IMG/VR virus record: IMGVR_UViG_2531839178_000021 | Coordinates: 1-39,572 of that record | DNA from: a virus | Taxonomy: Duplodnaviria; Heunggongvirae; Uroviricota; Caudoviricetes | Reading direction: 5' to 3' (one strand) | DNA length: 39,572 nt | In this document: positions 1 through 39,572 of the stretch, in pieces | How positions within the stretch are numbered: the first letter of the stretch is position 1 | How the letters are laid out: each line of letters starts with the position of its first letter | The notes under the pieces: generated by a model | Databases searched by the model: none | Told to the model about the DNA's origin: nothing | The model's input: only the letters and a program-made list of their open reading frames with translations | Translations under genes and position numbers: made by a program

Positions 1-17
1 TTAAGCGCAGCTATTTA
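1..17. mobile_element. Terminal 15 bp of an IS630-family element whose body lies upstream of the window, plus TA target duplicate
   Basis: bp 1-15 ttaagcgcagctatt is the exact reverse complement of the left terminus (29888-29902) of the complete IS630-like copy in this window; TA follows at 16-17 as at that copy's junctions. Confidence 0.8.
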
Positions 18-894
18 GTATCCGTTGTAGCGTGATAATACTTCCTCCATTAATCATGAAATGAGTGGCAAAGCTGTGCCTTAGTGCATGTGTGGCTTGC
101 CCCATTGGCAAATCCGGTTTTATTGCTTTCATTGTTCGTCTGAAGCGAGGGTAATCAGCATCAGGGAATAAAAAACCTCGTTTGTTATCCGCGATCATTT
201 TGGCAACAGCCTCTGAGATCGGGACGGTGCGTGGTTTGTTTGTTTTCGTTTTAACAAACGTGACGCGGTTATGGATGATATTTTCTGCTTTCAAACGAGC
301 TGCTTCTCCCCAACGTGCTCCAGTACTCAGGCAAAGAATCGCAATCTTTTTGTTGTCGCCGTCAAGAGCAGCAAGCAGTAAGGCAATTTCTTCCTGCGTG
401 AGATAGCCTGTGTCTGGTTTTTCCTCCTTAAGCCTTTTTGTCCCTCTGATAGGGTGCTCACCAAAGAATAACTCCGCTTCAATCAGGGCTGTAAACATGC
501 CGCTAATACATGTTAAATCACGATTGATACTCGAAGGTTTAATACCCTGACTTCTTCGGGTGGCGCAGTACTGGCTGATAAGCGATTTCGTAATTTGAAA
601 TGCGCATGGGTCATTCGTTATTTTTGTGAAGATTTCAATTTTTCCAAGATTAGATTTCCCATGCTCTTCGTGTTTACCCTTTAAATCCCACCAGATCTGT
701 GTCAGCTCCGACAGACGTCGCTTGTCTGTTGGTTTTGATAGCCATTCTTTATTGTGGTGGTTGTACAACGTGTATTTCTCGAAAGCGACAGCTTCGCTTT
801 TCTTATCAAACTTCCTACGGATGCGTTTTCCATTACGTCCAGTAGGGCGGATGTCCACTTCATATCGACCATCATCGAGTTTTTTGATTGCCAT
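1..894 (-). pseudogene. int: P2-type tyrosine integrase, truncated at its 3' end by the IS630 insertion; last codons (..NSCA stop) are IS-derived and the C-terminal catalytic Tyr region is absent
   Basis: 297-codon ORF beginning MAIKKLDDGRYEVDIRPTG; ends ..ALRHSFATHFMINGGSIITLQRIL then IS terminal repeat; no downstream LGH..Y motif. Confidence 0.85.
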
Positions 895-1009
895 CAGAAA
901 ACCCTCCGAGTGGTGTGTTTTTTTGCGACTACTAATCGCTTTTTTCGTGGTGGCTGAAATTTAGCCACCAATAGTAGGCACTTGTGATGAATATATTCAC
1001 GATGAATTG

Positions 1010-1309
1010 TTAACCAGTCTTTTGACCGGAGTGGGGCGACGTTGTTTCGTTTTGCCCAAAGTGTGCGAGAGCGGGCGCAATTTGCCCGGACTCAGGAGCG
1101 ACCTGATTGGTCATGAACCATAAAGTGTATTTGGTGAATTGTGGGGTCTGCAGGATGTTCATCATGACATCTGTTGGAGGTGTTGAACGACCACTTTCAT
1201 AGTAACTCAGCGTGCCATACGGAACCCCTGTTAAATCAGCAAGTTGTTGTCTGCTCAAATACTCTGATTTTCGCATTAAGACTATCTTCTCGCTTATCGT
1301 GTTTGACAT
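1010..1309 (-). CDS. C: Immunity repressor C (99 aa)
   Basis: 99-aa ORF MSNTISEKIVLMRKSEYLSRQQLADLTGVPYGTL with HTH; divergent from cox, as in P2. Confidence 0.9.
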   Translation of the reverse strand: MSNTISEKIVLMRKSEYLSRQQLADLTGVPYGTLSYYESGRSTPPTDVMMNILQTPQFTKYTLWFMTNQVAPESGQIAPALAHFGQNETTSPHSGQKTG

Positions 1310-1423
1310 GGTGTTTAGATCTCAATAGTATTTAGTTTAGATGTAGATTGTTTGGTGCTTGGATGTGGGCACTAAAAGGCATTATAAGGCATTAAACGCA
1401 ATTCATGAGGGCTGGAGGACGAC
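1310..1423. promoter_or_regulatory. Divergent Pc/Pe promoter-operator region of the lysogeny switch
   Basis: 114-bp intergenic region between divergent C and cox; TAGAT-containing direct repeats at about 1314-1320, 1336-1342 and 1344-1348 are candidate C operator half-sites. Confidence 0.5.
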
Positions 1424-1699
1424 ATGAGCAAGCAAGTAACACTCATGACTGATGCGATTCCTTATCAGGAGTTCGCAAAACTAATAGGAAAATCGACAGG
1501 AGCGGTTCGTCGGATGATCGATAAAGGAAAGCTGCCTGTAATTGATATGACCGATCCACAATCAGCTTCAGGTCGTGCAGGTGAATATTGGGTATACCTT
1601 CCGGCATGGAATAACGGACTAAAACTGGCTTATGAAAGCCGCCCTAAAGAGATTCGTGACGGCTGGTTGATGTGGTTAGGTCTCGGTGAACCACGTTAA
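1424..1699 (+). CDS. cox: Cox (excisionase / repressor of Pc), 91 aa
   Basis: ORF MSKQVTLMTDAIPYQEFAKLIGKSTGAVRRMIDKGKLP; first gene of early operon. Confidence 0.9.
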   Translation: MSKQVTLMTDAIPYQEFAKLIGKSTGAVRRMIDKGKLPVIDMTDPQSASGRAGEYWVYLPAWNNGLKLAYESRPKEIRDGWLMWLGLGEPR

Positions 1700-1709
1700 G
1701 GAGAACCGT

Positions 1710-1880
1710 ATGAATGAGCCTCGTTGTATTGCTCAGTTATTGCGTAACGAAAGCCCCAGGGCGATTGACTTTACCATCACCCACGGGAAGGGACGCAAGG
1801 GAATCATTATCCGCACCAAAAAACAGAGTCCGTTAAAGAAGGCTCTGACCTTTCTGAAAAGCCGGAGGGTCTGGAAATGA
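1710..1880 (+). CDS. Small early protein (P2 orf78-like)
   Basis: ATG at 1710 preceded by AAGGAG; occupies the position between cox and B. Confidence 0.6.
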   Translation: MNEPRCIAQLLRNESPRAIDFTITHGKGRKGIIIRTKKQSPLKKALTFLKSRRVWK

Positions 1881-2179
1881 CAGTGATGACGCTCAATCTC
1901 GTTGAAAAACAGCCAGCAGCTATGCGCCGGATAATTGGCAAGCATCTTGCCGTCCCTCGCTGGCAGGATACATGTGATTATTATAATCAGATGATGGAGC
2001 GCGAACGGCTAACGGTTTGCTTTCATGCACAGTTAAAACAGCGTCACGCAACGATGCGTTTTGAAGAAATGAACGACGTCGAACGTGAACGACTGGTATG
2101 TGCAATTGATGAATTGCGTGGCGCATTCTCAAAACGCCGTCAGGTTGGCGCAAGTGAGCATGCATATATTAGTTTTTTA
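1877..2179 (+). pseudogene. B: Replication gene B, 5' part (codons 1-101), interrupted by IS insertion
   Basis: ORF MTVMTLNLVEKQPAAMRRIIGKHLAVPRWQDTCDYYNQ runs into IS terminal repeat at 2180; removing the IS and one TA copy joins it in frame to 3098-3295, giving 166 codons. Confidence 0.85.
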
Positions 2180-2239
2180 GGCTGTGTCCCTTAATCATCT
2201 GAGCTATAGTAACTGTCTGTTTACACAACATATTGAACT

Positions 2240-2689
2240 ATGGCTCGCTACGACCTTCCCGATGAGGCATGGACCATCATCAAGCCCCTGTTACCTCCTG
2301 AACCCGCCACACCACGGGCCGGACGCCCATGGGCTGAGCACCGTAAAATCATCAATGGCATGTTCTGGGTGTTATGTTCCGGTGCACCATGGCGCGATTT
2401 ACCCGAACGATATGGGTCATGGAAAACTGTTTATAACCGCTTTAACCGATGGTCAAAGTCAGGCGTGATTAATATTATTTTCAACAGGTTGCTTTCGCTA
2501 CTTGATGCAAACGGCTTTATTGACTGGTCTGCCACCGCGCTGGATGGCAGTAATATCCGGGCGCTGAAATGTGCCGCCGGTGCTCAAAAAAACATCCCGA
2601 TATCGACGGAGATAATGGGCTGGGTCGCTCTCGCGGCGGTTTTGGCACCAAAATCCATCTGGCAACAGACGGAAGTGGCCTCCCGTTAA
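2240..2689 (+). CDS. IS transposase OrfA (DUF4096-like N-terminal part)
   Basis: MARYDLPDEAWTIIKPLLPPEPATPRAGRPWAEHRKIINGMFWVLCSGAPWRDLPERYGSWKTVYNRFNRW; A7 run at 2586-2592 places OrfB in the -1 frame. Confidence 0.8.
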   Translation: MARYDLPDEAWTIIKPLLPPEPATPRAGRPWAEHRKIINGMFWVLCSGAPWRDLPERYGSWKTVYNRFNRWSKSGVINIIFNRLLSLLDANGFIDWSATALDGSNIRALKCAAGAQKNIPISTEIMGWVALAAVLAPKSIWQQTEVASR

Positions 2690-3084
2690 ATATCGTGCTA
2701 AGCCCCGGACAAGCTCATGAAAGCCAGTTCGCGCAACGACTTCTGGACGGGATTGGCGTTCAGCGTCAGAACGGCAGCATGAAACGCCGTGGACATGCGG
2801 TACTGGCTGATAAAGCGTATTCAGGGCGCGCATTGCGCAACGAGCTGAAAAATAACGGTATAAAGGCAGTAATCCCCCGAAAGTCAAATGAGAAAATGGC
2901 ATCGGATGGACGTGCACAGCTTGATCGTGATGCGTACTGCAATCGTAATGTCGTTGAACGGTGCTTTGGGCGGCTGAAAGAATATCGCCGCATCGCCACG
3001 CGTTACGACAAAACGGCGAGAAATTACCTGGCGATGGTGAAACTGGGCTGCATCCGACTCTTTTATCAACGCTTACGTAATTAA
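2569..3084 (+). CDS. IS transposase OrfB (DDE catalytic part), expressed as OrfAB fusion by -1 frameshift
   Basis: ...ADKAYSGRALRNELKNNGIKAVIPRKSNE...NRNVVERCFGRLKEYRRIATRYDKTARNYL, IS4/IS5-superfamily C-terminal signature. Confidence 0.8.
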   Translation: MCRRCSKKHPDIDGDNGLGRSRGGFGTKIHLATDGSGLPLNIVLSPGQAHESQFAQRLLDGIGVQRQNGSMKRRGHAVLADKAYSGRALRNELKNNGIKAVIPRKSNEKMASDGRAQLDRDAYCNRNVVERCFGRLKEYRRIATRYDKTARNYLAMVKLGCIRLFYQRLRN

Positions 3085-3097
3085 GGGACACAGCCTA

Positions 3098-3295
3098 ACA
3101 GTCAGTCAGCGTCGTACTTTATTTATGCACGCCGGATTGACAGAAAAAGAATTTAATCAGCCATACTGGCGAATTAATGAAGAGTCATGTTACTGGCGTG
3201 ATGCTTTATTCCGTGCATTACGTGAATTATTCAGCCTGTTTGAGTATGCACCGACAATTCTGACGTCGGTAAAACCAGAGCAATATCTGCATTAA
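3098..3295 (+). pseudogene. B: Replication gene B, 3' part (65 codons) downstream of IS
   Basis: in-frame continuation TVSQRRTLFMHAGLTEKEFNQPYWRINEESCYWRDALFRALRELFSLFEYAPTILTSVKPEQYLH, stop 3293-3295. Confidence 0.8.
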
Positions 3296-3358
3296 GTAAT
3301 TAACCAGAGTTTTTAACGCACTTAATTGTGCGGGGCTTCTTTTTGCCTGGAGAAAGTC

Positions 3359-3583
3359 ATGCATACAGTTTCTGAAAATCAGTGCGGTAAATACGCATTA
3401 CTGCTGCAACAGGCCAGAACCGAAGCACAGGCCGACGCGGCGACGCGCTTTTCTTCTCATCTTGACGTCATGATTCGCCACATCACAAAGGCGGAGTTAT
3501 CCCGCGTGGAGATAGTCGAGCTGCTCAGTCAGGAGTCGGAAAAATTTCACAATATCGGATTGTCTCGCGGGGAGGTACTTTGA
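3359..3583 (+). CDS. Small early-operon protein (P2 orf80-like)
   Basis: ATG 3359 with GGAGAAAG upstream; [24 protein letters not shown]. Confidence 0.6.
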
Positions 3584-3882
3584 TGTCCTGCTCTCATTCA
3601 GTTGTATTACTGAATAACGCCTTAAAAATCGCCGTTATGAAAAATGGCGATTTGTCTCTTATTCAACTTTGTCTTGATAAAGAAAAACGCGACATCACTG
3701 AATCTGTTATCGCGATTTATCAGAATGAATTAAACCTCCTGTCTGATGTGGTCAATTTACTTGTTAAACGCGCTGTATTCCACAAGCAAATTTCCTCAGT
3801 GGATGAACTGACAAAATTAACGACAGAACTTGCCAGTTATTGCGCTGATGTATACAGGAAACTTAACGATAAAAGGAGCTGA
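3580..3882 (+). CDS. Small early-operon protein (P2 orf81-like)
   Basis: 100-aa ORF, start overlaps previous stop (ATGA). Confidence 0.6.
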
Positions 3883-3884
3883 TA

Positions 3885-4109
3885 ATGCCGGACAACGTAG
3901 ATTTTATTCAGGAACAACAGGCTGAATTACTGGAGCGCCAGATTAACGCGGCAAGGGTAAAACATTGCGGTGCTTCTGCGCTGGTTTGCGAAGAGTGTGA
4001 CGCGCCAATACCTGCTGCCCGTCGTGCGGCTTATCCGTCAGCCACGCGTTGTGTTTCCTGTCAGTCAGTCTTTGAAGCAAAAAATAAACATTACCGGAGA
4101 ACGGCATGA
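3885..4109 (+). CDS. Small C4 zinc-finger protein (TraR/DksA-like; P2 orf82-like)
   Basis: CEECDAPIPAARRAAYPSATRCVSCQ, a Cx2C..Cx2C motif. Confidence 0.65.
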   Translation: MPDNVDFIQEQQAELLERQINAARVKHCGASALVCEECDAPIPAARRAAYPSATRCVSCQSVFEAKNKHYRRTA

Positions 4110-4381
4110 GTATTCGTATTGAAATTGGCGAACGTTATGTCGTTACCAGTGACAGCTTCCAGTTTATTCTCCACGAGAAAAAGAGAGCGGAAAGCGGTAA
4201 AAACGCCGGTCAGGAATGGCTGGCGGTGGTTGGTTATTACCCGAAATTAAGCCAGCTTGTTTCCGGCCTGATGCATCACGATATTCTGACCGGAAGCGCA
4301 AAGTCTTTTGCTGATTTAAACGCGCAGGTTGAGCAACTCAGCAAGCGTTGTTCAGAGGCTTTTGGCTCATATGGCCGTTAA
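4106..4381 (+). CDS. Small early-operon protein (P2 orf83-like)
   Basis: 91-aa ORF MSIRIEIGERYVVTSDSFQFILHEKKRAESGKNAGQEW; translationally coupled. Confidence 0.6.
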   Translation: MSIRIEIGERYVVTSDSFQFILHEKKRAESGKNAGQEWLAVVGYYPKLSQLVSGLMHHDILTGSAKSFADLNAQVEQLSKRCSEAFGSYGR

Positions 4382-6653
4382 AGCCTCCGGGCGTTTTGTC
4401 CCTCCGTCAGCATTTGCTGCAGGCACCGGTAAGGCGTTTACCGGTGCTTATGCATGGAACGCGCCACGCGAGGCTGTCGGGCGCGAAAGACCCTTTACAC
4501 GTGACGAGATGCGTCAGGTGCAAGGTGTTTTATCCACGATTAACCGCCTGCCTTACTTTTTGCGCTCGCTGTTTACTTCACGCTATGACTACATCCGGCG
4601 CAATAAAAGCCCGGTACACGGGTTTTATTTCCTCACATCCACTTTTCAGCGTCGTTTATGGCCGCGCATTGAGCGTGTGAATCAGCGCCATGAAATGAAC
4701 ACCGACGCGTCGTTGCTGTTTCTGGCAGAGCGTGACCATTATGCGCGCCTGCCGGGAATGAATGACAAGGAGCTGAAAAGGTTTGCCGCCCGTATCTCAT
4801 CGCAGCTTTTCATGATGTATGAGGAACTCTGCGATGCCTGGGTGGATGCGCATGGCGAAAAAGAATCGCTGTTTACGGATGAGGCGCAGGCGCATCTGTA
4901 TGGTCATGTTGCTGGCGCTGCACGTGCTTTCAATATTTCCCCGCTTTACTGGAAAAAATACCGTAAAGGATAGATGACCACGAGGCAGGCATATTCTGCC
5001 ATTGCCCGTCTGTTTAACGATGAGTGGTGGACTCATCAGCTTAAAGGCCAGCGTATGCGCTGGCATGAGGCGTTATTGATAGCTGTCGGGGAGGTCAATA
5101 AAGACCGTTCTCCTTATGCCAGTAAACATGCCATTCGTGATGTGCGTGCGCGCCGTCAGGCAAATCTGGAGTTTCTTAAATCGTGTGACCTTGAAAACAG
5201 GGAAACCGGCGAACGCATCGACCTTATCAGTAAGGTGATGGGCAGTATTTCTAATCCTGAAATTCGCCGGATGGAGCTGATGAACACCATTGCCGGTATT
5301 GAGCGTTACGCCGCCGCAGAGGGTGATGTGGAGATGTTTATCACGCTGACCGCGCCGTCAAAGTATCACCCGACACGTCAGGTCGGAAAAGGCGAAAGTA
5401 AAACCGTCCAGCTTAATCACGGCTGGAATGATGAGGCATTTAATCCGAAGGATGCGCAGCGTTATCTCTGCCGTATCTGGAGCCTGATGCGCACGGCATT
5501 CAAGGATAATGATTTACAGGTCTACGGTTTGCGAGTCGTCGAGCCACACCACGACGGAACGCCGCACTGGCATATGATGCTTTTTTGTAATCCACGCCAG
5601 CGTAACCAGATTATCGAAATCATGCGTCGCTACGCGCTCAAAGAGGATGGCGACGAAAGAGGAGCTGCGCGAAACCGTTTTCAGGCAAAACACCTTAACC
5701 GGGGCGGTGCTGCGGGATATATCGCGAAATACATTTCAAAAAACATCGACGGCTATGCACTGGATGGTCAGCTCGATAACGATACCGGCAGGCCGCTGAA
5801 AGACACCGCCGCGGCTGTTACTGCATGGGCGTCAACGTGGCGCATCCCGCAATTTAAAACGGTTGGCCTGCCGACAATGGGGGCTTACCGTGAACTACGC
5901 AAATTGCCTCGCGGCGTCAGTATTGCTGATGAGTTTGACGAACGCGTCGAGGCTGCACGCGCTGCCGCAGACAGTGGTGATTTTGCGTTGTATATCAGCG
6001 CGCAGGGTGGGGCAAATGTTCCGCGCGATTGTCAGACTGTCAGGGTTGCCCGTAGTCCGTCGGATGAAGTTAACGAGTACGAGGAAGAAGTCGAGAGAGT
6101 GGTCGGCATTTACGCGCCGCATCTCGGCGCGCGTCATATTCATATCACCAGAACGACGGACTGGCGCATTGTTCCGAAAGTGCCGGTCGTTGAGCCTTTG
6201 ACTTTAAAAAGCGGCATCGCCGCGCCTCGGAGTCCTGTCAATAACTGTGGAAAGCTCACCGGTGGTGATACTTCGTTACCGGCTCCCACACCTTCTGAAC
6301 ACGCCGCAGCAGTGCTTAATCTGGTTGATGACGGTGTTATCGAATGGAATGACACGGAGGTCGTGAGGGCGCTCAGGGGCGCATTAAAACACGGCCTGAG
6401 AAGACCAAACCGTCAGCAAAGAAACGGAAGCCCGTTAAAACCGCATGAAATAGCGCCATCGGCCAGACTGACCCGGTCGGAAAGAATGCAAATTACCCGT
6501 ATCCGCGTTGACCTTGCTCAGAACGGTATCAGGCCGCAGCGATGGGAGCTTGAGGCGCTGGCGCGTGGTGCGACCGTAAATTACAACGGGAAAAAATTTA
6601 CGTATCCGGTCGCTGATGAGTGGAGTTGGTTTTATTGTTATTCAGAGCAATAA
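4371..6653 (+). pseudogene. A: Replication initiation protein A (rolling-circle nickase), 761 codons, interrupted by an in-frame TAG at 4971-4973
   Basis: ORFs 4329-4973 and 4974-6653 are in the same frame separated only by TAG; combined span from ATG 4371 matches the recalled 761-aa length of P2 gpA; HUH-like region ..PHWHMMLF.. and GYIAKYISK present. Confidence 0.8.
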
Positions 6654-6769
6654 ACATCTGATTTAATTTGTTGCATAATAGTAAAATTGCTGTTTATCTG
6701 CATGTGTTAACTATTGATAATTATGTTGCTAATAATGTGTGCAAATTTATACTGAAAAAGGTGAAAACG

Positions 6770-6922
6770 ATGAATGATATCTTTGTTCTTACAAGGGAAG
6801 AGCTTGAAACACTAGATTATAGTGTTTTTATGCATATACCAGTTACATTTCATGCACATAAAATAAAAAATATCTGGATGGGATTGCTGAATCATCAGAA
6901 AACCCCAAAGAGAAAAAATTAG
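6770..6922 (+). CDS. Cargo locus ORF segment 1 (frame 2), possibly the N-terminus of one larger gene
   Basis: ATG 6770 with AAGGTG 7 nt upstream; low-GC; frame-1 ORF opens at 6862 overlapping this segment across A6 runs (6865-6870, 6913-6918). Confidence 0.45.
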   Translation: MNDIFVLTREELETLDYSVFMHIPVTFHAHKIKNIWMGLLNHQKTPKRKN

Positions 6923-6936
6923 CATCTCTTTTTGGT

Positions 6937-7242
6937 ATGCTATATAGTTTCAATTTGCAAGTTGTTAACAACACTCCATCATTTGAACCCCAAATGATTT
7001 GGGGTAATAAAAGATCAATATTGCCTGAAGATTTTGATGAGCAGGTGAATGACTGTCTTTTATATGTTTCTCAAAAAATAACCAATCCATTTTTGTTATC
7101 AAGAATATATGATGTTGTTTGGTGTAATAATCGGAAAAATAAAGACGTGGCAATTAAAGCAATTGATTCCTATGCTGAAATGCTAAATATAGCAATTGAA
7201 AAGCTAATAATAAAAACGAAAGCATGGATGAAAGTGATTTAA
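6937..7242 (+). CDS. Cargo locus ORF segment 2 (frame 1), hypothetical
   Basis: 101-aa ORF MLYSFNLQVVNNTPSFEPQMIWGNKRS...; overlaps segment 3 by 19 nt across an A5 run (7212-7216). Confidence 0.45.
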   Translation: MLYSFNLQVVNNTPSFEPQMIWGNKRSILPEDFDEQVNDCLLYVSQKITNPFLLSRIYDVVWCNNRKNKDVAIKAIDSYAEMLNIAIEKLIIKTKAWMKVI

Positions 7243-8600
7243 ATTGCTTTATTTTTGCTCGTGATTATATTGCTAGGGCTTTGCACATTAATAAAATGGT
7301 CTACCCTAGAAAATCAGAAGGAAACATGGCGATTAAAAATGCCATTCATTCTCTTTATAGTATTCAAAATGAAAGATTAATCTTTGAAGGTTTCAATAAT
7401 TTGACTTGGTTTATGGTGCGTGATTTTGATGGGTATAATCTGCAGTATGCGGAAAATGCTGAGAAGATGGCTGAGCAGCATAAAGATAAAAAATATTATG
7501 ATGCTGTAAAATCACTTTATATGACAAGTGCAGTTATTTATGAAAAAAATGGTGAGTATGAACGTGCCAAGAGATGTAAACTGGCATCTGCAAATATTAC
7601 TATTAAAGTTGCAACAGATCGACCTGATAATATGGGTAAGATCTCTTGGTTAAGAACAGCTATCTCTGAATTAAGACAGTACGGTGGTGATAGCCAACAG
7701 ATAGAAGATTTAAAGGAACAACTTGCTAATTTGAGAGAAGAAGTAAGGAGTGAATATGTCACTTTAAGCCATTCTATTGATATTAGTGACTTGGTTGCTG
7801 AAAGTGAAAAAAAACTGACGGGGCGTTCTTTGCCCGATATATTCAAAGTTTTAATGCGTGAAACACCGATTGAAAATATTGAAAGCATGAGGGAACAAGT
7901 TTTAAGATTATCAGAAAAAAGTTTATTCTCTAGTTTTGTTGGAACAGAAATTAATGATGAGAGTGGGCGTAAGATATATACAATCCCGCCGTTGGATAAT
8001 AAAAAAGATATGAGTGATGATGTTGTTATTGATCAATATCTAAGAAATTTCGAGATTACTCATAAGATTTTTGTAAACGGTGTCTTTGAACCTGCTCGCT
8101 ATGTACTTTCTCAAGAACATGGCTTGACGTTGTCAACATTCGTTAAATTGGTTACAACTAGTCCAATTGTCAAGCCGGAGTTTAGGGAGATTTTTAATTT
8201 GGGCTTTTACAAATTATGGCAGGGAGATTACATCAGTGCAGCTTATCTTTTAATACCACAAATGGAGGGTATGGTTCGTTATTATTATGAGCTTAGTGGA
8301 AAGGATGCTACTAGATATTTGGATAAGGGATTAGAGGAGTCAACAAGTATTTCTCAGCTTCTAGATAAATGCAGAGATGATTTGGAAAGTATCTTTTCTA
8401 AAAATCTTGTTTTGACTATCGATGTTCTTTTTAACAGAAAGAGTGGGGCAACCTTAAGACATAAATTAGCACATGGTAATTTATATACTAATGCTTGTTA
8501 CGATGAAACAACGACATATGCATGCATCCTGATTTTCTTTCTGTGTGCTTATCCTCTCCTACCATATTTTGATACTGTTTTTGAACAGGGCTCTGTTTGA
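7224..8600 (+). CDS. Cargo protein, 458 aa, unknown function with C-terminal HEPN-like R-x4-H motif; candidate abortive-infection/defence effector
   Basis: low-GC ORF; motif RHKLAHG encoded at 8457-8477; coiled-coil-like EDLKEQLANLREEVRSEY; no Walker A, so not an Old-type ATPase. Confidence 0.6.
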   Translation: MDESDLNCFIFARDYIARALHINKMVYPRKSEGNMAIKNAIHSLYSIQNERLIFEGFNNLTWFMVRDFDGYNLQYAENAEKMAEQHKDKKYYDAVKSLYMTSAVIYEKNGEYERAKRCKLASANITIKVATDRPDNMGKISWLRTAISELRQYGGDSQQIEDLKEQLANLREEVRSEYVTLSHSIDISDLVAESEKKLTGRSLPDIFKVLMRETPIENIESMREQVLRLSEKSLFSSFVGTEINDESGRKIYTIPPLDNKKDMSDDVVIDQYLRNFEITHKIFVNGVFEPARYVLSQEHGLTLSTFVKLVTTSPIVKPEFREIFNLGFYKLWQGDYISAAYLLIPQMEGMVRYYYELSGKDATRYLDKGLEESTSISQLLDKCRDDLESIFSKNLVLTIDVLFNRKSGATLRHKLAHGNLYTNACYDETTTYACILIFFLCAYPLLPYFDTVFEQGSV

Positions 8601-8751
8601 TAACGTATACGTTGAGGCATAAAACCTATGCATACTTAGCTGCATCAATTTGCACGAGGTATTTCAGTATGCATTTTCTGCGTAATAGTAGGGATTGCTT
8701 GGTTTGGTAGTTGTAATTCAACTGCATTCAAACCGACCCATGAAGCGGGCG

Positions 8752-8770
8752 GGCGAGGCGGGGAAAGCAC
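8752..8770. other. cos: cos site (19-nt cohesive end sequence of P2-type phages)
   Basis: GGCGAGGCGGGGAAAGCAC matches the recalled P2 cohesive end; located between the A-side cargo and Q as expected. Confidence 0.7.
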
Positions 8771-8912
8771 TGCGCGCTGGCGGTGGTGCTGATTTTATTT
8801 TTTCAGCGTCTCAGCGCGTCGTGACGGCGCTTAGTCTGCCCGTTGGGGTGTTGGTGTGTCTGCGGGCTGTTTTGTGCTGTGGTGAGCGTGTGAGGGCGTG
8901 ATGACGGGATGT

Positions 8913-8934
8913 AAAAAAGCCGCCCGCAGGCGGC
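8913..8934 (-). terminator. Rho-independent terminator downstream of Q
   Basis: minus strand GCCGCC-tgcg-GGCGGC followed by TTTTTT. Confidence 0.6.
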
Positions 8935-8939
8935 GATGT

Positions 8940-9929
8940 TCAGCCGTTGTCAGTGTCCAGTGAGTAGTTTTTAAAGCGGATGACCTCCTGACCGAGCCAG
9001 CCGTTTATCTCGCGGATCCTGTCCTGTAACGGGATAAGCTCATTGCGGACAAAGACCTTTGCCACTTTCTCAATATCACCCAGCGACCCGACGTTCTCCG
9101 GCTTGCCGCCCATCAACTGAAAGGGGATGCGGTGCGCGTCAAGCAGGTCAGCGGCGCTGGCTTTTTTGATATTAAAAAAATCGTCCTTCGTTGCCACTTC
9201 ACTGAGCGGGATAATTTTAATGCCGTCGGCTTTTCCCTGTGGGGCATAGAGAAACAGGTTTTTAAAGTTGTTGCGGCCTTTCGACTTCACCATGTTTTCG
9301 CGAAGCGTTTCGATATCGTTGCGATCCTGCACGGCATCAGTGACGTACATGATATATCCGGCATGAGCGCCGTTTTCGTAATACTTGCGGCGGAACAGCG
9401 TGGCCGACTCATTCAGCCAGGCAGAATTAAGGGCGCTGAGATATTCCGGCAGACCGTACAGCTCCTGATTAATATCCGGCTCCAGCAGGTGAAACACGGA
9501 TCCGGGCGCGAAGGCTGTCGGCTCGTTAAAGGACGGCACCCACCAGTAAACATCCTCCTCCACGCCACGGCGGGTATATTTTGCCGGTGAGGTTTCCAGT
9601 CTGATGACCTTACCGGTGGTGCTGTAACGCTTTTCCAGAAACGCATTACCGAACACCAGAAAATCCAGCACAAAGCGGCTGAAATCCTGCTGGGACAGCC
9701 ACGGGTGCGGGATAAACGTTGAAGCCAGAATATTACGTTTGACGTAAATCGGTGAGCTGTGATGCACGGCAGCACGCAGGCTTTTTGCCAGACCGGTAAA
9801 GCTGATTGGTGGCTCATACCATCTGCTGTTACTGATGCATTCGACGTAATCCAGAATGTCACGGTGGTCGAGTACCGGCACCGGCTCACCAAAGGTGAAT
9901 ACCTCCATTTTCGGGGCGCTGGCGGTCAT
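8940..9929 (-). CDS. Q: Portal protein Q; N-terminus frame-broken (probable true start ATG at 9973)
   Basis: 329-aa ORF MTASAPKMEVFTFGEPVPVLDHRDILDYVECISNSRWYEPP; upstream ATG at 9973-9971 with GGAG 8 nt upstream, out of frame by one base across a 5-nt homopolymer (plus-strand T-run 9960-9964). Confidence 0.85.
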   Translation of the reverse strand: MTASAPKMEVFTFGEPVPVLDHRDILDYVECISNSRWYEPPISFTGLAKSLRAAVHHSSPIYVKRNILASTFIPHPWLSQQDFSRFVLDFLVFGNAFLEKRYSTTGKVIRLETSPAKYTRRGVEEDVYWWVPSFNEPTAFAPGSVFHLLEPDINQELYGLPEYLSALNSAWLNESATLFRRKYYENGAHAGYIMYVTDAVQDRNDIETLRENMVKSKGRNNFKNLFLYAPQGKADGIKIIPLSEVATKDDFFNIKKASAADLLDAHRIPFQLMGGKPENVGSLGDIEKVAKVFVRNELIPLQDRIREINGWLGQEVIRFKNYSLDTDNG

Positions 9930-10034
9930 TGTTTTTGCCGCAGGTTGCGGTGTTTTCCCTTTTTCTTGCTCATCAGTAAAACTCCAGAATGGTGGATGTC
10001 AGCGGAGTGCTGATACCGGCGGTGAGTGGCTCAT

Positions 10035-11744
10035 TTAACAGGGCGTGCATGGTCGCCCAGGCGAGGTCGGCGTGGCTGGCTTCCTCGCTGCGGCTGGCCT
10101 CATAGGTGGCCTGCGTCCGCTGCTGGTCATGGTCTTGCGGATAGCCATGAACGAGCTGGTGATGTCGGTGGCGCTGACGTCATATTCCAGACAGCCACGG
10201 CGGATAACGTCTTTTGCCTTGAGCACCATTGCGGTTTTCATTTCCGGCGTGTAGCGGATGTCGCGCGCGGCGGGATAGAACGAGCGCACAAGCTGGAACA
10301 CGCCGACACCGAGGCCGGTGGCATCAATACCGATGTATTCGACGTTGTATTTTTCGGTGAGTTTGCGGATGGATTCCGTCTGGGTGGCAAAGTCCATACC
10401 TTTCCACTGGTGACGCTCAAGTATTCTGAATTTGCCACCGGCCACCACCGGCGGTGCCAGTACCACGCATCCGGCGCTGTCGCCACGGTGTGACGGGTCG
10501 TAACCAATCCATACCGGTCGGGAGCCGAACGGATTGGCGGCAAACGGCGCATAGTCTTCCCATTCTTCCAGCGTGTCGACCATGCAGCGTTGCAGCTCCT
10601 CGAACGGGAATACCGATGCCTTGTCGTCAACAAATTCACACATGAACAGGTTTTTAAAATCGTCGGCGCTGTTTTCGCGTTTAAGCTGCTCAATGTCGAA
10701 CAGCGTGCAGCCACCTTTCAGGGCGTCCTCAATGGTGACAATCTGCCGCCACTGGCCGTCCGCACAGAGAAGCCCACCGGCAAGGGCGTTATGACTGATG
10801 TCGATTTCCACGCGTTCGGCGGCGCTGGCGCGTCCCCGGTTAAACAGTTCACCCGACCAGAACGGGTAGGCGTCGTGCGCCAGCGTGGACGGGGTGGAGA
10901 AATAGGTCGAGCGCAGGTGACTCTGTGAGGCCATACCTGATGCCATCTTACGCAGTACCTGAAAATTCGGGATCCAGAACATCTCGTCGACGTACAGGTC
11001 GCCGTTATGGCTCTGCGCGGTGTTGGAGTTGGTGCCGAGAAAAATCAGTTTTGCGCCGTTATTGCCCAGGACAATCGGGTCACCGGTCAGGTCAACGTCA
11101 ACCAGCCGGGCAAAGGCGATGATGTATTCGCGGAACACATACGCCTGTGTTTTACTGGCCGACAGAAAAATCTGGTTATGACCGGTTTTCAGGGCGCGCA
11201 GCAGCGCCTCGCGGGAAAAATAAAACGTCGCGCCAATCTGGCGGGATTTCAGGATATCGCGGATGCGGTGCTCAAGCCCGGCGCGATACCAGTGCAACTG
11301 ATATTCGAAAGACTGCTCAAAGAAAATCTGCTCCAGCTTTTCGATGGCTTCGTCACTGAAAAAATTCTTTTTCGGTTTGCGACGCCCGCCTTTGTTGCGG
11401 TTAGCGACGTTCGGATTAAGGTCTGCCTCGTTGCCGGTCTGACTGTAGCGGTTGACCCGCGCCAGTCGTTCAATCTGGCGTCCCAGCAGGTCAATTTCCT
11501 TGAAGTCACCGCCGGTTTTCTGCGGTTTGATAATGAGCTGGGTCAGCCGCGCTTCCAGACTCATTTCGACACGGCTGATGGGGGCAACGCTGTCCCAGCC
11601 GTCGCGCTGTTTCCAGCTCTGCACCGTCGGGCGTTTCATCTGCAACATGGCGGCAATCTGCGGCACGGAAAACCCCTGCCAGTACAGCAGCGCCGCCTGA
11701 CGACGCGGGTCGTGCAAAAGAGTGGTGTCTGTGGTGATGGTCAT
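10035..11744 (-). CDS. P: Terminase large (ATPase) subunit P; 3' end frame-broken
   Basis: MTITTDTTLLHDPRRQAALLYWQGFSVPQIAAM...; C-terminal ~30 codons are Pro/Arg-rich, while the adjacent frame gives ..YEASRSEEASHADLAWATMHALLNEPLTAGISTPLTSTILEFY ending in TGA overlapping the upstream Q ATG (TGATG). Confidence 0.85.
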   Translation of the reverse strand: MTITTDTTLLHDPRRQAALLYWQGFSVPQIAAMLQMKRPTVQSWKQRDGWDSVAPISRVEMSLEARLTQLIIKPQKTGGDFKEIDLLGRQIERLARVNRYSQTGNEADLNPNVANRNKGGRRKPKKNFFSDEAIEKLEQIFFEQSFEYQLHWYRAGLEHRIRDILKSRQIGATFYFSREALLRALKTGHNQIFLSASKTQAYVFREYIIAFARLVDVDLTGDPIVLGNNGAKLIFLGTNSNTAQSHNGDLYVDEMFWIPNFQVLRKMASGMASQSHLRSTYFSTPSTLAHDAYPFWSGELFNRGRASAAERVEIDISHNALAGGLLCADGQWRQIVTIEDALKGGCTLFDIEQLKRENSADDFKNLFMCEFVDDKASVFPFEELQRCMVDTLEEWEDYAPFAANPFGSRPVWIGYDPSHRGDSAGCVVLAPPVVAGGKFRILERHQWKGMDFATQTESIRKLTEKYNVEYIGIDATGLGVGVFQLVRSFYPAARDIRYTPEMKTAMVLKAKDVIRRGCLEYDVSATDITSSFMAIRKTMTSSGRRPPMRPAAARKPATPTSPGRPCTPC

Positions 11745-11917
11745 GAATACCTCGCCGTGATGAATACACGGCAAGGCTACTGAGTCGCGCCCCGCGATTC
11801 GCTAAGGTGCTGTTGTGTCAGTGATAAGCCATCCGGGACTGATGGCGGAGGATGCGCATCGTCGGGAAACTGATGCCGACATGTGACTCCTCTAATCACT
11901 ATTCAGGACTCCTGACA

Positions 11918-12772
11918 ATGGCAAAAAAAGTCTCAAAATTCTTTCGTATCGGCGTTGAGGGTGACACCTGTGACGGGCGTGTCATCAGTGCGCAGGATAT
12001 TCAGGAAATGGCCGAAACCTTTGACCCGCGTGTCTATGGTTGCCGCATTAACCTGGAACATCTGCGCGGCATCCTGCCTGACGGTATTTTTAAACGTTAT
12101 GGCGATGTGGTCGAACTGAAGGCCGAAAAGATTGATGACGATTCGGCGCTGAAAGGCAAATGGGCGCTGTTTGCGAAAATCACCCCGACCGATGACCTTA
12201 TCGCGATGAACAAGGCCGCGCAGAAGGTCTACACCTCAATGGAAATTCAGCCGAACTTTGCCAACACCGGCAAATGTTATCTGGTGGGGCTGGCCGTCAC
12301 CGATGACCCGGCAAGCCTCGGCACGGAATATCTGGAGTTCTGCCGCACGGCAAAACACAACCCTCTGAACCGCTTCAAATTAAGCCCTGAGAACCTTATT
12401 TCAGTGGCAACGCCCGTTGAGCTGGAATTTGAAGACCTGCCTGAAACCGTGTTCACCGCCCTGACCGAAAAGGTGAAGTCCATTTTTGGCCGCAAACAGG
12501 CCAGCGATGACGCCCGCCTGAATGACGTGCATGAAGCGGTGACCGCTGTTGCTGAACATGTGCAGGAAAAACTGAGCGCCACTGAGCAGCGCCTCGCTGA
12601 GATGGAAACCGCCTTTTCCGCACTTAAGCAGGATGTGACTGACAGGGCGGATGAAACCAGCCAGGCATTCACCCGCCTGAAAAACAGTCTCGACAGCACC
12701 GAAAGTCTGACCCAGCAGCGCCGCAGCAAAGCCACCGGCGGTGGCGGTGACGCCCTGATGACGAACTGCTGA
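11918..12772 (+). CDS. O: Capsid scaffolding protein O
   Basis: MAKKVSKFFRIGVEGDTCDGRVISAQDIQEMAETFDPRVYGCRINLEHLRG; divergent from P. Confidence 0.85.
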   Translation: MAKKVSKFFRIGVEGDTCDGRVISAQDIQEMAETFDPRVYGCRINLEHLRGILPDGIFKRYGDVVELKAEKIDDDSALKGKWALFAKITPTDDLIAMNKAAQKVYTSMEIQPNFANTGKCYLVGLAVTDDPASLGTEYLEFCRTAKHNPLNRFKLSPENLISVATPVELEFEDLPETVFTALTEKVKSIFGRKQASDDARLNDVHEAVTAVAEHVQEKLSATEQRLAEMETAFSALKQDVTDRADETSQAFTRLKNSLDSTESLTQQRRSKATGGGGDALMTNC

Positions 12773-12845
12773 CCGGCGTCAGTCAGTCCGGGAAAACCTT
12801 CACGATTAACCCTTAATTTCAGGAAAAACTATGCGCCAGGAAACC

Positions 12846-14271
12846 TAATGCCGATCAGTTAAGGATCAGTTGACCGATCCAGTGGCTGTGTAAGAATCCG
12901 GAAACGCTCACTTGTTTCCGGATTTTTTTATGCACATTGGACAGGCTCTTGATCTGGTATCCCGTTACGATTCTCTGCGTAACCCACTGACTTCTCTGGG
13001 GGATTACCTCGACCCCGAACTCATCTCTCGTTGCCTTGCCGAATCAGGTACTGTAACGCTACGCAAGCGCCGTCTTCCCCTCGAAATGATGGTCTGGTGT
13101 ATTGTTGGCATGGCGCTTGAGCGTAAAGAACCTCTTCACCAGATTGTGAATCGCCTGGACATCATGCTGCCGGGCAATCGCCCCTTCGTTGCCCCCAGTG
13201 CCGTTATTCAGGCCCGCCAGCGCCTGGGAAGTGAGGCTGTCCGCCGCGTGTTCACGAAAACAGCGCAGCTCTGGCATAACGCCACGCCGCATCCGCACTG
13301 GTGCGGCCTGACCCTGCTGGCCATCGATGGTGTGTTCTGGCGCACACCGGATACACCAGAGAACGATGCAGCCTTCCCCCGCCAGACACATGCCGGGAAC
13401 CCGGCGCTCTACCCGCAGGTCAAAATGGTCTGCCAGATGGAACTGACCAGCCATCTGCTGACGGCTGCAGCCTTCGGCACGATGAAGAACAGCGAAAATG
13501 AGCTTGCTGAGCAACTTATAGAACAAACCGGCGATAACACTCTGACGTTAATGGATAAAGGTTATTACTCACTGGGACTGTTAAATGCCTGGAGCCTGGC
13601 GGGAGAACACCGCCACTGGATGATACCTCTCAGAAAGGGAGCGCAATATGAAGAGCTCAGAAAACTGGGTAAAGGCGATCATCTGGTGAAGCTGAAAACC
13701 AGCCCGCAGGCACGAAAAAAGTGGCCGGGACTGGGAAATGAAGTGACAGCCTGCCTGCTGACCGTGACGCGCAAAGGAAAAGTCTGCCATCTGCTGACGT
13801 CGATGACGGACGCCATGCGCTTCCCCGGAGGAGAAATGGCGGATCTGTACAGTCATCGCTGGGAAATCGAACTGGGATACAGGGAGATAAAACAGACGAT
13901 GCAACTGAGCAGGCTGACGCTGAGAAGTAAAAAGCCGGAGCTTGTGGAGCAAGAGCTGTGGGGTGTCTTACTGGCTTATAATCTGGTGAGATATCAGATG
14001 ATTAAAATGGCGGAACATCTGAAAGGTTACTGGCCGAATCAACTGAGTTTCTCAGAATCATGCGGAATGGTGATGAGAATGCTGATGACATTGCAGGGCG
14101 CTTCACCGGGACGTATACCGGAGCTGATGCGCGATCTTGCAAGTATGGGACAACTTGTGAAATTACCGACGAGAAGGGGAAGGGCCTTCCCGAGAGTGGT
14201 AAAGGAGAGGCCCTGGAAATACCCCACAGCCCCGAAAAAGAGCCAGTCAGTTGCTTAACTGACTGGCATTA
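12846..14271 (+). mobile_element. IS4, 1426 bp, with 13-bp target-site duplication gcgccaggaaacc
   Basis: ends taatgccgatcagttaag ... cttaactgactggcatta; identical 13-mers at 12833-12845 and 14272-14284. Confidence 0.9.
12930..14258 (+). CDS. insG: IS4 transposase (442 aa)
   Basis: [71 protein letters not shown]. Confidence 0.9.
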
Positions 14272-15346
14272 GCGCCAGGAAACCCGCTTTAAATTTAATG
14301 CCTACCTGTCCCGTGTTGCCGAACTGAACGGCATCGACGCCGGTGATGTGTCGAAAAAATTCACCGTTGAACCGTCGGTCACCCAGACCCTGATGAACAC
14401 CATGCAGGAGTCCTCTGACTTTCTGACCCGCATCAACATTGTGCCGGTCAGCGAAATGAAAGGGGAAAAAATTGGCATCGGTGTCACCGGCTCCATCGCC
14501 AGCACCACCGACACCGCCGGTGGGACTGAGCGTCAGCCGAAGGACTTCTCGAAGCTGGCGTCTAACAAGTACGAATGCGACCAGATTAACTTCGATTTTT
14601 ATATCCGCTACAAAACGCTTGACCTGTGGGCGCGTTATCAGGATTTCCAGCTCCGTGTCCGTAACGCCATTATCAAACGCCAGTCCCTTGATTTCATCAT
14701 GGCCGGTTTTAACGGCGTGAAGCGTGCCGAAACTTCTGACCGCAGCAGCAATCCGATGTTGCAGGATGTGGCGGTCGGCTGGTTGCAGAAATACCGCAAT
14801 GAAGCCCCGGCGCGCGTGATGAGCAAGGTCACTGACGAGGAAGGGCGCACCACCTCTGAGGTTATCCGCGTGGGTAAGGGCGGCGATTATGCCAGCCTTG
14901 ATGCACTGGTGATGGATGCGACCAACAACCTGATTGAACCGTGGTATCAGGAAGACCCTGACCTTGTGGTGATTGTGGGACGTCAGCTACTGGCGGACAA
15001 GTATTTCCCCATCGTCAACAAAGAGCAGGACAACAGCGAAATGCTGGCCGCTGATGTCATCATCAGCCAGAAACGCATCGGTAACCTGCCGGCGGTACGC
15101 GTCCCGTACTTCCCGGCGGATGCGATGCTCATCACGAAGCTGGAAAACCTGTCCATCTACTACATGGATGACAGCCATCGCCGCGTGATTGTGGAAAACC
15201 CGAAACTCGACCGCGTGGAGAACTACGAGTCAATGAACATTGATTACGTGGTGGAAGACTATGCCGCCGGTTGTCTGGTGGAGAAAATTAAGGTCGGTGA
15301 TTTCTCCACACCGGCTAAAGCGACCGCAGAGCCGGGAGCGTAACCG

Positions 15347-15640
15347 ATGACGAGTCCCGCACAGCGCCACATGATGCGGGTCTCGGCAGCGATGACCGCG
15401 CAGCGGGAAGCCGCCCCGCTGCGACATGCAACTGTCTATGAGCAGATGCTGGTTAAGCTCGCCGTAGACCAGCGCACACTGAAAGCAATTTATTCAAAAG
15501 AGCTGAAGGCCGCGAAAAAACGCGAACTGCTGCCGTTCTGGTTGCCGTGGGTGAATGGCGTGCTGCCGCACGGCACCGCCGTCGAACTGCCCGACGTTCA
15601 GACCGCGCCCGTGGCTGAAACTGTCAATCTGTGGGAGTAA
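15347..15640 (+). other. 97-codon ORF, probably an in-frame fusion remnant of terminase small subunit M (5' part) and tail protein X (3' end) left by deletion of most of M, all of L and most of X
   Basis: only ~300 bp separate N stop (15343) from holin Y start (15644), where P2 order N-M-L-X-Y needs ~1.4 kb; the M and X assignments of the two halves are from memory. Confidence 0.5.
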
Positions 15641-15643
15641 CGC

Positions 15644-15925
15644 ATGACAGCAGAAGAAAAAAGCGTTCTGTCGCTTTTCATGATTGGGGTGCTGATTGTT
15701 GTCGGCAAGGTGCTTGCCGGTGGTGAACCCATCACCCCGCGTCTGTTTATCGGGCGCATGTTGCTCGGTGGTTTTGTCTCGATGGTTGCCGGTGTTGTTC
15801 TGGTGCAGTTTCCTGACCTGTCACTGCCTGCGGTGTGCGGCATTGGCTCCATGCTGGGTATCGCCGGTTATCAGGTGATTGAGATTGCCATTCAGCGCCG
15901 CTTTAAGGGCAGGGGGAAACCGTAA
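15644..15925 (+). CDS. Y: Holin Y
   Basis: 93-aa ORF with hydrophobic helices MTAEEKSVLSLFMIGVLIVVGKVLAGG...; precedes endolysin. Confidence 0.85.
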   Translation: MTAEEKSVLSLFMIGVLIVVGKVLAGGEPITPRLFIGRMLLGGFVSMVAGVVLVQFPDLSLPAVCGIGSMLGIAGYQVIEIAIQRRFKGRGKP

Positions 15926-16422
15926 TGCCGGTTATTAACACGCATCAGAATATCGCCGCCTTTCTCGACATGCTGGCCGTGTCCGAAGGGACGGCGAATC
16001 ATCCGCTGACGAAAAAACGGGGCTATGACGTGATAGTCACCGGACTGGACGGAAAGCCGGAAATTTTCACCGACTACAGTGACCACCCGTTCGCGCATGG
16101 CCGACCGGCGAAGGTGTTTAACCGTCGCGGTGAAAAATCCACGGCCTCCGGTCGCTATCAGCAGCTTTACCTGTTCTGGCCGCACTACCGCAAACAGCTT
16201 GCCCTGCCGGATTTCAGTCCGTTGTCACAGGACAGACTTGCCATTCAGTTGATCCGTGAACGCGGTGCACTGGATGACATCCGGGCGGGACGCATTGAGC
16301 GCGCCATTTCACGCTGTCGCAATATCTGGGCGTCCCTGCCGGGTGCCGGTTACGGTCAGCGTGAGCATTCACTGGAAAAACTGGTCACCGTCTGGCGTAC
16401 CGCTGGCGGCGTACCTGCTTAA
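15925..16422 (+). CDS. K: Endolysin K (lysozyme-like)
   Basis: MPVINTHQNIAAFLDMLAVSEGTANHPLTKKRGYDVIVTGLDGKPEIFTDYSDHPF. Confidence 0.85.
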   Translation: MPVINTHQNIAAFLDMLAVSEGTANHPLTKKRGYDVIVTGLDGKPEIFTDYSDHPFAHGRPAKVFNRRGEKSTASGRYQQLYLFWPHYRKQLALPDFSPLSQDRLAIQLIRERGALDDIRAGRIERAISRCRNIWASLPGAGYGQREHSLEKLVTVWRTAGGVPA

Positions 16423-16436
16423 ACGGAGTAAACACC

Positions 16437-16862
16437 ATGAAGAAATTATCCCTTTCACTGATGCTGAACGTGTCGCTGGCGCTGATGCTGGCACTGTCCC
16501 TGATTTACCCGCAGAGCGTGGCCGTCAATTTTGTCGCCGCCTGGGCGATTCTGGCGACGGTTATCTGTGTGGTTGCCGGTGGTATCGGCGTGTATGCCAC
16601 TGAGTATGTACTGGAACTCTACGGGCGGGAGCTGCCGCCGGAATCGCTGGCCGTGAAGATTGTCACGTCGCTGTTTTTGCAGCCGGTGCCGTGGCGCAGA
16701 CGGGCGGCGGCTCTGGTTGTGATGGTGGCGACATTTATCTCGCTGGTCGCTGCCGGGTGGATTTTTACCGCGCTGATTTATCTCGTAGCGTCGCTGTTTT
16801 TCCGGCTGATACGCACGGCCTGCCGTCAGCGTCTTGAGGGGCGGGAACCATGTCAAGGCTGA
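16437..16862 (+). CDS. lysA: Lysis regulatory membrane protein LysA
   Basis: 141-aa multi-TM ORF following K. Confidence 0.75.
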   Translation: MKKLSLSLMLNVSLALMLALSLIYPQSVAVNFVAAWAILATVICVVAGGIGVYATEYVLELYGRELPPESLAVKIVTSLFLQPVPWRRRAAALVVMVATFISLVAAGWIFTALIYLVASLFFRLIRTACRQRLEGREPCQG

Positions 16863-17275
16863 TGATTGTACTGATTGTGTTGTTATCGCTGGCGGTGGCG
16901 GGTCTGTTTCTGGTGAAACACAAAAATGCCAGCCTGCGCGCTTCGCTGGACAGGGCGAACAGCGTCGCCAGCGGGCAGCAGACGACCATCACCATGCTGA
17001 AAAATCAGCTTCATGTTGCGCTCACCAGGGCAGAAAAAAACGAGCTGGCGCAGGTGGCACTGCGTCAGGAACTGGAAAACGCCGCGAAGCGTGAAGCACA
17101 GCGCGAGAAAACCATCACGAGGTTACTCAATGAAAACGAAGATTTTCGCCGCTGGTACGGTGCTGACCTGCCTGATGCTGTGCGCCGGTTGCACCAGCGT
17201 CCGGCCTGCACCGACGCCAGTGATTGTCGCCAACGCCTGCCCGAAAGTGAGTCTTTGCCCGATGCCGGGCAGTGA
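16850..17275 (+). CDS. lysB: LysB (Rz-like inner-membrane spanin)
   Basis: N-terminal TM MSRLMIVLIVLLSLAVAGLFLV followed by coiled-coil region. Confidence 0.75.
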   Translation: MSRLMIVLIVLLSLAVAGLFLVKHKNASLRASLDRANSVASGQQTTITMLKNQLHVALTRAEKNELAQVALRQELENAAKREAQREKTITRLLNENEDFRRWYGADLPDAVRRLHQRPACTDASDCRQRLPESESLPDAGQ

Positions 17276-17420
17276 CCCGCAGACGAACGGCGATTTAAGT
17301 GCTGATATCAGGCAGCTTGAGAACGCGCTGGCACGCTGTGCCAGCCAGGTAAAAATGATTAAACACTGTCAGGACGAAAACGATGCTCAAACCCGACAGC
17401 CTGTGCAGGGCGTTGACTGA
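17130..17420 (+). CDS. lysC: LysC (Rz1-like outer-membrane lipoprotein spanin), overlapping lysB in another frame
   Basis: MKTKIFAAGTVLTCLMLCAGC lipoprotein signal with lipobox; Pro-rich mature part. Confidence 0.7.
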   Translation: MKTKIFAAGTVLTCLMLCAGCTSVRPAPTPVIVANACPKVSLCPMPGSDPQTNGDLSADIRQLENALARCASQVKMIKHCQDENDAQTRQPVQGVD

Positions 17421-17850
17421 TGCCGTCACGGTGCTGAAAACTAACCCCGATATGCTGCGGATATTCGTGGATAACGGGAGTATTGCCTCCACACTGGCGA
17501 CGTCGCTGTCGTTCGAAAAGCGTTACACGCTCAATGTGATTGTGACCGACTTTACCGGTGATTTTGACCTGCTCATCGTGCCGGTGCTGGCGTGGCTGCG
17601 GGAAAATCAGCCCGACATCATGACCACCGACGAAGGCCAGAAAAAGGGCTTCACGTTTTATGCAGACATCAACAATGACAGCAGCTTTGATATAAGCATC
17701 AGCCTGATGCTGACCGAGCGCACGCTGGTCAGTGAGGTGGACGGCGCGCTGCATGTGAAGAATATCCCTGAACCTCCGCCGCCGGAGCCGGTTACCCGCC
17801 CGGTGGAGCTTTATATCAATGGCGAACTGGTGAGCAAGTGGGATGAATGA
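17383..17850 (+). CDS. R: Tail completion protein R
   Basis: 155-aa ORF MLKPDSLCRALTDAVTVLKTNPDMLRIFVDNGSIAS. Confidence 0.8.
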   Translation: MLKPDSLCRALTDAVTVLKTNPDMLRIFVDNGSIASTLATSLSFEKRYTLNVIVTDFTGDFDLLIVPVLAWLRENQPDIMTTDEGQKKGFTFYADINNDSSFDISISLMLTERTLVSEVDGALHVKNIPEPPPPEPVTRPVELYINGELVSKWDE

Positions 17851-18294
17851 GTTTAAGCGTTTTGAAGACCGGCTGGCCGGACTGACTGAATCGCTGTCAC
17901 CGTCAGGGCGTCGGCGACTGAGCGCCGAACTGGCGAAACGTCTGCGTCAGAGTCAGCAGCGTCGGGTGATGGCACAGAAAGCCCCGGACGGCACACCCTA
18001 CGCGCCACGTCAGCAGCAGAGCGCCAGAAAAAGACCGGTCGCGTTAAGCGAAAAATGTTTGCGAAACTTATCACCAGTCGTTTTTTGCATATCCGCGCCA
18101 GCCCGGAACAGGCATCAATGGAGTTTTACGGCGGGAAGTCACCGAAAATCGCCAGTGTGCATCAGTTCGGTCTGTCGGAAGAAAACCGGAAAGACGGTAA
18201 GAAAATTGATTATCCGGCGCGTCCTCTGCTCGGCTTTACCGGTGAGGATGTGCAGATGATTGAAGAGATTATCCTGGCTCACCTGAATCGTTAG
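17843..18294 (+). pseudogene. S: Tail completion protein S, frame-broken at an A5 run (18028-18032)
   Basis: ORF 17843-18259 (MNEFKRFEDRLAGLTESLSPSGRRRLSAELAKRLRQSQQ...SARK) shifts to ORF 18055-18294 (MFAKLITSRFLHIRASPEQ...ILAHLNR) by a 1-nt deletion-type break. Confidence 0.75.
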
Positions 18295-18497
18295 CTTTAA
18301 TCATCTGAGAATATAAGATAGAAATCAATTGATTAGCATAATTTATTTTGAATTTTCATGTTAATAAATAAAAGGCCAGTTATTGGCCTTTTATCATTAC
18401 TTTCCATTTTTTAATGAATTGATTAACGATGCTATTTGCTCAATGCCATCAAATGTAGATGGTATCTTATCATCGGATAGCATGATGTTTGAAAATA

Positions 18498-18815
18498 CTA
18501 CGTCTTCGAATTTTGAAAGCGCTTCCGGATTGTTTTTCTTATCTCTGAGGAATAGTCGCTATAACTCTGAATGAACTGACAAAGGCTCTTTTTGAGTTCT
18601 ATTTGCATAATCTGAGTTCGTAACGATATATGATTTAGCAGTACAACTCTAAAGTAATACATGAAAATCAATGTAACTGATGCAAAAGGTAGTGCTGACA
18701 TAAAATATGTGGCAGCATTTGTCGTTTCGAGAGCTGGTAATTTATGCATTCCATAGTATATCAGCGGGGAGGGAATGATTATAGCCAAGATGATAAGAAT
18801 TATTCTTGATAGCAT
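18498..18815 (-). CDS. Small membrane protein (two predicted TM helices), cargo, unknown function
   Basis: 105-aa low-GC ORF MLSRIILIILAIIIPSPLIYYGM...ATYFMSALPFASVTLIFMYYFRVVLL; downstream of and co-oriented with the 18902-19468 gene. Confidence 0.55.
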   Translation of the reverse strand: MLSRIILIILAIIIPSPLIYYGMHKLPALETTNAATYFMSALPFASVTLIFMYYFRVVLLNHISLRTQIMQIELKKSLCQFIQSYSDYSSEIRKTIRKRFQNSKT

Positions 18816-18901
18816 GATTGCACTTTCTTTTTTTTGCCAAGTGAATTAAAGCCTTCAAACAATCCAACAAAATTAAATGCGACCTCATACCCTTTTAATG
18901 A

Positions 18902-19468
18902 CTATTTGATTGACTCTATTTTGGTATGTTGCTCCTTTAAGAAGGAGTCGCACTTTTCGAAAAATTGACGCCCTTCGTTTAAACTATCAATGTATTTTTT
19001 ATATGTGTCAACATTGCTGGAGCTTAAAACTTCTTTAACCATTGCTAATGGCAGTTCTCTAAGAGAAAAGTCTATCTGTGCTCTGCTCCGCTCATCGAAT
19101 TCATTATAGTTATACAGAGCAAAATCCTTGATGGTTCTTAGTGGTGAAAAGTGAGACTCTATTTCCGGAGAGAGAATGCTTGGTTCAATGATAAATCTAA
19201 AAAAGCAAGTGAATATAAGGTTGATGCTGTTGTTATCTTCTCCCTTTTCTCTTAAGAAACTTTTAAAGGTGTCGCCAATCATAGCAATGTTGTGCTGGGA
19301 TTTTTTGTCCCAATCTTCAGGGTTTTCGGAAATGAAGTTTATTGCTTGAGCAATTATTTTGTTTCTGTTTGATTCAAAGTTTGTGCCGGGAGTCAGCGTG
19401 TTCAAAAAGACCAGATAATCTTTGAACAATTCTTTCATTGTTTCTGACGAGAAAAAGTAAGTACTCAT
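18902..19468 (-). CDS. Hypothetical cargo protein (~188 aa), unknown function
   Basis: low-GC ORF on the strand opposite to the tail genes, inserted between S and V; start taken at ATG 19468 (MSTYFFSSETMKELF); the longer ORF to 19564 uses GTG and overlaps the V start. Confidence 0.5.
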   Translation of the reverse strand: MSTYFFSSETMKELFKDYLVFLNTLTPGTNFESNRNKIIAQAINFISENPEDWDKKSQHNIAMIGDTFKSFLREKGEDNNSINLIFTCFFRFIIEPSILSPEIESHFSPLRTIKDFALYNYNEFDERSRAQIDFSLRELPLAMVKEVLSSSNVDTYKKYIDSLNEGRQFFEKCDSFLKEQHTKIESIK

Positions 19469-19554
19469 AATGGATTTTGTTGTCCCTTGTTGTTCTGTGC
19501 ACCAGAAATCGTGGTGTGATTTACTTCGAGATTGTACAGAATCATTATTATCGA

Positions 19555-20184
19555 ATGAATGCACAATACAATGAAATTCTTCGCTTTATACGCAATATGA
19601 TTCGCACTGGCATTATTGTCGAAACCGACCTTAATGCCGGTCGCTGCCGTGTGCAGACCGGCGGCATGTGCACCGACTGGCTTCAGTGGCTGACCCATCG
19701 CGCCGGACGTTCGCGCACATGGTGGGCACCTTCCGTGGGGGAACAGGTGCTGATTCTGGCCGTGGGCGGTGAACTCGACACGGCGTTCGTTCTGCCGGGG
19801 ATTTATTCCTGCGATAACCCCGCGCCGTCTGCGTCGGCGGATGCCCTGCATATCCGTTTCCCTGACGGGGCGGTGATTGAGTATGAACCCGAAACCAGTG
19901 CACTCACGGTAAGCGGAATTAAAACGGCCAGCGTGACGGCTTCTGATTCTGTTACTGCCACGGTGCCGGTGGTCATGGTGAAAGCGTCAACCCGCATCAC
20001 CCTGGACACCCCGGAGGTGGTCTGCACCAACAGACTGATTACCGGCACGCTGGAAGTGCAGAAGGGCGGGACGATGCGCGGCAACATTAAACATACCGGC
20101 GGTGAACTCTCATCAAACGGTAAGGTACTGCATACCCATAAACACCCCAGCGACAGCGGCGGCACAACCGGGAGTCCTCTATGA
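19555..20184 (+). CDS. V: Baseplate spike protein V
   Basis: MNAQYNEILRFIRNMIRTGIIVETDLNAGRCRVQTGGMCTDWLQWL. Confidence 0.85.
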   Translation: MNAQYNEILRFIRNMIRTGIIVETDLNAGRCRVQTGGMCTDWLQWLTHRAGRSRTWWAPSVGEQVLILAVGGELDTAFVLPGIYSCDNPAPSASADALHIRFPDGAVIEYEPETSALTVSGIKTASVTASDSVTATVPVVMVKASTRITLDTPEVVCTNRLITGTLEVQKGGTMRGNIKHTGGELSSNGKVLHTHKHPSDSGGTTGSPL

Positions 20185-20528
20185 CAGCGCGTTATCTTGG
20201 AATGAATCGCAGTGATGGCCTGACGGTCACTGACCTTGAGCATATCAGCCAGAGTATCGGCGATATCCTGCGCACACCGGTCGGCTCACGGGTGATGCGT
20301 CGTGATTACGGCTCGTTGCTGGCGTCAATGATTGACCAGCCGCAGACCCCGGCGCTTGAGTTGCAGATTAAGGTCGCCTGTTACATGGCGGTGCTGAAAT
20401 GGGAACCCCGCGTCACCCTGTCATCCGTCACCACGGCGCGCAGCTTTGATGGGCGAATGACGGTCACGTTAACCGGCCAGCACAACGACACCGGCCAGCC
20501 ACTTTCGTTAACCATCCCTGTGAGTTGA
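20181..20528 (+). CDS. W: Baseplate protein W
   Basis: 115-aa ORF MTARYLGMNRSDGLTVTDLEHISQSIGDILRTPVGSRVMRRDYGS. Confidence 0.85.
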   Translation: MTARYLGMNRSDGLTVTDLEHISQSIGDILRTPVGSRVMRRDYGSLLASMIDQPQTPALELQIKVACYMAVLKWEPRVTLSSVTTARSFDGRMTVTLTGQHNDTGQPLSLTIPVS

Positions 20529-20532
20529 AACC

Positions 20533-21441
20533 ATGCCGATTATCGACCTGAACCAGCTACCCGCACCGGATGTGGTCGAGGAGCTGGACTTTGAAACCAT
20601 TCTCGCCGAACGCAAGGCGACACTGATTTCCCTTTACCCGGAAGACCAGCAGGAGGCGGTCGCCCGTCCCCTGACGCTGGAATCTGAGCCTCTCGTCAAA
20701 CTGCTGGAGGAAAATGCTTATCGTGAGCTTATCTGGCGTCAGCGTGTGAATGAGGCCGCACGGGCGGTGATGCTGGCCTGTGCCGCCGGTAATGACCTTG
20801 ATGTGATTGGTGCCAATTACAACACCACGCGTCTGACTATCACCCCGGCAGATGATTCGACTATCCCGCCGACACCGGCAGTGATGGAGTCTGACACGGA
20901 TTATCGTCTGCGTATTCAGCAGGCGTTTGAAGGCTTAAGCGTCGCCGGGTCGGTGGGAGCCTATCAGTATCATGGTCGCAGTGCTGACGGGCGTGTCGCG
21001 GATATCTCTGTCACCAGTCCGTCTCCGGCCTGCGTCACTATCTCCGTGCTGTCACGTGAAAATAACGGCGTCGCATCCGAAGACCTGCTGGCCGTGGTGC
21101 GTAACGCCCTTAATGGCGAGGACGTCAGGCCGGTGGCCGACCGCGTGACCGTGCAGTCTGCCGCCATTGTTGAATATCAGATAAACGCCACACTTTACCT
21201 TTACCCAGGTCCCGAAAGCGAACCCATCCGCGCTGCTGCCGTGAAAAAACTGGAAGCGTACATCACGGCACAGCACCGGCTGGGGCGTGACATCCGTCTG
21301 TCTGCCATTTATGCCGCTTTGCATGTGGAAGGCGTGCAGCGTGTCGAACTGACTGCACCGCTGGCTGACATCGTGCTCAACAGTACGCAGGCGTCTTTCT
21401 GTACTGAATACCGCGTCGTGACCGGAGGCTCGGATGAGTGA
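20533..21441 (+). CDS. J: Baseplate protein J
   Basis: 302-aa ORF MPIIDLNQLPAPDVVEELDFETILAERKATLISLYPEDQQ. Confidence 0.85.
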   Translation: MPIIDLNQLPAPDVVEELDFETILAERKATLISLYPEDQQEAVARPLTLESEPLVKLLEENAYRELIWRQRVNEAARAVMLACAAGNDLDVIGANYNTTRLTITPADDSTIPPTPAVMESDTDYRLRIQQAFEGLSVAGSVGAYQYHGRSADGRVADISVTSPSPACVTISVLSRENNGVASEDLLAVVRNALNGEDVRPVADRVTVQSAAIVEYQINATLYLYPGPESEPIRAAAVKKLEAYITAQHRLGRDIRLSAIYAALHVEGVQRVELTAPLADIVLNSTQASFCTEYRVVTGGSDE

Positions 21442-21964
21442 TTCGCGACTGCTGCCGACCGGCTCATCACCGCTTGAAGTCGCCGCCGCAAAAGCCTGTG
21501 CGGAAATTGAAAAAACACCGGTCAGTATTCGTGAGCTGTGGAACCCGGACACCTGCCCGGCAAATCTGCTGCCGTGGCTGGCGTGGGCGTTTTCGGTCGA
21601 CAGGTGGGATGAAAAGTGGCCGGAAGCGACCAAACGCGCCGTTATTCGCGATGCCTATTTCATCCACTGTCATAAAGGCACTATAGGTGCAATCCGGCGT
21701 GTGGTGGAGCCGCTAGGCTATCTCATCAACGTGACGGAGTGGTGGGAAACCAGTGACCCGCCGGGCACCTTCCGGCTTGATATTGGTGTACTGGAAAGTG
21801 GCATCACAGAGGCAATGTATCAGGAAATGGAACGGCTGATTGCTGATGCCAAACCTGCAAGCCGCCACCTTATTGGCCTGAACATTACCCGGGACATTCC
21901 CGGCTACCTGTTCGCCGGTGGTGTGGCTTATGACGGCGATGTAATTACGGTTTACCCCGGATAA
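21434..21964 (+). CDS. I: Baseplate protein I
   Basis: 176-aa ORF, start overlaps J stop. Confidence 0.8.
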   Translation: MSDSRLLPTGSSPLEVAAAKACAEIEKTPVSIRELWNPDTCPANLLPWLAWAFSVDRWDEKWPEATKRAVIRDAYFIHCHKGTIGAIRRVVEPLGYLINVTEWWETSDPPGTFRLDIGVLESGITEAMYQEMERLIADAKPASRHLIGLNITRDIPGYLFAGGVAYDGDVITVYPG

Positions 21965-22496
21965 GTGAGGAATAATGAGCACAAAATTCAGAACCGTTAT
22001 CACCACTGCCGGTGCAGCAAAGCTGGCAGCGGCAACCGCACCGGGAGGGCGGAAGGTCAACATTACCACGATGGCCGTCGGGGATGGCGGTGGTAAATTG
22101 CCTGTCCCGGATGCCGGACAGACCGGGCTTATCCATGAAGTCTGGCGACATGCGCTGAACAAAATCAGCCAGGACAAACGAAACAGTAATTATATTATCG
22201 CAGAGCTGGTTATTCCGCCGGAGGTGGGCGGTTTCTGGATGCGTGAGCTTGGCCTGTACGATGATGCGGGAACGTTAATTGCCGTGGCGAACATGGCCGA
22301 AAGTTATAAGCCAGCTCTTGCCGAAGGCTCAGGGCGTTCGCAGACCTGCCGTATGGTCATCATCGTCAGCAGTGTGGCCTCAGTGGAGCTGACCATTGAC
22401 ACCACAACGGTGATGGCGACGCAGGATTACGTTGATGACAAAATTGCAGAGCACGAACAGTCACGACGTCACCCGGACGCCTCGCTGACCGCAAAA

Positions 22497-22860
22497 GGTT
22501 TTACTCAGTTAAGCAGTGCGACCAACAGCATGTCTGAAACACTGGCTGCAACGCCGAGAGCGGTAAAGACCGCCTATGACCTTGCTAACGGGAAATATAC
22601 CGCGCAGGATGCCACCACCGCGCGAAAAGGCCTTGTTCAGCTCAGTAGTGCGACTAACAGCACGTCTGAAACGCTCGCCGCAACGCCGAAAGCGGTAAAG
22701 GCAGCATATGACCTTGCTAACGGGAAATACACTGCACAGGATGCCACAACAGCGCGAAAAGGCCTTGTTCAGCTCAGTAGCGCCACCAACAGTGATTCTG
22801 AAACGCAGGCTGCAACGCCAAAGGCGGTGAAGTCTGCCTATGACAATGCTGAAAAACGTC
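22497..22860 (+). repeat. Tandem 132-bp (44-codon) coding repeat, ~2.75 copies, inside tail fibre gene H
   Basis: units starting 22497, 22629, 22761: LSSATNS-SETLAATPKAVKAAYDLANGKYTAQDATTARKGLVQ. Confidence 0.8.
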
Positions 22861-22931
22861 TTCAGAAAGATCAGAACGGTGCGGATATCCCTGATAAAGA
22901 ACGCTTCCTGAGTAACATTAGGCTGTGTCCC

Positions 22932-23444
22932 TTAATTACGTAAGCGTTGATAAAAGAGTCGGATGCAGCCCAGTTTCACCATCGCCAGGTAATTTCTCGC
23001 CGTTTTGTCGTAACGCGTGGCGATGCGGCGATATTCTTTCAGCCGCCCAAAGCACCGTTCAACGACATTACGATTGCAGTACGCATCACGATCAAGCTGT
23101 GCACGTCCATCCGATGCCATTTTCTCATTTGACTTTCGGGGGATTACTGCCTTTATACCGTTATTTTTCAGCTCGTTGCGCAATGCGCGCCCTGAATACG
23201 CTTTATCAGCCAGTACCGCATGTCCACGGCGTTTCATGCTGCCGTTCTGACGCTGAACGCCAATCCCGTCCAGAAGTCGTTGCGCGAACTGGCTTTCATG
23301 AGCTTGTCCGGGGCTTAGCACGATATTTAACGGGAGGCCACTTCCGTCTGTTGCCAGATGGATTTTGGTGCCAAAACCGCCGCGAGAGCGACCCAGCCCA
23401 TTATCTCCGTCGATATCGGGATGTTTTTTGAGCACCGGCGGCAC
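22932..23444 (-). CDS. IS transposase OrfB (copy 2)
   Basis: same protein as 2569-3084 apart from the N-terminal residues at the A-run. Confidence 0.75.
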   Translation of the reverse strand: MPPVLKKHPDIDGDNGLGRSRGGFGTKIHLATDGSGLPLNIVLSPGQAHESQFAQRLLDGIGVQRQNGSMKRRGHAVLADKAYSGRALRNELKNNGIKAVIPRKSNEKMASDGRAQLDRDAYCNRNVVERCFGRLKEYRRIATRYDKTARNYLAMVKLGCIRLFYQRLRN

Positions 23445-23775
23445 ATTTCAGCGCCCGGATATTACTGCCATCCAGCGCGGTGGCAGACCAGTCAATAAAG
23501 CCGTTTGCATCAAGTAGCGAAAGCAACCTGTTGAAAATAATATTAATCACGCCTGACTTTGACCATCGGTTAAAGCGGTTATAAACAGTTTTCCATGACC
23601 CATATCGTTCGGGTAAATCGCGCCATGGTGCACCGGAACATAACACCCAGAACATGCCATTGATGATTTTACGGTGCTCAGCCCATGGGCGTCCGGCCCG
23701 TGGTGTGGCGGGTTCAGGAGGTAACAGGGGCTTGATGATGGTCCATGCCTCATCGGGAAGGTCGTAGCGAGCCAT
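23401..23775 (-). CDS. IS transposase OrfA (copy 2); with A6 the OrfB frame is +1 rather than -1
   Basis: MARYDLPDEAWTIIKPLLPP...AQKTSRYRRR stop. Confidence 0.7.
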   Translation of the reverse strand: MARYDLPDEAWTIIKPLLPPEPATPRAGRPWAEHRKIINGMFWVLCSGAPWRDLPERYGSWKTVYNRFNRWSKSGVINIIFNRLLSLLDANGFIDWSATALDGSNIRALKCAAGAQKTSRYRRR

Positions 23776-24682
23776 AGTTCAATATGTTGTGTAAACAGAC
23801 AGTTACTATAGCTCAGATGATTAAGGGACACAGCCTAGTGTTTTTTATGTTGAAGCCAGAGCTTTCCCTGTACAAATTCTTGCAGAGGAAGGGCTAACGG
23901 TTATTGTTCCGACAGAGGATTATGTCGTCGGTCAAACGACATATAAGTGGGGGGCAACTAATCCCGCTACAGAAAGCACGAACGCACAGGCTATTCTGGA
24001 TTTTAAAAATGGACGTGGTTATTACTGTTCACATCCATTTATTTCCAGCCTTTCAGGAAATGCTGCAACAGCAACGAAGTTAGCGAACGCAAGAAATATT
24101 AATGGTGTCAGATTTGATGGCTCTGCCGATATAAATATTAATACACTGGTATCCAGAAACCGTGTTACTGCATTAGGTGGGAGCGTAAAGGGGACACCAG
24201 GTATTCAGATGTATGAGGCATACAACAATGGCTACCCAACAGCCTATGGTAATGTGCTTCATCTCACTGGCGTAACCGCAGTAGGAGAGGGTGAGTTACT
24301 TATTGGTTGGAGTGGAACCAGCGGTGCTCATGCTCCGGCATATATTCGTTCCCGACGAGATACCACAGATGCTAACTGGTCTGGATGGGCGCAACTATAT
24401 ACAACTGCTCATAAACCCTCAGCGGGAGATGTTGGTGCATACACCAAAACTGAGTCAGATTCACGTTATGTGAGAGACATGCGGCTGGGCGGTGCATCTA
24501 CATATAAACCAGCAAATAATGGTACTACATGGACGCATCAGGCTCCGTCAGGTTGCGTATATACCGGCATTATTGTTCAGGATACCGGCTCAAACTCTGC
24601 CGATAACATTGGTGGCGTATATTACAGACCGGTGCAGAAATACATTAACGGGACATGGTATAACGTGGTGCAGGTATAATTT

Positions 24683-25210
24683 ATGCAGCATTTAAAAAAT
24701 ATTACGGCGGGTAATCCAAAAACGGTTGAACAATATCAATTGACAAAGGACTTTGATGTTGTCTGGTTTTTTTCAGAAGATGGTAAGAACTGGTACGAAG
24801 AACAAAAGTATTTTGCTGATGACACGATAAAAATAGCGTACGACAAAGATAATATCATCCACTATGTGGAAAAGGATGTGACAGCTATCAGACCGGATGG
24901 ATTAAGTGTTGTTGAAGTGGCGGATATTACTGCTAACCGACGGGCGGACATTTCAGGGAACTGGATGTTTAAGGACGGCAAAGTGATTAAACGCGTTTAT
25001 ACGGCAGAGGAATTACAGCAGCAGGCAGAAATTCGGAAAGCCAGACTTCTTGCAGATGCTGAATCCGTGATTTTGCCGCTGGAGCGCGCGGTCAGACTGA
25101 ACATGGCAACAGATGAGGAGCGTAGCCGACTGGAATCATGGGAACGCTACAGCGTTCTGGTCAGTCGTGTGGATCCTGCAAATCCTGAATGGCCGGAAAT
25201 GCCGCAATAA
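24683..25210 (+). CDS. G: Tail fibre assembly chaperone G
   Basis: 175-aa [44 protein letters not shown] immediately after H. Confidence 0.85.
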
Positions 25211-25259
25211 GTTGTATTAGCTTACATATCTATGGCACAGAGTAAAGCCTAATCTGACA

Positions 25260-25298
25260 GTCCGCTCTGTGCCAGGAGCAGACATTGCCAACGTTATG
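25260..25298 (+). repeat. ~39-bp direct repeat, copy A (partner at 27932-27970)
   Basis: gtccgctctgtgccaggagcagacattgccaacgttatga versus gttcgctttgtgccaggagcggacgttgccagcattgag, ~85 percent identity. Confidence 0.7.
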
Positions 25299-25677
25299 AC
25301 CCTCGATTACATCAAAGAGCCCTATAGCCGAAACCTGCACCATAGCCATCTCTGTAGAATTCGTCCTAGGGGCTTTTAACAGACCTAGTTGTATGGATCG
25401 GAAGGAAATATTAAAGCTCAAGGCGTCAGTCCAGTGCTGTCCTGTTTGCTTACCACACGAAAGAGTGCTGCTTGTACCTGCTAACTAATGGTATGCGGAG
25501 TGAGGGGGGCGGGTAGAACCAAAAGCACTTACTACGTGTGGCGCTCTCCTGGAAGAGGAGACGTCGAAGTGATAACGCTAACAACAGTCTTACTGGTGAT
25601 GCAAATAATGCTAGCTGGTCTGGTTGCCATCAAGCAACTGACCGGACGCCCGTAAGGGATGGAGGAACTTGATTAAA

Positions 25678-25707
25678 GGCAGGGGGGTTACCTCCCCTGC
25701 CTTTTTC
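25678..25707 (+). terminator. Strong rho-independent terminator
   Basis: GGCAGGGG-ggttacct-CCCCTGCC followed by TTTTT; lies ~470 nt downstream of G stop with no ORF of 60 aa or more between. Confidence 0.75.
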
Positions 25708-25769
25708 GTTTCTGCGCAAGTTAGCTCTGTTATTATAATCCTTACTCACACTGTAAGGACATAGTTCAA

Positions 25770-26033
25770 ATGACTGAATGGCTTAATGCACATTTTGGTG
25801 CAGACGCAGCTACCTATCTTAGCTTATTAGTCGGCGTACTGGCACTGTTTGGTATTGGGGGCGGTGTTACATATAGAATCAGACAGCAAAACAACATAAA
25901 ACAGAAGGCAAAGAAAACCGAGGGTGATGTGAACCAGGCCGGGCGGGATATTAATCAGACCACCAACGTTTACCACACATCCAATGAATCTACTGAGGAC
26001 CCTGTAAAAAAAAGCAAGATGAACATGATCTGA
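25770..26033 (+). CDS. Membrane-anchored hypothetical protein, N-terminal segment (single TM helix)
   Basis: TATAAT at 25734-25739; MTEWLNAHFGADAATYLSLLVGVLALFGIGGGV; ORF ends just after an A8 run (26006-26013) where the next ORF's frame opens. Confidence 0.55.
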   Translation: MTEWLNAHFGADAATYLSLLVGVLALFGIGGGVTYRIRQQNNIKQKAKKTEGDVNQAGRDINQTTNVYHTSNESTEDPVKKSKMNMI

Positions 26034-26056
26034 AGATAATCGACCAGATCCTTGAA

Positions 26057-26452
26057 TTGCTGCCTTATGAGGATACTACTCAATGGGTTGAGCAGAGCTA
26101 CCTGAGCGGTATACGGCAAGATGTTTGCTTAAACATTGAAAAAGCTGAAAAATTTAGCGGTGAAAAGTATCGGTTATTCAATACTGAAGTGAATGGTGCG
26201 AAAGACGCTTTTTTGGACGCTATGACCGCATACGTAGATAGTACGCTACCATTTATGAGTGTTGATTACCCGAACAGAAAGCCAGTGATGCTAAGCCTTC
26301 CCCATGACTGGAAGAGTAAGAGTGTTGAATCGGAGGCAAACTTCCGCTTTCATCAGCAAAATGTGCGTGAAACATCGGGGGGGATGATTGCGCGCTATGA
26401 GGATTTTGTCAGGACATTTAAGGCTCATGGATTCATAAGCGATAAACTGTAA
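26057..26452 (+). CDS. Hypothetical protein segment lacking an ATG start; probably the C-terminal part of one ~227-aa gene 25770-26452 broken by a 1-nt deletion
   Basis: frame open from 25997; ORF-track start is TTG; frame offset from 25770 is of deletion type. Confidence 0.5.
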   Translation: MLPYEDTTQWVEQSYLSGIRQDVCLNIEKAEKFSGEKYRLFNTEVNGAKDAFLDAMTAYVDSTLPFMSVDYPNRKPVMLSLPHDWKSKSVESEANFRFHQQNVRETSGGMIARYEDFVRTFKAHGFISDKL

Positions 26453-26545
26453 AGGCGCAGTGGGTCAGCGAACACCGCAACGACAGAACCGCGTAAGCGG
26501 TAAAATCAGCTTGTTAACTGGCGAGTTTATAGCCGTCCCTCCGGG

Positions 26546-27846
26546 CTGAGGGATCCCCACAAAATTACTGCTAATAAACCAGTACCATATTTCGGTAGGT
26601 TCTGGACAGATGGTTTAGAACTGTGCTCAGTACTGTTCGTCTTAAAATAAGTGGCGAGTGTCGAAGAACATTCTTCGCTAACGTCAGATATGAGATAACC
26701 CGCCGGGATTTAATGCTGTTAGCCTGATATTTCAGGTGTAACCCTTTATTTTCAGCGTGATAACCGAGTAACCACATTACGATAGTGCTCAACGTTGCCA
26801 GCAGACTCAGAACCAGAATTCTTCCTGTTGAACGACTTTTGCTGGCCCGAAGACCAAATCCGAAGCGCCCGTTCTTTTCATCACGAAAGTTTTGCTCTAT
26901 CTGCATTCGCCGACTGTATAACTTGATGATTTCTCGCGCTCTGAAGTCATTTGTACTGCTGAAGATCAACCAGGCTTCTTTTGCTGATTTGCTCTGTTCT
27001 TTGTCTGTTTTGTTTAAACCACTCTGACCTTTCGAACGTTTCTTTTTTCGCCCTTTTGCCGATTTCTTATAGGTGTAAAAATGCCCCCGGATGCTTTTTT
27101 TCCTTTCTTTAACCAGCCTTCCAGCCCCCATATATTCCGGTGTTTTACATTCAGGGCTATCCGACACTTTTAACCATCTTTCAGGCGCGTTATCGAGGCA
27201 ATACTGAACGTTATTTCTGATCCGACCAATAAAATCCCAGCCCAGAGAAGTAATATGGTGAAACCATGCGCTCTGAAATCCAGCATCCGTGACAATAATA
27301 ACCCTGGCATCGGGGGGCAGGGATTGAGCAAGGGAATCAAGGAAATCATGTTGTATCAATGGATTATTTTGTTTTTCAGAAGGAACAACCTTACTCAATA
27401 ACGGAATGGAACGCCCGTCACACAGAAGGCTGGCACGAAGAACATGATGCTCCTGGGAGGGATAGCCACTCCAGTCTACGGCTATTACACATAAAGATAA
27501 CTGCCGTGTCAGCATTGAAGTGATATTCCTGAAAATCATTGGAATATCGCGATGGAGCGCCTCATTACCCATGAGGCGATCAATACGTTTGCTCTTATTC
27601 TTAACTTGTGCATTACCCGGGAAAAAACGTCCGATACTGGTCAGCGTCAGAGATGCTCCGTTGATTAACGCCACTGTGGCATCCATCAGGGCATTTTGTC
27701 GGTACTGATGAAATGGTGCTAAGGCATCCCGGAAGAAATTCTGACATACTTTATGAACAGGCATAGCAGTGATCTCATTGAATTGTTGGCACAAATCAGT
27801 AGATCACATAATGCTATGTCTGTCTCGTTTTCTGGGAATTCCTCAG
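26546..27846 (-). mobile_element. IS10-like (IS4-family) insertion sequence, ~1.3 kb, with 9-bp target-site duplication CCCTCCGGG
   Basis: ends CTGAGGGATCCCC (26546-) and its reverse complement (-27846); identical 9-mers at 26537-26545 and 27847-27855. Confidence 0.8.
26571..27764 (-). CDS. IS10-like transposase (~397 aa)
   Basis: KRIDRLMGN, VDWS, VLRAS, TDAGFQSAWF, SLGW, SKGRKKKRS, SAKEAW, IKLYSRRMQIEQNFRD, FGLRAS: motifs shared with the IS10 transposase. Confidence 0.8.
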   Translation of the reverse strand: MPVHKVCQNFFRDALAPFHQYRQNALMDATVALINGASLTLTSIGRFFPGNAQVKNKSKRIDRLMGNEALHRDIPMIFRNITSMLTRQLSLCVIAVDWSGYPSQEHHVLRASLLCDGRSIPLLSKVVPSEKQNNPLIQHDFLDSLAQSLPPDARVIIVTDAGFQSAWFHHITSLGWDFIGRIRNNVQYCLDNAPERWLKVSDSPECKTPEYMGAGRLVKERKKSIRGHFYTYKKSAKGRKKKRSKGQSGLNKTDKEQSKSAKEAWLIFSSTNDFRAREIIKLYSRRMQIEQNFRDEKNGRFGFGLRASKSRSTGRILVLSLLATLSTIVMWLLGYHAENKGLHLKYQANSIKSRRVISYLTLAKNVLRHSPLILRRTVLSTVLNHLSRTYRNMVLVY

Positions 27847-27931
27847 CCCTCCGGGGCGGCTTTTTTATGACTATAATCGACAGAATCACCTGAACGTCCA
27901 GGTGGGTTTCCCTGACAGGACGTCAAGGAAT

Positions 27932-27970
27932 GTTCGCTTTGTGCCAGGAGCGGACGTTGCCAGCATTGAG
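27932..27970 (+). repeat. ~39-bp direct repeat, copy B (partner at 25260-25298)
   Basis: see copy A. Confidence 0.7.
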
Positions 27971-28116
27971 TTTTCAGTTTTCAAAGGTATATCTTTAGAT
28001 TTAGTTCACTTAGAATGAGCGTGTTAAAGTTTTCGGTTATGTGAGTATATTGAACATAACAAATAAACAATAATTTTTGTATTCCATTTAGGATATAAAA
28101 AAGAGGGATTTGAGTT

Positions 28117-28902
28117 ATGTACGATTATAGTTTTTTACTTACTCCATCTACAGGATTTGTTAAAGGATTATGTGGAGTTTGGTCGAATGATTTCTCTATA
28201 AATGATGATTCTGACTCTGATTTAGGGCAAACAGATATTCATTTACTTTCATCTCCTCATTTGAATATCATATCCGACCCAAATGAATTGGCTTCCAAGT
28301 TAAAAGGTTTGTTGATGCTCATGAACGGCGCACTTAGCGTTCTTTATGGTTTTGAAAGATATCAATCTTTTGGTCCTCTTTCTATTTCTGGAAGTGAAGG
28401 CATTAATTACTCGGAAATATGCGGCTTTAAATCAATGGATGTAACTCAGGTAAACCCCTTTAATTTCCATGACATACAGCAACCACACCCTCGCGCTGAT
28501 AATTTTTCACGATTAATTAATTTATCATCTAAACATGAATCCTTACGTGTTGTTTTAGGTATGTGTGCCTTAGGTTATGATTGGGTTAATCTTTATCGTT
28601 TGTGGGAAACAATTAGAGAATATGTATATGATAAATATGTGAAAGGTATACTAAATTTCCCCGACGCTTATAAAGGCAAGAAATATCAGAGAGATAAAGT
28701 AATTAGCATGGCTTTTAATATTGATGAAAAGGAAATCAGCAGATTCACGGGCACTGCTAATAGCTTTGAACTGTTAGGGTATCTTGCGAGACATGGAAAG
28801 GGAAGTTCCGGAGGGATATTAAAAAATCCGATGTCAAGAGTTGACGCAAGCATTTTCGTACACAAAGCAACTTACAAATATTGTAAGTTATTTTTGATGT
28901 AA
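28117..28902 (+). CDS. Hypothetical cargo protein (261 aa), unknown function
   Basis: low-GC ORF with AAGAGGGA RBS; no recognisable motif. Confidence 0.6.
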   Translation: MYDYSFLLTPSTGFVKGLCGVWSNDFSINDDSDSDLGQTDIHLLSSPHLNIISDPNELASKLKGLLMLMNGALSVLYGFERYQSFGPLSISGSEGINYSEICGFKSMDVTQVNPFNFHDIQQPHPRADNFSRLINLSSKHESLRVVLGMCALGYDWVNLYRLWETIREYVYDKYVKGILNFPDAYKGKKYQRDKVISMAFNIDEKEISRFTGTANSFELLGYLARHGKGSSGGILKNPMSRVDASIFVHKATYKYCKLFLM

Positions 28903-29004
28903 GTAAAAAGTTGAAGCTATAATACTCAAAGTATCGAAAACTACGTTCGTCGTGCACTCGAAAACAATATGCTTATTGTGTCTGCACTAATTACTCAAGG
29001 TCCG

Positions 29005-29041
29005 AGAAAAATGGCGAAGCTCATCTTTTTCAGGCTTCGCC
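29005..29041 (-). terminator. Hairpin terminator between the convergent genes 28117-28902 and 29064-29816
   Basis: GGCGAAGC-13 nt loop-GCTTCGCC; on the minus strand followed by ATTTTT. Confidence 0.5.
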
Positions 29042-29063
29042 AACTTGAGTTATTGGTTAAAAT

Positions 29064-29816
29064 TCATTTAGGAATAATAGAATGCAATTCGTGACTCACC
29101 TGGATTTCATAGTGTTTCAATAGTTCTCCGATGTTAATTCCTACTACCTTACGAACTGCGCCGAGGGAGAAGTTAAGCTCCTCAATGCCCGGCCGATCTG
29201 GCGTTGAATTCATATAGTGTCGGCACGCACGGACAATTGACTCGACGATCAACGATAGCGGAGACTCAGGTGCAATCTCGGAGCGAATCGCCGTAAGAGA
29301 GAGTCGGAGCTCCTTCAAAGAATCCGAGACTCGTGCTGGATCCTCTTGAGCATATGGCAGATAAAGAGAACTCTTGTCTTCCAATAAATGGATCAACCGC
29401 AGAGCAATTTTCTCGTCTGGGCGATGCGATAGAAATTGAAACATTAGCCTCTTTCCTCCCTCCAAGCACTCCTTCATTAGTGATTCGTGGTCACGTTTCC
29501 ATTTTCGCAAATACTCGGCGGGGTAGCCCATACCGCCATTCTTATCAACTAAATCAGCACAAGCTCCGCACAACCATATAGCATTTTTTATGCTCTTCCG
29601 CTCTGTTTCTGACTGAGACATGTCATAGCGCGGTCCGCCAGGGCTCGCCGCGCAGATATGCGCCGCCTCACCCGTCTTGATAGAAAGATTTTCCGCCAAT
29701 TGATCCGGGCCGATTGTTACCCTATGACAAGAGGGATTGCTACAAATATATGTAGCGCGCTCTGCTACCTTACCTACAACGCTTGGAGGAAAGTTGTGCC
29801 TATTTGTCTTGGTCAT
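29064..29816 (-). CDS. Hypothetical protein with N-terminal Cys/His cluster resembling an HNH/His-Me-finger nuclease motif
   Basis: YICSNPSCH ... AAHICAASPGG ... NAIWLCGACADLVD; mid-GC; the IS630 copy lies ~70 bp upstream of its start. Confidence 0.45.
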   Translation of the reverse strand: MTKTNRHNFPPSVVGKVAERATYICSNPSCHRVTIGPDQLAENLSIKTGEAAHICAASPGGPRYDMSQSETERKSIKNAIWLCGACADLVDKNGGMGYPAEYLRKWKRDHESLMKECLEGGKRLMFQFLSHRPDEKIALRLIHLLEDKSSLYLPYAQEDPARVSDSLKELRLSLTAIRSEIAPESPLSLIVESIVRACRHYMNSTPDRPGIEELNFSLGAVRKVVGINIGELLKHYEIQVSHELHSIIPK

Positions 29817-29887
29817 AAAAGTTATGCTTCTTTGTTTTTTTCATCTATGTGGGGAGAATAAAATCATACTTTTTATATCTGATCCTA

Positions 29888-31041
29888 AATAGCTGCGCTT
29901 AATACCGCTACACTTTTGCCAGTCCATGTTTGCCTCCGGGGAATGGGCTGACGGTTTCCATAAAATGGCGAACTTTTTTCAACAGTTGCCACATTGAGCG
30001 GCACTGATGATTACGCGTTATTGTGTCGTGAAGTGCCTGCCATAGCCGTTCAACATGATTCACCCATGGCGAGTAAACCGGCTGATAAATGACCCTGAAC
30101 TTCGGGTTCTCCTTCAGCCAGCTCTGTGTTTCCCGGCTTTTGTGGATAATGTAGTTGTCCACGATCAGCGTGATGGTTTTCGCCCGACGCTATGTCGCTT
30201 TAAGCCGCTTCAGCAGGCTGATGAACAGCGCCGAACTTTTTGCTGTTGCCGCCCACATAGCTGACTTTACCTGTCCCGCTGTGCAGCGCTCCGGCCAGAT
30301 AATATTTTTCATTCTGTCCCGGCGTGACCACCCGTTTTTGCTGTCCGCGCAGTTGCCAGTCCGCACCGATTTTGGGATGAAGATGGATATCCACTTCATC
30401 TTCATAAAAGACCGGATGCTCTGCGCTGCATTCGTCCAGTGCTTTATGGATTGCTGCCATCTTTTCATCTTTATGCGGGTCACGGATACGCAGAGTTGGC
30501 GCAGCCCTTCGCCACACAATCCCCGCAGACGGCAACCAGCGGCGAACGGTTCCGGCATTTAACTGGCAACCGGTTATCTCATTGATTTTTATTGCCAGCA
30601 GTTCTGTACTCCAGCGTGAACGCTGGTAGCCAAAGTCGCCGGGAGAATGTTTTACCAGCTCACGTAACAGTGTGCAGATATGCTCAAACGGCCAGCGACG
30701 GGCACGCCCGGCAGGTAATGATTTCAGTCCCTCAACACCCGACTGCGTGAACCAGTTAATCCAGCGTCCAACAGAGGAACGGGCGCAGCAGAGCGTTCTG
30801 GCAACGTCGCTGACACGGTCGCCCCGGTGCAGCATCAGCATGGCAGTCAGTCTGCGGGCATAATTTTTATCGTGTGTTTTATGGATGGCTTTCTGCATCA
30901 GGCGTCGTTCGTCACGGGAAATTGGTGCTATGATCGGCATTGCTCAGTCCGGTTGGTGATTTGTTTTGATTTGGCGATTGATCAGATCGCACAATCCGGG
31001 CTAAGTTCCCTCAAAATGATCTACTATTCCGCGCAGCTATT
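29888..31041 (-). mobile_element. IS630-family insertion sequence (1154 bp), TA duplication within a CTAG target
   Basis: terminal repeats aatagctgcgc (29888-) and gcgcagctatt (-31041); TA at 29886-29887 and 31042-31043 flanked by C and G. Confidence 0.85.
29908..30940 (-). pseudogene. IS630 transposase, split into two ORFs (30200-30940 and 29908-30162) by a frame break
   Basis: N-part MPIIAPISRDERRLMQKAIHKTHDKNYARRL.. and C-part ..NYIIHKSRETQSWLKENPKFRVIYQPVYSPWVNHVERLW together approximate the recalled single 343-aa IS630 transposase. Confidence 0.75.
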
Positions 31042-31214
31042 TAGGTCTGACCAGCAACCTATTGATCAAAAAACCAAGATATTAGCTAAAAAAATCAGCA
31101 TACTTGAGACCAAGCTCAATGTCCGCTCCTCGCTCAAAGCAGACTGTCAGATTTGATAGCATTTGGGCTATGTAAATTGTCAGGCGGAAAATGAGTGAGT
31201 ACAAATCAGGACAG

Positions 31215-31240
31215 GCGGGCGAATTGCCCGCATTTTCTTT
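31215..31240 (+). terminator. Hairpin with T-tract upstream of the FI late promoter region
   Basis: GCGGGC-gaatt-GCCCGC followed by ATTTTCTTT. Confidence 0.4.
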
Positions 31241-31336
31241 ATCTGTTGTTTCATCCCCTGACCAGCCAGGTCAAATAGCGTCTCATGCTCTGCACAACAG
31301 AAAATAGTTGCACCCATTAACCACGGAGTTAAACGG

Positions 31337-32527
31337 ATGAGTGACTATCATCACGGCGTGCAGGTGCTGGAGATTAACGACGGCACCCGCGTCATTTCCA
31401 CCGTATCCACGGCCATTGTCGGCATGGTCTGCACGGCCAGCGATGCAGATGCGGAAACCTTCCCCTTCAATAAACCGGTGCTGATTACCAATGTGCAGAG
31501 CGCAATTGCAAAGGCCGGTAAAAAAGGCACGCTGGCGGCGTCGTTACAGGCCATCGCTGACCAGTCAAAACCGGTCACCGTTGTTGTGCGCGTGGAAGAC
31601 GGCACCGGCGACGACGAAGAAACGAAGCTCGCGCAGACCGTTTCCAATATCATCGGCACCACCGACGAAAACGGTCAGTACACCGGACTGAAAGCCCTGC
31701 TGGCGGCGGAGTCGGTAACCGGTGTTAAACCGCGCATTCTCGGTGTGCCGGGACTGGATACCAAAGAGGTGGCTGTTGCACTGGCATCAGTCTGTCAGAA
31801 GCTGCGCGCTTTCGGGTATATCAGCGCATGGGGCTGTAAAACCATTTCCGAGGTGAAAGCCTACCGCCAGAATTTCAGCCAGCGTGAGCTGATGGTCATC
31901 TGGCCGGATTTCCTCGCATGGGATACGGTCACCAGTACCACCTCCACCGCGTATGCCACCGCCCGTGCGCTGGGGCTGCGCGCTAAAATCGACCAGGAGC
32001 AGGGCTGGCATAAAACGCTGTCCAACGTCGGGGTGAACGGTGTTACCGGCATCAGCGCGTCCGTATTCTGGGATTTGCAGGAGTCCGGCACCGATGCTGA
32101 CCTGCTTAACGAGTCAGGCGTCACAACGCTGATTCGCCGTGACGGTTTCCGCTTCTGGGGTAACCGTACCTGCTCTGATGACCCGCTGTTCCTCTTTGAA
32201 AACTACACCCGCACCGCGCAGGTGCTGGCCGACACGATGGCTGAGGCGCACATGTGGGCGGTGGACAAGCCCATCACCGCAACGCTGATTCGCGACATCG
32301 TTGACGGCATCAATGCCAAATTCCGTGAGCTGAAAACAAACGGCTATATCGTGGATGCGACCTGCTGGTTCAGCGAAGAATCCAACGATGCGGAAACCCT
32401 CAAGGCCGGAAAACTGTATATCGACTACGACTATACACCGGTGCCTCCTCTCGAAAACCTGACCCTGCGCCAGCGTATTACCGATAAATACCTGGCAAAT
32501 CTGGTCACCTCGGTTAACAGCAATTAA
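31337..32527 (+). CDS. FI: Tail sheath protein FI
   Basis: 396-aa ORF MSDYHHGVQVLEINDGTRVISTVSTAIVGMV. Confidence 0.9.
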   Translation: MSDYHHGVQVLEINDGTRVISTVSTAIVGMVCTASDADAETFPFNKPVLITNVQSAIAKAGKKGTLAASLQAIADQSKPVTVVVRVEDGTGDDEETKLAQTVSNIIGTTDENGQYTGLKALLAAESVTGVKPRILGVPGLDTKEVAVALASVCQKLRAFGYISAWGCKTISEVKAYRQNFSQRELMVIWPDFLAWDTVTSTTSTAYATARALGLRAKIDQEQGWHKTLSNVGVNGVTGISASVFWDLQESGTDADLLNESGVTTLIRRDGFRFWGNRTCSDDPLFLFENYTRTAQVLADTMAEAHMWAVDKPITATLIRDIVDGINAKFRELKTNGYIVDATCWFSEESNDAETLKAGKLYIDYDYTPVPPLENLTLRQRITDKYLANLVTSVNSN

Positions 32528-32539
32528 GGAGCCTGACCG

Positions 32540-33057
32540 ATGGCAATGCCGCGCAAACTCAAGTTAATGAACGTCTTTCTGAACGGCTACAGCTATCAGG
32601 GCGTTGCAAAGTCCGTCACGCTGCCAAAACTGACCCGTAAACTCGAAAACTATCGCGGTGCGGGGATGAACGGAAGCGCACCGGTAGACCTCGGCCTTGA
32701 TGACGATGCGCTGTCAATGGAGTGGTCGCTCGGGGCTTCCCGGATTCGGTTATCTGGGAGCTCTACGCCGCAACCGGCGTGGATGCCGTACCGATTCGTT
32801 TTGCTGGCTCTTACCAGCGCGACGATACCGGCGAAACGGTGGCCGTCGAGGTGGTCATGCGTGGCCGTCAGAAAGAAATCGACACCGGCGAGGGGAAACA
32901 GGGAGAAGACACCGAGTCGAAAATCTCCGTGGTCTGCACCTATTTCCGGCTGACGATGGACGGTAAGGAGCTGGTCGAAATCGACACCATCAACATGATT
33001 GAGAAGGTGAACGGTGTCGACCGGCTGGAGCAACACCGCCGCAATATCGGCCTGTGA
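32540..33057 (+). pseudogene. FII: Tail tube protein FII, frame-broken at a G4 run (32732-32735)
   Basis: ORF 32540-32953 (MAMPRKLKLMNVFLNGYSYQGVAKSVTLPKL...SMEWSLG) shifts to ORF 32722-33057 (GFPDSVIWELYAATGVDAVPIRFAG...); deletion-type offset. Confidence 0.8.
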
Positions 33058-33113
33058 TTTTCATCCGGTCAGCCAGGCTGACCGGTTAACCCTGATTCAG
33101 AAGTGAGAAAACC

Positions 33114-33389
33114 ATGAACAAAGAAAATGTGATTACCCTGGACAATCCGGTCAAGCGTGGTGAGCAGGTTATCGAACAGGTCACGCTGATGAAACCCAAT
33201 GCCGGGACGCTGCGCGGTGTCAGTCTGGCTGCGGTCGCAAACTCCGAAGTCGATGCACTGATTAAGGTGCTGCCGCGCATGACGGCACCGATGCTGACCG
33301 AGCAGGAAGTCGCCGCGCTGGAACTGCCTGACCTTGTGGCGCTGGCCGGTAAGGTGGTCGGTTTTTTGTCGCCGAACTCGGTGCAGTAA
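33114..33389 (+). CDS. E: Tail assembly chaperone E
   Basis: 91-aa ORF MNKENVITLDNPVKRGEQVIEQVTLMKPNAG. Confidence 0.85.
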   Translation: MNKENVITLDNPVKRGEQVIEQVTLMKPNAGTLRGVSLAAVANSEVDALIKVLPRMTAPMLTEQEVAALELPDLVALAGKVVGFLSPNSVQ

Positions 33390-33541
33390 CGTTCCCGAAA
33401 AATCTGTCGGTCGATGAGCTGATGGCGGATGTGGCAGTGATATTTCACTGGCCGCCATCAGAACTGTATCCCATGAGTCTGACCGAACTCATCACATGGC
33501 GCGAAAAGGCGCTCCGGCGAAGCGGAAACACGAATGAGTAA
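33114..33541 (+). CDS. E': Tail assembly chaperone E+E' produced by programmed -1 ribosomal frameshift at T TTT TTG (33362-33368)
   Basis: slippery heptamer near the end of E; -1 frame stays open to TAA at 33539-33541, overlapping the T start. Confidence 0.7.
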
Positions 33542-35981
33542 CAATGTAAAATTACAGGTATTGCTCAGGGCTGTTGACCAGGCATCCCGCCCGTTTAAAT
33601 CCATCCGCACAGCGAGCAAGTCGCTGTCGGGGGATATCCGGGAAACACAAAAATCACTGCGCGAGCTGAACGGTCACGCATCCCGTATTGAGGGATTTCG
33701 CAAGACCAGTGCACAGCTCGCCGTGACTGGTCATGCACTTGAAAAGGCACGGCAGGAGGCCGAAGCCCTTGCCACACAGTTTAAAAACACCGAACGTCCC
33801 ACCCGTGCTCAGGCGAAAGTGCTGGAATCCGCAAAGCGTGCGGCGGAGGACTTACAGGCGAAATATAACCGCCTGACGGATTCCGTTAAACGCCAGCAGC
33901 GGGAACTGGCCGCTGTGGGAATTAATACCCGCAATCTTGCACATGATGAGCAGGGACTGAAAAACCGTATCAGTGAAACCACCGCACAACTTAACCGTCA
34001 GCGCGACGCGCTGGCGCGTGTCAGTGCGCAACAGGCAAAACTTAACGCAGTAAAACAGCGTTATCAGGCCGGAAAGGAACTGGCCGGAAATATGGCCTCA
34101 GTAGGCGCTGCCGGTGTGGGGATTGCGGCGGCGGGAACGATGGCCGGAGTTAAGTTGCTGATGCCCGGTTATGAGTTTGCGCAGAAAAACTCAGAATTGC
34201 AGGCCGTGCTAGGAGTGGCAAAAGACTCCGCCGAAATGGCCGCGCTACGCAAGCAGGCGCGCCAGCTCGGTGACAATACCGCCGCCTCAGCGGATGATGC
34301 GGCCGGTGCGCAGATTATCATTGCGAAAGCGGGTGGAGATGTTGATGCCATTCAGGCGGCAACGCCGGTCACGCTGAATATGGCGCTGGCGAACCGCCGC
34401 ACGATGGAAGAAAACGCCGCCCTGCTGATGGGGATGAAATCCGCCTTTCAGCTTTCAAACGATAAGGTTGCTCATATCGGGGATGTTCTCTCCATGACGA
34501 TGAACAAAACCGCCGCCGATTTTGACGGCATGAGCGATGCGCTGACCTATGCCGCACCTGTGGCAAAAAATGCCGGTGTCAGCATTGAAGAAACCGCCGC
34601 AATGGTCGGGGCACTGCATGATGCAAAAATTACCGGTTCAATGGCGGGGACGGGAAGCCGTGCCGTGTTAAGCCGCCTGCAGGCACCGACGGGAAAAGCA
34701 TGGGATGCACTGAAAGAGCTTGGTGTGAAAACCTCAGACAGCAAGGGAAACACCCGGCCAGTATTTACCATTCTGAAAGAAATGCAGGCCAGTTTTGATA
34801 AAAACCGGCTCGGTACTGCCCAGCAGGCTGAATACATGAAAACCATTTTCGGGGAGGAGGCCAGCTCAGCCGCTGCTGTGCTGATGACTGCCGCCTCAAC
34901 CGGAAGGCTGGACAAACTGACCGCTGCGTTTAAAGCCTCAGACGGGAAGACCGCGGAGCTGGTAAATATCATGCAGGACAACCTCGGCGGTGACTTTAAG
35001 GAGTTTCAGTCCGCTTATGAGGCGGTAGGGACTGACCTGTTTGACCAGCAGGAAGGCGCGCTGCGTAAGCTCACGCAGACGGCCACAAAGTATGTGTTAA
35101 AACTCGACGGCTGGATACAGAAAAACAAATCACTGGCGTCAACTATCGGCCTCATTGCCGGTGGCGCACTGGTGCTGACTGGCATCATCGGTGCCATTGG
35201 TCTTGTAGCCTGGCCGGTTATCACCGGCATCAATGCCATTATCGCGGCAGCAGGCGCAATGGGGGCAATCTTCACGACGGTTGGCAGTGCTGTTATGACG
35301 GCCATCGGGGCGATTAGCTGGCCGGTTGTGGCCGTGGTGGCCGCCATTGTCGCCGGGGCGTTGCTTATCCGTAAATACTGGGAGCCTGTCAGCGTATTCT
35401 TCGGCGGTGTGGTTGAAGGGCTGAAAGCGGCATTTGCGCCGGTGGGGGAACTGTTCACGCCACTTAAGCCGGTGTTTGACTGGCTGGGTGAAAAGTTACA
35501 GGCCGCGTGGCAGTGGTTTAAAAACCTGATTGCACCGGTCAAAGCCACCCAGGACACCCTGAACCGTTGCCGTGACACGGGCGTCATGTTCGGGCAGGCA
35601 CTGGCTGACGCGCTGATGCTGCCGCTTAATGCGTTCAACAAACTGCGCAGCGGTATTGACTGGGTACTGGAAAAACTCGGCGTCATCAACAAAGAGTCAG
35701 ACACACTTGACCAGACCGCCGCCAGAACTCATGCCGCCACGTATGGCACCGGTGGTTATATTCCGGCGACCAGCTCTTATGCAGGCTATCAGGCTTATCA
35801 GCCGGTCACGGCACCGGCTGGCCGCTCTTATGTGGACCAGAGTAAAAACGAATATCACATCAGCCTGACCGGTGGTACTGCGCCGGGGACACAGCTTGAC
35901 CGCCAGTTACAGGATGCGCTCGAAAAATACGAGCGGGATAAACGAGCGCGCGCCCGTGCCAGCATGATGCATGACGGTTAA
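33534..35981 (+). CDS. T: Tail tape measure protein T
   Basis: 815-aa ORF, coiled-coil N-terminus, Gly/Ala-rich hydrophobic segment. Confidence 0.9.
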   Translation: MSNNVKLQVLLRAVDQASRPFKSIRTASKSLSGDIRETQKSLRELNGHASRIEGFRKTSAQLAVTGHALEKARQEAEALATQFKNTERPTRAQAKVLESAKRAAEDLQAKYNRLTDSVKRQQRELAAVGINTRNLAHDEQGLKNRISETTAQLNRQRDALARVSAQQAKLNAVKQRYQAGKELAGNMASVGAAGVGIAAAGTMAGVKLLMPGYEFAQKNSELQAVLGVAKDSAEMAALRKQARQLGDNTAASADDAAGAQIIIAKAGGDVDAIQAATPVTLNMALANRRTMEENAALLMGMKSAFQLSNDKVAHIGDVLSMTMNKTAADFDGMSDALTYAAPVAKNAGVSIEETAAMVGALHDAKITGSMAGTGSRAVLSRLQAPTGKAWDALKELGVKTSDSKGNTRPVFTILKEMQASFDKNRLGTAQQAEYMKTIFGEEASSAAAVLMTAASTGRLDKLTAAFKASDGKTAELVNIMQDNLGGDFKEFQSAYEAVGTDLFDQQEGALRKLTQTATKYVLKLDGWIQKNKSLASTIGLIAGGALVLTGIIGAIGLVAWPVITGINAIIAAAGAMGAIFTTVGSAVMTAIGAISWPVVAVVAAIVAGALLIRKYWEPVSVFFGGVVEGLKAAFAPVGELFTPLKPVFDWLGEKLQAAWQWFKNLIAPVKATQDTLNRCRDTGVMFGQALADALMLPLNAFNKLRSGIDWVLEKLGVINKESDTLDQTAARTHAATYGTGGYIPATSSYAGYQAYQPVTAPAGRSYVDQSKNEYHISLTGGTAPGTQLDRQLQDALEKYERDKRARARASMMHDG

Positions 35982-35995
35982 GGAGGTGACGAAAA

Positions 35996-36475
35996 ATGAT
36001 GCTCGCGTTAGGTATGTTTGTTTTTATGCGCCAGACGCTGCCACATCAGACCATGCAGCGTGAATCAGATTATCGCTGGCCGTCAAATTCCCGTATCGGT
36101 AAACGGGATGCCTATCAGTTTCTCGGTGTAGGTGAGGAGAACATCACACTTGCCGGTGTGCTTTATCCCGAACTGACTGGCGGAAAGCTGACGATGACCA
36201 CGCTCAGACTGATGGCAGAGGAAGGCCGGGCGTGGCCGTTGCTGGATGGCACCGGCATGATTTACGACATGTATGTCATCAGCAAGGTGAGTGAAACAGG
36301 GAGTATTTTCTTTGCAGACGGCACACCCCGGAAAATTGATTTTACGCTGTCGCTCACCCGCGTTGATGAGTCACTGGCCGCGCTTTATGGCGATATCGGT
36401 AAACAGGCGGAATCGCTCATCGGTAAGGCTGGCAGTATGGCGACTAAATTCACGGGTATGACGGGGGCGGGATAA
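35996..36475 (+). CDS. U: Tail protein U
   Basis: 159-aa ORF MMLALGMFVFMRQTLPHQTMQRESDYRWPSNSRIG. Confidence 0.85.
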   Translation: MMLALGMFVFMRQTLPHQTMQRESDYRWPSNSRIGKRDAYQFLGVGEENITLAGVLYPELTGGKLTMTTLRLMAEEGRAWPLLDGTGMIYDMYVISKVSETGSIFFADGTPRKIDFTLSLTRVDESLAALYGDIGKQAESLIGKAGSMATKFTGMTGAG

Positions 36476-37638
36476 TGCTGGATGCGCTGACATTTGATGC
36501 AGGCAGTACGCTGACGCCGGATTACATGCTGATGCTCGACAGCAGGGATATTACCGGCAATATCAGCGACCGTCTGATGAGCATGACCCTGACGGATAAC
36601 CGGGGCTTTGAGGCTGACCAGCTTGATATTGAACTGAACGATGCCGACGGGCAGGTCGGGCTGCCGGTTCGTGGCGCTGTCCTGACGGTGTATATCGGCT
36701 GGAAAGGTTTTGCCCTGGTATGCAAAGGGAAATTTACCGTTGATGAGGTTGAACACCGGGGCGCACCGGATGTGGTCACCATCCGCGCCCGGAGTGCAGA
36801 TTTTCGCGGGACGCTCAATTCCCGCCGGGAAGGCTCATGGCATGACACCACGCTCGGTGCGATTGTTGAGGCGATAGCCTCCCGGAACAGGCTGGAAGCC
36901 AGTGTCGCTCCGTCACTGGCCGGAATTAAAATTCCGCACATCGACCAGTCGCAGGAGTCTGATGCGAAATTCCTGACCCGCCTTGCTGAACGCAACGGCG
37001 GTGAGGTGTCGGTAAAAATGGGAAAACTGCTGTTTCTCAAAGCGGGGCAGGGGGTGACGGCCAGCGGTAAAAAAATCCCGCAGATTACCATCACCCGCAG
37101 CGACGGCGACCGTCATCATTTTGCGATTGCTGACCGTGGAGCCTACACCGGCGTAATGGCAAAGTGGTTACACACCAAAGACCCGAAGCCACAAAAGCAG
37201 AAGATAAAACTGAAACGCAAAAAGAAAGAGAAACACCTGCGCGCACTGGAGCACCCGAAAGCGAAACCGGTCAGGCAGAAGAAAGCGCCTAAAGTACCGG
37301 AAGCGCGCGAAGGTGAATACATGGCCGGTGAGGCTGATAACGTTTTTGCCCTGACTACGGTATATGCCACAAAAGCGCAGGCCATGCGCGCCGCTCAGGC
37401 GAAGTGGGATAAGCTGCAACGGGGCGTGGCGGAGTTCTCCATCAGTCTGGCTACTGGTCGGGCAGATATTTACACGGAAACGCCGGTCAAAGTGTCAGGT
37501 TTTAAGCGCGTCATAGACGAGCAGGACTGGACAATCACTAAGGTGACACACTTTCTGAATAATAGCGGCTTCACGACGTCCTTAGAGCTTGAGGTCAGGC
37601 TTTCTGATGTGGAGTACGAAACAGAAGGTGATGAGTAA
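36475..37638 (+). CDS. D: Tail protein D (late control gene D)
   Basis: 387-aa ORF MLDALTFDAGSTLTPDYMLMLDSRDITGNISDRLMSMTL. Confidence 0.85.
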   Translation: MLDALTFDAGSTLTPDYMLMLDSRDITGNISDRLMSMTLTDNRGFEADQLDIELNDADGQVGLPVRGAVLTVYIGWKGFALVCKGKFTVDEVEHRGAPDVVTIRARSADFRGTLNSRREGSWHDTTLGAIVEAIASRNRLEASVAPSLAGIKIPHIDQSQESDAKFLTRLAERNGGEVSVKMGKLLFLKAGQGVTASGKKIPQITITRSDGDRHHFAIADRGAYTGVMAKWLHTKDPKPQKQKIKLKRKKKEKHLRALEHPKAKPVRQKKAPKVPEAREGEYMAGEADNVFALTTVYATKAQAMRAAQAKWDKLQRGVAEFSISLATGRADIYTETPVKVSGFKRVIDEQDWTITKVTHFLNNSGFTTSLELEVRLSDVEYETEGDE

Positions 37639-37719
37639 TGTTTTGTTTTTATCTGTTTGTTTTATAAGGGTAAATTAACTAAAATGGCACCGTCAACAAA
37701 ACCGGAAGAGGTGCTCGCG

Positions 37720-37938
37720 ATGTTTCATTGTCCTTTATGCCAGCATGCCGCACATGCGCGTACAAGCCGCTATATCACTGACACGACAAAAGAGCGTTAT
37801 CACCAGTGTCAGAACGTGAATTGCAGTGCCACGTTCATCACTTATGAGTCGGTACAGCGATACATCGTGAAGCCGGGAGAAGTCCACGCCGTAAGGCCGC
37901 ACCCGTTGCCATCAGGGCAGCAAATTATGTGGATGTAA
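37720..37938 (+). CDS. ogr: Ogr, zinc-finger activator of late transcription (72 aa)
   Basis: MFHCPLCQHAAHARTSRYITDTTKERYHQCQNVNCSATF, C4 zinc finger. Confidence 0.9.
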   Translation: MFHCPLCQHAAHARTSRYITDTTKERYHQCQNVNCSATFITYESVQRYIVKPGEVHAVRPHPLPSGQQIMWM

Positions 37939-37949
37939 TTACAAACAGA

Positions 37950-37976
37950 AAGCCCCTCAGTCGAGGGGCTTTTTTG
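37950..37976 (+). terminator. Rho-independent terminator after ogr
   Basis: AGCCCCTC-agtc-GAGGGGCT followed by TTTTT. Confidence 0.75.
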
Positions 37977-38039
37977 TCGATGTGGTCAATGTGTGGACGT
38001 GACCAGAAATAAATCCTTTTATTTCAATTTATTGTACGT

Positions 38040-38066
38040 AAAAAATAAGCCCGTGTAAGGGAGATT
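38040..38066. other. attR: attR: 27-bp P2-type attachment core at the prophage/host junction
   Basis: AAAAAATAAGCCCGTGTAAGGGAGATT matches the recalled P2 att core; lies between ogr and the host gene. Confidence 0.7.
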
Positions 38067-38210
38067 ACACAGGCTAAGGAGGTGGTTCCTGGTACAGCTA
38101 GCATTTTATGGGTTATGTTTTTCAGCGAAACGGATGATAACCTTAATAAATGCAGCTGTATGTGATCGGTTTCTAAGAATTTTCCATCCGGGAAAAATAA
38201 TCGAAATTAA

Positions 38211-39572
38211 TCACTTACCGTGGGGGTTACGCGTGGTTTCCCCGGAGAAATTACGCATTAGCAGCGCGTAATTTAGCTCAAGATCCTGCGGGACCGGGAG
38301 CCACACAGTATAACCATCGCCTGGTGCGACCGGCATAGCTTCGCCTTTGGCGTTTTCCATGTGCTCAAGGGTAAAGTTAATGTTGCCTTGCGGCGTCATC
38401 AGCTCAAGACTGTCGCCAACGGAGAATTTATTTTTCACCGCTACCGCTGCGAGGTCCCCCTTGCGCTCACCGGTAAACTCACCAACAAACTGCTGGCGGT
38501 CAGAAACTGAATAACCGTATTCGTAGTTCTGATAATCGTCGTGAGTATGACGACGCAGGAAACCTTCGGTATAGCCACGATGCGCCAGACCTTCCAGAGT
38601 TTCCAGCAGGCTGGTATCGAACGGTTTTCCCGCAGCGGCGTCATCGATAGCTTTGCGGTAAACCTGTGCGGTGCGTGCGCAATAGTAGAAAGATTTGGTA
38701 CGACCTTCGATTTTCAGCGAATGCACGCCCATTTTGGTCAGGCGTTCTACATGGGCGATGGCGCGCAGATCTTTCGAGTTCATGATGTAAGTGCCGTGCT
38801 CATCTTCAAACGCGGTCATATACTCGCCCGGACGCTGGGCCTCTTCGATCATAAACACTTTGTCGGTTGGCGCGCCGATACCCAGCGTCGGCTCAACATT
38901 TTGCACCGGAATCGGCTCGTACTTGTGTACGATGTTGCCAACGTCATCTTCTTTCCCTTCCTGGACGTTGTACTCCCAGCGGCAGGCGTTGGTGCAGGTA
39001 CCCTGGTTCGGATCGCGCTTGTTGATATAGCCAGAGAGCAGGCAGCGACCGGAGTAGGCCATGCACAGTGCGCCGTGAACGAAGATCTCGATCTCCATAT
39101 CCGGCACCTGATTGCGGATCTCTTCAATCTCTTCAAGCGACAGCTCGCGAGAGAGGATCACGCGGGTCAGGCCCATTTGCTGCCAGAATTTCACCGTCGC
39201 CCAGTTTACGGCGTTAGCCTGCACCGAGAGGTGGATCGGCATTTCAGGGAAGTGCTCACGCACCAGCATAATCAGCCCTGGATCGGACATAATCAGCGCA
39301 TCCGGCCCCATTTCCACCACCGGTTTCAGGTCACGGATAAAGGTTTTCAGCTTGGCGTTGTGCGGTGCAATGTTGACCACGACATAAAACTTTTTCCCCA
39401 GCGCGTGGGCTTCATTGATGCCGAGCTGAAGATTTTCGTGGTTGAATTCGTTGTTGCGCACACGTAGGGAGTAACGCGGCTGGCCCGCATAAACAGCATC
39501 TGCGCCATAAGCGAAAGCGTAACGCATATTTTTCAGCGTTCCCGCCGGGGAAAGGAGTTCCGGTTTAAACAT
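38211..39572 (-). CDS. yegQ: Host peptidase U32-family protein (YegQ-like), complete 453 aa
   Basis: MFKPELLSPAGTLKNMRYAFAYGADAVYAGQPRYSLRVRNNEFNHENLQLGINEAH; start codon at the window end. Confidence 0.8.
   Translation of the reverse strand: MFKPELLSPAGTLKNMRYAFAYGADAVYAGQPRYSLRVRNNEFNHENLQLGINEAHALGKKFYVVVNIAPHNAKLKTFIRDLKPVVEMGPDALIMSDPGLIMLVREHFPEMPIHLSVQANAVNWATVKFWQQMGLTRVILSRELSLEEIEEIRNQVPDMEIEIFVHGALCMAYSGRCLLSGYINKRDPNQGTCTNACRWEYNVQEGKEDDVGNIVHKYEPIPVQNVEPTLGIGAPTDKVFMIEEAQRPGEYMTAFEDEHGTYIMNSKDLRAIAHVERLTKMGVHSLKIEGRTKSFYYCARTAQVYRKAIDDAAAGKPFDTSLLETLEGLAHRGYTEGFLRRHTHDDYQNYEYGYSVSDRQQFVGEFTGERKGDLAAVAVKNKFSVGDSLELMTPQGNINFTLEHMENAKGEAMPVAPGDGYTVWLPVPQDLELNYALLMRNFSGETTRNPHGK

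Follow-up and report, generated by a model that had tools for sequence, protein, structure and literature searches.

A copy of IS630, an insertion sequence common in Shigella, has split the integrase gene (int) of a P2-like prophage and removed catalytic residues of the encoded enzyme, among them the catalytic tyrosine; we propose that the prophage cannot therefore excise by its own Int and that the insertion was one step in the decay of this element (probability of the whole reading about 0.93). The stretch of DNA analysed, here called the window, is 39,572 nucleotides long. IS630 transposed into the TA of the lone CTAG in int; the host of the prophage is Shigella boydii 965-58 or a strain nearly identical to it, in which the prophage occupies the cyaR/yegQ-yegR attachment site. 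The gene is split after codon 293, its upstream part now reading N-S-C-A and TAA from the IS inverted repeat, and the 297-aa product, deprived of His295, Tyr304 and the C-terminal tail, would form no covalent intermediate and hence support no self-excision. Such an insertion would be a step in ordinary IS-driven prophage decay.

An IS630 end borders the truncated integrase gene

The features on which the argument starts are the following.

1..15, plus strand: last 15 bases of an IS630 end (transposase-distal inverted repeat), matching exactly the end of the internal IS630 copy; the element interrupts int
16..17, no strand: TA target-site duplication from the original CTAG, also the last two bases of the Leu293 codon CTA
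1..894, minus strand: truncated P2-type integrase ORF, 293 native codons plus 4 IS-encoded codons (NSCA) and TAA at 1-3
29888..31041, minus strand: second IS630 copy, 1,154 bp, with TA at 29886-87 and 31042-43 and a CTAG target; transposase broken by Y250* and an additional T (+1)

The window opens with TTAAGCGCAGCTATT-TA, which corresponds to 15 bases of the IS630 end (29888-29902) and the flanking TA. As the initial annotation had reported, the first 15 bases are an exact IS630 terminus followed by TA; indeed, positions 1-17 (TTAAGCGCAGCTATTTA) match 29886-29902 at 17 of 17 positions as the reverse complement, and the other terminus of the internal element (31027-31043) matches the same 17-mer with 2 mismatches. 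The internal element was also found where it had been placed, at 29888-31041, with 1,154 bp and a TA on either side (ccTA before it and TAgg after it). For this 17-mer the chance expectation is 0.10 matches at up to 3 mismatches, and three matches were reached in 0 of 100 shuffles.

The int stop codon, a TAA contributed by the IS end (positions 1-3), finishes at base 1 of the window, and the far edge of the window (39570-39572) is the ATG of trhP/yegQ. The window is thus cut at gene boundaries, the int stop at one side and the trhP/yegQ start at the other. Because of this trimming to gene calls, no more than 15 bases of the IS can be seen and attL falls outside; the rest of the element that interrupts int lies upstream of the window, and its full 1,153 bp are found at positions 10880-12032 of a contig described below, L002.

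Since only 15 bases of the putative IS are inside the window, one could suppose that the match is due to chance or to an edge artefact, and that int ends there for another reason. We consider this vanishingly improbable: the 17-mer is exact where even matches with up to 3 mismatches have an expectation of 0.10, every intact homologue departs from the window exactly at position 16, and L002, identical to the window where they overlap, carries the entire IS630, both TA duplications and the 3' remainder of int. The chance reading was rejected on account of this contig.

The upstream sequence in an identical contig

An exact look-up of the 297-aa product led to contig AKNA01000058.1 of Shigella boydii 965-58 (L002); the same product is also present in several short-read assemblies. 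The reverse complement of L002 1-10,894 equals window 1-10,894 with 0 mismatches, and because identity is complete over these 10,894 bp, we treat L002 as the same locus of the same or a near-identical strain and let it stand in for the upstream sequence, which is therefore read in L002, beyond 10.9 kb of identity, and not in the window itself.

Moving upstream, L002 carries IS630 (1,153 bp), a second TA, 135 bp of int, the region of the Cox sites and P' arm, a 27-bp att core, yegR and yegS. More specifically, it reads ...CAACGGATAC-TA, then IS630 (10880-12032), then TA-GGTCACACGCGGATTGAGCAAACTATGGTTTACGCT..., so that the TA is present on both sides of the IS, with CAACGGATACTA before it and TAGGTCACACGC after it, and the uninterrupted gene has ..GGATACTAGGTCAC... 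at this place. The missing 3' end of int is contained in these 135 bp (GHTRIEQTMVYAHF...STVE-stop), which keep register with the intact genes of E. coli and P2. The IS630 body, the remainder of int and attL, which the initial annotation had proposed to look for upstream, were all three found in L002; the two outcomes that it had named as contradicting its view, an upstream sequence other than IS630 or an int that continues intact, were both absent from this contig. The junction between int and IS630 was also present in the independent short-read assemblies L003 and L004.

IS630 is a multicopy element and the short-read contigs L003, L004, L006 and L008 stop about 10-30 bases from the junction, as could happen if collapsed IS repeats had been joined into an assembly chimera while the real int is intact. 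Several observations make this extremely improbable. L002 contains both junctions, with a perfect TA duplication at CTAG and int continuous across the element; the same left junction occurs in independent assemblies from at least 10 sequencing samples; and the target-site signature of IS630 is not expected from a chimera. The chimera was rejected because L002 has both junctions with the TA duplication and because the junction recurs independently.

The truncated integrase lacks two catalytic residues

The int ORF (1..894, minus strand) encodes 297 aa with the C-terminal end ...GGSIITLQRIL-NSCA-stop, in which the stop and the four codons before it are read from the IS end, in agreement with the earlier claim that the ORF closes four IS-encoded codons after ITLQRIL. 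The product was deposited for Shigella boydii 965-58 as EIQ29146.1, under the name 'phage integrase family protein'. Residues 1-293 are identical to those of an intact E. coli integrase of 337 aa and the sequences then diverge, the intact protein continuing with GHTRIEQTMVYAHFAPEYLQDAISLNPLRGGTEVESVHTVSTVE. E. coli ARS-C301 (L001) has the gene uninterrupted, with 337 codons, annotated as 'site-specific integrase' and adjoining yegR and yegS. The native part of int in the window differs from the intact E. coli allele by 1 nucleotide in 879 and has no further defects. By megablast, the int region was found in 1,682 of 5,426 complete E. coli genomes, and the best alignments all start at window position 16.

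The intact allele is about 99% identical to the bacteriophage P2 integrase of PDB entries 5C6K and 5DOR (5C6K over residues 46-337) and is clearly related to the HP1 integrase (1AIH). The truncated product, whose retained residues show the same identity of about 99% to 5C6K, still belongs by its domains to the P2 Int subfamily, with Int_N (PF24624, 9.7e-25) at residues 57-156 and the catalytic domain Phage_integrase (PF00589, 1.1e-14) covering profile positions 2-155 of 172; in the intact protein the latter extends over positions 2-169, so that positions 156-169 are lost.

Which residues are lost with them was read from an alignment to XerD and HP1 integrase. The P2-type motifs H269-x-x-R272, G-H295 and Y304 align with HVLRH...LLGH...IYTH of XerD and with HVLRH...ILGH...RYAHF of HP1, and Tyr304 of the intact integrase falls on the tyrosine of the XerD segment TTQIYTHV and of the HP1 segment TMRYAHF. 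The aligned tyrosines, XerD Tyr279 and HP1 Tyr315, are the nucleophiles of these two enzymes. We found no residue number for the catalytic tyrosine of P2 Int in open papers, and Tyr304 is for this reason assigned by aligning the protein with the structures of XerD and HP1 integrase. It lies 11 residues past the break, which bears out the initial annotation in placing the break upstream of the catalytic tyrosine.

Int loses His295, its nucleophile Tyr304 and the C-terminal tail to the truncation, and keeps the N-terminal arm-binding region, the core-binding domain, Arg194, His269 and Arg272. A complete tyrosine recombinase active site is therefore absent, the second His and the nucleophilic Tyr being missing. 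On this sequence evidence, the truncated int appears to be a pseudogene of the tyrosine recombinase family, P2 Int subfamily, and not a functional member of it. We infer that the 297-aa Int would be unable to form the covalent 3'-phosphotyrosyl intermediate; following the established mechanism of tyrosine recombinases, it would cleave no strand, and the prophage would thus be unable to excise with its own Int.

Both attachment sites are intact

The right end of the prophage and its host flank are in the window, with the following features.

38040..38066, minus strand: 27-bp core of attR, with the same sequence as the attL core of L002 and the attP core of P2
38043..38128, minus strand: CyaR sRNA gene (Rfam RF00112, 100.7 bits), its 3' terminator coming from the att core
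38211..39572, minus strand: host gene trhP (yegQ) (NCBIfam NF011996, 876 bits); the window stops on its ATG

The 27-bp core is AATCTCCCTTACACGGGCTTATTTTTT, and the attL core is at L002 12249-12275. On the P2 map, the IS insertion falls between 24597 and 24598, and the P' arm (24470-24496), the Cox sites (24399-24472) and the core (24356-24382) are all on the att side of it. Beyond the IS, the P' arm, the Cox sites and the last 135 bp of int are intact. The claim that the left attachment site is displaced beyond the IS was thus confirmed in L002: attL is intact and 1,155 bp farther from the prophage body, its core at the extrapolated position -1380, so that the real end of the prophage on this side is about 1.38 kb outside the window. 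The window itself contains an intact attR, and from core to core the prophage measures about 39.4 kb, compared with 33.6 kb for P2.

The terminator hairpin and U-tract of CyaR coincide with the 27-bp P2 att core (38040-38066) and, as the core serves as the 3' terminator, the prophage end regenerates the terminator of the sRNA. On the host side of attL, toward yegR (L002 12276-12345; L001 2180-2260), a degenerate stretch resembling the P2 P arm (..ATCCCTGGTCAC..CATTGACCACATCGA..) is present in both E. coli and Shigella, and may be left over from an earlier P2-type element in this place.

The initial annotation had concluded that the prophage is probably unable to excise. This holds for excision by its own Int, as judged from the loss of His295 and Tyr304; with both att sites intact, a compatible Int supplied in trans might still act. 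The proposed excision PCR after induction would be a weak test, because P2-type prophages are not SOS-inducible, mitomycin C included, their repressors not being cleaved in the SOS response.

We accordingly weighed whether the insertion is real and the prophage nevertheless remains excisable, either through a P2-type Int in trans or through a precise removal of IS630 that restores int. The two 27-bp cores, both arms (P and P'), the regions for IHF and Cox and the cox gene are all intact, and P2-type integrases are common in this species group (the 1,682 matching genomes of 5,426 in E. coli); the donor of Int could be another prophage or a superinfecting phage. Against this, no second int was found within 49.6 kb (window plus L002), the transposase of the IS630 copy is truncated (Y250*), the loss of an IS does not normally restore its target precisely, and the excised circle of about 39.4 kb would be without functional A, B, N, M, L and X. 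We regard continued excisability as unlikely. Reversion in particular is unlikely because the IS630 in int has Y250* and is not autonomous.

The truncated Int could also have been kept for a new role, for example by binding DNA in a dominant-negative manner and so preventing related P2-type phages from integrating or excising. It retains the arm-binding and core-binding regions (Int_N 57-156), its ORF is downstream of an intact C repressor gene, and the native part has no defects beyond its single difference in 879 nt. A recent insertion equally predicts such low divergence, however, and the surrounding prophage decays with no sign of selection, which makes a retained function very unlikely. 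The reading of int as a gene split and inactivated by IS630 is the one we retain.

The prophage carries several other lesions

Collinear blocks with P2 at 96-99% identity, in the order int-C-cox-B-A ... Q-P-O-N ... tail genes-ogr and ending in the 27-bp att cores, extend over the prophage. Features other than int that bear on its condition are listed here.

1010..1309, minus strand: P2 C-type immunity repressor, 99 aa, apparently intact (ORF, HTH_3 Pfam match in L002, 98.8% DNA identity to P2 C, collinear)
1424..1699, plus strand: cox, excision directionality factor, 91 aa, apparently intact (Phage_Cox Pfam match, collinear with P2)
2180..3095, plus strand: IS5-family element in replication gene B (break of P2 collinearity at 26759/26760; NCBIfam IS5 family transposase in two ORFs)
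4971-4973: in-frame stop in gene A, which splits A into ORFs of 200/214 aa and 559 aa
12846..14271, plus strand: IS4-family element, 1,426 bp, directly behind the start codon of N (capsid gene), where P2 4082-4094 is duplicated (13 bp)
near 15560-15565: junction of a 1.26-kb deletion of P2 5376-6631 (M 3' end, all of L, X 5' end)
26571-27794, minus strand: further IS4-family transposase

The essential gene set is incomplete, as B, A, N, M-L-X and int are all damaged. On its sequence, the prophage appears dead or defective, P2-like (Peduovirus-type) by gene order and not a viable phage. Since it has several other inactivating lesions, the loss of excision is over-determined and largely moot; the break in int is one lesion among many.

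The same IS5-family element that is in B (2180-3095, with a 171-aa DDE ORF) also splits the host gene gatZ (L002 18253-20432), about 8 kb upstream of the window, and its presence at both places illustrates the IS load of this genome. Other regions depart from P2 in their content. At 6937-8600 (plus strand), cargo takes the place of P2 orf91/tin/old; its two overlapping ORFs, of 101 aa (DUF7380) and 458 aa, jointly match the candidate defence system PDC-S39 (profile positions 63-143 and 141-583 of 595), and by this match the cargo looks like a frameshifted single-gene defence system. A variable region at 25287-31121 replaces P2 fun(Z) and contains an IS4-family transposase and unknown ORFs of 131 and 261 aa; within it, a 250-aa protein with an HNH-endonuclease/PDC-M68A-like N-terminus (29064-29816, minus strand) adjoins the second IS630. 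Finally, at 8938-11774, the portal Q (329 vs 344 aa) and the terminase P (569 vs 590 aa) are shorter than in P2, L003 and L006, and the alignment to L003 has two gaps in the Q/P block, suggesting indels near the Q/P junction.

A nonsense codon shared by the two IS630 copies

The copy in int is 1,153 bp long and, in L002, is bounded by imperfect terminal inverted repeats; its ends share AATAGCTGCGC (the first 11 of 11 bases), then diverge and then resume. Its insertion junctions read ..GGATACTA on one side of the IS and TAGGTCAC.. on the other, where the uninterrupted gene has CTAG. It differs by 6 mismatches in 1,153 bp (99.5% identity) from an E. coli copy, which was named by PGAP 'IS630-like element IS630 family transposase', is flanked by CTA and TAG, and encodes an intact transposase of 343 aa with HTH and DDE_3 domains.

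Homology to the IS630 transposase is clear from NF033545 (1.8e-42), and in both copies of the locus the protein carries Y250* inside the DDE_3 domain. In the copy in int, codon 250 is changed from TAC to TAG and N188H is present in addition; the copy at 29888-31041 has the same TAG codon and an extra T that shifts the frame, hence its 1,154 bp compared with 1,153 bp. Both copies are IS630 by descent and non-autonomous, with no intact transposase encoded. That a defective IS630 inserted twice implies either that it was mobilised in trans or that one copy converted the other. In P2 itself (L005), a 169-bp stretch between G and fun(Z) (15455-15621) shares 72% identity with the transposase-proximal end of IS630 (window 30860-31028), and may be an old scar of the IS630 family in this variable region.

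The P2-type int contains a single CTAG (P2 24596-24599) among its 53 TA dinucleotides, and IS630 sits in the TA of this CTAG; the second copy in the window is likewise inserted in a CTAG, between CTA and TAG. CTAG is scarce in P2, with 13 occurrences in 33,593 bp compared with about 131 expected from base composition. The preference of IS630 for the TA in 5'-CTAG-3' is the finding stated in the title of Tenzen & Ohtsubo 1991, as cited in PMC2170065, and TA duplication and cut-and-paste transposition are documented for the IS630 family in PMC2170065.

Further insertions at the CTAG of int

Among the 5,426 complete E. coli genomes, no record covered at least 80% of the int::IS630 junction query in either orientation. 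An orientation-neutral junction 26-mer gave 0 matches both in the species-representative genomes of GTDB and in the metagenome contigs of JGI. Apart from a few draft assemblies and SRA runs, the int::IS630 allele is rare.

The product predicted for the opposite orientation of the IS (293 native residues plus NSCAE, 298 aa) was found as an exact sequence. It corresponds to contigs L006 (10868-10904), L007 (8322-8456) and L008 (1744-1781), from three samples, in which int runs at the same TA into the opposite end of the IS, AATAGCTGCGCGGAATAGTAG... These three contigs represent at least 2 different P2-like backbones, with intact B and A genes. The L007 element is identical to IS630 at 109 of 120 positions, and the element of L007 and L008 is about 91% identical to it. 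L003 has the IS in the same orientation as the window, and thus the same product, on a different backbone again; its int shows no difference and, of the 27 IS bases present before the contig stops, 1 is changed.

The opposite orientation, the different backbones and an element only about 91% identical imply at least 3 independent insertions of the IS630 family at one int site, and repeated hits at this TA are expected from the target preference of IS630. One may go further and speculate that the single CTAG of the P2-type int is a recurrent landing site for the IS630 family, whose hits would repeatedly turn P2-like prophages, with anti-phage cargo in their variable regions, into immobile chromosomal islands; we hold this extension to be doubtful and mention it tentatively.

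Comparison with known systems

All parts of the present case belong to categories already known, namely IS630, the P2 integrase, a P2-like prophage at cyaR/yegQ-yegR and IS decay in Shigella, and no new mechanism is involved. For annotation, EIQ29146.1 is the product of a pseudogene and attL is about 1.4 kb outside the window; prophage callers that trim to gene boundaries miss attL here. The locus otherwise offers a clean textbook case of the TA-in-CTAG specificity of IS630 and of the stepwise fixation of a prophage by ISs in Shigella.

With respect to P2 integrase (NP_046786), residues 1-293 are essentially P2 Int, and the attP-type core, the P' arm and the Cox sites are of P2 type too; the difference is that NSCA stands in place of the last 44 residues (G294-E337) in the truncated product. 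The element in int resembles the IS630 of Shigella sonnei (IS630/Tc1/mariner superfamily) in its length of 1,153 bp, its imperfect repeats, its insertion at TA in CTAG and, by homology, its HTH plus DDE_3 transposase gene; it differs by Y250* and N188H, and the second copy by the same TAG plus the additional T.

The cryptic P2 remnant ogrK-yegZ of E. coli K-12 occupies the same site between yegQ/cyaR and yegR, presumably cannot leave it either, and is a short deletion derivative. In contrast to the K-12 remnant, nearly the whole genome persists here (about 39.4 kb), disabled by ISs, a nonsense codon and a 1.26-kb deletion.

A further parallel is the pseudogenisation by ISs described for Shigella (Hawkey et al. 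2020, PMC7373316; Seferbekova et al. 2021, PMC8072062). As there, elements of several kinds interrupt genes, in our case IS630, IS4- and IS5-family elements within one locus. We see no difference of substance, and the prophage is another instance of the same process.

Follow-up and report, generated by a model that had tools for sequence, protein, structure and literature searches.

A P2-like prophage of Shigella boydii 965-58 carries its replication gene B in two pieces, separated by a 916-bp insertion sequence (IS) of the IS5 family that closely resembles ISSfl7 and lies between two copies of the dinucleotide TA. The window analysed here, which is the whole stretch of 39,572 nt, is identical to contig AKNA01000058.1 of assembly GCA_000268145.1 (compared over 12,194 nt, with 0 mismatches), with the prophage located at the yegR/yegQ site of its host. 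We consider it close to certain that the interruption arose by simple transposition of the ISSfl7-like element into B, in the course of neutral, IS-driven decay, and none of the results of the analyses run contradicts this explanation. The transposase would depend on a -1 frameshift at the heptamer A AAA AAC, joining the DNA-binding product of orfA (DUF4096) to the DDE catalytic domain encoded by orfB; the element sits in a YTAR target of which the central TA is duplicated, and it cuts gpB after residue 101.

The interrupted gene and its empty sites

A re-reading of the sequence places the element at positions 2180-3095 on the plus strand, with the left TA at 2178-2179 and the right TA at 3096-3097, exactly as an earlier note on this DNA had positioned them. 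Joining 1877-2179 to 3098-3295 across one TA yields, as that note had claimed, an in-frame open reading frame of 501 nt encoding 166 amino acids and a stop codon; the frame is lost if both TAs are kept or both are removed. That note had taken the gene for B of phage P2 and 166 codons for the length of P2 B, and both identity and length prove right: P2 B occupies 26458-26958 of NC_001895 and likewise comprises 501 nt and 166 aa. Alignment with P2 gpB, which the earlier note had named as the comparison able to overturn its reading, runs from end to end without gaps. The restored product and gpB (NP_046790.1) are identical at 164 of 166 residues, with the replacements C61R and Y95H and 14 differences at the nucleotide level. 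R61 and H95 set the restored allele apart from that of P2, and both are also present in intact E. coli prophage alleles that match it at 100% of DNA positions.

The surroundings of the gene are collinear with P2 on either side of the element: blastn aligns window positions 16-2179 with P2 24597-26760 and positions 3096-6623 with P2 26759-30286. The two P2 segments overlap by exactly 2 bp (26759-26760, TA), which indicates a 2-bp target duplication. Among phage records, the restored B protein has 76 matches, 75 of which cover at least 80% of it; a single match falls below 95% identity. PHROG 235 covers it over its full length (E=2.6e-104, residues 1-166 on positions 3-168 of 168). A profile search of the local Pfam and NCBIfam copies returned no match to the restored protein; in the precomputed Pfam annotation, PF26815 (Phage_RepB) is assigned to both B fragments as called. 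The identity of restored B is settled by PHROGs and by the direct alignment to P2.

The 5' part of the gene (1877-2179, plus strand; codons 1-101) is collinear with P2 26458-26760 and the 3' part (3098-3295, plus strand; codons 102-166 and the stop) with P2 26761-26958. The target TA corresponds to the second and third bases of codon 101 (TTA). As encoded, the truncated reading frame (1877-2194, plus strand) specifies 105 aa, namely 101 aa of gpB followed by GCVP from the end of the IS, and this product has the protein record EIQ29148.1, titled "replication gene B domain protein [Shigella boydii 965-58]". The 3' remnant, called as a 56-aa ORF, is the second of the fragments carrying PF26815. 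P2 B is intact and is cut in S. boydii 965-58 after codon 101; length, neighbours and order of the restored gene are those of P2, with C, cox, orf78, B, a terminator-like hairpin, orf80-83 and A in succession; in the early operon, B has cox/orf78 on one side and orf80 on the other. A predicted Pe-like early promoter at 1303-1331 (plus strand), with the consensus match TTGACA-17-TAGTAT located where Pe is annotated in P2, would drive cox, orf78 and B, and the hairpin 3' of B (3317-3332, plus strand) corresponds in position to the putative P2 terminator at 26980-27007. According to the annotation of the P2 record (NC_001895), gpB is essential for DNA replication and is required for lagging-strand synthesis. 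The insertion would be expected to abolish gpB function and probably has a polar effect on the early operon under Pe.

Unoccupied versions of the site are common. With a 2,501-nt query across the locus, both flanks were matched in 1,718 of 5,426 complete E. coli genomes, and among the matches listed the flanks are joined over exactly 1,583 bp, that is, 2,501 - 916 - 2. In none of the 5,426 genomes is B occupied by the insertion. P2 and the empty sites have a single TA, TTTTTTAACAGTC; an example of an empty site reads ...TATTAGTTTTTTAACAGTCAG..., again with one TA. As TA is its own complement, a single occupied copy does not distinguish between TA as the end of the IS and TA as a duplication; empty sites with exactly one TA fix the net gain at 918 bp under either reading. 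The restored 501-nt ORF is covered over at least 80% of its length in 1,665 complete E. coli genomes, and in at least 12 of them an intact B is 100.0% identical to it. Both halves of B are thus unchanged relative to alleles that are intact elsewhere, and the description of the insertion as clean stands.

The inserted element and its sister copies

The element begins with the 15-bp terminal inverted repeat GGCTGTGTCCCTTAA (2180-2194, plus strand) and ends with its perfect complement (3081-3095, minus strand). By chance, 0.05 occurrences of this 15-mer would be expected in the window; there are four, at the ends of two IS copies, and the excess shows that the structure is not a product of chance. 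The transposase gene (2240-3084, plus strand) consists of orfA (2240-2689) and an orfB frame (2569-3084), which overlap over 2569-2689. A slippery heptamer, A AAA AAC, lies within the overlap at 2587-2593 (plus strand), inside an A7 run at 2586-2592, and a -1 frameshift at this point gives an uninterrupted fused translation of 281 aa. The product of orfA matches DUF4096 (PF13340, E=1.5e-30) and that of orfB matches DDE_Tnp_1 (PF01609, E=2e-21). The NCBIfam profile NF033580 (transpos_IS5_3), for which the curated cut-off is 110 bits, scores 319.1 bits against the fused transposase (residues 3-275 on positions 2-257 of 258). Together with the perfect 15-bp inverted repeats and the 2-bp TA duplication relative to the empty site, these matches bear out the assignment to the IS5 family made in the earlier note.

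Within the family, ISfinder describes the IS427 group by a length of ~0.8-1 kb and a target duplication of 2-4 bp. With overlapping ORFs, a -1 frameshift site, 916 bp and a 2-bp duplication, the element belongs by architecture and by these ISfinder values to the IS427 group. Members of this group, such as IS1248, have two overlapping ORFs in a frameshift-dependent layout, and resemble the present element in their small size, their conserved frameshift motif and a DDE triad that is complete only in the fusion (PMC3281130).

Full-length copies (916 bp) with 99.8-99.9% identity are found in chromosomes of EIEC-type E. coli and on pINV plasmids, where PGAP names the product 'IS5-like element ISSfl7 family transposase'. 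The name ISSfl7 is taken here from that annotation, the present copy differing from a PGAP-named one at 2 of 916 nt. PGAP also records a programmed frameshift on near-identical copies, as two joined pieces totalling 845 nt. We considered whether the two-ORF structure of the transposase is a mutational break and rejected this reading: the A7 run is present in all six other 916-bp copies examined, five of which are annotated with the programmed frameshift. Identical ISSfl7-like copies occupy several different sites, and the transposase of the B copy may be active at present. All eight copies examined are flanked as YTA|IS|TAR, which defines the target as YTAR with duplication of its central TA; at the insertion in B the target is T-TA-A. 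The orfA protein is identical to a 'Transposase' of S. boydii ATCC 9905, and its 90%-identity cluster includes ORF1 of ISSfl1 and orfA of IS1650. ISSfl7 and these relatives in Shigella and EIEC share the inverted repeats, the A7 frameshift site and the YTAR target with TA duplication.

A second ISSfl7-like copy lies in inverted orientation in the tail-fibre gene H (22921-23835, minus strand), also between two TAs. Removal of this copy together with one TA regains a single H reading frame of 595 aa. The copy in H is the same as that in B except for a run of A6, not A7, at the frameshift site; taken at face value, A6 would place orfB beyond the reach of a -1 shift, and the shorter run may reflect a sequencing error in the homopolymer. 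A third, partial copy is situated upstream of gatZ on the same contig (L002, 1-311). The three copies are identical save for this one homopolymer length, and all have a T at position 2938 or its equivalent where the copies of E. coli and EIEC have C. T2938 produces the replacement R234C, adjoining the Y of the Y-x-x-R-x-x-x-E-x6-K signature. Since this private SNP separates the three copies of the contig from other ISSfl7 copies, we infer that the insertion in B stems from an expansion of the IS within the S. boydii lineage.

As a side observation, the genome NZ_CP065615.1 (E. coli FDAARGOS_943) matches ISSfl7 32 times on the chromosome and 4 times on plasmids, and encodes the same orfA protein that has been deposited for S. 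boydii ATCC 9905. By these two features it looks Shigella-type, though it is labelled E. coli.

Other lesions and cargo of the prophage

The prophage is dead; counting the insertion in B, it has at least six lesions. Gene A (4371-6653) has an amber codon at 4971-4973 (Q201, CAG to TAG relative to P2), which splits it into ORFs of 200 aa and 559 aa; the same mutation is found in at least 11 contigs of other read sets. The major capsid gene N is split at its very start by a 1,426-bp IS4 (12846-14271) with a 448-aa ORF containing Nterm_IS4 and DDE_Tnp_1 domains, and the copies of its 13-bp target duplication, GCGCCAGGAAACC, occupy 12833-12845 and 14272-14284. At 15560-15565, P2 positions 5376-6631 are missing across the 6-bp microhomology GTGCTG; this deletion removes the 3' part of M (terminase small subunit), all of L and the 5' part of X, and its junction occurs in none of the 5,426 complete E. 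coli genomes. The integrase gene is truncated at the left edge of the window (1-15), where its product follows P2 Int up to residue 293 (of 337), then diverges and terminates in NSCA, without the C-terminal YAHF region. The break adjoins an IS630-like element with HTH_23 and DDE_3 ORFs (L002, 7088-8124). attL is absent; the attR core is retained near 38040-38066, beside yegQ (Peptidase_U32, 38211-39572). The insertion in B would, on our reading, be one step of drift-driven decay, beside the loss of A, N, M-L-X, int and H.

The old/tin hotspot (window 6770-8600; L008, 3702-5533) differs in content from P2: of two adjacent ORFs, one of 349 aa with DUF7380 corresponds to the N-terminal half of the PADLOC model PDC-S39 (E=5e-31) and one of 248 aa to its C-terminal half (E=2e-45). 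This model describes a single-protein candidate defence system, and the matching gene appears split even in an Illumina-based assembly. At the Z/fun hotspot (window 25286-31122) P2 sequence is replaced by ~5.8 kb, including a gene at 29064-29816 (minus strand) for a 250-aa protein with an HNH-endonuclease-like N-terminus that matches PADLOC PDC-M68A (E=7e-24). The replacement also holds unannotated ORFs of 261 aa and 131 aa, a 407-aa DDE_Tnp_1 transposase (26571-27794) and an IS630-like HTH ORF (30200-30940).

Reality, age and meaning of the insertion

The junctions between B and the IS are present in assemblies of independent read sets. The left junction is found without mismatch in contig L003 (seven samples) and in L004, and the right junction, equally without mismatch, in L008 and five similar places, in L010 and in L011. 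This argues that the insertion is real, is not an artefact of a single assembly and is fixed in a lineage. In a contig set that represents each species by one genome, the 30-nt left junction has no exact match; the carrier strain is not the genome chosen for its species. Over 7.9 kb shared with the independent, Illumina-based contig L008, the window shows no substitutions and four single-base differences in homopolymer length, at 6864, 7211, 7807 and 9959. They alter gene calls (349 or 101 aa for the DUF7380 protein, 344 or 329 aa for the portal protein) and are probably 454-type errors of the draft.

Could the two junctions belong to different IS copies, as in a rearrangement or composite, that the assembler collapsed into one 916-bp element? 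The short-read contigs do break within the IS, those from the left stopping 25 bp into it and those from the right starting 26-27 bp into it, so that a single copy linking both junctions is seen only in the window's own assembly; this is a draft with homopolymer errors, of a genome with several identical IS copies. Against these points, at both junctions the IS meets B at one and the same TA, in the right relative orientation and with a matching 2-bp duplication, the prophage is collinear with P2 on either side, and several independent read sets contain these junctions. The arrangement is explained most economically by a simple insertion, and we regard an artefact as very improbable. The age of the insertion allows more latitude. 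The earlier note had called it recent, and the absence of substitutions in 501 nt, together with the identity of the IS copies, may point that way on a scale of sequence divergence; the date is loosely constrained, as 501 nt is too short for dating and carriers occur in ~10 or more read sets from several projects. It is possible, although we doubt it, that the insertion is old and predates the diversification of its S. boydii carrier clade. This would fit the recurrence of the same junctions across those projects, and also the linkage to the lesion in A: every A-amber contig that reaches B carries the IS, and no contig combines the amber codon with an intact B. Yet neither half of B has acquired a substitution relative to extant alleles, the three IS copies of the contig differ by one homopolymer length only, and the carriers are very closely related, with no mismatches over 7.9 kb in related contigs. 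Neither among contigs of other read sets nor among complete E. coli genomes did we find a relative in which this prophage has an unoccupied B; the closest prophage in the complete genomes is 98.1% identical. Between 'old' and 'recent' the difference is here one of degree only.

As to its cause, the inactivation might have been adaptive, with knockouts of B, A and int selected because they lock a useful prophage, bearing defence cargo in its hotspots, in place. All three of these replication and excision genes are indeed broken, and hotspot cargo matches the candidate defence models PDC-S39 and PDC-M68A. However, the PDC-S39-like gene is itself in two ORFs, the structural genes N, M-L-X and H are broken too, as would be expected of indiscriminate decay, and gene disruption by ISs has previously been reported in S. 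boydii (PMC4374849); we therefore find selection for such knockouts unlikely. The two ISSfl7 copies at 2180-3095 and 22921-23835 form an inverted pair that flanks 19.8 kb of prophage DNA, comprising gene A, the PDC-S39-like cargo of the old/tin hotspot, cos, and head and baseplate genes. That this pair serves as a composite transposon moving hotspot cargo independently, or that the insertion in B is in itself a selected lock on the prophage, strikes us as scarcely credible. Simple insertion, as one step in neutral decay, remains our preferred explanation.

The statement of the earlier note that excision would restore the B reading frame holds for the sequence; as a route of reversion it is implausible. 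Precise excision of bacterial ISs, as studied with Tn5 and Tn10, is rare and independent of transposase, and it depends on slippage from one copy of the duplicated target to the other. A repeat of 2 bp and inverted repeats of 15 bp should make it negligible as a physical event. In addition, IS1248 of the IS427 group forms cointegrates, which implies replicative transposition without excision from the donor (PMC3281130). Restoration of the B reading frame would in any case not revive the phage, since the lesions in A, N, M-L-X, int and H would remain.

There is a direct precedent for the event: ISSfl7 interrupts fimD in S. boydii CIP52-54 (PMC4374849). The same IS, in the same species, inactivated a gene there by simple insertion; the target was a fimbrial gene, whereas here it is a prophage replication gene, and no new principle is involved. 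The interruption of B is ordinary IS-mediated pseudogenisation in Shigella, of an already known kind, in which a known IS has entered a known phage gene. Its importance beyond annotation is small; the locus is a textbook case of IS-driven prophage decay in Shigella. A single pseudogene, interrupted by an IS, is the proper annotation for the 105-aa product EIQ29148.1 and the 56-aa remnant. For the element, the clean pair of empty and filled sites fixes the YTAR target of ISSfl7 and its 2-bp TA duplication, and for the host, the junctions might be used to mark the lineage of this S. boydii clade.

Follow-up and report, generated by a model that had tools for sequence, protein, structure and literature searches.

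Insertion sequences (IS) of the IS427 group, within the IS5 family, are about 830-865 bp long, and have 2-bp direct repeats, a conserved frameshift motif and two overlapping ORFs (PMC3281130). In this group the DDE is complete only after fusion of the two products, and the trans-frame protein has not been reported experimentally (PMC3281130). An IS with this layout, assigned to the group by architecture only, is found twice in the window, which is the whole stretch of 39,572 nucleotides that was analysed. The window matches AKNA01000058.1, a contig of the Shigella boydii 965-58 draft, with 100% identity and holds a P2-like prophage located at the yegQ-yegR locus of this strain. The two copies are located as follows.

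IS copy 1: 2180..3095, plus strand, 916 bp, in P2 gene B
IS copy 2: 22921..23835, minus strand, 915 bp, inverted relative to copy 1, in P2 tail-fibre gene H

By its sequence, the element is an already known Shigella insertion sequence. Its recoding architecture is established too, as are rearrangements bounded by IS copies in Shigella, and nothing here is new. Over the whole 916 bp it has 99-100% nucleotide identity to many copies from Shigella, EIEC and E. coli, which are annotated as IS5 family, ISSfl7, ISSfl1 or IS1650. Copy 1 is 99.5-99.9% identical to copies labelled ISSfl1 ORF1/ORF2, 'IS5-like element ISSfl7 family transposase' or IS1650 orfA. The name ISSfl1 belongs to pCP301, IS1650 to the M90T virulence plasmid (pWR100/M90T), and 'IS5-like element ISSfl7 family' is the name given by NCBI. 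The exact OrfA protein of copy 1 is known as the 'ISSfl1 ORF1 / IS1650 orfA' type. Copy 1 has the same OrfA (149 aa) and OrfB products, the same ends and the same run of seven A residues (A7) as the ISSfl1/IS1650/ISSfl7 family, without differences, whereas the recoding run of copy 2 is one A shorter (A6). The elements of the two copies are listed below.

TA target-site duplication of copy 1: left 2178..2179, right 3096-3097, no strand, 2 bp
OrfA of copy 1: 2240..2689, plus strand, 149 aa, with the DUF4096 N-terminal domain and the first catalytic-region motif ALDGSN
A7 run of copy 1: 2586..2592, plus strand, heptamer A_AAA_AAC in the OrfA frame (CA_A AAA AAC, 2585-2593)
OrfB frame of copy 1: 2590..3084, plus strand, -1 relative to OrfA
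OrfA as read in copy 2: 23401..23775, minus strand, 124 aa, C-terminus ...AQKTSRYRRR
A6 run of copy 2: 23424..23429, minus strand (T6 on the plus strand), one base below the family norm
OrfB frame of copy 2: 22932..23444, minus strand, +1 relative to copy 2 OrfA

The conceptual OrfAB fusion (281 aa) matches NF033580 (transpos_IS5_3) over profile positions 2-257 of 258 with a score of 319.1 bits, the curated NCBIfam cutoff being 110 bits, and this bears out membership of the IS5 family. The fusion also matches Pfam DUF4096 plus DDE_Tnp_1, and 281-aa proteins named 'IS5 family transposase' are present in databases. It is useful to compare the element with IS1248, ISPpa2 and ISPaes1 of Paracoccus, members of the IS427 group which likewise have short IRs, a 2-bp repeat, overlapping ORFs and a frameshift motif. 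The length of 916 bp and the perfect terminal IRs of 16 bp (GGCTGTGTCCCTTAAT) agree with the size of about 0.8-1.0 kb and the short IRs of the group, although the Paracoccus members are smaller (832-865 bp). Copy 1 has the TA-type 2-bp duplication and the overlapping ORFs with a -1 motif. Copy 2 as assembled departs from the latter arrangement, its OrfB being in the +1 frame.

The surroundings of the two copies are those of phage P2.

P2-like gene B, 5' part: 1877..2179, plus strand; the 3' part is at 3098-3295
Bracketed segment: 3096..22920, no strand, B' - A - cargo - cos - Q P O - IS4 - N ... V W J I - H'
P2 cos 19-mer GGCGAGGCGGGGAAAGCAC: 8752..8770, plus strand, exact match, inside the bracketed segment
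P2-like tail-fibre gene H, 5' part: 21975..22920, plus strand, EIQ29176.1
Gene H, 3' part: 23838..24679, plus strand, in frame with the 5' part

The product of the B junction, EIQ29148.1, is annotated as 'replication gene B domain protein [Shigella boydii 965-58]'. At the site of copy 1, P2 contains one TA only, TTTTT[TA]ACAGTC (P2 26759-26760), and in the alignment window position 2179 corresponds to P2 26760 and position 3096 to P2 26759. Copy 2 also has TA on both sides, but the sequences flanking it are not adjacent to each other in intact H genes: in comparison with E. coli 120899, 328 nt of H are gone at this site. Copy 2, as its flanks indicate, is not a simple insertion. The H genes of P2, P22H1 and several other loci diverge at the insertion point.

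The two copies differ at a single site. An inverted-repeat search gave two pairs of arms, 2178-2591 with 23424-23837 (414 nt) and 2587-3098 with 22918-23429 (512 nt), each with 100% complementarity. Their overlap is 5 nt long in copy 1 and 6 nt long in copy 2, so that the copies differ in length by one nucleotide, located within the A run. Direct comparison gives the same result: the sole difference is GCTCAAAAAAACATC in copy 1 against GCTCAAAAAACATCC in copy 2, that is A7 against A6, and all downstream sequence is identical. A match of 915/916 over 916 bp cannot be due to chance. The first-pass annotation had described two inverted copies of one IS5-family element about 20 kb apart, with outer ends at 2180 and 23835, an A7 run at 2586-2592 and A6 in the second copy; the repeat search and the direct comparison agree with this description, and its coordinates are exact. 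The distance between the copies is 19,825 bp. The P2 alignment and the position of the cos 19-mer confirm in addition that the pair brackets B through H, including cos.

The consequence of the difference for the reading frames is also as had been proposed. In copy 1 the codon CAT of OrfB is at offset 2 mod 3 relative to the OrfA ATG at 2240, i.e. in the -1 frame; in copy 2 it is at offset 1 mod 3 relative to the OrfA ATG, i.e. in the +1 frame.

Recoding by -1 on A-rich runs is known in other IS elements, with A6C in IS1 and A_AAA_AAG in the IS3 family, and transcriptional slippage on A runs is known as well. As in the IS1 and IS3-family cases, the A run is located here at the OrfA/OrfB overlap with OrfB at -1, and A_AAA_AAC has the form of a slippery heptamer X_XXY_YYZ in the upstream frame. 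Of 75 relatives with 77-94% nucleotide identity, which belong to at least 10 genera (Symbiopectobacterium, Klebsiella, Phytobacter, Enterobacter, Mixta, Photorhabdus, Erwinia, Brenneria and others), 70 keep the run CAAAAAAAC, although the flanking codons vary. All 20 near-identical Shigella copies have A7. Ten of these are in the complete genomes CP026824 and CP026875, and the other ten in the draft GCA_000211935.2, which contains nine full-length copies, eight identical to copy 1 and one with one mismatch, plus one 5'-truncated copy. PGAP labels a 921-nt A7 match 'programmed frameshift'. Judging from these copies, A7 is the norm of the family.

The transposase would be made only as an OrfA-OrfB fusion, for which a -1 frame change on CAAAAAAAC would be needed. 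This change could be brought about by ribosomal slippage on A_AAA_AAC or by RNA polymerase adding one A. Since the fusion needs a -1 change on a conserved run, A7 would be the functional state. In contrast to IS1 and IS3-family recoding, no downstream hairpin or pseudoknot is detectable, and the heptamer ends with C, not G. Folding of 2580-2700 gave no improvement over shuffled sequences (z = -0.21), and for 14 diverse relatives RNAalifold yielded a weak consensus (-12.6 kcal/mol, 2 compensatory pairs, almost no covariation). An upstream GGNGC was considered as an SD-like element and rejected, as it is explained by Gly-Ala coding and is variable. A ribosomal frameshift is not specifically supported over transcriptional slippage, because no downstream stimulatory structure was found in these folds; recoding would proceed by one or the other.

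It is important to consider the A6 run of copy 2 together with the other homopolymers of the assembly. The same B::IS and H::IS junctions are present in independent assemblies (Logan ERR200314, SRR11791543, SRR8186692 and SRR8186674; NCBI GCA_013436735.1). Compared with these over about 29 kb, the window has seven 1-nt homopolymer contractions, at 6865, 7212, 9960, 18028, 18533, 18828 and 31088, while no expansions, and no substitutions relative to the closest relatives, were found in the same 29 kb. Thus, 7 of the 51 homopolymer runs of at least 6 (about 14%) are one base short. The contractions disrupt genes which are intact in relatives, namely S, an orf30-like gene, the portal gene Q and a 610-aa DUF7380 gene. 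Other repeated elements of the same contig behave in a similar way: the members of the IS630-like pair are distinguished by T5/T4 and by one further base at the repeat boundary, and in the IS4 pair the only difference is TTTCCC/TTCCCC.

Early pyrosequencing-type drafts likewise have -1 errors only, in runs of at least 5 only, without substitutions and with a frequency rising with run length. Calls that are unstable between assemblies and boundary shifts of the TTTCCC/TTCCCC kind are also shared with such drafts. The draft of strain 965-58 is presumably from a pyrosequencing-type platform, as its error pattern suggests. The assembly of SRR059778, apparently from the same strain, agrees with the window at every compared position except 18533, where it has T6 and the window T5, so that the base call of this run is unstable. 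A mutator strain as the source of the seven contractions was considered and rejected as unlikely because no substitutions accompany them. Lineages deficient in mismatch repair accumulate more substitutions than indels.

This error pattern allows us to propose, on statistical grounds and with good confidence, that the A6 run is most likely a homopolymer under-call. With long homopolymers under-called systematically by one base, both copies are probably A7 and identical. The one-base difference between the copies is then an ordinary finding. The first-pass annotation had left a choice between a defective copy and a homopolymer miscall; the shortened runs of the source assembly favour the miscall.

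A real A6 would leave copy 2 unable to produce a transposase of its own, although with its intact ends it could still be moved in trans. According to this alternative, one A was lost from copy 2 by replication slippage after both copies arose, and the copy became non-autonomous and trans-mobilisable. This is unlikely. Variation in run length does exist in nature. A6, A7 and A8 all occur among the relatives, an OrfA ending in ...AQKTSRYRRR is found in E. coli O157:H7 (13 contigs from several sources), S. flexneri 3a and one Logan short-read contig, and one Erwinia tracheiphila copy has A6, so that A6-type alleles come from independent sources. A homopolymer polymorphism of this lineage at 7807, A8 against A7 among short-read assemblies, is also genuine. 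In addition, the SRR059778 assembly shares with the window 3 of 4 tested contractions. If these are accurate-platform data of the same strain, those three contractions would be real and the strain truly prone to homopolymer contraction. The history of copy 2, with its deletion in H, is moreover more complicated than that of copy 1.

However, the remaining 915 nt of the two copies contain no other difference, and A6 is rare, with 1 of 75 relatives and none of the 20 near-identical copies having it. The exact 124-aa A6 product is otherwise found only in an early draft of S. boydii ATCC 9905, at least four times. Seven private contractions with zero substitutions also fit under-calling and not mutation. 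Among PLSDB plasmids the exact A6 86-mer is absent and the exact A7 87-mer is present in 8; CP102113, CP102201, CP102205 and CP102208 resemble A6 with one mismatch, in identity bands which poorly separate a gap from a mismatch. A 129-aa OrfB sub-ORF was rejected as a marker for A6 copies, being an annotation habit seen in A7 copies too.

The occurrence of A6, A7 and A8 among relatives, with A6 recurring in separate lineages, could also be read as the mark of a contingency tract, the length of which reversibly toggles copies between a transposase-competent A7 state and silent A6/A8 states, the pair being a snapshot of the switch. This is extremely improbable. Length variants amount to only 3 of 75 relatives, evidence for reversibility or for selection for switching is lacking, and the single case in the window is better explained by sequencing error. 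The under-call is retained here as the preferred reading of copy 2.

The prophage that contains the two copies is P2-like (Peduovirus), with 96-99% identity to P2, collinear blocks from int to ogr/attP and the exact cos 19-mer. It is already dead: int is truncated, A contains a nonsense codon, M-L-X are deleted, N carries an IS4, and genes B and H are disrupted. On either side of each IS copy, all blocks homologous to P2 are collinear, on the plus strand and in P2 order, and the order within the bracketed segment matches P2-like phages, at one place and on one strand. By this collinearity, the segment between the copies is in the ancestral P2 orientation. The TA duplications were considered as a test of past inversion and set aside as uninformative, since both copies are flanked by TA on both sides; P2 collinearity was used instead.

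Perfect inverted repeats of 0.9 kb located 19.8 kb apart are an adequate substrate for RecA, and IS-bounded rearrangements are common in Shigella. The two repeats would permit a RecA-dependent inversion of the 19.8-kb segment, and such recombination between the IS copies is plausible. Like IS-bounded Shigella inversions, the locus has identical inverted IS copies around about 20 kb; in contrast to them, the segment is ancestral and inversion was not observed. A stronger proposal, that both orientations of the prophage segment coexist in the population and that the assembled order is one isomer, can draw on the same quality of the repeats and the same frequency of rearrangements in Shigella, and yet we give it hardly any weight. 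Only the ancestral P2-like orientation is seen. The B::IS and H::IS insertions occur in none of the 5,426 complete E. coli genomes searched, and exact-protein look-ups returned them only from the source draft and from short-read contigs ending at the IS ends, so that a second isomer is not observable in these collections. No function would depend on the orientation, as the prophage is inactivated in several ways. In a prophage that is already dead, inversion would be neutral and without consequence for the biology of the phage.

Taken as a whole, the locus is best described as a known IS present in two inverted copies in a decayed P2-like prophage, with an A6 run that is most likely a non-biological under-call. 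The value of this case is as a caution on the draft assembly. Homopolymers that are one base short, about 1 in 7 of the runs of at least 6, produce apparent frameshifts in the IS, in a candidate defence gene and in S and Q of the phage, and calls of pseudogenes and of a 'defective IS copy' from this record are not to be trusted without accurate reads. The biological weight is small. It is very unlikely that the A7 run is truly hypermutable, with A6/A8 changes repeatedly switching copies off and on in nature, maybe reversibly. If this were true, the A7/A6 pair would represent real copy-by-copy control of transposase supply in Shigella.

The two inverted copies of the IS interrupt the P2-like prophage genes B (copy 1) and H (copy 2), at a distance of 19,825 bp from each other. 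A repeat search of the window returned two pairs of inverted arms, 2178-2591 with 23424-23837 and 2587-3098 with 22918-23429, each 100% complementary; the arms overlap by 5 nt in one IS copy and by 6 nt in the other. With the flanking TA/TAA common to both copies trimmed off, the elements and their A runs, located at the overlap of the frames OrfA and OrfB, are the following.

The two IS copies and their A runs
2180-3095, + strand: IS copy 1, 916 bp
22921-23835, - strand: IS copy 2, 915 bp
2586-2592, + strand: A7 run of copy 1
23424-23429, - strand: A6 run of copy 2 (T6 on the + strand)

The sole difference found by base-by-base comparison is GCTCAAAAAAAC in copy 1 versus GCTCAAAAAAC in copy 2. 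OrfA of copy 1 starts at 2240. Relative to this start, the CAT codon at 2593, which comes first in the OrfB frame past the run, is offset by 2 mod 3 (-1 frame), while the same codon in copy 2 is offset by 1 mod 3 (+1 frame). The first-pass annotation had described an inverted pair about 20 kb apart with A7 versus A6 and with OrfB in these two frames, and the description is exact, coordinates included.

Many elements in Shigella virulence plasmids, in EIEC and in some E. coli share 99-100% identity with copy 1; they are named 'ISSfl1 ORF1/ORF2' (pCP301), 'IS1650 orfA' (S. flexneri M90T) and 'IS5-like element ISSfl7 family transposase'. Shifting by -1 within the run gives a conceptual OrfA-OrfB fusion that consists of 281 amino acid residues and contains the Pfam domains DUF4096 and DDE_Tnp_1. 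Its match to the NCBIfam model NF033580 (IS5 family) is full-length and reaches 319 bits, the cutoff being 110 bits, in agreement with the earlier assignment to this family. One A7 copy is annotated by NCBI as a two-piece CDS with 'programmed frameshift'. The termini of the IS are 16-bp perfect inverted repeats, and copy 1 duplicated a single TA in P2 gene B, P2 26759-26760 being found on both sides. Elements of the IS427 group of the IS5 family are small, with short inverted repeats, a 2-bp duplication, an overlapping ORF pair and a conserved frameshift motif; their DDE triad is complete only in the fusion, and the paper that describes these traits also notes that the group's trans-frame product had not been demonstrated by experiment (PMC3281130). 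The window element is alike in size, inverted repeats, 2-bp duplication, ORFs, motif and DDE triad in the fusion, which is a likeness by architecture. Neither the element nor its architecture or potential for rearrangement is new.

Read in frame with OrfA, the run is CA_A AAA AAC, which conforms to the canonical heptamer X_XXY_YYZ; CAGAAGAAC would be a synonymous mutant that breaks the run. Eighty relatives of the fusion protein were fetched from species-representative genomes, and 75 copies were alignable at the run, with 77-94% nucleotide identity (Symbiopectobacterium, Klebsiella, Phytobacter, Enterobacter, Mixta, Photorhabdus, Erwinia, Brenneria and others). The form CAAAAAAAC is present in 70 of these 75, and the adjacent codons are variable; other states are A6 (one copy), A8 (two) and an interrupted run (one). 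A7 is also the state of all 20 copies in another S. boydii-type draft (ten, nine full-length and one truncated) and in two complete Shigella genomes (ten). Because of its conservation in both sets, A7 is read as the selected, functional state.

No stimulatory structure was found downstream of the run: a 121-nt fold does not surpass shuffled sequences (z = -0.21), and 14 diverse relatives give a weak consensus fold almost without covariation. The frames may be joined either by ribosomal -1 frameshifting or by RNA-polymerase slippage adding one A; these results favor neither route. An A6 run unites the frames by neither a -1 ribosomal shift nor a transcript slip of +1 nt, so that a real A6 copy could not supply transposase.

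The window has 100% identity with contig AKNA01000058.1, and the junction proteins identify the strain as Shigella boydii 965-58. Exact-protein look-ups found the same B::IS and H::IS junctions in the Logan assemblies ERR200314, SRR11791543, SRR8186692, SRR8186674 and ERR6005806 and in the NCBI draft GCA_013436735.1; the junctions in common make these independent assemblies clonal relatives. The complete-genome collections searched contained no comparator with these insertions, and the IS is too long for short reads to span. Over the intervals compared (3070-12873, 14245-22946, 31018-39572 and 1-2204, about 29 kb in total), the window differs from its closest relatives by no substitutions, no expansions and seven single-base deletions, all in homopolymers.

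Homopolymer contractions in the window relative to its closest relatives
6865: A7 to A6
7212: A6 to A5
9960: T6 to T5
18028: A6 to A5
18533: T6 to T5
18828: T9 to T8
31088: A8 to A7

Seven of the relatives' 51 runs of six or more bases in these intervals (14%) are therefore one base short in the window. Four genes that are whole in the relatives are broken by the contractions: S (150 aa, in fragments in the window), an orf30-like gene (188 aa, reduced to 178), portal Q (344 aa, reduced to 329) and a DUF7380 gene (610 aa, split into 101 + 458). Systematic under-calling in the S. boydii 965-58 draft probably accounts for the seven contractions. In contrast, single-base deletions relative to P2 at 10111 in P and 32734 in FII are common to the relatives and hence are real decay, so the comparison is able to distinguish the two classes of deletion. 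Differences at homopolymers also separate the two copies of IS4 and of the IS630-like element on this contig.

The assembly of SRR059778 equals the window at every position compared, including three of four disputed runs; the exception is 18533, with T6 versus T5 in the window. The simplest reading is that it comes from the strain itself, sequenced on a platform that leaves homopolymer lengths ambiguous. If these are accurate-platform data, the three contractions would be genuine, a point in favor of a real mutation in copy 2. That alternative is also kept alive by A6-type OrfA sequences in E. coli O157:H7 (13 contigs, several sources), S. flexneri 3a and one short-read Logan contig, by one Erwinia copy with A6, and by an A8/A7 difference at 7807 that is a real polymorphism between short-read assemblies of the same lineage. 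The chance of an under-call for any given A7 run in this record is roughly 10-15%, and a real A6 allele occurs in about 1% of copies elsewhere. Taken together, these rates make it most likely that the A6 of copy 2 is an under-call or assembly artefact. The first-pass annotation had offered a defective copy or a homopolymer miscall; this hedge was right, and the contractions favor the miscall.

The exact A6-type OrfA product is otherwise found in only one other early draft, S. boydii ATCC 9905 (AERN01), in which A6 is present in four or more copies of this IS. Further OrfA variants in that draft (123-aa and 127-aa products) diverge exactly at the A run, which suggests the same sort of homopolymer or assembly noise. 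Shigella plasmid copies in PLSDB (CP102113.1, CP102201.1, CP102205.1 and CP102208.1) align ungapped to the A6 86-mer with one mismatch; these are possibly A6-type alleles, real or platform-related, from one accession series. If the A6 of copy 2 were real, this copy would be without its own transposase supply, its ends still intact.

The order of the prophage is int, C, cox, B, A, cos, Q, P, O, N ... V, W, J, I, H, G ... FI, then D, ogr and attR, with yegQ adjacent. All P2-homologous blocks flanking both IS copies lie on one strand and in P2 order, so the bracketed segment is in the ancestral orientation in this assembly. The exact cos 19-mer is at 8752, between the copies, and the pair does bracket B through H including cos, as noted earlier. 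The flanks of copy 2 (22920/23836) are 328 nt apart in the closest intact H genes (E. coli 120899, in frame). Since these 328 nt are gone, copy 2 is not a clean insertion: a deletion in H accompanied or followed its arrival, and its target duplication is putative. In addition to the interruption of B and H, the following lesions are present.

Decay of the prophage
Left window edge: int, truncated by an IS630-like element
4971-4973: in-frame stop in replication gene A, common to relatives
10111: 1-nt deletion in terminase P, common to clonal relatives
12846-14271: IS4, 1426 bp, in capsid gene N, with a 13-bp target duplication (P2 4082-4094)
15560-15565: deletion of P2 5376-6631 (M', L, X'), common to clonal relatives
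32734: 1-nt deletion in FII, common to clonal relatives

Other elements were also observed. A second IS4 copy lies on the same contig about 0.5 kb past the right window end and differs from the N copy only by TTTCCC/TTCCCC. Two IS630-family copies, at 29881-31047 and on the contig directly left of window position 22, differ by T5/T4 at 30241 and by one base at the repeat boundary; the transposase is split (about 246-249 + 84 aa) in both, and the left copy cuts off the C-terminus of the P2 integrase. The DUF7380 gene (6770-8600) is cargo in the P2 tin/old hotspot; its PADLOC match is PDC-S39, a candidate defence family (Pfam DUF7380). The gene is whole (610 aa) in ERR200314 and E. coli Ecol_867 and split at the 7807 polymorphism in other relatives. 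A second cargo region, 28117-29816, is located between G and FI (P2 Z/fun hotspot). The N-terminal part of its 250-aa protein (29064-29816, - strand) matches PADLOC PDC-M68A and HNH/SAVED-type endonuclease effectors, and a 261-aa ORF (28117-28902) adjoins this protein; a further IS4-family transposase (26571-27794, - strand, 407 aa, NF033591) lies in the same intergenic region. The tail-fibre gene H contains at 22493-22756 a tandem 132-nt repeat, in which two units are 84% identical and a third has diverged further. The repeated motif that it encodes is 'GLVQLSSATNS.SET.AATPKAVK.AYDLANGKYTAQDATTARK', and the number of units differs in relatives.

The prophage is dead several times over. Inverted repeats of 0.9 kb that are identical and lie 20 kb apart could recombine with each other; an inversion, if it occurs, would be neutral in this dead prophage.

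Follow-up and report, generated by a model that had tools for sequence, protein, structure and literature searches.

Replication gene A of a defective P2-like prophage in Shigella boydii 965-58 carries an in-frame amber codon

Gene A and the ancestral state of codon 201

The window analysed here, i.e. the whole stretch of 39,572 nucleotides, was identified by exact-protein look-ups as contig AKNA01000058.1 of the draft genome of Shigella boydii 965-58 (GCA_000268145.1). Gene A is present in two adjoining parts on the plus strand. The 5' part (4371-4973, +) comprises codons 1-200 and an amber codon and has been deposited as a 200-aa 'hypothetical protein' (EIQ29154.1), and the 3' part (4974-6653, +) extends from Met202 to the stop, encodes 559 aa and has been deposited as a 'replication gene A family protein' (EIQ29155.1). 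A tblastn comparison aligned residues 1-759 of P2 gpA with positions 4371-6647 in one frame and with 96.8% identity; since this alignment runs through both ORFs, the two together make up one gene A homologue. The gene starts at the ATG at 4371, where it overlaps the end of orf83 just as P2 gene A does; the TTG at 4329 is a start only in the mechanical ORF list.

The TAG at 4971-4973 (+) is in frame with the ATG at 4371 and, with (4971-4371)/3 = 200, is codon 201. It is followed directly by an ATG (4974-4976), from which an ORF runs to the TAA at 6651-6653. The earlier note had described exactly this arrangement, an amber at codon 201 with an ATG directly after it, and had added that the combined span equals a gpA of 761 aa. 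The span of 4371-6653 was correct, but the match in length was not, because the 2283 nt amount to 761 codons only if both stops are counted and the intact protein would thus have 760 aa. Gene A of vB_EcoM-569R9 also specifies 760 aa, as would the undamaged gene of the window, and P2 gpA has 761 aa encoded by 2286 nt.

Alignment of the DNA with four relatives (P2, a second P2 record, vB_EcoM-569R9 and one E. coli prophage) showed a single difference at codon 201, CAG (Gln) having been changed into TAG by one C->T transition at 4971. Sampling was extended to a panel of 84 relatives, consisting of 80 IMG/VR loci and the above four, and to 10 further loci reached via the neighbouring orf83 protein, giving 94 relatives in total. 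CAG is the ancestral codon, being present in 94/94 (84/84 in the panel and 10/10 in the further loci). Gene A is continuous throughout the panel, with 755-768 codons in all 84 members; in the 10 further loci it has 751-765 codons, except in two, which end near codon 706 from unrelated causes. A natural gene boundary at codon 201, which the earlier note had said would refute its reading if reference A proteins showed it, occurs in no reference A gene among the 94, each of which has one continuous gene. When the window is counted together with the 84 panel members, codon 202 reads ATG in 82 of the 85 and ATA in three, indicating that Met202 is an ordinary internal residue.

The amber is unique to the lineage of this strain. 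A search with 55 nt that had the TAG in the middle found 1,671 places, spread over 1,497 complete genomes of E. coli, as well as 67 phage records; at none of them was the TAG-bearing 55-mer matched exactly, the best match always containing one mismatch (98.2%). Similarly, no exact match was found for a TAG-bearing 30-mer in the GTDB representative genomes or for a TAG-bearing 23-mer in IMG/VR.

Many 199-201-aa proteins of E. coli and Salmonella, annotated at NCBI as 'replication endonuclease, partial', terminate at the residue where the amber fragment ends. We considered whether these represent recurrent truncation at codon 201, a mutational hot spot or a natural boundary, and rejected this, as the partial proteins are cut off where their contigs run out, at nt 599 of A, and not by a stop codon. 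Two forms of codon 200 occur (GGA in 53 sequences, GGG in 32), and assembly graphs are likely to fork at this GGA/GGG site in strains with two P2-like prophages.

Presence of the stop codon in independent assemblies

The same TAG was found in three other assemblies (Logan), each with 0 mismatches to the window over 4.5-6.6 kb: SRR8186674, covering window positions 3069-9652; ERR6005806, covering 3622-9652; and SRR8186692, covering 3070-7525. In addition, the exact 559-aa product is present on 9 contigs, and the exact 559-aa and 200-aa products are recorded from 8-10 contigs. The three assemblies differ from the window solely by single-base indels in A-runs at 6865, 7212 and 7807. At 6865 and 7212 the window is one base short compared with the three assemblies and with an intact E. 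coli relative, and since the assemblies and that relative agree, these two differences are miscalls in the window. A frameshift of the same kind, at a T5/T6 homopolymer at 9965 in the portal gene Q, is missing from Illumina-type assemblies, which encode a 344-aa portal protein. A draft of the 454 era with such homopolymer miscalls might be suspected of containing an erroneous TAG in an actually intact gene, but the TAG is a substitution lying outside any homopolymer, and its occurrence in three independent read-set assemblies with zero mismatches indicates that the stop is real and not a sequencing artefact. We therefore regard an error of sequencing or assembly as extremely unlikely. The earlier note had argued that a base substitution is at odds with the pattern of homopolymer artefacts and could be a real nonsense mutation; both points were borne out, the true homopolymer discrepancies being located at 6865, 7212 and 7807, away from the TAG. 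The amber is a genuine mutation common to several sequenced isolates or re-sequencings of the lineage, and the locus provides a clean case in which a real point mutation could be told from 454 homopolymer noise via independent assemblies.

Consequences for gpA and lesions in the rest of the prophage

In intact P2 A, the Pfam domain Phage_GPA (PF05840) spans residues 133-462. The 200-aa piece of the window matches only positions 2-63 of this profile, with a score under the family cut-off, and the 559-aa piece matches positions 66-321 (E = 8e-110). These matches place the stop inside the conserved Phage_GPA region and not between domains; profile positions 63 and 66 (of 321) lie on either side of it, and it coincides with no domain boundary. 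Downstream of the stop are motif I, FITLT (5337-5351, +; residues 323-327), the HUH-type motif HWH (5565-5573, +; residues 399-401) and the tyrosine pair Y450/Y454 in YIAKY (5718-5732, +; residues 450-454), which we take to have the catalytic roles described for P2. The ori region inside gene A (6189-6269, +) is identical to that of P2 at 80 of 81 bases, and the P2 nick site (29892 in NC_001895) corresponds to window position 6229. A search of the PDB with the gpA sequence gave no meaningful match. As the 200-residue product would contain neither motif I nor the HUH motif nor the catalytic tyrosines, the gene is predicted from its sequence to be a loss-of-function pseudogene. Reinitiation or low-level read-through of the UAG by tRNA-Gln might, however, leave some A activity.

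Over 2250 gap-free aligned nt of 83 distinct sequences (the window and 82 relatives), the window was found to have exactly three private point changes, namely L42F (CTT->TTT; 4494, +), Q201* (4971) and G321E (GGG->GAG; 5332, +). Each is a G:C->A:T transition that alters the protein at a residue invariant in the other 82 sequences, the glycine at 321 being located two residues before motif I. The ratio of private non-synonymous to synonymous changes, 3:0 in the window versus 91:104 in the intact relatives, is suggestive of lost constraint but not significant (p ~0.1), the changes being too few.

Comparison of all P2 proteins and the P2 DNA with the window revealed that lesions are spread over the whole prophage. 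Replication gene B, which precedes A in their common early operon, is split by an IS5-family element of approximately 0.92 kb (2180-3094, +) with the terminal inverted repeats GGCTGTGTCCCTTAAT, residues 1-101 being encoded at 1877-2179 and residues 101-166 at 3095-3292. Illumina-type contigs break at this element, one of them starting at 3069 and another ending at 2204. The major capsid gene N is interrupted after codon 5 by a 1426-bp IS4 (12846-14271, +), flanked by a 13-bp target duplication (GCGCCAGGAAACC). At 15560-15590 (+), a deletion junction fuses M (the terminase small subunit, at residue ~80) to X (at residue ~36); the remainder of M, the whole of L and the first part of X are gone. 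A second IS5-family copy, in inverted orientation (22918-23837, -), lies within the tail-fibre gene H, and further transposases of the IS4 and IS630 families are encoded at 26571-27794 and 29881-31047. In the terminase large subunit gene P, a 1-bp deletion (GGCGCTG -> GGC-CTG; 10110-10113, -) causes a frameshift at about residue 545. This frameshift (10111) is not in a homopolymer, and its 569-aa product is also found in SRR8186692, SRR11791543, SRR059778 and ERR200314; recurrence in four other read sets indicates that it is real. Gene S has a frameshift at an A5/A6 homopolymer, and the product of an apparent FII frameshift was not found in the record look-up.

The integrase gene (1-894, -) is truncated, encoding P2 Int residues 1-293 followed by 4 foreign residues. 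It was cut when an IS630-family element inserted immediately to the left of position 16 of the window, and yegR and yegS follow on the upstream contig; at the right end of the window, ogr is followed by yegQ/trhP. A prophage in ERR14038794, with the same IS-truncated int and an intact 756-aa A, was considered as a sister that might allow the mutations to be ordered, but was set aside because identity in that region was only 96.7%. The C repressor of 99 aa is undamaged and shares 99% identity with P2 C. With B, N, M, P, L, H and int broken, the prophage is unable to replicate, build capsids, package or excise, and whether A is active is thus biologically moot. This non-viability of the whole prophage had been missed in the earlier note.

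Decay of gene A and comparison with known systems

Gene A is very probably a loss-of-function pseudogene created by the amber in a decaying and defective P2-like prophage. According to this explanation, a spontaneous C->T transition turned Gln201 (CAG) of a P2-type initiator gpA, a HUH rolling-circle nicking enzyme, into an amber, and the mutation became fixed in the S. boydii lineage that includes 965-58. Translation from the ATG at 4371 would stop after 200 residues. The amber is just one lesion among many in this P2-like prophage, which is stranded with yegR/yegS on one side and yegQ on the other. A prophage without replication, packaging and excision leaves A free to decay, and the change may have been neutral or else mildly favoured, because an unexcisable prophage would gain nothing from a chromosome-nicking enzyme. 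Expansion of IS elements and loss of genes are known features of the genus Shigella, and what we describe is ordinary prophage decay, with no new biology. In the open-access papers searched, we found nothing specific on strain 965-58 or on ambers and cis-action of P2 gene A; for general background on prophage 'grounding', see PMC6379469.

A stronger form of this explanation, that the amber was positively selected since loss of A shields the host from nicking or in-situ replication by an unexcisable prophage, appears unlikely. It derives some support from the truncation of int combined with the preservation of the ori nick site in A, as a result of which an active A could be harmful if derepressed, and from the fixation of the mutation across several isolates. 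However, the early operon is silenced by the intact C repressor, an upstream IS already disrupts B, fixation is possible without selection in a clonal pathogen with a small effective population size, and recurrent A knock-outs at codon 201 were not seen among the 94 relatives.

The earlier note had also suggested that the gene could be expressed as two polypeptides by reinitiation at the adjacent ATG. A Shine-Dalgarno-like AAGGA (4966-4970, +) is located directly before the TAG and 3 nt upstream of the ATG at 4974, and its predicted duplex with the 3' end of 16S rRNA (-5.4 kcal/mol) is similar to that of the weak native A start (-5.8). The UAG abutting the AUG, together with the upstream AAGGA, makes some termination-reinitiation to the 559-aa fragment plausible if the operon is transcribed, and this fragment retains FITLT, HWH and Y450/Y454, with the ori intact. 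The mechanical part of the suggestion therefore stands, but comparative support was wanting. Specifically, AAGGA is ancestral coding sequence (Lys-Gly) with the same bases in the relatives, as is ATG202, replaced by ATA in three of them; the split arrangement occurs in 0/94 loci, with 0 exact matches in the 1,671 + 67 places; and the cut falls inside Phage_GPA, taking away the first ~64 positions of this conserved profile. In addition, the other two private missense changes affect invariant residues, one of them beside motif I; the split of the upstream B by an IS is likely to be polar; and since the capsid, terminase and integrase genes do not work, A has nothing that it could replicate productively. 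A functional split gene, in which the 200-aa and 559-aa products or the C-terminal nuclease alone are useful, is therefore very unlikely.

Because C is intact, the early operon is normally off, which also argues against a selected split gene. There is only a slender chance that upon derepression a reinitiated, truncated 559-aa HUH nuclease would still nick the chromosomal ori. If this were true, the 559-aa nuclease might have been domesticated, e.g. for interfering with incoming P2-like phages or satellites, or it might alternatively be a source of local genome instability.

Production of full-length gpA by a host amber-suppressor tRNA or by efficient read-through of the UAG is likewise highly improbable. 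Insertion of Gln at the UAG would give the exact wild-type protein, but no tRNA gene is present in the 39.6-kb window and no read-through signal is hinted at in the relatives, all of which have a plain CAG. To our knowledge, strong amber suppressors are laboratory-selected alleles and would be unexpected in wild Shigella. Finally, although P2 gene A amber mutants are classical genetic tools, a lysogen of a laboratory P2 Aam (amber) mutant is already refuted for practical purposes by the divergence from P2, A being only ~96.6% identical, as well as by the different cargo genes, the five IS copies and the origin of the DNA from an S. boydii isolate.

Loss of gene A by the amber during decay of the prophage is thus the explanation we prefer. 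Its importance is mainly for annotation, in that EIQ29154.1 and EIQ29155.1, deposited separately, should be counted as one pseudogene; no new biological question is opened by it.

P2 gpA (NP_046795) is a cis-acting HUH rolling-circle initiator. The A of the window is collinear with it over residues 1-759 (96.8% amino-acid identity), shares the FITLT, HWH and Y450/Y454 motifs and the internal ori (80/81 nt), and follows the same operon order, cox-orf78-B-orf80-83-A. It differs in the change of CAG to TAG at 201, in two extra missense changes at invariant residues and in length (760 aa, compared with 761 aa in P2). Classical P2 Aam alleles, which served to define the cis-acting replication function, likewise have an amber in A, which in a host without a suppressor would be expected to block replication of the phage DNA. 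The amber of the window, in contrast, is of natural origin; it is fixed in a lineage of wild Shigella, and the prophage around it has many other defects.

Gene A of phiX174 contains an in-frame internal start from which A*, an HUH initiator lacking the N-terminal part, is made, and in the window an in-frame internal AUG could similarly yield a shorter protein with the catalytic core. However, no stop codon intervenes in phiX174 and A/A* belongs to normal phage gene expression, whereas the stop of the window is a lineage-private, unconserved mutation. A parallel in location is the cryptic P2 remnant of E. coli K-12, which occupies the same locus, E. coli genomes being annotated with ogrK beside yegQ. 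The K-12 remnant is a stub, whereas the prophage of the window is almost whole and at an earlier stage of decay, caught midway toward such a stub.

Codon 200 of A and partial A proteins

The codon immediately preceding the amber codon of the replication initiator gene A, codon 200 (window 4968-4970), is polymorphic in P2-like phages, being GGA in 53 versus GGG in 32. Nucleotide 599 of A is also the exact end point of many draft-assembly contigs (loci L009-L014), which explains why NCBI contains many "partial" A proteins of 200 aa. These proteins resemble the amber fragment, yet they arise from the contig ends and were therefore rejected as counterparts of it.

Insertion sequences

In the major capsid gene N, a textbook IS4 insertion (window 12833-14284 with flanks) has cut off the 5' end, the start codon and the first five codons included, from the remainder of the gene. 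The element measures 1426 bp and has duplicated a 13-bp target site, GCGCCAGGAAACC. In addition, a 0.92-kb IS5-family element is present in two inverted copies, one in the replication gene B (2180-3094) and the other in the tail-fibre gene H (22918-23837), and recombination between them could flip the approximately 20 kb by which they are separated.

Cargo genes

Directly 3' of A, at the P2 tin/old hot-spot position, lies a cargo gene (6668-8600) that contains DUF7380/DUF4209 and is a hit (E = 9e-71) to PDC-S39, one of the candidate defence families of PADLOC. The window copy is interrupted by two A-run miscalls, at 6865 and 7212; in the ERR200314 assembly it forms one gene of 610 aa, and in two other runs A7 in place of A8 at 7807 splits it. 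In the Z/fun hot-spot region, a 250-aa ORF on the minus strand (29064-29816) has an N-terminal endonuclease-like domain that resembles effector endonucleases of CBASS/SAVED systems and matches PADLOC PDC-M68A (E = 7e-24); the adjoining 261-aa ORF (28117-28902) had no family match. Where P2 has orf30, the window has unrelated sequence (18300-19560) with a 220-aa minus-strand ORF (18902-19564) that matched no family in Pfam, NCBIfam or PADLOC.

Related prophage and chromosomal site

L096, from the ERR14038794 assembly, is a different P2-like prophage, with A (96.7% identical) and B both intact. It encodes the identical 297-aa truncated integrase, and its contig terminates in the same IS630-type sequence as that found at the int truncation of the window, suggesting that the two prophages share an old IS insertion and that the replication module recombined later. 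The window prophage is flanked by yegR/yegS and yegQ (trhP) (37720-39572 and locus L095). E. coli genomes have their annotated ogrK remnant at this same site, and the window therefore shows this kind of decay at an earlier stage.

Follow-up and report, generated by a model that had tools for sequence, protein, structure and literature searches.

A twice-frameshifted gene for a catalogued DUF7380–DUF4209 protein, with a predicted HEPN domain, in the gpA–cos cargo hotspot of a P2-like Escherichia coli prophage

What is encoded by the AT-rich island that lies between gene A and cos in a P2-like prophage of E. coli, and does it constitute a new anti-phage system? The stretch of DNA analysed (39,572 nt in full, hereafter the window; IMG/VR record IMGVR_UViG_2531839178_000021) is an E. 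coli chromosomal segment with a P2-like prophage inserted beside ogrK/yegQ, and the parts that it shares with Peduovirus genomes are 96–97% identical to these. GC content is 0.30–0.35 over positions 6601–8600, compared to 0.51–0.60 in the flanking phage backbone, and the stop codon of gene A (6651–6653) forms the upstream edge of the low-GC stretch, with the island itself spanning 6654–8600. A P2-type cos core, GGCGAGGCGGGGAAAGCAC, which is also present in the P4 clones of Table S2B in Rousset et al. (2022), marks the downstream edge of the hotspot. The island corresponds to the gpA–cos/gpQ cargo hotspot of this P2-like prophage and carries one gene, at the site between gpA and cos/portal where the initial annotation had placed it as cargo at the P2 tin/old position. 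Like P2 old and tin, the gene occupies this slot and travels as cargo on a prophage, but it differs from them in encoding a protein of an unrelated family: a Walker A pattern is absent, and there is no Old match, nor any Pfam or PADLOC match to AAA or Toprim models, which bears out the initial view that this is not an Old-type ATPase. The features of the locus, from the leader to cos, are:

6651–6679, 6707–6736 and 6726–6753: promoter-like sites from a promoter scan, not above shuffle expectation
6654–6769, + strand: AT-rich non-coding leader with promoter-like hexamers and the RBS AAGGTG (6758–6763)
6770–6922 (within an ORF at 6668–6922), 6937–7242 and 7224–8600, all + strand: ORF pieces from the ORF list
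6770–8600, + strand: frameshift-interrupted CDS of the 610-aa DUF7380–DUF4209 (PDC-S39) protein, from alignment to intact copies
6865–6870, + strand: frameshift site 1, A6 here and A7 in all references
7212–7216, + strand: frameshift site 2, A5 here and A6 in all references
8752–8770, + strand: P2-type cos core, an exact single match with 0 chance matches expected

The RBS described earlier, AAGGTG, was indeed found ahead of ATG 6770, 6 nt upstream, and this ATG is the RefSeq start and agrees with the N-termini in the homologue alignment. As to the promoter-like sequence that had been pointed out upstream, the hexamers exist but are not enriched, with 13 found against 8.7 ± 3.4 in shuffles of this AT-rich DNA. 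An Rfam scan of 6400–9100 gave no credible match.

The three ORF pieces are a single 610-aa gene at 6770–8600, interrupted by deletion-type breaks at A-runs as first proposed. Aligned to the intact copy in NZ_CP018983, a 610-aa CDS, the window's copy has exactly two 1-nt deletions and four substitutions; the aligner put the deletions at 6864 and 7211, and the A-run positions listed above were taken from the sequence itself. Megablast against 5426 complete E. coli genomes detected DNA at least 99.5% identical in 55, always under one CDS, and a 401-nt query across both sites spans 403 nt in each of these 55 genomes carrying the gene, so that neither deletion occurs in any of them. The intact CDS, in NZ_CP018983 and the 54 others, is WP_021535452.1 (‘DUF7380 domain-containing protein’, 610 aa), and a matching CDS, URC09609.1, is annotated as a ‘DUF4209 domain-containing protein’. 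Phage vB_EcoM-569R9 (ON470601) also has the gene intact, in DNA at least 99.5% identical. Changes private to the window's gene copy are one synonymous substitution and the two frameshifts, and the chromosomal copy in E. coli S88 differs from it by the two A's and by 14 substitutions. The alleles of E. coli S88 and Ecol_867 are among the intact ones. We also considered whether the A-runs might be phase-variable, which the in-frame length in all 55 other genomes ruled out.

Are the two frameshifts errors of the assembly or real decay? In the best-aligned block of the window (3096–12845), every one of the four indels removes a single base, and three lie in homopolymers of at least five, as does another deletion at 18027; because of this pattern we regard assembly or homopolymer error, in what is a single assembly, as the probable origin of the frameshifts in the window's copy. 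Assemblies of long-read or 454-type data typically err in this one-directional way, and neither the intactness of the gene in 55 of 55 other genomes nor the presence of just a lone private substitution, a synonymous one, beside two private frameshifts fits easily with the alternative, that the locus is a true pseudogene in a decaying, defective P2-like prophage, with both frameshifts real and the gene inactive here. This alternative is the less probable of the two, but not remote. gpA has a CAG-to-TAG amber substitution at 4971–4973, a change unlike the usual homopolymer errors, and 1-nt deletions are likewise found in portal (9959, in a T-run), terminase (10110), the lysis region (18027, in an A-run) and tail tube (32733); moreover, natural inactivation of the gene exists, as in locus L011, where an IS21-family element follows aa 585. 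With the gene untranslatable as written and essential phage genes damaged, the gene may therefore be dead here.

The restored protein could be assigned to known families, contrary to the initial annotation, in which no assignable family was found: it matches DUF7380 and DUF4209 in Pfam and the candidate system PDC-S39 in PADLOC. Its domains and motifs are:

6779–7319, + strand: N-terminal DUF7380 domain (aa 4–184 of the restored protein; Pfam PF24098, E 3.8e-39)
8007–8597, + strand: C-terminal helical domain with a predicted HEPN fold (aa 414–610)
8256–8279, + strand: P-Q-x-E-x-x-x-R motif (P497, Q498, E500, R504), invariant in 27/27 sequences down to 22% identity
8337–8537, + strand: stretch matching the DUF4209 profile (aa 524–590; Pfam PF13910, E 7.4e-4, 20.0 bits)
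8457–8474, + strand: R564-H-K-L-A-H569, an HEPN Rx4H motif, with R, A, H and G invariant in 27/27

The DUF7380 match is clear (134.8 bits, where the cut-off is 27), it recurs in 20 of 20 close homologues, and a deep alignment identified R82, D88, D115 and R170 as invariant residues of the domain. For DUF4209, the 20.0 bits obtained here are under the gathering score of 22.3, as are the weak matches of 17 of the 20 close homologues; precomputed PF13910 matches are found on many relatives, and one full-length homologue (L018) scores 31.8 bits, above the gathering score. Membership in DUF4209, inconclusive by the protein's own score, thus appears to hold by transitive homology via L018. The latter, a protein of 607 aa encoded in a P2-like phage contig of 59% GC by a gene directly abutting that for portal, is 26–27% identical to the restored protein, aligns with it end to end (E 5e-66) and matches the same PDC-S39 models (E 4e-95). 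The restored protein itself matches these models full length (E 7.1e-85 over aa 40–598 and 6.2e-84 over aa 7–596) and is a member of PDC-S39 from which nothing sets it apart, PDC-S39 being a computational candidate only.

Close homologues (48–67% identity; from Kosakonia, Klebsiella and Enterobacter) agree throughout with the restored protein in length and domains, and the wider family extends to Pseudomonas, Dickeya, Klebsiella, Burkholderia and Dyella. When 1.84 billion cluster representatives were searched with a profile, 3358 members were retrieved at E ≤1e-3 and 614 at E ≤1e-30, most of the 3358 being 600–640 aa long and matched full length. NCBIfam has no family for the restored protein, and in PHROGs it matches ‘unknown function’ families only. 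A scan of genome contigs with peptide patterns found no relatives, the patterns being too specific.

Nor is the system undescribed, as had been suggested, for besides its entry as PDC-S39 in PADLOC it is System #13 of Rousset et al. (2022; PMC9122126), who surveyed 18,150 P2 hotspots in E. coli. In their Table S5B, System #13 is listed with the Pfam assignment ‘DUF4209’, 193 occurrences and the protein sequence of the window's gene, and WP_021535452 is the sole hotspot gene in several genomes in Table S5A (PMC9122126). The gene is hence fairly common, with 193 of 18,150 hotspot loci and presence in ~1% of complete E. coli genomes. The same study cloned it from E. coli S88 as pFR103 (‘Putative HEPN’, P2, one gene), which appears in Table S2B among the ‘additional tested systems’, as distinct from the validated systems in Table S2A (PMC9122126). 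The pFR103 insert begins in the 3′ end of gpA and has the same leader (given as ‘native promoter’), RBS and ORF as the window. System #13/pFR103 and the window thus have in common the protein (over the part shown in the table), the upstream DNA and the gpA–cos position, and they differ in that the S88 copy in pFR103 is intact whereas that of the window is frameshifted twice. The gene is therefore a known, catalogued and once-tested candidate and not a new system or family.

The cloning and plating check that the initial annotation had put forward was essentially carried out with pFR103, with the outcome that the system was not validated against eight phages. It was tested under its native promoter on a low-copy pSC101 plasmid in MG1655, with phages lambda, T4, P1, 186cIts, T7, CLB_P2, LF82_P8 and AL505_P2, and it is absent from the validated systems, no activity against any of the eight being named for it (PMC9122126). 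The authors caution that a small phage panel underestimates defence, and one PARIS homologue in their study was silent from its native promoter and active once induced (PMC9122126). Elsewhere in the literature covered, PDC-S39 appears solely in surveys of genomes, as a call made by PADLOC, and a search for functional characterisation of PDC-S39, DUF4209, DUF7380 or WP_021535452 retrieved none, in a literature coverage that was incomplete.

We examined the genomic surroundings of relatives. In 15 of 15 loci with flanks, including that of the 26%-identical homologue in the 59% GC P2-like phage (L018), the gene is found between gpA (36–100% identical to that of the window) and portal, in the same orientation. 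It stands alone in the E. coli hotspot, and in other hosts its small neighbours vary, so that it behaves as a single-gene unit; no conserved antitoxin-like partner gene was found in the E. coli hotspots or in the loci of other hosts. Outside P2, a homologue of the P. syringae group is cargo of an ICE, where its neighbours are a KAP NTPase of 1128 aa and an Mrr-type restriction domain, and a very common K. pneumoniae homologue lies among metabolic genes, in a non-mobile neighbourhood that is not a defence island.

The explanation that we consider best, and somewhat more probable than not, is that the island carries this catalogued DUF7380–DUF4209 hotspot gene and that its product is most likely a trigger-activated HEPN RNase for abortive-infection defence. 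The defence-like company that the P. syringae copy keeps outside P2 supports it. Counting against it are the lack of reported protection by the same gene under its native promoter with eight phages (PMC9122126), the low pLDDT of the motif loop, the sub-threshold DUF4209 score and the location of the K. pneumoniae homologue outside any defence island. Anti-phage function taken by itself, given this one small negative test, stands at or just short of an even balance.

A second, rather unlikely, alternative is that the protein is a functional HEPN RNase whose role is not to defend against unrelated phages: a toxin-like factor for prophage addiction or stabilisation, for instance, a weapon against P2 relatives or the P4 satellite, or a protein that regulates RNA of host or phage in the P2 cycle. 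Such a role would fit the lack of phenotype with eight mostly unrelated phages, as well as the presence in the P2 hotspot of non-defence cargo such as partition systems and a cytolethal distending toxin, and of the AC1 system, which acts on P2 itself (PMC9122126). The common Klebsiella homologue in its non-mobile metabolic neighbourhood also points this way. However, the negative panel included 186cIts (PMC9122126), the gene has no conserved antitoxin-like partner, being alone in the E. coli hotspot and among variable neighbours elsewhere, and both its listing as a PADLOC candidate and the KAP NTPase and Mrr next to the P. syringae copy speak for defence.

Both readings take the C-terminal domain to be HEPN, and we checked this assignment at the level of motif, profile and fold. 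The RHKLAH at 8457–8474, which the initial annotation had recognised as an HEPN-type motif, is present with R and H invariant in 27 of 27 sequences and is backed by the DUF4209 homology. By itself an Rx4-6H pattern is not above chance (3 occurrences in the protein compared to 1.4 ± 1.1 in shuffles, 78% of which have at least one), and the motif therefore owes its meaning to conservation together with profile and fold matches and not to the pattern. In the 27-sequence alignment, which reaches down to 22% identity, R564, A568, H569 and G570 are invariant, and at residue 565, next to the R, 22 sequences have H and five have N. E500, in the upstream P-Q-x-E-x-x-x-R motif, is a candidate for the acidic active-site residue in the scheme of Anantharaman et al. 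(2013), so that the signature as a whole reads R564-[H/N]-x3-H569 plus E500. A further Rx6H (R444…H451) was weighed as another possible active site and discarded, since the L018 homologue does not keep it.

This signature has all the elements described for an active HEPN site, namely Rx4-6H, a polar residue (N, H or D) that directly follows the R, and an acidic residue further upstream (Anantharaman et al., 2013; PMC3710099). In the same analysis DUF4209 is the ‘C6orf70’ family of the HEPN superfamily, which keeps the motif, is found in TPR fusions and in R-M-related operons, and whose bacterial versions are predicted to be catalytically active (PMC3710099). The full-length predicted structure is all-alpha with helical repeats mid-protein (pLDDT 78.8, pTM 0.52), and the C-terminal domain alone (8007–8597) was predicted with a pLDDT of 79 and a pTM of 0.79, the loop with the motif having low pLDDT in these models. 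The nearest structural neighbours of the C-terminal domain, at modest scores, are HEPN RNases of defence systems: Csm6, the AbiA C-terminal HEPN, LsoA/RnlA, HEPN-MNT toxins and ApeA. A full-length Foldseek search of the PDB gave only weak TPR-like matches to helical repeats (E above 1e-3) and no assignment for the N-terminal domain, and PDB sequence searches with full-length and C-terminal profiles gave nothing meaningful (best E 0.11) and hence no solved relative. The C-terminal domain is thus very likely HEPN, mostly on the strength of its homology at the profile level and of the conservation of the catalytic signature, with the fold contributing moderately. That it is instead a catalytically inert helical bundle in a structural or binding protein, with R…H kept for binding, is improbable: Rx4-6H patterns do occur by chance, the structural scores are modest and inactive HEPN versions have been noted (Anantharaman et al., 2013; PMC3710099), but R, H, the upstream E and H/N after the R, that is the full active-HEPN signature, are invariant or conservatively kept down to 22% identity, and C6orf70/DUF4209 is listed as motif-keeping and predicted active (PMC3710099).

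In a defence role the protein might act as follows. HEPN active sites are normally built from two domains, as in the structures of Csm6, Cas13 and HEPN-MNT, and the protein should for this reason dimerise, a second HEPN domain probably being needed to form the active site and homodimerisation being the simplest way to supply it. The C-terminal domain would then be a metal-independent HEPN RNase using R564, H569 and E500. Its cleavage would be expected to leave a 2′,3′-cyclic phosphate, by analogy with KEN, PrrC and RloC (PMC3710099). DUF7380 and the helical-repeat middle are a candidate sensor or autoinhibitor that would keep the protein inactive until a phage-derived cue appears. RNA cleavage would next stop translation and abort the infection, to the benefit of the lysogen population and of its resident prophage.

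With Csm6, AbiA, LsoA/RnlA, HEPN-MNT and ApeA the window's protein would share the expected chemistry, that of a metal-independent RNase acting via R and H, but PADLOC and the PDB sequence searches revealed no relationship to them at the sequence level. It also differs from these HEPN RNases in architecture, as it lacks a CARF domain, an RT, an antitoxin or an MNT partner and has DUF7380 and helical repeats that are unrelated to them.

We can tentatively go further, though with more doubt than conviction, and suggest that PDC-S39 is a mechanistically new single-protein immune sensor, in which a site formed by R82, D88, D115 and R170 of DUF7380 would read a phage or satellite cue and switch on the C6orf70-type HEPN RNase. 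On this view the negative test in the literature would mean only that the trigger was missing from the eight-phage panel or that native expression was weak, and a family with over 3000 cluster representatives and distant ties to eukaryotic ERMARD would gain its first function. What is of remaining value at this locus is the function of the large, strictly conserved DUF7380–DUF4209 HEPN family and not the frameshifted copy in the window. Compared to the C6orf70/ERMARD HEPN (PF13910), the window's protein has an N-terminal DUF7380 not described by Anantharaman et al. (2013), but both have in common Rx4H, a polar residue after the R, an upstream acidic residue and helical repeats (TPR).

The N-terminal DUF7380 domain of the HEPN-gene product (the 610-aa DUF7380-DUF4209 protein restored by putting back both missing A's) contains four charged residues, R82, D88, D115 and R170 (window ~7011-7277), and because these are invariant in relatives down to 22% identity, the conservation hints at a binding or catalytic site in this domain. 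A fold assignment was sought for the DUF7380 domain and none was obtained. At the other end of the protein, one IMG/VR contig (L011 7652-10150) carries a copy of the HEPN gene whose 3' end is interrupted after aa 585 by an IS21-family element with ORFs for 513-aa IstA-like and 249-aa IstB-like proteins. The helix after the RHKLAHGN motif is lost through this insertion, and the L011 copy is a natural knockout.

Homologues were also found outside P2 hotspots. In the Pseudomonas syringae group (L022/L023 4319-13800), a 659-aa homologue is carried as ICE cargo. Its gene neighbours are a 1128-aa KAP NTPase and an Mrr_cat protein, and a TraI_2 relaxase and an integrase come after it, a setting that resembles a defence island. 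The 622-aa homologue of Klebsiella pneumoniae (L020/L021 8001-9869), for which the collection lists 1391 blocks, is located amid genes for LysR regulators, amidohydrolases and acetyltransferases. Mobile-element genes are absent from its vicinity, which is unusual for a defence candidate. Within E. coli P2 hotspots, a distinct second 'DUF4209' protein, System #55, occurs 76 times and begins with MSEFDVFSISVDDFKK... (Rousset 2022 Table S5B, PMC9122126); the weaker match, to PHROG 31613, may reflect this second protein.

Compared with the Ecol_867 prophage, indels in well-aligned regions of the window were exclusively deletions, with no insertions, and gene A, encoding the replication endonuclease, bears an in-frame amber codon that cuts gpA into 200-aa and 559-aa parts and that arose by substitution rather than by a homopolymer indel.

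Changes in the window relative to the Ecol_867 prophage
4971-4973, gene A, TAG in place of CAG (Gln)
9959, 1-base deletion in a T-run, portal broken
10110, 1-base deletion, terminase broken
18027, 1-base deletion in an A-run, lysis-region gene broken
32733, 1-base deletion, tail tube broken

A second cargo region (window ~25300-31100), with no counterpart in the Ecol_867 prophage, is flanked by tail-fibre assembly and tail-sheath genes, that is, at the Z/fun position.

ORFs of the second cargo region
26571-27794, - strand, IS-type transposase (DDE_Tnp_1)
28117-28902, unknown ORF, 261 aa
29064-29816, - strand, 250-aa protein with hits to the PADLOC models for PDC-M68A and HNH-type endonuclease effectors (E 7e-24)
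30200-30940, - strand, IS-type transposase (HTH/DDE_3)

Follow-up and report, generated by a model that had tools for sequence, protein, structure and literature searches.

The single-nucleotide frame breaks of a P2-like prophage in Shigella boydii 965-58 most likely have a mixed origin. We put at about 0.85 the probability that the breaks in the terminase gene P and the tail tube gene FII were inherited, that five others are consensus errors of one assembly and its read set, and that the prophage carrying them was already dead. The evidence for this reading comes from the sharing of some lesions among relatives as against the privacy of others, from a background free of substitutions, and from positions at which the deposited contig departs from its own reads. 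The coordinates of the features are collected in Table 1.

The window (the whole 39,572-nt stretch of DNA analyzed) gave a 100% match to AKNA01000058.1 of strain 965-58, which belongs to a 2012 draft assembly (GCA_000268145.1) with its own read set, SRR059778. It contains a P2-like (Peduovirus) prophage situated between yegQ and yegR. A tblastn search with 40 fiAA91-ss proteins recovered the genes in order, with identities of 90-100%, which places the element among the Peduovirus type, and the fiAA91-ss alignment began at window position 8752, corresponding to base 1 (cosL) of the fiAA91-ss record. The yegQ host-flank protein is very widespread (71,926 blocks), and a look-up with it, aimed at auditing homopolymers over more of the contig, did not recover the 965-58 contig.

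Table 1. Frame breaks, homopolymer runs and other lesions in the window (aa, amino acids).
Feature	Position	Strand	Remarks
ISSfl7 copy 1, slippery A7	2586-2592	+	Copy spans 2178-3098; canonical, no defect
gpA (replication gene A) nonsense, in-frame TAG	4971-4973	+	CAG in fiAA91-ss
A-cos hotspot cargo gene	6770-8600	+	Three pieces in window: 6770-6922, 6937-7242, 7224-8600
A-cos cargo gene, first break, A6	6865-6870	+	A7 in all relatives; likely under-call
A-cos cargo gene, second break, A5	7212-7216	+	A6 in all relatives; likely under-call
Gene Q, codon 3-4, T5 on + strand	9960-9964	-	T6 in all relatives; likely under-call
Terminase gene P, 1-nt deletion	10111-10112	-	GGC-CTG vs GGC[G/A]CTG in references, near residue 545
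IS4 run, T7 vs T6	12923-12929		
M(1-80)::X(36-67) in-frame fusion	15347-15640	+	M 3' end, L and X 5' end deleted
Gene S, A5	18028-18032	+	A6 in relatives; likely under-call
T5 outside annotated genes	18533-18537	.	T6 in SRR059778 Logan assembly (L032) and ERR200314 (L005)
ISSfl7 copy 2, A6 (T6 on + strand)	23424-23429	-	Copy spans 22918-23837; canonical A7
Non-coding T5	25702-25706	.	T6 in L078 (SRR059778) and L077 (10 samples)
227-aa G-FI cargo gene, A8	26006-26013	+	Splits gene into 87 + 131 aa; likely under-call
IS630 transposase gene, +1 insertion, T5 vs T4	30237-30241	-	246 + 84 aa instead of 343
Non-coding A7	31088-31094	.	A8 in all relatives; likely under-call
Tail tube gene FII, G5 to G4	32732-32735	+	G5 or GGTGG in references

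Judged from its sequence, the prophage was non-functional even before the 965-58 clone diverged, as it carries insertions of IS4, ISSfl7, IS630 and an IS4-family element, the M-L-X deletion and the gpA nonsense codon. The exact 97-aa product of the M::X fusion was found on 50 contigs, and this lesion is real. Gene A was split into 200 + 559 aa in all relatives; its in-frame TAG had been overlooked in the preliminary description of the window. The suggestion made there that the element is pseudogenised beyond its IS damage was borne out, by way of P, FII, the gpA codon and the M-L-X deletion. The same lesions at P 10111, FII G4, the gpA TAG, the M::X deletion and the IS4 insertion occurred in independent related assemblies, as common descent predicts, and this sharing shows the decay to be older than the split from S. 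dysenteriae strains with the same remnant. Such sharing was absent at Q, S and the three cargo-gene sites.

All eight frame breaks reported previously, including that in ISSfl7 copy 2, were found, each being 1 nt short relative to the intact references fiAA91-ss, 569R9 and E. coli cM2a. Seven were located at homopolymers, as had been proposed for all of them, but the lesion in P was not. Their common direction was confirmed for the eight and did not extend to the window as a whole, where an IS630 copy has gained a T and an IS4 run is one T longer. The two explanations offered, homopolymer under-calling and real decay, each applied, site by site: five breaks (two in the A-cos cargo gene and one each in Q, S and the G-FI cargo gene) were artefact-like, so that the idea of artefactual pseudogene calls stood for these genes, and it failed for the two real breaks in P and FII.

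The P deletion and the FII G5-to-G4 change are best read as real, vertically inherited pseudogene lesions because every lineage assembly has them, whatever its data type. At P 10111 there was no gap between the window and any lineage relative compared, and the exact P product of 569 aa (instead of 590) was found on about 9-10 contigs from NCBI and Logan. FII G4 was present in 13 lineage loci, among them older and recent drafts, complete genomes and the base-identical assembly AATUYD010000160.1. The exact 111-aa FII product, which needs G4, was found on 135 contigs. The lesion states of both genes were seen in S. dysenteriae CP027027, AAMJ02, UYIS01, the draft QWSB01, Logan ERR5982220 and AATUYD01. 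A look-up with the FII C-terminal piece brought up numerous unrelated P2-like prophages, a number of them in assemblies plainly rich in errors; as it was unspecific, lineage-specific look-ups with T and FI were used for inheritance. The shared direction of the eight changes and the G5 run at the FII site would fit a reading in which all eight are assembly artefacts and P and FII are intact too. However, P 10111 lies outside a homopolymer and occurs in every relative, whether NCBI draft, complete genome or independent Logan run, and the shared states, with FII G4 in all 13 loci, refute that reading and leave it next to impossible.

The remaining breaks were assessed over 29,796 bp, in four segments that stop at IS elements or at the limit of the window, by comparison with short-read assemblies made independently from the same clone, namely ERR200314, SRR8186674, ERR6005806, SRR8186692, SRR11791543, SRR8186662, 9 other samples and GCA_013436735.1. 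Authentic tract variation follows clades, with sequencing errors appearing as sporadic outliers (PMC4746626), and the same criterion was applied here. Against four base-identical comparators (L011, L005, L077 and L085), the window had 0 substitutions over 29.8 kb, and the only differences were nine 1-nt deletions in the window, at 6865, 7212, 9960, 18028, 18533, 18828, 25702, 26006 and 31088. All nine fell in A/T runs with a true length of at least 6, and four of them were outside annotated genes. The longer run was present in every relative compared at eight of the nine sites, the exception being 18828, where the T8 of the window was T9 in ERR200314 only and CP027027 had T8 like the window. 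The private short runs were absent from the clone-mates, in contrast to P 10111 and FII G4. The four private under-calls beyond the annotated genes (18533, 18828, 25702 and 31088) had been overlooked in the preliminary description. The possibility that the short-read comparators are wrong was rejected, since at least 5, and up to 10 or more, independent datasets support the longer runs, as do the intact phage references.

For Q, T6 and a 344-aa product were found in six relatives, and the exact 329-aa product of the window on one contig only. For S, A6 and a 150-aa product were found in seven relatives, with ERR200314 showing 0 mismatches over 8.7 kb; the A6 tract varied in other assemblies, being A5 in two loci (L031 and L033) and A7 in another (L030). 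The 79-aa C-terminal ORF of S was rejected as a frameshift probe, since it lies downstream of the frameshift site and its occurrence elsewhere is therefore uninformative. The A-cos cargo gene (Pfam DUF7380/DUF4209; PADLOC candidate defence PDC-S39, E=1.5e-84) was unbroken in Logan ERR200314, as one 610-aa gene, and its first run was A7 in L011, L012 and L013, with 0-1 mismatches over 8.4-9.8 kb. The run at 26006 was A9 in L077 (10 samples, 0 mismatches), and that at 31088 was A8 in L085 (0 mismatches over 8.5 kb) and five further relatives. Sister strains differed at 7807-7814 (A7 vs A8), a real 1-nt tract change in the element.

Among A/T runs, shortening affected 0 of 60 5-mers, 5 of 34 6-mers, 1 of 6 7-mers and both 9-mers, and no G/C run was shortened, in a tally over 21.3 kb that took in three of these segments and eight of the nine sites and in which few long G/C runs were present. 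The differences were confined to homopolymers, dependent on run length and independent of coding. E. coli EPECa12 (AKNH01, adjacent accessions) was also set against its relatives, none of which was base-identical. On this evidence, the five breaks in the A-cos cargo gene (two), Q, S and the 227-aa G-FI cargo gene are most likely length-dependent A/T homopolymer under-calls, an error of the kind produced by flow-chemistry sequencers such as 454, although we infer both the platform and the mechanism. Literature and accession searches (strain, accessions, likely genome paper) for the platform of SRR059778 returned nothing. On the under-call reading, these four genes would be unbroken in the actual genome.

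Assemblies of the same reads disagreed. The Logan contigs of SRR059778 had 0 mismatches to the window and carried most of its private run lengths, but they had T6 at 18533 and 25702, where AKNA01000058.1 has T5, and one of them (L014) stopped exactly on the A-run at 6865. Short runs were kept by this independent assembly at six of the nine sites (7212, 9960, 18028, 18828, 26006 and 31088), and an accurate platform behind the reads would make all six true mutations private to the strain. The six reproduced runs could favor the view that all private deletions are real and were acquired by 965-58, through a mismatch-repair-deficient stock or neutral slippage, in which case the pseudogene calls would be correct. 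Selection would be relaxed in an already defective prophage and would not purge real frameshifts, and the tract at 7807-7814 shows that true length changes occur in sister strains. In E. coli mutation-accumulation studies, however, base substitutions exceed small indels, even in mismatch-repair mutants, and nine indels with zero substitutions in 29.8 kb are therefore very unlikely as real mutations; with indels at a fraction of 0.2, P for even eight of eight is ~3e-6. All nine changes were moreover deletions in A/T runs of at least 6, the deposited contig contradicted its own reads at two T-runs, and on this background none of the alleles was seen in another sample. We accordingly regard acquisition by 965-58 as unlikely and prefer consensus error at these sites.

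A further alternative is that some tracts are phase-variable (A8/A9 in the 227-aa gene, A6/A7 in the PDC-S39-like gene) and that the 965-58 culture was mixed or OFF. Among E. coli and Shigella, the 227-aa gene had A8 on 59 contigs, A9 on more than 1000 and A10 on 13, and matching split forms were found in Morganella, Serratia and Raoultella, as might be expected of a contingency locus; the end of contig L014 at the 6865 run would also fit mixed read lengths. This diversity is nevertheless between strains and could equally well come from repeated miscalling or from single mutational events. A tract of only 5-7 A offers little scope for efficient slippage, the same pattern was seen outside annotated genes and in Q and S, which have no reason to vary, ten or more clone-mates were all A9, and contigs of other samples also broke away from runs. 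Phase variation is in our view quite unlikely as the cause of the breaks, and it seems quite unlikely that the poly-A tracts (A9 in the G-FI gene, A7/A8 in the A-cos gene) act as hypermutable ON/OFF switches of candidate anti-phage genes that were OFF in 965-58.

ISSfl7, of the IS5 family, uses a programmed -1 frameshift on A7. Copy 1 (921 bp) conformed to this, with A7 and with orfA and orfB in the 0 and -1 frames, and was one base off E. coli copies that PGAP labels 'programmed frameshift' and that have the same A7 length. The two-frame layout of the element is accordingly normal, and in copy 2 the A6 length alone is abnormal; with A6, orfB lies in frame +1 with respect to orfA, and therefore a -1 slip could not yield transposase. 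This A6 is probably the same under-call artefact. As for the extra T in the IS630 transposase gene, the same-locus copies of three relatives (L048, L055 and L057) have T4, and the change may be either a real insertion or an over-call.

Five or more of the pseudogene or split-gene calls are probably false, namely those in the portal gene Q, the tail-completion gene S, the PDC-S39-like gene (two sites) and the 227-aa gene, and any tally of pseudogenes or 'prophage decay' based on GCA_000268145.1 would be inflated. The PDC-S39-like candidate defence gene, apparently broken, is probably intact in the clone, while the real lesions (P, FII, gpA, M-L-X and IS) still mark a long-dead remnant common by descent with S. 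dysenteriae strains. Homopolymer under-calling that gives false pseudogenes is already known, and the result is an ordinary one of low novelty; its value is practical and not conceptual, as a caution on pseudogene calls. Exact look-up of frameshifted products across independent assemblies offers a quick way of sorting real lesions from artefacts without raw reads.

In its full P2 gene order and its 95-99% identity, the element resembles cryptic P2-like prophages riddled with IS elements in Shigella and E. coli (relatives of fiAA91-ss), and its IS insertions, deletion, nonsense codon and two inherited frameshifts are likewise nothing unusual among them. The private short runs resemble the under-calling of drafts of the 454 or Ion Torrent type in being restricted to homopolymers, in rising with run length and in affecting genes and non-genes alike, as well as in the disagreement between assemblies of the same reads and the freedom of accurate clone-mate assemblies from these errors. 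They differ in that only A/T runs were affected, in a region with few long G/C runs, and the platform is one that we infer.

The eight 1-nt deletion-type frame breaks listed in the preliminary description were all present when the window was aligned to phages fiAA91-ss and 569R9 and to the E. coli remnant cM2a, which carries the same G-FI cargo, and when IS copy 2 was compared with copy 1; each lacked 1 nt relative to its intact reference (see table). The description had placed every break at a homopolymer, which does not apply to the break in P. The single direction it reported was found for the eight breaks but not window-wide. The IS630 copy (about 29888-31041) reads T5 at 30237-30241 versus T4 in the same-locus copies of three S. 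dysenteriae genomes, an extra base of opposite direction that splits the transposase (246 + 84 aa versus 343), and the IS4 reads T7 at 12923-12929, just upstream of the transposase ATG, where CP027027 has T6 in its IS4 at that locus. These longer runs could be over-calls or real changes.

Frame breaks, clone-mate comparisons and other lesions of the prophage
Feature	Position	In the window	Comparator or remark
A-cos cargo break 1	6865-6870	A6	A7 in reference
A-cos cargo break 2	7212-7216	A5	A6 in reference
Q break	9960-9964	T5	T6; codon 3-4
P break	10111	GGC-CTG	GGC[G/A]CTG; one base lost, non-homopolymer
S break	18028-18032	A5	A6
G-FI cargo break	26006-26013	A8	A9; 227-aa gene
FII break	32732-32735	G4	G5
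IS copy 2 break	23424-23429	A6 (T6 on + strand)	A7 in copy 1
Clone-mate segment	3070-12873	1-nt gaps 6865, 7212, 9960	ERR200314 (L011), 0 mismatches
Clone-mate segment	14245-22946	1-nt gaps 18028, 18533, 18828	ERR200314 (L005), 0 mismatches
Clone-mate segment	23815-26569	1-nt gaps 25702, 26006	L077 (SRR8186662 + 9 other samples), 0 mismatches
Clone-mate segment	31047-39572	1-nt gap 31088	L085 (AATUYD01), 0 mismatches
ISSfl7 copy 1	2178-3098	in gene B	
ISSfl7 copy 2	22918-23837	in gene H	inverted versus copy 1
IS4	12846-14271	between O and N	
IS4-family element and IS630 copy		G-FI region	
M::X fusion	15347-15640	M residues 1-80 joined in frame to X residues 36-67	by deletion
Gene A nonsense codon	4971-4973	in-frame TAG	CAG in fiAA91-ss

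The window corresponds to positions 57448-97019 of AKNA01000058.1, a contig of Shigella boydii 965-58 (GCA_000268145.1), by a 100% DNA match and exact-protein look-ups, and is 95-97% identical to P2-like phages (Peduovirus). By tblastn with 40 fiAA91-ss proteins the P2 gene order is complete: int-like, C, B, orf80-83, A, Q, P, O, N, M, X, Y, K, lysA, lysB, R, S, V, W, J, I, H, G, FI, FII, E, T, U, D and ogr. The right-hand host gene is yegQ; in relatives the same remnant adjoins yegR. Independent of the frame-break question, the prophage is heavily damaged by insertion sequences, deletion and a stop codon. The deletion removed the 3' end of M, L and the 5' end of X, leaving an in-frame ORF of 97 aa that occurs on 50 contigs of S. 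boydii and S. dysenteriae. The TAG in replication gene A, a real nonsense lesion absent from the earlier list, divides the gene into parts of 200 and 559 aa, both here and in every lineage relative. Tail-fibre gene H includes three diverged 132-bp tandem units (22493-22888) and is interrupted after them by ISSfl7 copy 2; 12 bp at ~22691 are missing from the S. dysenteriae relatives.

An old, real lesion is expected in several independently assembled relatives, and an assembly error in a single assembly. The exact frameshifted products were looked up and the contigs bearing them were fetched. The frameshifted 569-aa P product was found on 9-10 contigs, and neither CP027027 (S. dysenteriae) nor any of six Logan assemblies showed a gap at 10111. 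For FII, 135 contigs encode the 111-aa C-terminal ORF, which needs G4. The DNA itself reads G4 in every lineage relative fetched with the T and FI proteins specific to this lineage: S. dysenteriae 1012 (AAMJ02), UYIS01, CP027027, the draft QWSB01, Logan ERR5982220 and AATUYD010000160.1. This last one is an S. boydii draft that matches the window base for base over 8.5 kb. The P, FII, M::X and gene A lesions, shared among independent relatives, are real and inherited, and they are older than the divergence from those S. dysenteriae strains that have the same remnant. The FII G4 allele also occurs in unrelated P2-like prophages (L046, L051, L052, L053; locus positions 7003-7020) with apparently intact neighbouring phage genes, so the G5 run may be a site where mutations or miscalls arise repeatedly. 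One relative, DAJVRE010000073.1, carries an extra 22-bp deletion in the already frameshifted FII (aligned to window ~32839), which shows that decay of the remnant is still under way.

The remaining phage and cargo breaks gave a different picture. Short-read assemblies found by the same product look-ups and sharing the window's IS insertion points served as comparators; SRR8186674, ERR6005806, SRR8186692 and SRR11791543 were concordant with ERR200314 where they overlapped segment 3070-12873. Over 29,796 bp the window differed from these clone-mates by nine 1-nt deletions, and neither insertions nor substitutions occurred. The comparators had intact copies of Q (344 aa), S (150 aa) and the 227-aa gene, and the A-cos cargo gene, with its ATG at 6770, is one 610-aa gene in ERR200314. 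All nine private sites lie in A/T runs with a true length of at least 6, and four of the nine lie beyond annotated genes. Across the first three segments, which cover 21.3 kb and hold eight of these sites, shortening affected 5/34 6-mers, 1/6 7-mers, 2/2 9-mers and 0/60 5-mers of A/T, and no G/C run. One of the private runs (T8/T9, 18828-18835) alters the second ORF of the S-V junction (149 versus 168 codons, stop to stop). This junction (18300-19560) holds ~1.2 kb of extra minus-strand cargo comprising a 188-aa gene and that ORF, neither of which had Pfam, NCBIfam or PADLOC matches.

If the private differences were real mutations, nine slippage deletions would have arisen without any substitution in 30 kb. 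Even for eight of eight being indels, the probability is ~3e-6 at an assumed indel share of 0.2; in E. coli mutation accumulation, substitutions exceed small indels even in mismatch-repair mutants. The strain's own reads bear on the same point. Logan contigs of SRR059778 had no mismatches to the window and most private run lengths in common with it, and hence SRR059778 is evidently the 965-58 data set. Its Logan assembly reads T6 at 18533 and 25702, two runs given as T5 in the deposited contig; the deposited consensus therefore has wrong run lengths for which its own reads give no support. The other short runs are systematic within those reads. A further SRR059778 contig (L014) terminates exactly on six A's at 6865, suggestive of an assembly-graph branch between A6 and a longer run, though contigs of other samples also break at ordinary positions.

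Altogether, the pattern is the one characteristic of homopolymer error in flow chemistry: exclusively under-calls, commoner in longer runs, blind to coding, confined to one data set, with no substitutions alongside and with two assemblies of the same reads discordant. The contig spans several 0.9-1.4 kb IS copies, points where short-read assemblies break, which fits longer or paired reads of that period; the platform is what we infer. We regard the five private coding sites as artefacts with a probability of roughly 0.85.

The 227-aa gene calls for some caution. Its poly-A tract is A9 in the intact form (>1000 contigs), A8 in a form split into 87 + 131 aa (59 contigs, several genomic contexts) and A10 in one of 84 aa (13 contigs), and Morganella, Serratia and Raoultella have corresponding split forms. 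The tract may be hypermutable or a recurrent miscall site. A real OFF allele in the window keeps a small residual probability, against which stands A9 in ten or more clone-mates. Real tract variation does exist in the clone: at 7807-7814 three sister strains (L012, L013, L015) have A7, which splits their A-cos cargo gene into 349 + 248 aa, versus the intact A8 of the window and ERR200314. As a separate observation, the complete-genome relative CP026824.1 shows many 1-nt G-run and C-run deletions versus the window and other relatives and looks like another public assembly with homopolymer errors of its own.

The eighth break lies in ISSfl7 copy 2. In E. coli copies of this 921-bp IS5-family element, 1-2 bases from copy 1, the transposase has a PGAP annotation as a 'programmed frameshift' CDS in two pieces. 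The A7 run is the programmed -1 frameshift site, so the two-frame layout is normal. As written, copy 2 has A6 with orfB in the +1 frame, and the frameshift fusion would then be lost. In short-read assemblies IS copies are collapsed into one. An under-call is more likely here, because the run is an A/T 7-mer and the two copies are otherwise identical.

The choice between under-calling and genuine decay thus divides: about five of the eight breaks (probably six) appear to be artefacts, two (P and FII) are real, and the two frames of the IS belong to the element's normal design. The main worth is practical, for annotation. Cargo genes in both P2 hotspots resemble candidate defence families of PADLOC. 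The full length of the A-cos protein (6770-8600; DUF7380/DUF4209) is matched by PDC-S39 (E=1.5e-84), and if both breaks in its gene are artefacts the dead prophage retains an intact candidate defence gene; a DUF6650 protein (29064-29816) has matches in its N-terminal domain to PDC-M68A and to nuclease effector models (E=6.6e-24). No feature of the finding lies outside known phenomena. In homopolymeric tracts, authentic variation follows clades and errors are sporadic outliers (PMC4746626), the same criterion as the shared-versus-private comparison applied to the breaks here.

Follow-up and report, generated by a model that had tools for sequence, protein, structure and literature searches.

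Two one-base deletions of probably different origin at the terminase-portal gene junction of a P2-like Shigella boydii prophage

The junction between the terminase gene P and the portal gene Q of a P2-like prophage in Shigella boydii is disrupted by two one-base deletions, and our comparison with related assemblies suggests that these deletions differ in origin. With a probability of about 80%, we consider the break in P to be a real mutation and the break in Q to be likely a sequencing error, in a prophage that was already dead. According to this reading, one base was lost at codon 545 of P and the loss was inherited across a clade of S. boydii strains. The resulting frameshift swaps the last 46 residues of the terminase for a nonsense tail of 25 residues, and translation of P stops short of the Q start, abolishing stop-start coupling between the two genes. 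The contraction of an A6 run to A5 in Q would be a homopolymer undercall of one draft assembly. The feature as a whole is ordinary prophage decay combined with draft-assembly noise, both of which are already known; it represents neither recoding nor a new feature.

The window, by which we mean the whole stretch of 39,572 nucleotides that was analysed, is 100% identical over its entire length to AKNA01000058.1, a draft contig of GCA_000268145.1 (Shigella boydii 965-58). It is a P2-like (Peduovirus) prophage within this draft genome, with yegR and yegS as neighbours at one end and a peptidase-U32 gene, which is probably yegQ, at the other. The late genes are syntenic with those of P2, L-413C and fiAA91-ss in collinear blocks of 96-98% nucleotide identity, between which insertions and one deletion intervene. 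The P-Q part of the P2 late operon is the closest known system, again with 96-98% nucleotide identity to fiAA91-ss, P2 and L-413C, and the gene order is that of P2, namely cos, Q, P and then the divergent O-N-M-L.

The P-Q junction and its two missing bases

All genes of the junction are located on the minus strand, where the packaging genes Q and P together occupy positions 8940-11744, and cosL maps to about 8752-8770. As read, gene P (10035..11744, ATG at 11744, TAA at 10035-10037) encodes 569 residues and matches EIQ29160.1 of Shigella boydii 965-58 exactly. The Pfam domains Terminase_5 (an N-terminal HTH of gpP type), Terminase_6N (the ATPase) and Terminase_6C (the RNase-H-like nuclease) identify its product as a terminase, the large subunit. 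Only the first 544 residues are native. They are followed by an out-of-frame tail of 25 residues, RPPMRPAAARKPATPTSPGRPCTPC (10038..10112, minus strand), which stands in place of native residues 545-590 and is rich in proline, arginine, alanine and threonine (8 Pro, 3 Arg, 4 Ala and 3 Thr among the final 24 residues). The native 3' end of P is stranded outside the frame of the P ORF at 9973..10109 (minus strand), where it codes for ...ATYEASRSEEASHADLAWATMHALLNEPLTAGISTPLTSTILEFY and ends with a TGA at 9975-9973; the native C-terminus in this neighbouring frame reads ...SATYEASRSEEASHADLAWATMHALLNEPLTAGISTPLTSTILEFY.

The last base of this TGA is also the first base of the native Q start codon (9973-9971), the two forming the sequence TGATG (9971..9975, minus strand). 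Within the coding region of P, a GGAG Shine-Dalgarno motif for Q (9982..9985, minus strand) precedes the Q ATG by 8 nt, and none of the ten sequences in the alignment departs from it. P2, L-413C and fiAA91-ss share both the TGATG overlap and the GGAG. In P2 the corresponding ATG opens Q as MSKKKGKTPQPAAKTMTASAPK..., and with one base added to 8940-9973, a native Q of the window would reach 344 residues. What the window holds at this ATG is an ORF of 15 codons, MSKKKGKHRNLRQKQ* (9926..9973, minus strand, TGA at 9928-9926), which is a product of the second deletion and whose stop codon overlaps the next in-frame Met codon of Q (ATG 9929-9927) as ATGA. From that Met codon, gene Q as read starts with MTASAPK (8940..9929, minus strand) and encodes 329 residues, corresponding to EIQ29159.1 of Shigella boydii 965-58, which is on record there on one contig. 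The Phage_portal domain (PF04860) assigned to it in the gene table, which is also that of the reference gpQ, and its position directly downstream of P, on the same strand and beside cos, identify it as the portal gene. The TGATG and the GGAG are present (9971-9985), yet neither native frame runs intact through the junction, so that P and Q are not coupled here; the junction in the window is a disrupted copy and not a functional member of the P2-like P-Q packaging pairs.

Alignment of the P and Q termini with those of P2 (NC_070904), L-413C (NC_004745) and fiAA91-ss (NC_022750) revealed exactly two one-base deletions in a stretch that is otherwise 97-98% identical. At the first site (10110..10111, minus strand, P codon 545) the coding strand reads GCAGGCC instead of GCAGCGCC; the missing base belongs to a GCGC context and no homopolymer is involved. 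At the second site (9960..9964, minus strand, Q codons 3-5) AAGAAAAAAGGG has become AAGAAAAAGGG, which shortens A6 to A5 on the coding strand. Restoration of both bases results in a P of 590 residues, 99.3% identical to gpP of fiAA91-ss, and a Q of 344 residues, 97.4% identical to Q of fiAA91-ss, with the TGATG overlap joining the two. The original prediction, made from the letters of the window, was confirmed in all these respects: it had claimed that P ends in a Pro/Arg-rich tail, that the neighbouring frame provides a plausible C-terminus whose TGA overlaps an ATG preceded by GGAG, that the frame opened by this ATG is one base short of joining the annotated Q ORF, and that two corrections would couple P and Q. 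It also named what would speak against it, namely reference proteins that share the tail of P or the late start of Q. Instead, reference P ends with ...TSTILEFY and lacks a Pro/Arg tail, and reference Q begins with MSKKKGK rather than MTASAPK. That the two breaks differ in origin was not visible from the letters of the window.

The wider comparison agrees with the three reference phages, in all of which the one-base P/Q overlap is annotated. In ten intact, unrelated prophages with the same gpO, P has 590 residues and overlaps Q by one base without exception; Q has 344 residues in nine of them and 342 in the remaining one. About 1,600 E. coli records match the region at 97-99% identity, and among the matches listed all best records span 503 bases for our query of 501 bases. 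Both deletions together were found in no matching E. coli complete-genome record, which is explained by the source being a Shigella draft: an exact-protein look-up traced the frameshifted P and the truncated Q to contig AKNA01000058.1.

Origin of the two deletions

The deletion in P is widespread among close relatives. An exact-protein look-up places the 569-residue P on 9-10 contigs, and the deletion at codon 545 is present in five independent Logan assemblies (ERR200314, SRR8186674, ERR6005806, SRR8186692 and SRR11791543) as well as in the Logan assembly of SRR059778. It occurs in none of the 1,543 matching E. coli complete-genome records, and its pattern is absent from the GTDB species-representative genomes. 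Since five independent read sets carry the deletion and none of the 1,543 E. coli records does, the comparison indicates that the break in P is a real mutation that was fixed in, and inherited by, a lineage of S. boydii. When an indel recurs in independently sequenced strains and the element concerned carries further inactivating lesions, the pattern is that of an inherited frameshift pseudogene. A gene call for a 569-residue P also exists in a more distant sub-lineage, in the finished chromosome CP027027.1 and in UYIS01000021.1, where it is known from gene-call length alone. The loci of this sub-lineage that were retrieved by protein look-up ended inside P, and look-ups with O, the A fragments and the M'-X' fusion led either to unrelated intact prophages or to the same close sub-lineage.

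The distribution of the deletion in Q is different. The A5 state and the 329-residue Q are confined to the NCBI assembly of 965-58 and the Logan assembly of SRR059778. In each of the five sister assemblies the run is A6 and Q is intact with 344 residues, a protein that is named as S. boydii portal under several NCBI accessions. Over 6 kb the SRR059778 contig shows 100% identity to the window, so that this run probably represents the same strain as 965-58, and its reads are presumably pyrosequencing data.

We counted the private differences of the window against the closest sister assemblies within two segments, 3070-12873 and 14245-20137, which add up to 15.7 kb. The count gave no substitutions and six private differences, every one of them a one-base contraction of a run of at least six. 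On the plus strand of the window these are T7 to T6 at 6865, T6 to T5 at 7212, T6 to T5 at 9960 (the Q site, A6 to A5 in the coding sense), A6 to A5 at 18027, T6 to T5 at 18532 and T9 to T8 at 18827. A seventh contraction, A8 to A7 at 31087, is seen in comparison with more distant assemblies. The two sister sequences that cover the 15.7 kb hold only 35 runs of at least six bases, and the six differences thus sit in about 1.5% of the sequence. At 18532 the run length called in the NCBI assembly is not that of the Logan SRR059778 assembly, which implies that homopolymer lengths in the 965-58 data depend on the assembler. If six contractions per 15.7 kb are extrapolated to the whole genome, well over a thousand frameshifts are obtained. 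More than 1,000 frameshifts are implausible for a viable isolate, which counts against reading the contractions as real mutations.

Overall, the indel in Q lies in a homopolymer, is private and is accompanied by private changes in run length without substitutions, as is characteristic of a homopolymer artefact; it is not found in the independently sequenced sister strains, as an inherited pseudogene would require. Judged by these sequence features, the break in Q is probably a homopolymer undercall in the 965-58 draft assembly, and the actual strain very probably has an intact 344-residue Q frame like its sisters. Private differences that consist exclusively of contractions of runs of at least six, one of them assembler-dependent, resemble the homopolymer undercalls of pyrosequencing-era or long-read-only drafts. 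The frameshift in P, on the other hand, does not fit this picture. Against an undercall speaks that A5 is reproduced in the Logan assembly of SRR059778; the deletion in Q would be real if this run were independent or not prone to homopolymer errors.

It is also conceivable, though unlikely, that both frameshifts are real and that 965-58 has additionally lost an A from the A6 run of Q by replication slippage, as part of neutral decay. The agreement of the NCBI and Logan assemblies on A5 would be in line with this, as would the lack of selection on a prophage with so many other lesions. Moreover, the same run is contracted from A6 to A5 in 2-4 of 1,472 E. coli complete-genome records; the gene concerned is a pseudogene in one annotation and a portal of 329 residues in another. 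Genuine slippage at the Q run is therefore possible, unless these few genomes contain errors as well. However, real slippage in Q would have to be reconciled with a set of six private changes in 15.7 kb that are all homopolymer contractions, with zero substitutions beside them, and with a genome-wide number of frameshifts that is hard to accept. In addition, one of the six contractions was not reproduced by the second assembler, and A6 is retained in five of five sister assemblies.

An even less probable possibility is that the A6 run of Q is a genuine slippage hotspot in P2-like prophages, A5 being real in 965-58 and in the few E. coli genomes, and that the contraction is tolerated or reversible rather than a knockout. 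If A5 were real, reinitiation at the ATGA overlap (9929-9926) could, speculatively, give rise to a portal without its first 15 residues. Since gpQ undergoes proteolytic cleavage in maturation (PMC7552001), the portal may be able to do without these residues.

The notion that both frameshifts stem from errors of sequencing or assembly and that the true P-Q junction is intact and coupled is effectively refuted: homopolymer miscalls do occur elsewhere in the assembly, but the deletion in P lies outside any homopolymer, in a GCGC context, and recurs unchanged in five further samples that were sequenced independently, with two more assemblies having the 569-residue P call. We likewise see practically no room for programmed recoding, by ribosomal frameshifting or transcriptional slippage, that would still yield full-length P and Q, since the ORFs of relatives are uninterrupted at both sites and have no need of it; A-rich runs like that of the Q site can support slippage, but a run of five is short for slippage during transcription, recoding at the P site would demand a -1 shift on C GCA GGC, which is no slippery heptamer of the form X XXY YYZ, and the P allele occurs solely in a prophage that many further lesions inactivate. 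A programmed frameshift or slippage site was accordingly rejected as a candidate.

Consequences for the terminase and for coupling

In P2, gpQ forms the portal dodecamer, and gpM and gpP constitute the terminase (PMC7552001). The break in P removes the last 46 residues (545-590) and with them the end of the nuclease domain. The Terminase_6C match covers profile positions 1-132 of 155 in P of the window compared to positions 1-154 in gpP of fiAA91-ss, which means that about 22 final positions of the RNase-H-like nuclease domain are lost. A sequence search of the PDB with the intact gpP returned no homologue on which the catalytic residues could be placed. Among the lost residues, S-H-A-D560-L-A-W appears to resemble the conserved H-A-D motif in which terminase nucleases have their third catalytic acidic residue. 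In large terminases, moreover, the extreme C-terminus commonly docks on the portal. Given the presumed loss of both the catalytic aspartate and portal docking, the domain boundaries lead us to expect that the 569-residue P would be packaging-dead, that is, unable to cut cos or to package DNA.

In stop-start coupling, ribosomes that end P at the TGA can start Q directly at the overlapping ATG, with the Shine-Dalgarno sequence just upstream. Translation of P in the window ends 61 nt before the Q ATG, so that this coupling is lost; the Shine-Dalgarno sequence is kept.

State of the prophage and implications for annotation

Compared to P2, the window has the codon-545 deletion in P and, as assembled, the contraction in codons 3-5 of Q, and elsewhere the prophage is broken by IS insertions, by a deletion, by a stop codon and by a further frameshift. 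An IS4-family element of 1,426 bp with a 13-bp flanking duplication (12846-14271) is inserted at the first codons of N. A deletion of ~1.25 kb (junction at about 15560-15575) has taken out the whole of L, together with the greater part of M and the beginning of X. Gene A (4371-6653) is split into parts of 200 and 559 residues, which we attribute to a stop codon since the split involves no indel. A 0.9-kb IS interrupts B (2178-3098), and a second copy is present in H (22918-23837). FII carries a frameshift at 32735 (G5 to G4), and because DNA comparison detects it in every assembly of the lineage, we regard it as real. An IS630-like element lies within the prophage at about 30155-30940, and further IS630-like elements are located outside int on the source contig.

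Most of these lesions have a history beyond 965-58: the IS4 element at N, the M-L-X deletion, the split of A and the FII frameshift are also found in sister assemblies, the IS in B being an exception. For the 137-residue ORF of FII there is no exact-protein record, and a look-up with the 79-residue S fragment showed that its occurrence is not restricted to the lineage. The prophage is already defective through lesions common to the lineage, irrespective of the breaks in P and Q. Neither of the two breaks alters the phenotype of an element that several further lesions, common to the lineage, have already killed. In this respect it is a typical example of the degraded, IS-ridden prophages of Shigella, with clade-wide lesions comprising the P and FII frameshifts, the stop in A, the IS4 element in N and the M-L-X deletion; the IS630-like elements that flank it and sit inside it also belong to this kind of decay, and nothing about it is distinctive.

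The feature hence carries little biological weight and amounts to a fixed pseudogenising frameshift and a probable homopolymer error 150 bp apart. It does have implications for annotation. P in the S. boydii lineage should carry a pseudogene flag, and the 329-residue portal EIQ29159.1 of 965-58 is probably an artefactual truncation. As the breaks in P and Q would differ in origin, resequencing of 9950-10140 can be expected to correct Q alone and to leave P as it is. Private homopolymer contractions also affect five or more further sites of the window, within genes or between them, and one of these contractions splits a candidate anti-phage defence gene.

Homopolymer runs in the draft assembly

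Further one-base homopolymer contractions lie at 6865, 7212, 18027, 18532, 18827 and 31087, and all six are private to the window assembly when it is compared with sister strains of the same Shigella boydii lineage that are otherwise identical to it. The contraction at 18027 truncates gene S, which encodes 150 aa in the sisters. The Logan assembly of SRR059778, a read set presumed to represent the same strain, does not show the one at 18532. Taken together, the private character of these contractions and the failure of 18532 to recur suggest a systematic undercalling of homopolymers in GCA_000268145.1, the draft from which the window derives.

The A6 to A5 contraction at the start of the portal gene Q (9960-9964) is also found in two complete E. 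coli genomes as deposited, NZ_CP148746.1 and NZ_CP116925.1. For the A5-state Q of this pair, PGAP gives one partial pseudogene and one 329-aa portal (WP_000127198.1). P is likewise flagged as frameshifted in CP116925.1.

Lesions shared across the lineage

The tail-tube gene FII is frameshifted at 32735 by a G5 to G4 change. In contrast to the Q contraction, this change occurs in every lineage assembly examined and is therefore a real inherited lesion. Replication gene A (4371-6653, plus strand) is split into parts of 200 and 559 aa, as it is in the sister assemblies, and the lack of any indel relative to fiAA91-ss (NC_022750), the closest reference phage, places an in-frame stop at about 4971-4973.

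The first codons of capsid gene N hold an IS4-family element of 1,426 bp (12846-14271) with a 13-bp duplication on its flanks; the transposase that it encodes is 448 aa long and has the domains Nterm_IS4 and DDE_Tnp_1. This insertion is common to the lineage, including CP027027.1, a finished chromosome of a more distant sub-lineage. About 1.25 kb is missing from the M-L-X region compared with fiAA91-ss (positions 5388-6633 of that phage). The deletion spans a 16-bp repeat, and its junction at about 15560-15575 of the window joins the 5' part of M, the small terminase gene, to X, with the loss of L. Within the assembly collection, 53 index blocks list the 97-aa M-X fusion product, so the defective prophage is widespread in the clade.

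Cargo genes and mobile elements

The stretch between gene A and cos is a variable region in P2-like phages. Here it contains an AT-rich cargo gene (33% GC, about 6770-8600, plus strand), which in the sister assembly ERR200314 encodes one unbroken 610-aa DUF7380 protein with a match to PDC-S39 (E = 1.5e-84), which PADLOC lists as a candidate defence family. The private contraction at 7212, T6 to T5, breaks this gene into plus-strand ORFs of 101 and 458 aa (6937-7242 and 7224-8600); in other sisters the split falls elsewhere, in the T8/T7 run of position 7807.

Genes S and V are separated by an AT-rich insert of 1.3 kb (18295-19590), which takes the place of about 108 bp in fiAA91-ss. Its minus-strand ORF, 178 aa in the window versus 188 aa in the sisters, has no Pfam or PADLOC match and may be another cargo gene.

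Between G and FI lies a 5.8-kb variable region (25282-31118). It comprises a 407-aa DDE transposase (26571-27794, minus strand), an AT-rich 261-aa ORF without a family match (28117-28902), and an IS630-like element with a frameshift (about 30155-30940). The region also includes a minus-strand ORF of 250 aa (29064-29816), which at its N-terminus matches PDC-M68A of PADLOC and endonuclease effectors of the CBASS type (E = 6.6e-24).

Two copies of an IS of roughly 0.92 kb with a 171-aa DDE_Tnp_1 ORF are located at 2178-3098 and 22918-23837. Replication gene B is interrupted by one copy, and tail-fibre gene H contains the other; their sole difference is a T7/T6 run length.

Follow-up and report, generated by a model that had tools for sequence, protein, structure and literature searches.

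An IS4 insertion at the translation start of the major capsid gene N in a decayed P2-like prophage of Shigella boydii 965-58

IS4 is among the five insertion sequences that have expanded in all Shigella species, where they drive pseudogene formation (Hawkey et al. 2020, PMC7373316). Elements of the IS4 subgroup share the end signature -AATR--------WTW (PMC2266710, Table 1), produce target duplications of 10-13 bp and, for some members, show an arm specificity that has been called "spectacular" (PMC2266710). The annotated copy in Escherichia coli K-12 MG1655 (insG, NC_000913.3 4502090-4503515) is 1426 bp long, carries 18-bp imperfect terminal repeats and is flanked by a target duplication of 12 bp. 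In phage P2, gene N is continuous, starts at P2 position 4080 and, according to the annotation of NC_001895, is transcribed from the Ogr-dependent promoter pO within the O-to-S operon. In the procapsids of P2 and P4, the alpha0 helix of gpN (residues 1-14) contacts the neighbouring subunit (PMC7552001).

The window analysed here is a stretch of 39,572 nucleotides that forms IMG/VR record IMGVR_UViG_2531839178_000021. Contig AKNA01000058.1 (L003), which comes from a draft assembly, matches the window at 100% identity across 12,996 bp, and an exact-sequence look-up of a 331-aa product encoded in the window found it on 40 contigs, as EIQ29163.1, [quoted passage not shown]. On its right, the prophage is bordered by ogr and then yegQ, which places it at the yegQ/ogrK attachment site; many E. 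coli strains carry an ogrK-containing P2-like prophage, or a remnant of one, at the yegQ site. The DNA of the Q-P-O-N region is 97.6-97.7% identical to that of P2, and the Q-P / O-N-M gene order of P2 is kept. In a BLAST comparison with P2 (NC_001895), window positions 8752-12845 corresponded to P2 1-4094 and positions 14272-15565 to P2 4082-5375, at about 97.6% identity, so that P2 4082-4094 was found on both sides of an intervening element, whose features are as follows.

12846-14271, plus strand: IS4, 1426 bp, with the transposase gene oriented like N (alignment with K-12 IS4)
12846-12863, no strand: left terminal inverted repeat, TAATGCCGATCAGTTAAG (repeat finder; K-12 IS4 comparison; fit to the IS4-subgroup signature)
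14254-14271, no strand: right terminal inverted repeat, reverse complement TAATGCCAGTCAGTTAAG (repeat finder; K-12 IS4 comparison)
12912-14258, plus strand: intact IS4 transposase ORF (NF033592, PF13006, PF01609)
12833-12845, no strand: left copy of the target-site duplication, GCGCCAGGAAACC (repeat finder family D15; P2 alignment)
14272-14284, no strand: right copy of the target-site duplication, GCGCCAGGAAACC (repeat finder family D15; P2 alignment)

The element aligned with K-12 IS4 without gaps and at equal length, with 7 mismatches over 1426 bp (99.51% identity), and the coordinates given to it in the initial annotation proved exact. Its left end from 12846 reads TAATGCCGATCAGTTAAGG and its right end at 14271 reads ...CCTTAACTGACTGGCATTA. 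The terminal inverted repeats TAATGCCGATCAGTTAAG and TAATGCCAGTCAGTTAAG are identical at 16 of 18 positions and fit the IS4-subgroup end signature. A boundary shifted by one base was also considered, since the inverted repeat grows to 19 nt when the C and G next to it are included; it was rejected because the alignment with the annotated K-12 element sets the ends at 12846 and 14271. The transposase is a single uninterrupted ORF of 448 aa if read from TTG 12912, or of 442 aa with ATG 12930, the start used in the K-12 annotation, and differs from K-12 InsG at 5 amino acids. It scored 298.8 bits against NCBIfam NF033592 (IS4 family transposase; cutoff 115) and contains the Pfam domains PF13006 (Nterm_IS4) and PF01609 (DDE_Tnp_1). 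Thus, the element belongs to IS4 by every criterion that could be tested, and with its ORF and both ends intact it is plausibly able to transpose. The window copy shares its length and its 18-bp imperfect terminal repeats with the K-12 copy and has a duplication of similar size (13 bp against 12 bp), whereas the two differ in insertion site and at the seven mismatched positions. The best-matching annotated IS4 copies, 99.9% identical over the full length, came from E. coli strains other than K-12, and some of them were on large plasmids. Loci annotated as IS4-like element IS4 family transposase matched the 1426 bases in 2,687 of 5,426 complete E. coli genomes.

The initial annotation had placed this element after codon 5 of the major capsid gene N with a 13-bp target duplication, and had proposed an alignment with IS4 and with intact N as a check; the alignments left both the boundaries and the duplication unchanged. 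The 13-nt direct repeat GCGCCAGGAAACC is exact, its right copy is followed by CGC TTT AAA, and its length lies inside the published 10-13-bp range. Because an exact repeat of 13 bp stands precisely at both ends of a known insertion sequence, it is not a matter of chance. The interrupted gene is represented in the window by the following parts.

12831-12848, plus strand: 5' stub of N, ATG CGC CAG GAA ACC (MRQET) followed by TAA (translation; P2 4080-4094)
14270-14272, plus strand: in-frame TAG before the remnant of N (translation)
14273-15343, plus strand: codons 2-357 of N and the stop codon (translation; TIGR01551)
14348-15343, plus strand: 331-aa ORF from GTG (Val27 of gpN), deposited as EIQ29163.1 (ORF list; exact-sequence look-up)

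The stop codon of the stub, TAA, is formed by the first three bases of IS4, so that the stub reads MRQET*. The TAG at the other end is composed of the last two bases of IS4 and a G, the third base of the former start codon of N; to the right of IS4, the N frame translates as a stop followed by RQETRFKFNAYL..., which bears out the earlier statement that the remainder of the ORF is blocked at the end of the element. When IS4 and one copy of the repeat were removed in silico, a gene N of 357 codons was restored that is 99.4% identical to P2 gpN (NP_046760.1), with two substitutions only, I130V and E308V. In addition, the 331-aa ORF scored 306.9 bits against TIGR01551 (major capsid protein, P2 family; cutoff 219.65), and the remnant N' (14273-15340) lies between the scaffold/protease gene O (11918-12769) and the remnant M' of terminase gene M (15347-15586). 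By every criterion that could be tested, the target of the insertion is P2 gpN, the P2-family major capsid protein (TIGR01551 / PF05125). The gene that is continuous in P2 is thus interrupted after codon 5 in the prophage; as annotated, N is a null allele, otherwise undamaged. One detail of the initial annotation had to be corrected: the 331-aa product was said to begin at the first in-frame ATG, but its ORF starts at GTG 14348 (Val27), and the first in-frame ATG of the remnant, at 14393 (Met42), gives 316 aa.

These observations are very probably explained by a standard IS4 transposition into the start of N in a P2-like prophage at the yegQ/ogrK site of S. boydii 965-58, as one step of the IS-driven decay of that prophage. 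IS4 transposed through a 13-bp staggered cut into the translation start of N, with the duplication beginning at the G of the start codon; the insertion left a 5' stub of MRQET and a stop, and turned the ATG of the downstream copy into TAG. The site fits the target preference of IS4, for an A-rich left arm, a CAGG or CTGG core and a T-rich right arm. We compared the N site with seven other IS4 sites, namely six E. coli loci and the K-12 copy, a sample that was read without a statistical test. Five of the seven are flanked by exact duplications of 11-13 bp and the other two by imperfect ones. In most of them an A-rich arm lies a few bases off on the left and a T-rich one three bases off on the right, and in this small sample the cores often include CAGG or CTGG. 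The N insertion site, AAAAActat-GCGCCAGGAAACC-cgcTTTAAA, matches the arm pattern of most of them, and we infer that the site was hit because it meets this preference. Mayaux et al. reportedly gave AAA-N20-TTT as the IS4 target consensus in 1984; a word search of the literature for the classical consensus gave nothing useful.

One of these IS4 copies lies in the tam gene of E. coli 1008S13 (L008), directly after the ATG (aaaaaaATGt/CTGACTGGAACCC). The flanks of this copy resemble the N site (window 12826-14296), since the megablast match extends past IS4 by 7 bp on the left and by 25 bp on the right. Two of the eight IS4 sites read, those in P2 gene N and in tam, lie within a few bases of an ATG. 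It may be that the target preference of IS4 resembles A-rich leader and start-codon regions, leading to landings at translation starts and hence to clean null alleles; we hold this to be quite unlikely. If such landings were general, IS4 would act as a start-codon-biased mutagen in Shigella genome reduction.

The insertion in N is accompanied by further lesions, of which the other insertion sequences and the largest deletion are listed here.

2180-3095, plus strand: IS5-family element, 916 bp, with a 2-bp duplication (TA), in the P2 replication gene B (profile search; P2 protein mapping)
22918-23837, minus strand: second IS5-family copy, 99.9% identical to the first, in the tail-fibre gene H (profile search; P2 protein mapping)
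26531-27861, minus strand: IS4-family element (NF033591), its inverted repeats imperfect and 34 nt long, in the cargo region equivalent to fun(Z) (profile search)
29884-31045, minus strand: IS630-family element with a frameshifted transposase (246 + 84 aa), in the region replacing fun(Z) (profile search)
15347-15640, plus strand: M'-X' fusion ORF, 97 aa (P2 comparison; P2 protein mapping)

The window thus holds five IS copies within about 38 kb, three of which interrupt phage genes (N, B and H). The IS5-family element carries two overlapping ORFs, and the NF033591 element is one that, from the look of its transposase, we take to be IS10-like. M, L and X, which are intact in P2, are largely deleted in the prophage: a deletion of 1256 bp (P2 5376-6631), whose junction at 15560-15565 falls on the microhomology GTGCTG, has taken away the 3' two thirds of M together with the entire head-completion gene L and the 5' half of the tail gene X, and the fusion ORF joins the first ~80 codons of M to the last ~32 codons of X. 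The replication gene A carries a nonsense change, CAG to TAG, at codon 201 (window 4971-4973), and there are single-base frameshifts in P, S and FII together with a lesion at the start of Q (sites ~10110, ~18027, ~32737 and ~9959, respectively). The frameshift in P is a shared one. The indels in S and at the start of Q are not present in CP026824.1, a complete chromosome with a related prophage; they may be strain-specific changes or errors of draft assembly or sequencing, and the count of about ten lesions is approximate because some of the single-base frameshifts are not in CP026824.1. A functional P2-like prophage would have A, B, Q, P, O, N, M, L, X, the tail genes and H intact, and that set was not found here. 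As judged from these genes, the prophage is dead, able neither to make particles nor to act as a helper for P4. Survival of the tail genes as a tailocin was considered as well and rejected, X being half deleted, H interrupted and FII frameshifted.

The cargo regions of P2 (old/tin, orf30 and fun(Z)) hold other genes in the prophage. At the old/tin position (window 6624-8707) lies a low-GC (33%) gene with matches to PDC-S39, a candidate defence family of PADLOC, and to Pfam DUF7380. Whereas its E. coli relatives are 610 aa long, the gene is broken into two ORFs here (6937-7242 and 7224-8600) and is therefore probably a pseudogene. At the fun(Z) position, the N-terminal 120 residues of a 250-aa ORF (29064-29816, minus strand) match the PADLOC candidate PDC-M68A and endonuclease-type effector models, and an adjoining low-GC ORF of 261 aa (28117-28902) gave no family match; the segment 28117-29816 may represent a small defence cargo.

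To follow transcription through the insertion, two features just inside the left end of IS4 have to be considered.

12870-12897, plus strand: sequence resembling a sigma-70 promoter ahead of the transposase gene, TTGACC-16-AAGAAT preceded by TG (consensus match only)
12892-12932, plus strand: hairpin followed by a run of seven Ts, just inside the IS4 left end (folding -27.6 kcal/mol, z = -6.7; repeat finder I4)

The arms of the hairpin, AAGAATCCGGAAAC and GTTTCCGGATT, begin forty-seven bases into IS4. For transcripts that enter from the late promoter pO, this structure is likely to be an intrinsic terminator or a block to translation, as its fold and T run suggest. Transcripts of the transposase gene that began at the promoter-like sequence would start within the hairpin, and therefore only transcripts reading in from outside would form it; it looks like the usual device by which insertion sequences shield the transposase gene from outside transcription. 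A pattern-based terminator scan of the plus strand did not list the hairpin, which we suspect is because the A-rich 5' arm is able to pair with its T run, and this makes a terminator function uncertain. Given the strong seven-T hairpin, the insertion is expected to be polar: late transcripts from pO would meet the hairpin on entering IS4, with an effect on N', M', Y, K, lysA, lysB, R and S, and N' could be reached only by weak transcription continuing out of the transposase gene.

Polarity of this kind also enters the view that the insertion was positively selected, as the first inactivating hit, which killed head production and dampened the lysis genes Y and K. The position of IS4, heading the N-to-S part of the late operon, would maximise such an effect; apart from the insertion, N has no other damage, with 2 substitutions relative to P2, and the insertion is common to diverged strains. 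However, among the approximately ten lesions the data mark none as the earliest, and the M-L-X deletion is present in every relative that has the IS4 junction. Moreover, neutral accumulation of insertion sequences is the documented default in Shigella (PMC7373316), and the match to the target preference accounts for the position without selection. Selection for the insertion is thus unlikely, and we retain ordinary transposition within a decaying prophage as the explanation.

A different question is whether N is still expressed in spite of IS4. The initial annotation had suggested that capsid protein might come from an internal start or an IS-derived promoter, and one may suppose more precisely that N' is transcribed, either by read-through of the transposase transcript or from a hybrid promoter formed at the right junction, and that translation from GTG 14348 or ATG 14393 yields a usable capsid protein. 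The transposase ORF stops 13 bp short of the end of IS4 and the remainder of N is undamaged. In addition, the hairpin at the right end (14242-14267) has its T run on the minus strand only, and since it lacks one on the plus strand, weak read-through from the transposase gene into N' is possible. However, a promoter scan of the right end of IS4 gave no outward or hybrid candidate that reached its threshold, and neither start has a plausibly spaced Shine-Dalgarno sequence: read by eye, the one Shine-Dalgarno-like stretch before GTG 14348, GGTGAT, runs directly into the start codon, and none is seen among the bases upstream of ATG 14393. A product from Val27 would also be without the alpha0 helix (residues 1-14), the contact to the neighbouring subunit in procapsids. 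Finally, an infectious head would be impossible with M, L and X deleted and P frameshifted, and expression of N is irrelevant to particle production because of the many other lesions (B, H, A, M-L-X and the frameshifts). A usable capsid protein from this locus is therefore very improbable, and the earlier suggestion was not borne out; the reading of N as a null allele produced by IS4 stands.

The same insertion was found in related strains. The complete chromosome CP026824.1 (L002) contains both IS4 junctions as well as the junction of the M-L-X deletion. Four contigs from short reads (L004-L007) begin inside the right end of IS4 and run into N', and they carry the right junction and the M-L-X deletion junction. 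The latter junction is the same in L002-L007 and is common to all related contigs examined. Between CP026824.1 and the window there are 27 differing positions, four of them inside IS4, and their even spread points to inheritance from a common ancestor; the insertion is thus older than the split of these strains and was passed down within a clade. In CP026824.1, the IS4 copy that interrupts N has a 1-bp deletion at the equivalent of window position 12998, which splits the transposase into calls of 41 and 390 aa; this copy may be immobile, unlike the intact copy in the window. Outside this group, the N::IS4 junction was found in none of 5,426 complete E. coli genomes, and the same genomes yielded no M-L-X deletion junction, one record giving an unrelated two-piece match. 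The left IS4 junction had no match in the GTDB species representatives, and a search of IMG/VR returned one contig with this junction, 99.8% identical to the window.

Short-read assemblies usually break at a repeated insertion sequence. Although AKNA01000058.1 is a contig of a draft assembly and the short-read contigs L004-L007 break at the IS4 end, the idea that the junction is an assembly artefact, with a repeated element misplaced in a draft genome, is almost certainly wrong, in view of both junctions in the independent complete chromosome CP026824.1, the left junction in the IMG/VR contig, the exact 13-bp duplication of IS4-typical size that flanks the element, and the start of every short-read contig inside the right end of IS4 with continuation into N'.

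The insertion of IS4 in N is thus real, was accurately read, and is an ordinary instance of well-known IS-driven decay; literature searches, including searches by assembly and record accession, turned up no description of this insertion. The picture of IS expansion in Shigella predicts exactly such a case, with IS4 inside a prophage gene of S. boydii, and the window, with its five IS copies, agrees with that picture (PMC7373316), which was drawn from a study without S. boydii populations. The finding adds one further example of IS4 target specificity and of prophage decay in Shigella, and has little importance beyond annotation. Its value for annotation is that EIQ29163.1, the 331-aa "major capsid protein", is the remnant of a pseudogene disrupted by IS4. 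In addition, the N::IS4 and M-L-X deletion junctions, taken as a pair, could mark this lineage of S. boydii.

What the first reader, a model, noticed from the sequence alone, without database searches (positions are those of the whole stretch)
15347..15640. Apparent deletion of terminase small subunit M, head completion L and tail protein X
P2-type gene order is N-M-L-X-Y, needing ~1.4 kb between N and the holin, but only a 294-bp ORF is present. Its N-terminal two-thirds (MTSPAQRHMMRVSAAMTAQREAAPLRHATVYEQMLVKLAVDQRTLKAIYSKELKAAKKRELLPFWLPWVNGVL) look like the start of M and its last ~25 residues (PHGTAVELPDVQTAPVAETVNLWE) like the end of X, suggesting an in-frame deletion by recombination at a short GVL-encoding homology. 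Without M and L the prophage cannot package DNA.
Basis: partly seen in the sequence, partly recalled or inferred. Interest (0 to 1): 0.45.

Follow-up and report, generated by a model that had tools for sequence, protein, structure and literature searches.

The report
Deletion scar in dead P2-like prophage
The 97-codon ORF is the scar of a 1,262-bp deletion that removed most of the small terminase gene M, all of head gene L and most of tail gene X from a heavily decayed P2-like prophage; this is ordinary prophage decay.

Summary
Against phage Wphi and an intact E. coli prophage at the same yegQ/ogrK locus, window 14272-15575 is N plus M codons 1-73. Window 15560-18294 is X from codon 42 onward, then Y, K, lysABC, R and S. 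Exactly 1,262 bp are missing. The crossover lies in a 6-bp direct repeat, GTGCTG (15560-15565), which encodes Val-Leu in both M and X. The product is M(1-73) joined to X(44-67), ending at X's own stop. No M, L or X homolog lies elsewhere in the window.

The identical junction occurs in seven independent contigs, including a complete chromosome. The exact protein is deposited as "small terminase subunit [Shigella dysenteriae]". None of 5,426 complete E. coli genomes has this junction.

The deletion is one of about ten lesions:
- IS4 destroys the N start codon.
- An IS5-family element splits B, and a second copy splits H.
- A carries a nonsense codon.
- P, Q, S and FII carry frameshifts.
- int is truncated.

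Two small corrections apply. The shared homology is VL (6 bp), not GVL. The deletion is not a multiple of three, but it joins two genes that lie in different frames. This is a known kind of event and of low interest.

The parts
15347..15640 (+). Chimeric M'-'X ORF (97 codons plus TAA), the deletion scar
   Evidence: ORF list and sequence. Pfam matches to PF05944 and PF05489. tblastn with M and X of E. coli A23.
15347..15565 (+). M' part: codons 1-73 of the small terminase gene M, with its native ribosome-binding site and ATG. It is 72/73 identical to Wphi and A23 gpM (A40V).
   Evidence: blastn: window 14272-15575 matches Wphi 4083-5386 and A23 12959-14262. Translations compared.
15560..15565 (+). 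Crossover microhomology GTGCTG (Val-Leu). Intact relatives have two copies 1,262 bp apart (M codons 72-73 and X codons 42-43); one copy remains here.
   Evidence: Three-way alignment at the junction. Positions in A23 are 14247 and 15509.
15566..15640 (+). 'X part: codons 44-67 of tail protein X plus its native stop, 24/24 identical to Wphi and A23 gpX. The N-terminal LysM fold of gpX is lost.
   Evidence: blastn: window 15560-18294 matches Wphi 6633-9368. PDB 2LTF 'Tail protein X' residues 38-67 match ORF residues 68-97.
14273..15343 (+). Capsid gene N, codons 2-357, without its start codon (ATG replaced by TAG at 14270-14272)
   Evidence: tblastn: N residues 2-357 match 14273-15340. Junction sequence.
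12846..14271 (+). IS4 (1,426 bp) inserted after codon 5 of N, with a 13-bp target duplication GCGCCAGGAAACC at 12833-12845 and 14272-14284
   Evidence: Pfam Nterm_IS4 plus DDE_Tnp_1. blastn overlap at Wphi 4083-4095. Junction sequences.
15644..15925 (+). Holin gene Y, intact, starting 3 nt after the fusion ORF's stop as it does after X in intact phages
   Evidence: PF04550 over its full length. 93/93 identical to A23 Y.

Best explanation
The ORF is a pseudogene scar. In an ancestor of this Shigella dysenteriae lineage, a P2-like (Peduovirus) prophage at the yegQ/ogrK site lost 1,262 bp between two copies of GTGCTG, one in M (codons 72-73) and one in X (codons 42-43). The likely route is RecA-independent slipped mispairing or illegitimate recombination at microhomology. 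One repeat copy was kept. M codons 74-247, the M-L spacer, all of L and X codons 1-43 were removed.

X lies in the +2 frame relative to M and 1,262 mod 3 = 2. The M frame therefore runs into the X frame and ends at X's own stop, 3 nt before the holin start. The product keeps about a third of the small-terminase domain and none of the LysM fold of gpX, so it should have neither function.

The junction, the microhomology, the absence of M, L and X elsewhere, and the presence of the same junction in independent assemblies are shown directly. The slippage mechanism and the loss of function are inferred.
For: - Breakpoints map identically against Wphi and against the intact E. coli A23 prophage at the same locus. 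The deletion is 1,262 bp in both.
- The 46-nt neighbourhoods of the two breakpoints are more alike than about 99% of random window pairs from M..X (local score 12 against 6.9 +/- 1.5; 1.1% of random pairs reach it).
- No IS sequence lies at the junction; the IS4 end is 1,288 bp upstream.
- There is no other M, L or X homolog in the window.
- The same 71-nt junction is exact in 7 contigs from different samples, including the complete chromosome CP027027.
- The exact protein occurs on 50 contigs and is named 'small terminase subunit [Shigella dysenteriae]'.
- The L002 region is 99.7% identical to the window over 14.6 kb and shares the deletion, the IS4 insertion and the P frameshift, so the event predates the split of those strains.
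- An independent 971-bp deletion with about 8 nt of overlap, from M into Y, in E. coli VTB96775v shows that such events recur in this interval.
- Many further lesions in the same prophage show relaxed selection.
Against: Nothing contradicts it. The weak points:
- The mechanism is inferred from the junction alone. There are 586 direct 6-mer repeat pairs within M..X, so a 6-bp repeat is not a specific hotspot.
- The order of the deletion relative to the IS4 insertion and the P frameshift is unknown, because every contig found carries them together.
- Expression of the fusion ORF was not measured.
- The host assignment rests on a database name for the identical protein and on the junction's absence from complete E. 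coli genomes. The window's own record was not identified.
Confidence: 0.93

Rival explanations
1. The fusion ORF is a retained, functional small protein. For example, a dominant-negative fragment of the small terminase (gpM residues 1-73) could interfere with DNA packaging by superinfecting P2-like phages or the P4 satellite.
For: The reading frame is open and keeps M's native ribosome-binding site, M's ATG and X's stop. The protein sequence is identical on 50 contigs, and some carry nucleotide differences in the ORF.
Against: An open frame is expected one time in three by chance. The contigs were retrieved by exact protein identity, so the absence of amino-acid changes is a selection artefact. 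The lineage is also near-clonal (99.7% identity). IS4 sits between the late promoter region upstream of O and this ORF, and no promoter-like site above chance lies on the + strand in 14100-15700. The ORF matches no defence-family model. Neighbouring genes are decaying freely.
Confidence: 0.03
2. The junction is an assembly or sequencing artefact, a collapsed or mis-joined contig.
For: The window contains several 1-bp homopolymer deletions not seen in the related genome L002 (Q and S). These could be sequencing errors.
Against: The same 71-nt junction is present in seven contigs from different samples and sources (NCBI complete genome, NCBI draft, five Logan assemblies of separate runs). A 6-bp repeat would not collapse an assembly.
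Confidence: 0.01
3. The deletion was made by the neighbouring IS4 (an IS-mediated adjacent deletion), or by homologous recombination between two P2-like prophages, not by microhomology slippage.
For: IS4 lies only 1.3 kb upstream, and the genome is IS-rich with at least five IS copies in the window.
Against: IS-mediated adjacent deletions start at the IS end. Here 1,288 bp of colinear N and M sequence separate the intact IS4 end, with its 13-bp target duplication preserved, from the junction. Both sides of the junction are colinear with a single phage genome and share only 6 bp, too short for RecA-dependent recombination.
Confidence: 0.02
4. The element is a domesticated tail-only particle (R-type tailocin-like) that shed its head genes on purpose.
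For: Head and packaging genes are hit: P, Q, N, M and L. The lysis cassette Y, K, lysA, lysB and lysC is intact.
Against: Tail genes are also hit. X is deleted, S and FII are frameshifted, and H is split by an IS. The tail module is therefore not maintained.
Confidence: 0.01

Closest known systems
gpM, small terminase subunit of P2/Wphi-type phages (Pfam PF05944)
   Same: Residues 1-73 of the ORF are 72/73 identical to gpM of Wphi and of the E. coli A23 prophage. Gene position, ribosome-binding site and start codon are the same, directly after N.
   Different: It lacks gpM residues 74-247 and covers only profile positions 1-44 of 130. It cannot be filed as a terminase subunit, although the database entry names it so.
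gpX, P2 baseplate 'glue' protein with a LysM fold (Pfam PF05489; PDB 2LTF 'Tail protein X')
   Same: The last 24 residues, plus the shared Val-Leu, are identical to gpX residues 42-67. X's stop codon and its 3-nt spacing to the holin are kept.
   Different: It lacks gpX residues 1-41. This removes the N-terminal LysM fold described for P2 gpX (bioRxiv 10.64898/2026.09.14.750843).
Defective ('grounded') prophages decaying by IS insertion, point mutation and deletion; the review PMC6379469 was listed (title and abstract only)
   Same: There are multiple independent inactivating lesions in replication, integration, head and tail genes. The prophage is inherited vertically within a lineage.
   Different: Nothing differs in kind. 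This is one more instance, with a precisely mapped junction.
Independent M-to-Y deletion in the P2-like prophage of E. coli VTB96775v (NZ_CP178634.1)
   Same: It affects the same interval of the late operon, removes L and X, and has short sequence overlap at the junction (about 8 nt).
   Different: The breakpoints differ: 971 bp, from M codon ~229 to Y codon ~31. It truncates the holin and does not create an M-X fusion.

Membership tests
P2-like (Peduoviridae) prophage | Hallmark head and packaging genes Q, P, O, N, M and L in the P2 order (PMC13100340; bioRxiv 10.64898/2026.09.14.750843) | tested here: not met
   Q, P, O and N are present at 97-99% amino-acid identity to an intact relative, but Q and P are frameshifted and N has lost its start. 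M is reduced to 73 codons and L is absent. It is a remnant of a member, not a complete member.
P2-like (Peduoviridae) prophage | Colinearity with a reference P2-type genome across early, lysis and tail modules | tested here: met
   blastn shows 96-99% identity in colinear blocks with Wphi and with the E. coli A23 prophage, from int to ogr. The blocks are interrupted only by IS elements, hotspot cargo and the deletion.
Small terminase subunit (PF05944 Phage_term_smal) | Full-length match to the family domain above the curated cutoff | tested here: not met
   The score of 42.8 bits exceeds the 29.4 cutoff, but only profile positions 1-44 of 130 are matched. The rest of the gene is deleted.
Tail protein X (PF05489, LysM-type fold) | Match above the curated cutoff that includes the LysM core | tested here: not met
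   The score is 21.2 bits against a cutoff of 22, covering profile positions 41-60 of 60 only. PDB 2LTF aligns only at its residues 38-67.
Microhomology-mediated (illegitimate) deletion | A short direct repeat at both breakpoints in the intact sequence, one copy left at the junction, and no mobile-element sequence at the junction | tested here: met
   GTGCTG occurs at A23 14247 and 15509, 1,262 bp apart, and as a single copy at window 15560-15565. The flanks are M-type on the left and X-type on the right.
Microhomology-mediated (illegitimate) deletion | RecA-independent replication slippage as the actual mechanism | not testable with these tools
   This is inferred from the junction anatomy only.
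R-type tailocin (domesticated P2-type tail) | A complete, intact tail and lysis module without head genes | tested here: not met
   X is deleted, S and FII are frameshifted, and H is interrupted by an IS.

The most novel reading that the evidence does not exclude
The M(1-73)-X(44-67) chimera is expressed and acts as a dominant-negative small-terminase fragment. It would protect the host from superinfecting P2-like phages or P4-type satellites by poisoning terminase assembly or cos recognition, which would explain why the frame stayed open.
Probability: 0.03. Interest if true: 0.5.

Novelty: already known. Interest (0 to 1): 0.08.

Why it matters
It matters little beyond annotation. The ORF is deposited as a "small terminase subunit", but it is an M'-'X fusion pseudogene. 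Prophage-calling tools that count hallmark hits may score this region as more complete than it is. The mapped junction, together with the IS4 insertion in N and the P frameshift, is a clean shared-derived marker for one S. dysenteriae lineage. It also adds one well-resolved example of microhomology deletion during prophage decay.

Tried and rejected
- Two scans of genome contigs, with the exact junction and a degenerate version, found nothing. That collection holds one genome per GTDB species. My guess, from general knowledge and not tested, is that Shigella genomes are filed there under E. coli.
- Searching 5,426 complete E. coli genomes found no copy of the junction and no IS4-N junction. 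No intermediate state was found that would order the lesions.
- A literature search for a described P2-like prophage in S. dysenteriae found only general prophage counts for serotype 1 genomes (27 regions, PMC7819885), with nothing on this locus.
- PADLOC gave no match for the fusion ORF.
- The promoter and terminator scan of 14100-15700 gave nothing above chance on the + strand.
- I rejected four alternatives, for the reasons given under the rival explanations: assembly artefact, IS4-mediated adjacent deletion, relocation of M, L and X, and tailocin domestication.
- I did not use the large protein searches or structure prediction. DNA-level colinearity at 97% identity already settles the identity of both halves.

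Full report
**Observation.** Upstream is a P2-family major capsid gene (14348-15343 as listed; PF05125, E=2e-144). Downstream, 3 nt after the stop, is a phage holin (15644-15925; PF04550). The ORF hits two Pfam families. PF05944 (small terminase) matches residues 35-78, but only profile positions 1-44 of 130. PF05489 (tail protein X) matches residues 71-90 at profile positions 41-60 of 60, at 21.2 bits against a 22-bit cutoff.

**Mapping the breakpoints.** A megablast of 14900-16100 against phage records gave 118 records. None covered more than 56% of the query, and each typically had two matching places: N plus the start of M, then X-Y.
- Against Wphi (AY135739; annotated order Q P O N M L X Y K lysA lysB lysC R S V W J I H G), window 14272-15575 aligns to Wphi 4083-5386 and window 15560-18294 aligns to Wphi 6633-9368.
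- The intact prophage of E. coli A23 (NZ_CP028752), which sits at the same chromosomal locus next to yegQ, gives the same result.
- The three-way alignment shows M-type sequence up to GTGCTG (window 15560-15565) and X-type sequence from GTGCTG onward. The two copies lie 1,262 bp apart in both relatives.
- GTGCTG encodes Val72-Leu73 of M and Val42-Leu43 of X. The ORF is therefore M(1-73) joined to X(44-67).
- It is 72/73 identical to gpM (A40V) in the first part and 24/24 identical to gpX in the second.
- PDB 2LTF, "Tail protein X", aligns at its residues 38-67 with ORF residues 68-97.
- The deleted stretch is M codons 74-247, the M-L spacer, all of L (169 codons) and X codons 1-43.
- tblastn with M, L and X of the A23 prophage finds nothing else in the window below E=0.4, so these genes have not moved.

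**Frame.** 1,262 is not a multiple of three. X starts 1,352 nt after M (2 mod 3) and the deletion is also 2 mod 3, so the M frame continues into the X frame and uses X's stop. Such a frame-joining outcome has a chance of about one in three and needs no special explanation.

**Mechanism (inferred).** The anatomy is that of illegitimate recombination or replication slippage: one copy of a short direct repeat is left at the junction, no mobile-element sequence is present there, and both flanks are colinear with a single phage genome.
- The 46-nt neighbourhoods of the two breakpoints are more similar to each other than about 99% of random window pairs in M..X (local score 12 against 6.9 +/- 1.5).
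- The region holds 586 direct 6-mer repeat pairs, so this is not a dedicated hotspot.
- IS4 is not responsible. Its right end (14271), with an intact 13-bp target duplication, is separated from the junction by 1,288 bp of colinear N and M sequence.

**Is it real, and where does it occur?**
- The exact 97-residue protein is on record on 50 contigs and is named "small terminase subunit [Shigella dysenteriae]" (VDG88620.1).
- Seven contigs fetched from different samples all carry the identical 71-nt junction: a 5.04-Mb complete chromosome CP027027, an NCBI draft and five Logan assemblies.
- The short-read contigs break about 1.0-1.15 kb upstream of the ORF, which is where IS4 ends. This is consistent with IS4 being present in all of them.
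- The CP027027 region is 99.7% identical to the window over 14.6 kb. It shares the deletion, the IS4 insertion and a 1-bp deletion in P, but its early region has been replaced by an IS630-type element and its S, Q and H genes are intact. The deletion is therefore older than the split of these strains.
- None of 5,426 complete E. coli genomes carries the junction, although 1,507 hold P2-like sequence matching the query. None carries the IS4-N junction.
- One E. coli strain, VTB96775v, has a different deletion in the same interval: 971 bp, from near the end of M into Y, with about 8 nt of overlap.
- The flank of the window is yegQ. The best E. coli match is 99.1% identical.

**State of the rest of the prophage.** Comparison with every A23 prophage protein, followed by nucleotide checks, shows these lesions:
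- int is cut at codon 293 at the left end of the window.
- B is split by an IS5-family element of about 916 bp (2180-3094).
- A carries CAG to TAG at 4971-4973.
- Q has a 1-bp deletion in an A-run.
- P has a 1-bp deletion at about codon 545.
- N has lost its ATG to IS4 (12846-14271), leaving TAG at 14270-14272.
- S has a 1-bp deletion in an A-run.
- H is split by a second copy of the same IS (22920-23836).
- FII has a 1-bp deletion.
- More IS-type transposase genes lie between G and FI.

The lysis genes Y, K, lysA, lysB and lysC, along with R, V, W, J, I, FI, E, T, U, D and ogr, align over the full length (V from residue 5) without a frameshift or gap. Y, E and ogr are 100% identical; lysA, lysC, V and T are 92-95% identical.

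**Function.** By the literature, gpM and gpL belong to the core hallmark set of all Peduoviridae (PMC13100340). gpL forms the 12-mer head-to-tail adaptor under the portal. gpX is the baseplate glue protein, whose N-terminal part adopts a LysM fold (bioRxiv 10.64898/2026.09.14.750843). The chimera keeps about a third of the terminase domain and none of the LysM fold, so I expect it to have neither activity. The prophage cannot package DNA, complete heads or build baseplates, and it is disabled several times over. No promoter-like site above chance lies between IS4 and the ORF, and no defence-family model matches it.

**Comparison and verdict.** What the ORF resembles (gpM, gpX) and what it is (a fusion pseudogene) must be kept apart. 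It fails full-domain membership of both families. The element is a remnant of a P2-like prophage. This is ordinary prophage decay in an IS-rich Shigella genome. The only non-trivial reading left open is that the open frame encodes a useful terminase-interfering fragment. Nothing supports it, and I give it about 3%.

Noticed in passing
window 12846-14271: A complete IS4 (1,426 bp; Nterm_IS4 plus DDE_Tnp_1) is inserted after codon 5 of capsid gene N. It has a 13-bp target duplication, GCGCCAGGAAACC. The downstream copy of N begins with TAG instead of ATG, so N has no start codon until GTG at 14348.
   Followed up: yes
window 2180-3094 and 22920-23836: Two copies of an IS5-family element of about 916 bp (DUF4096 plus DDE_Tnp_1 ORFs) lie in opposite orientations. 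One splits replication gene B at codon 101. The other splits tail-fibre gene H after about 320 codons. The exact ends and target duplications were not determined.
   Followed up: partly
window 4971-4973; ~10111; ~9960; ~18031; ~32734; 1-16: There are further inactivating changes: A has CAG to TAG at codon 201; P has a 1-bp deletion at about codon 545, shared with CP027027; Q and S have 1-bp deletions in A-runs, seen in this window only and possibly sequencing errors; FII has a 1-bp deletion; int ends at codon 293 of 337 at the left edge of the window.
   Followed up: yes
window 6937-8600: Between gene A and the cos/Q end lie two adjoining ORFs (101 and 458 aa). Both match the PADLOC candidate defence family PDC-S39 (E=2e-14 and 9e-71) at consecutive profile positions. 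This looks like one defence-candidate gene broken by a frameshift or truncated at its 5' end.
   Followed up: partly
window 25300-31130: About 6 kb of non-P2 DNA lies between G and FI. It includes an IS4-family-type transposase ORF (26571-27794), a frameshifted IS630-type element (about 29885-31047, also present next to the prophage in CP027027), an ORF with a PDC-M68A / HNH-endonuclease-like N-terminus (29064-29816, E=8e-24) and an unassigned 261-aa ORF (28117-28902).
   Followed up: partly
window 18295-19590: A 1.3-kb insert lies between S and V, absent from Wphi and the E. coli A23 prophage. It carries two minus-strand ORFs (105 and 220 aa) with no Pfam or PADLOC match. It is also present in the related S. 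dysenteriae contigs, where a 188-aa gene is called.
   Followed up: partly
L009 (E. coli VTB96775v, NZ_CP178634.1) 6078-6947: This is an independent 971-bp deletion in another P2-like prophage, from near the end of M to codon ~31 of holin Y, with about 8 nt of overlap at the junction. The same prophage also has an internal stop in P.
   Followed up: yes
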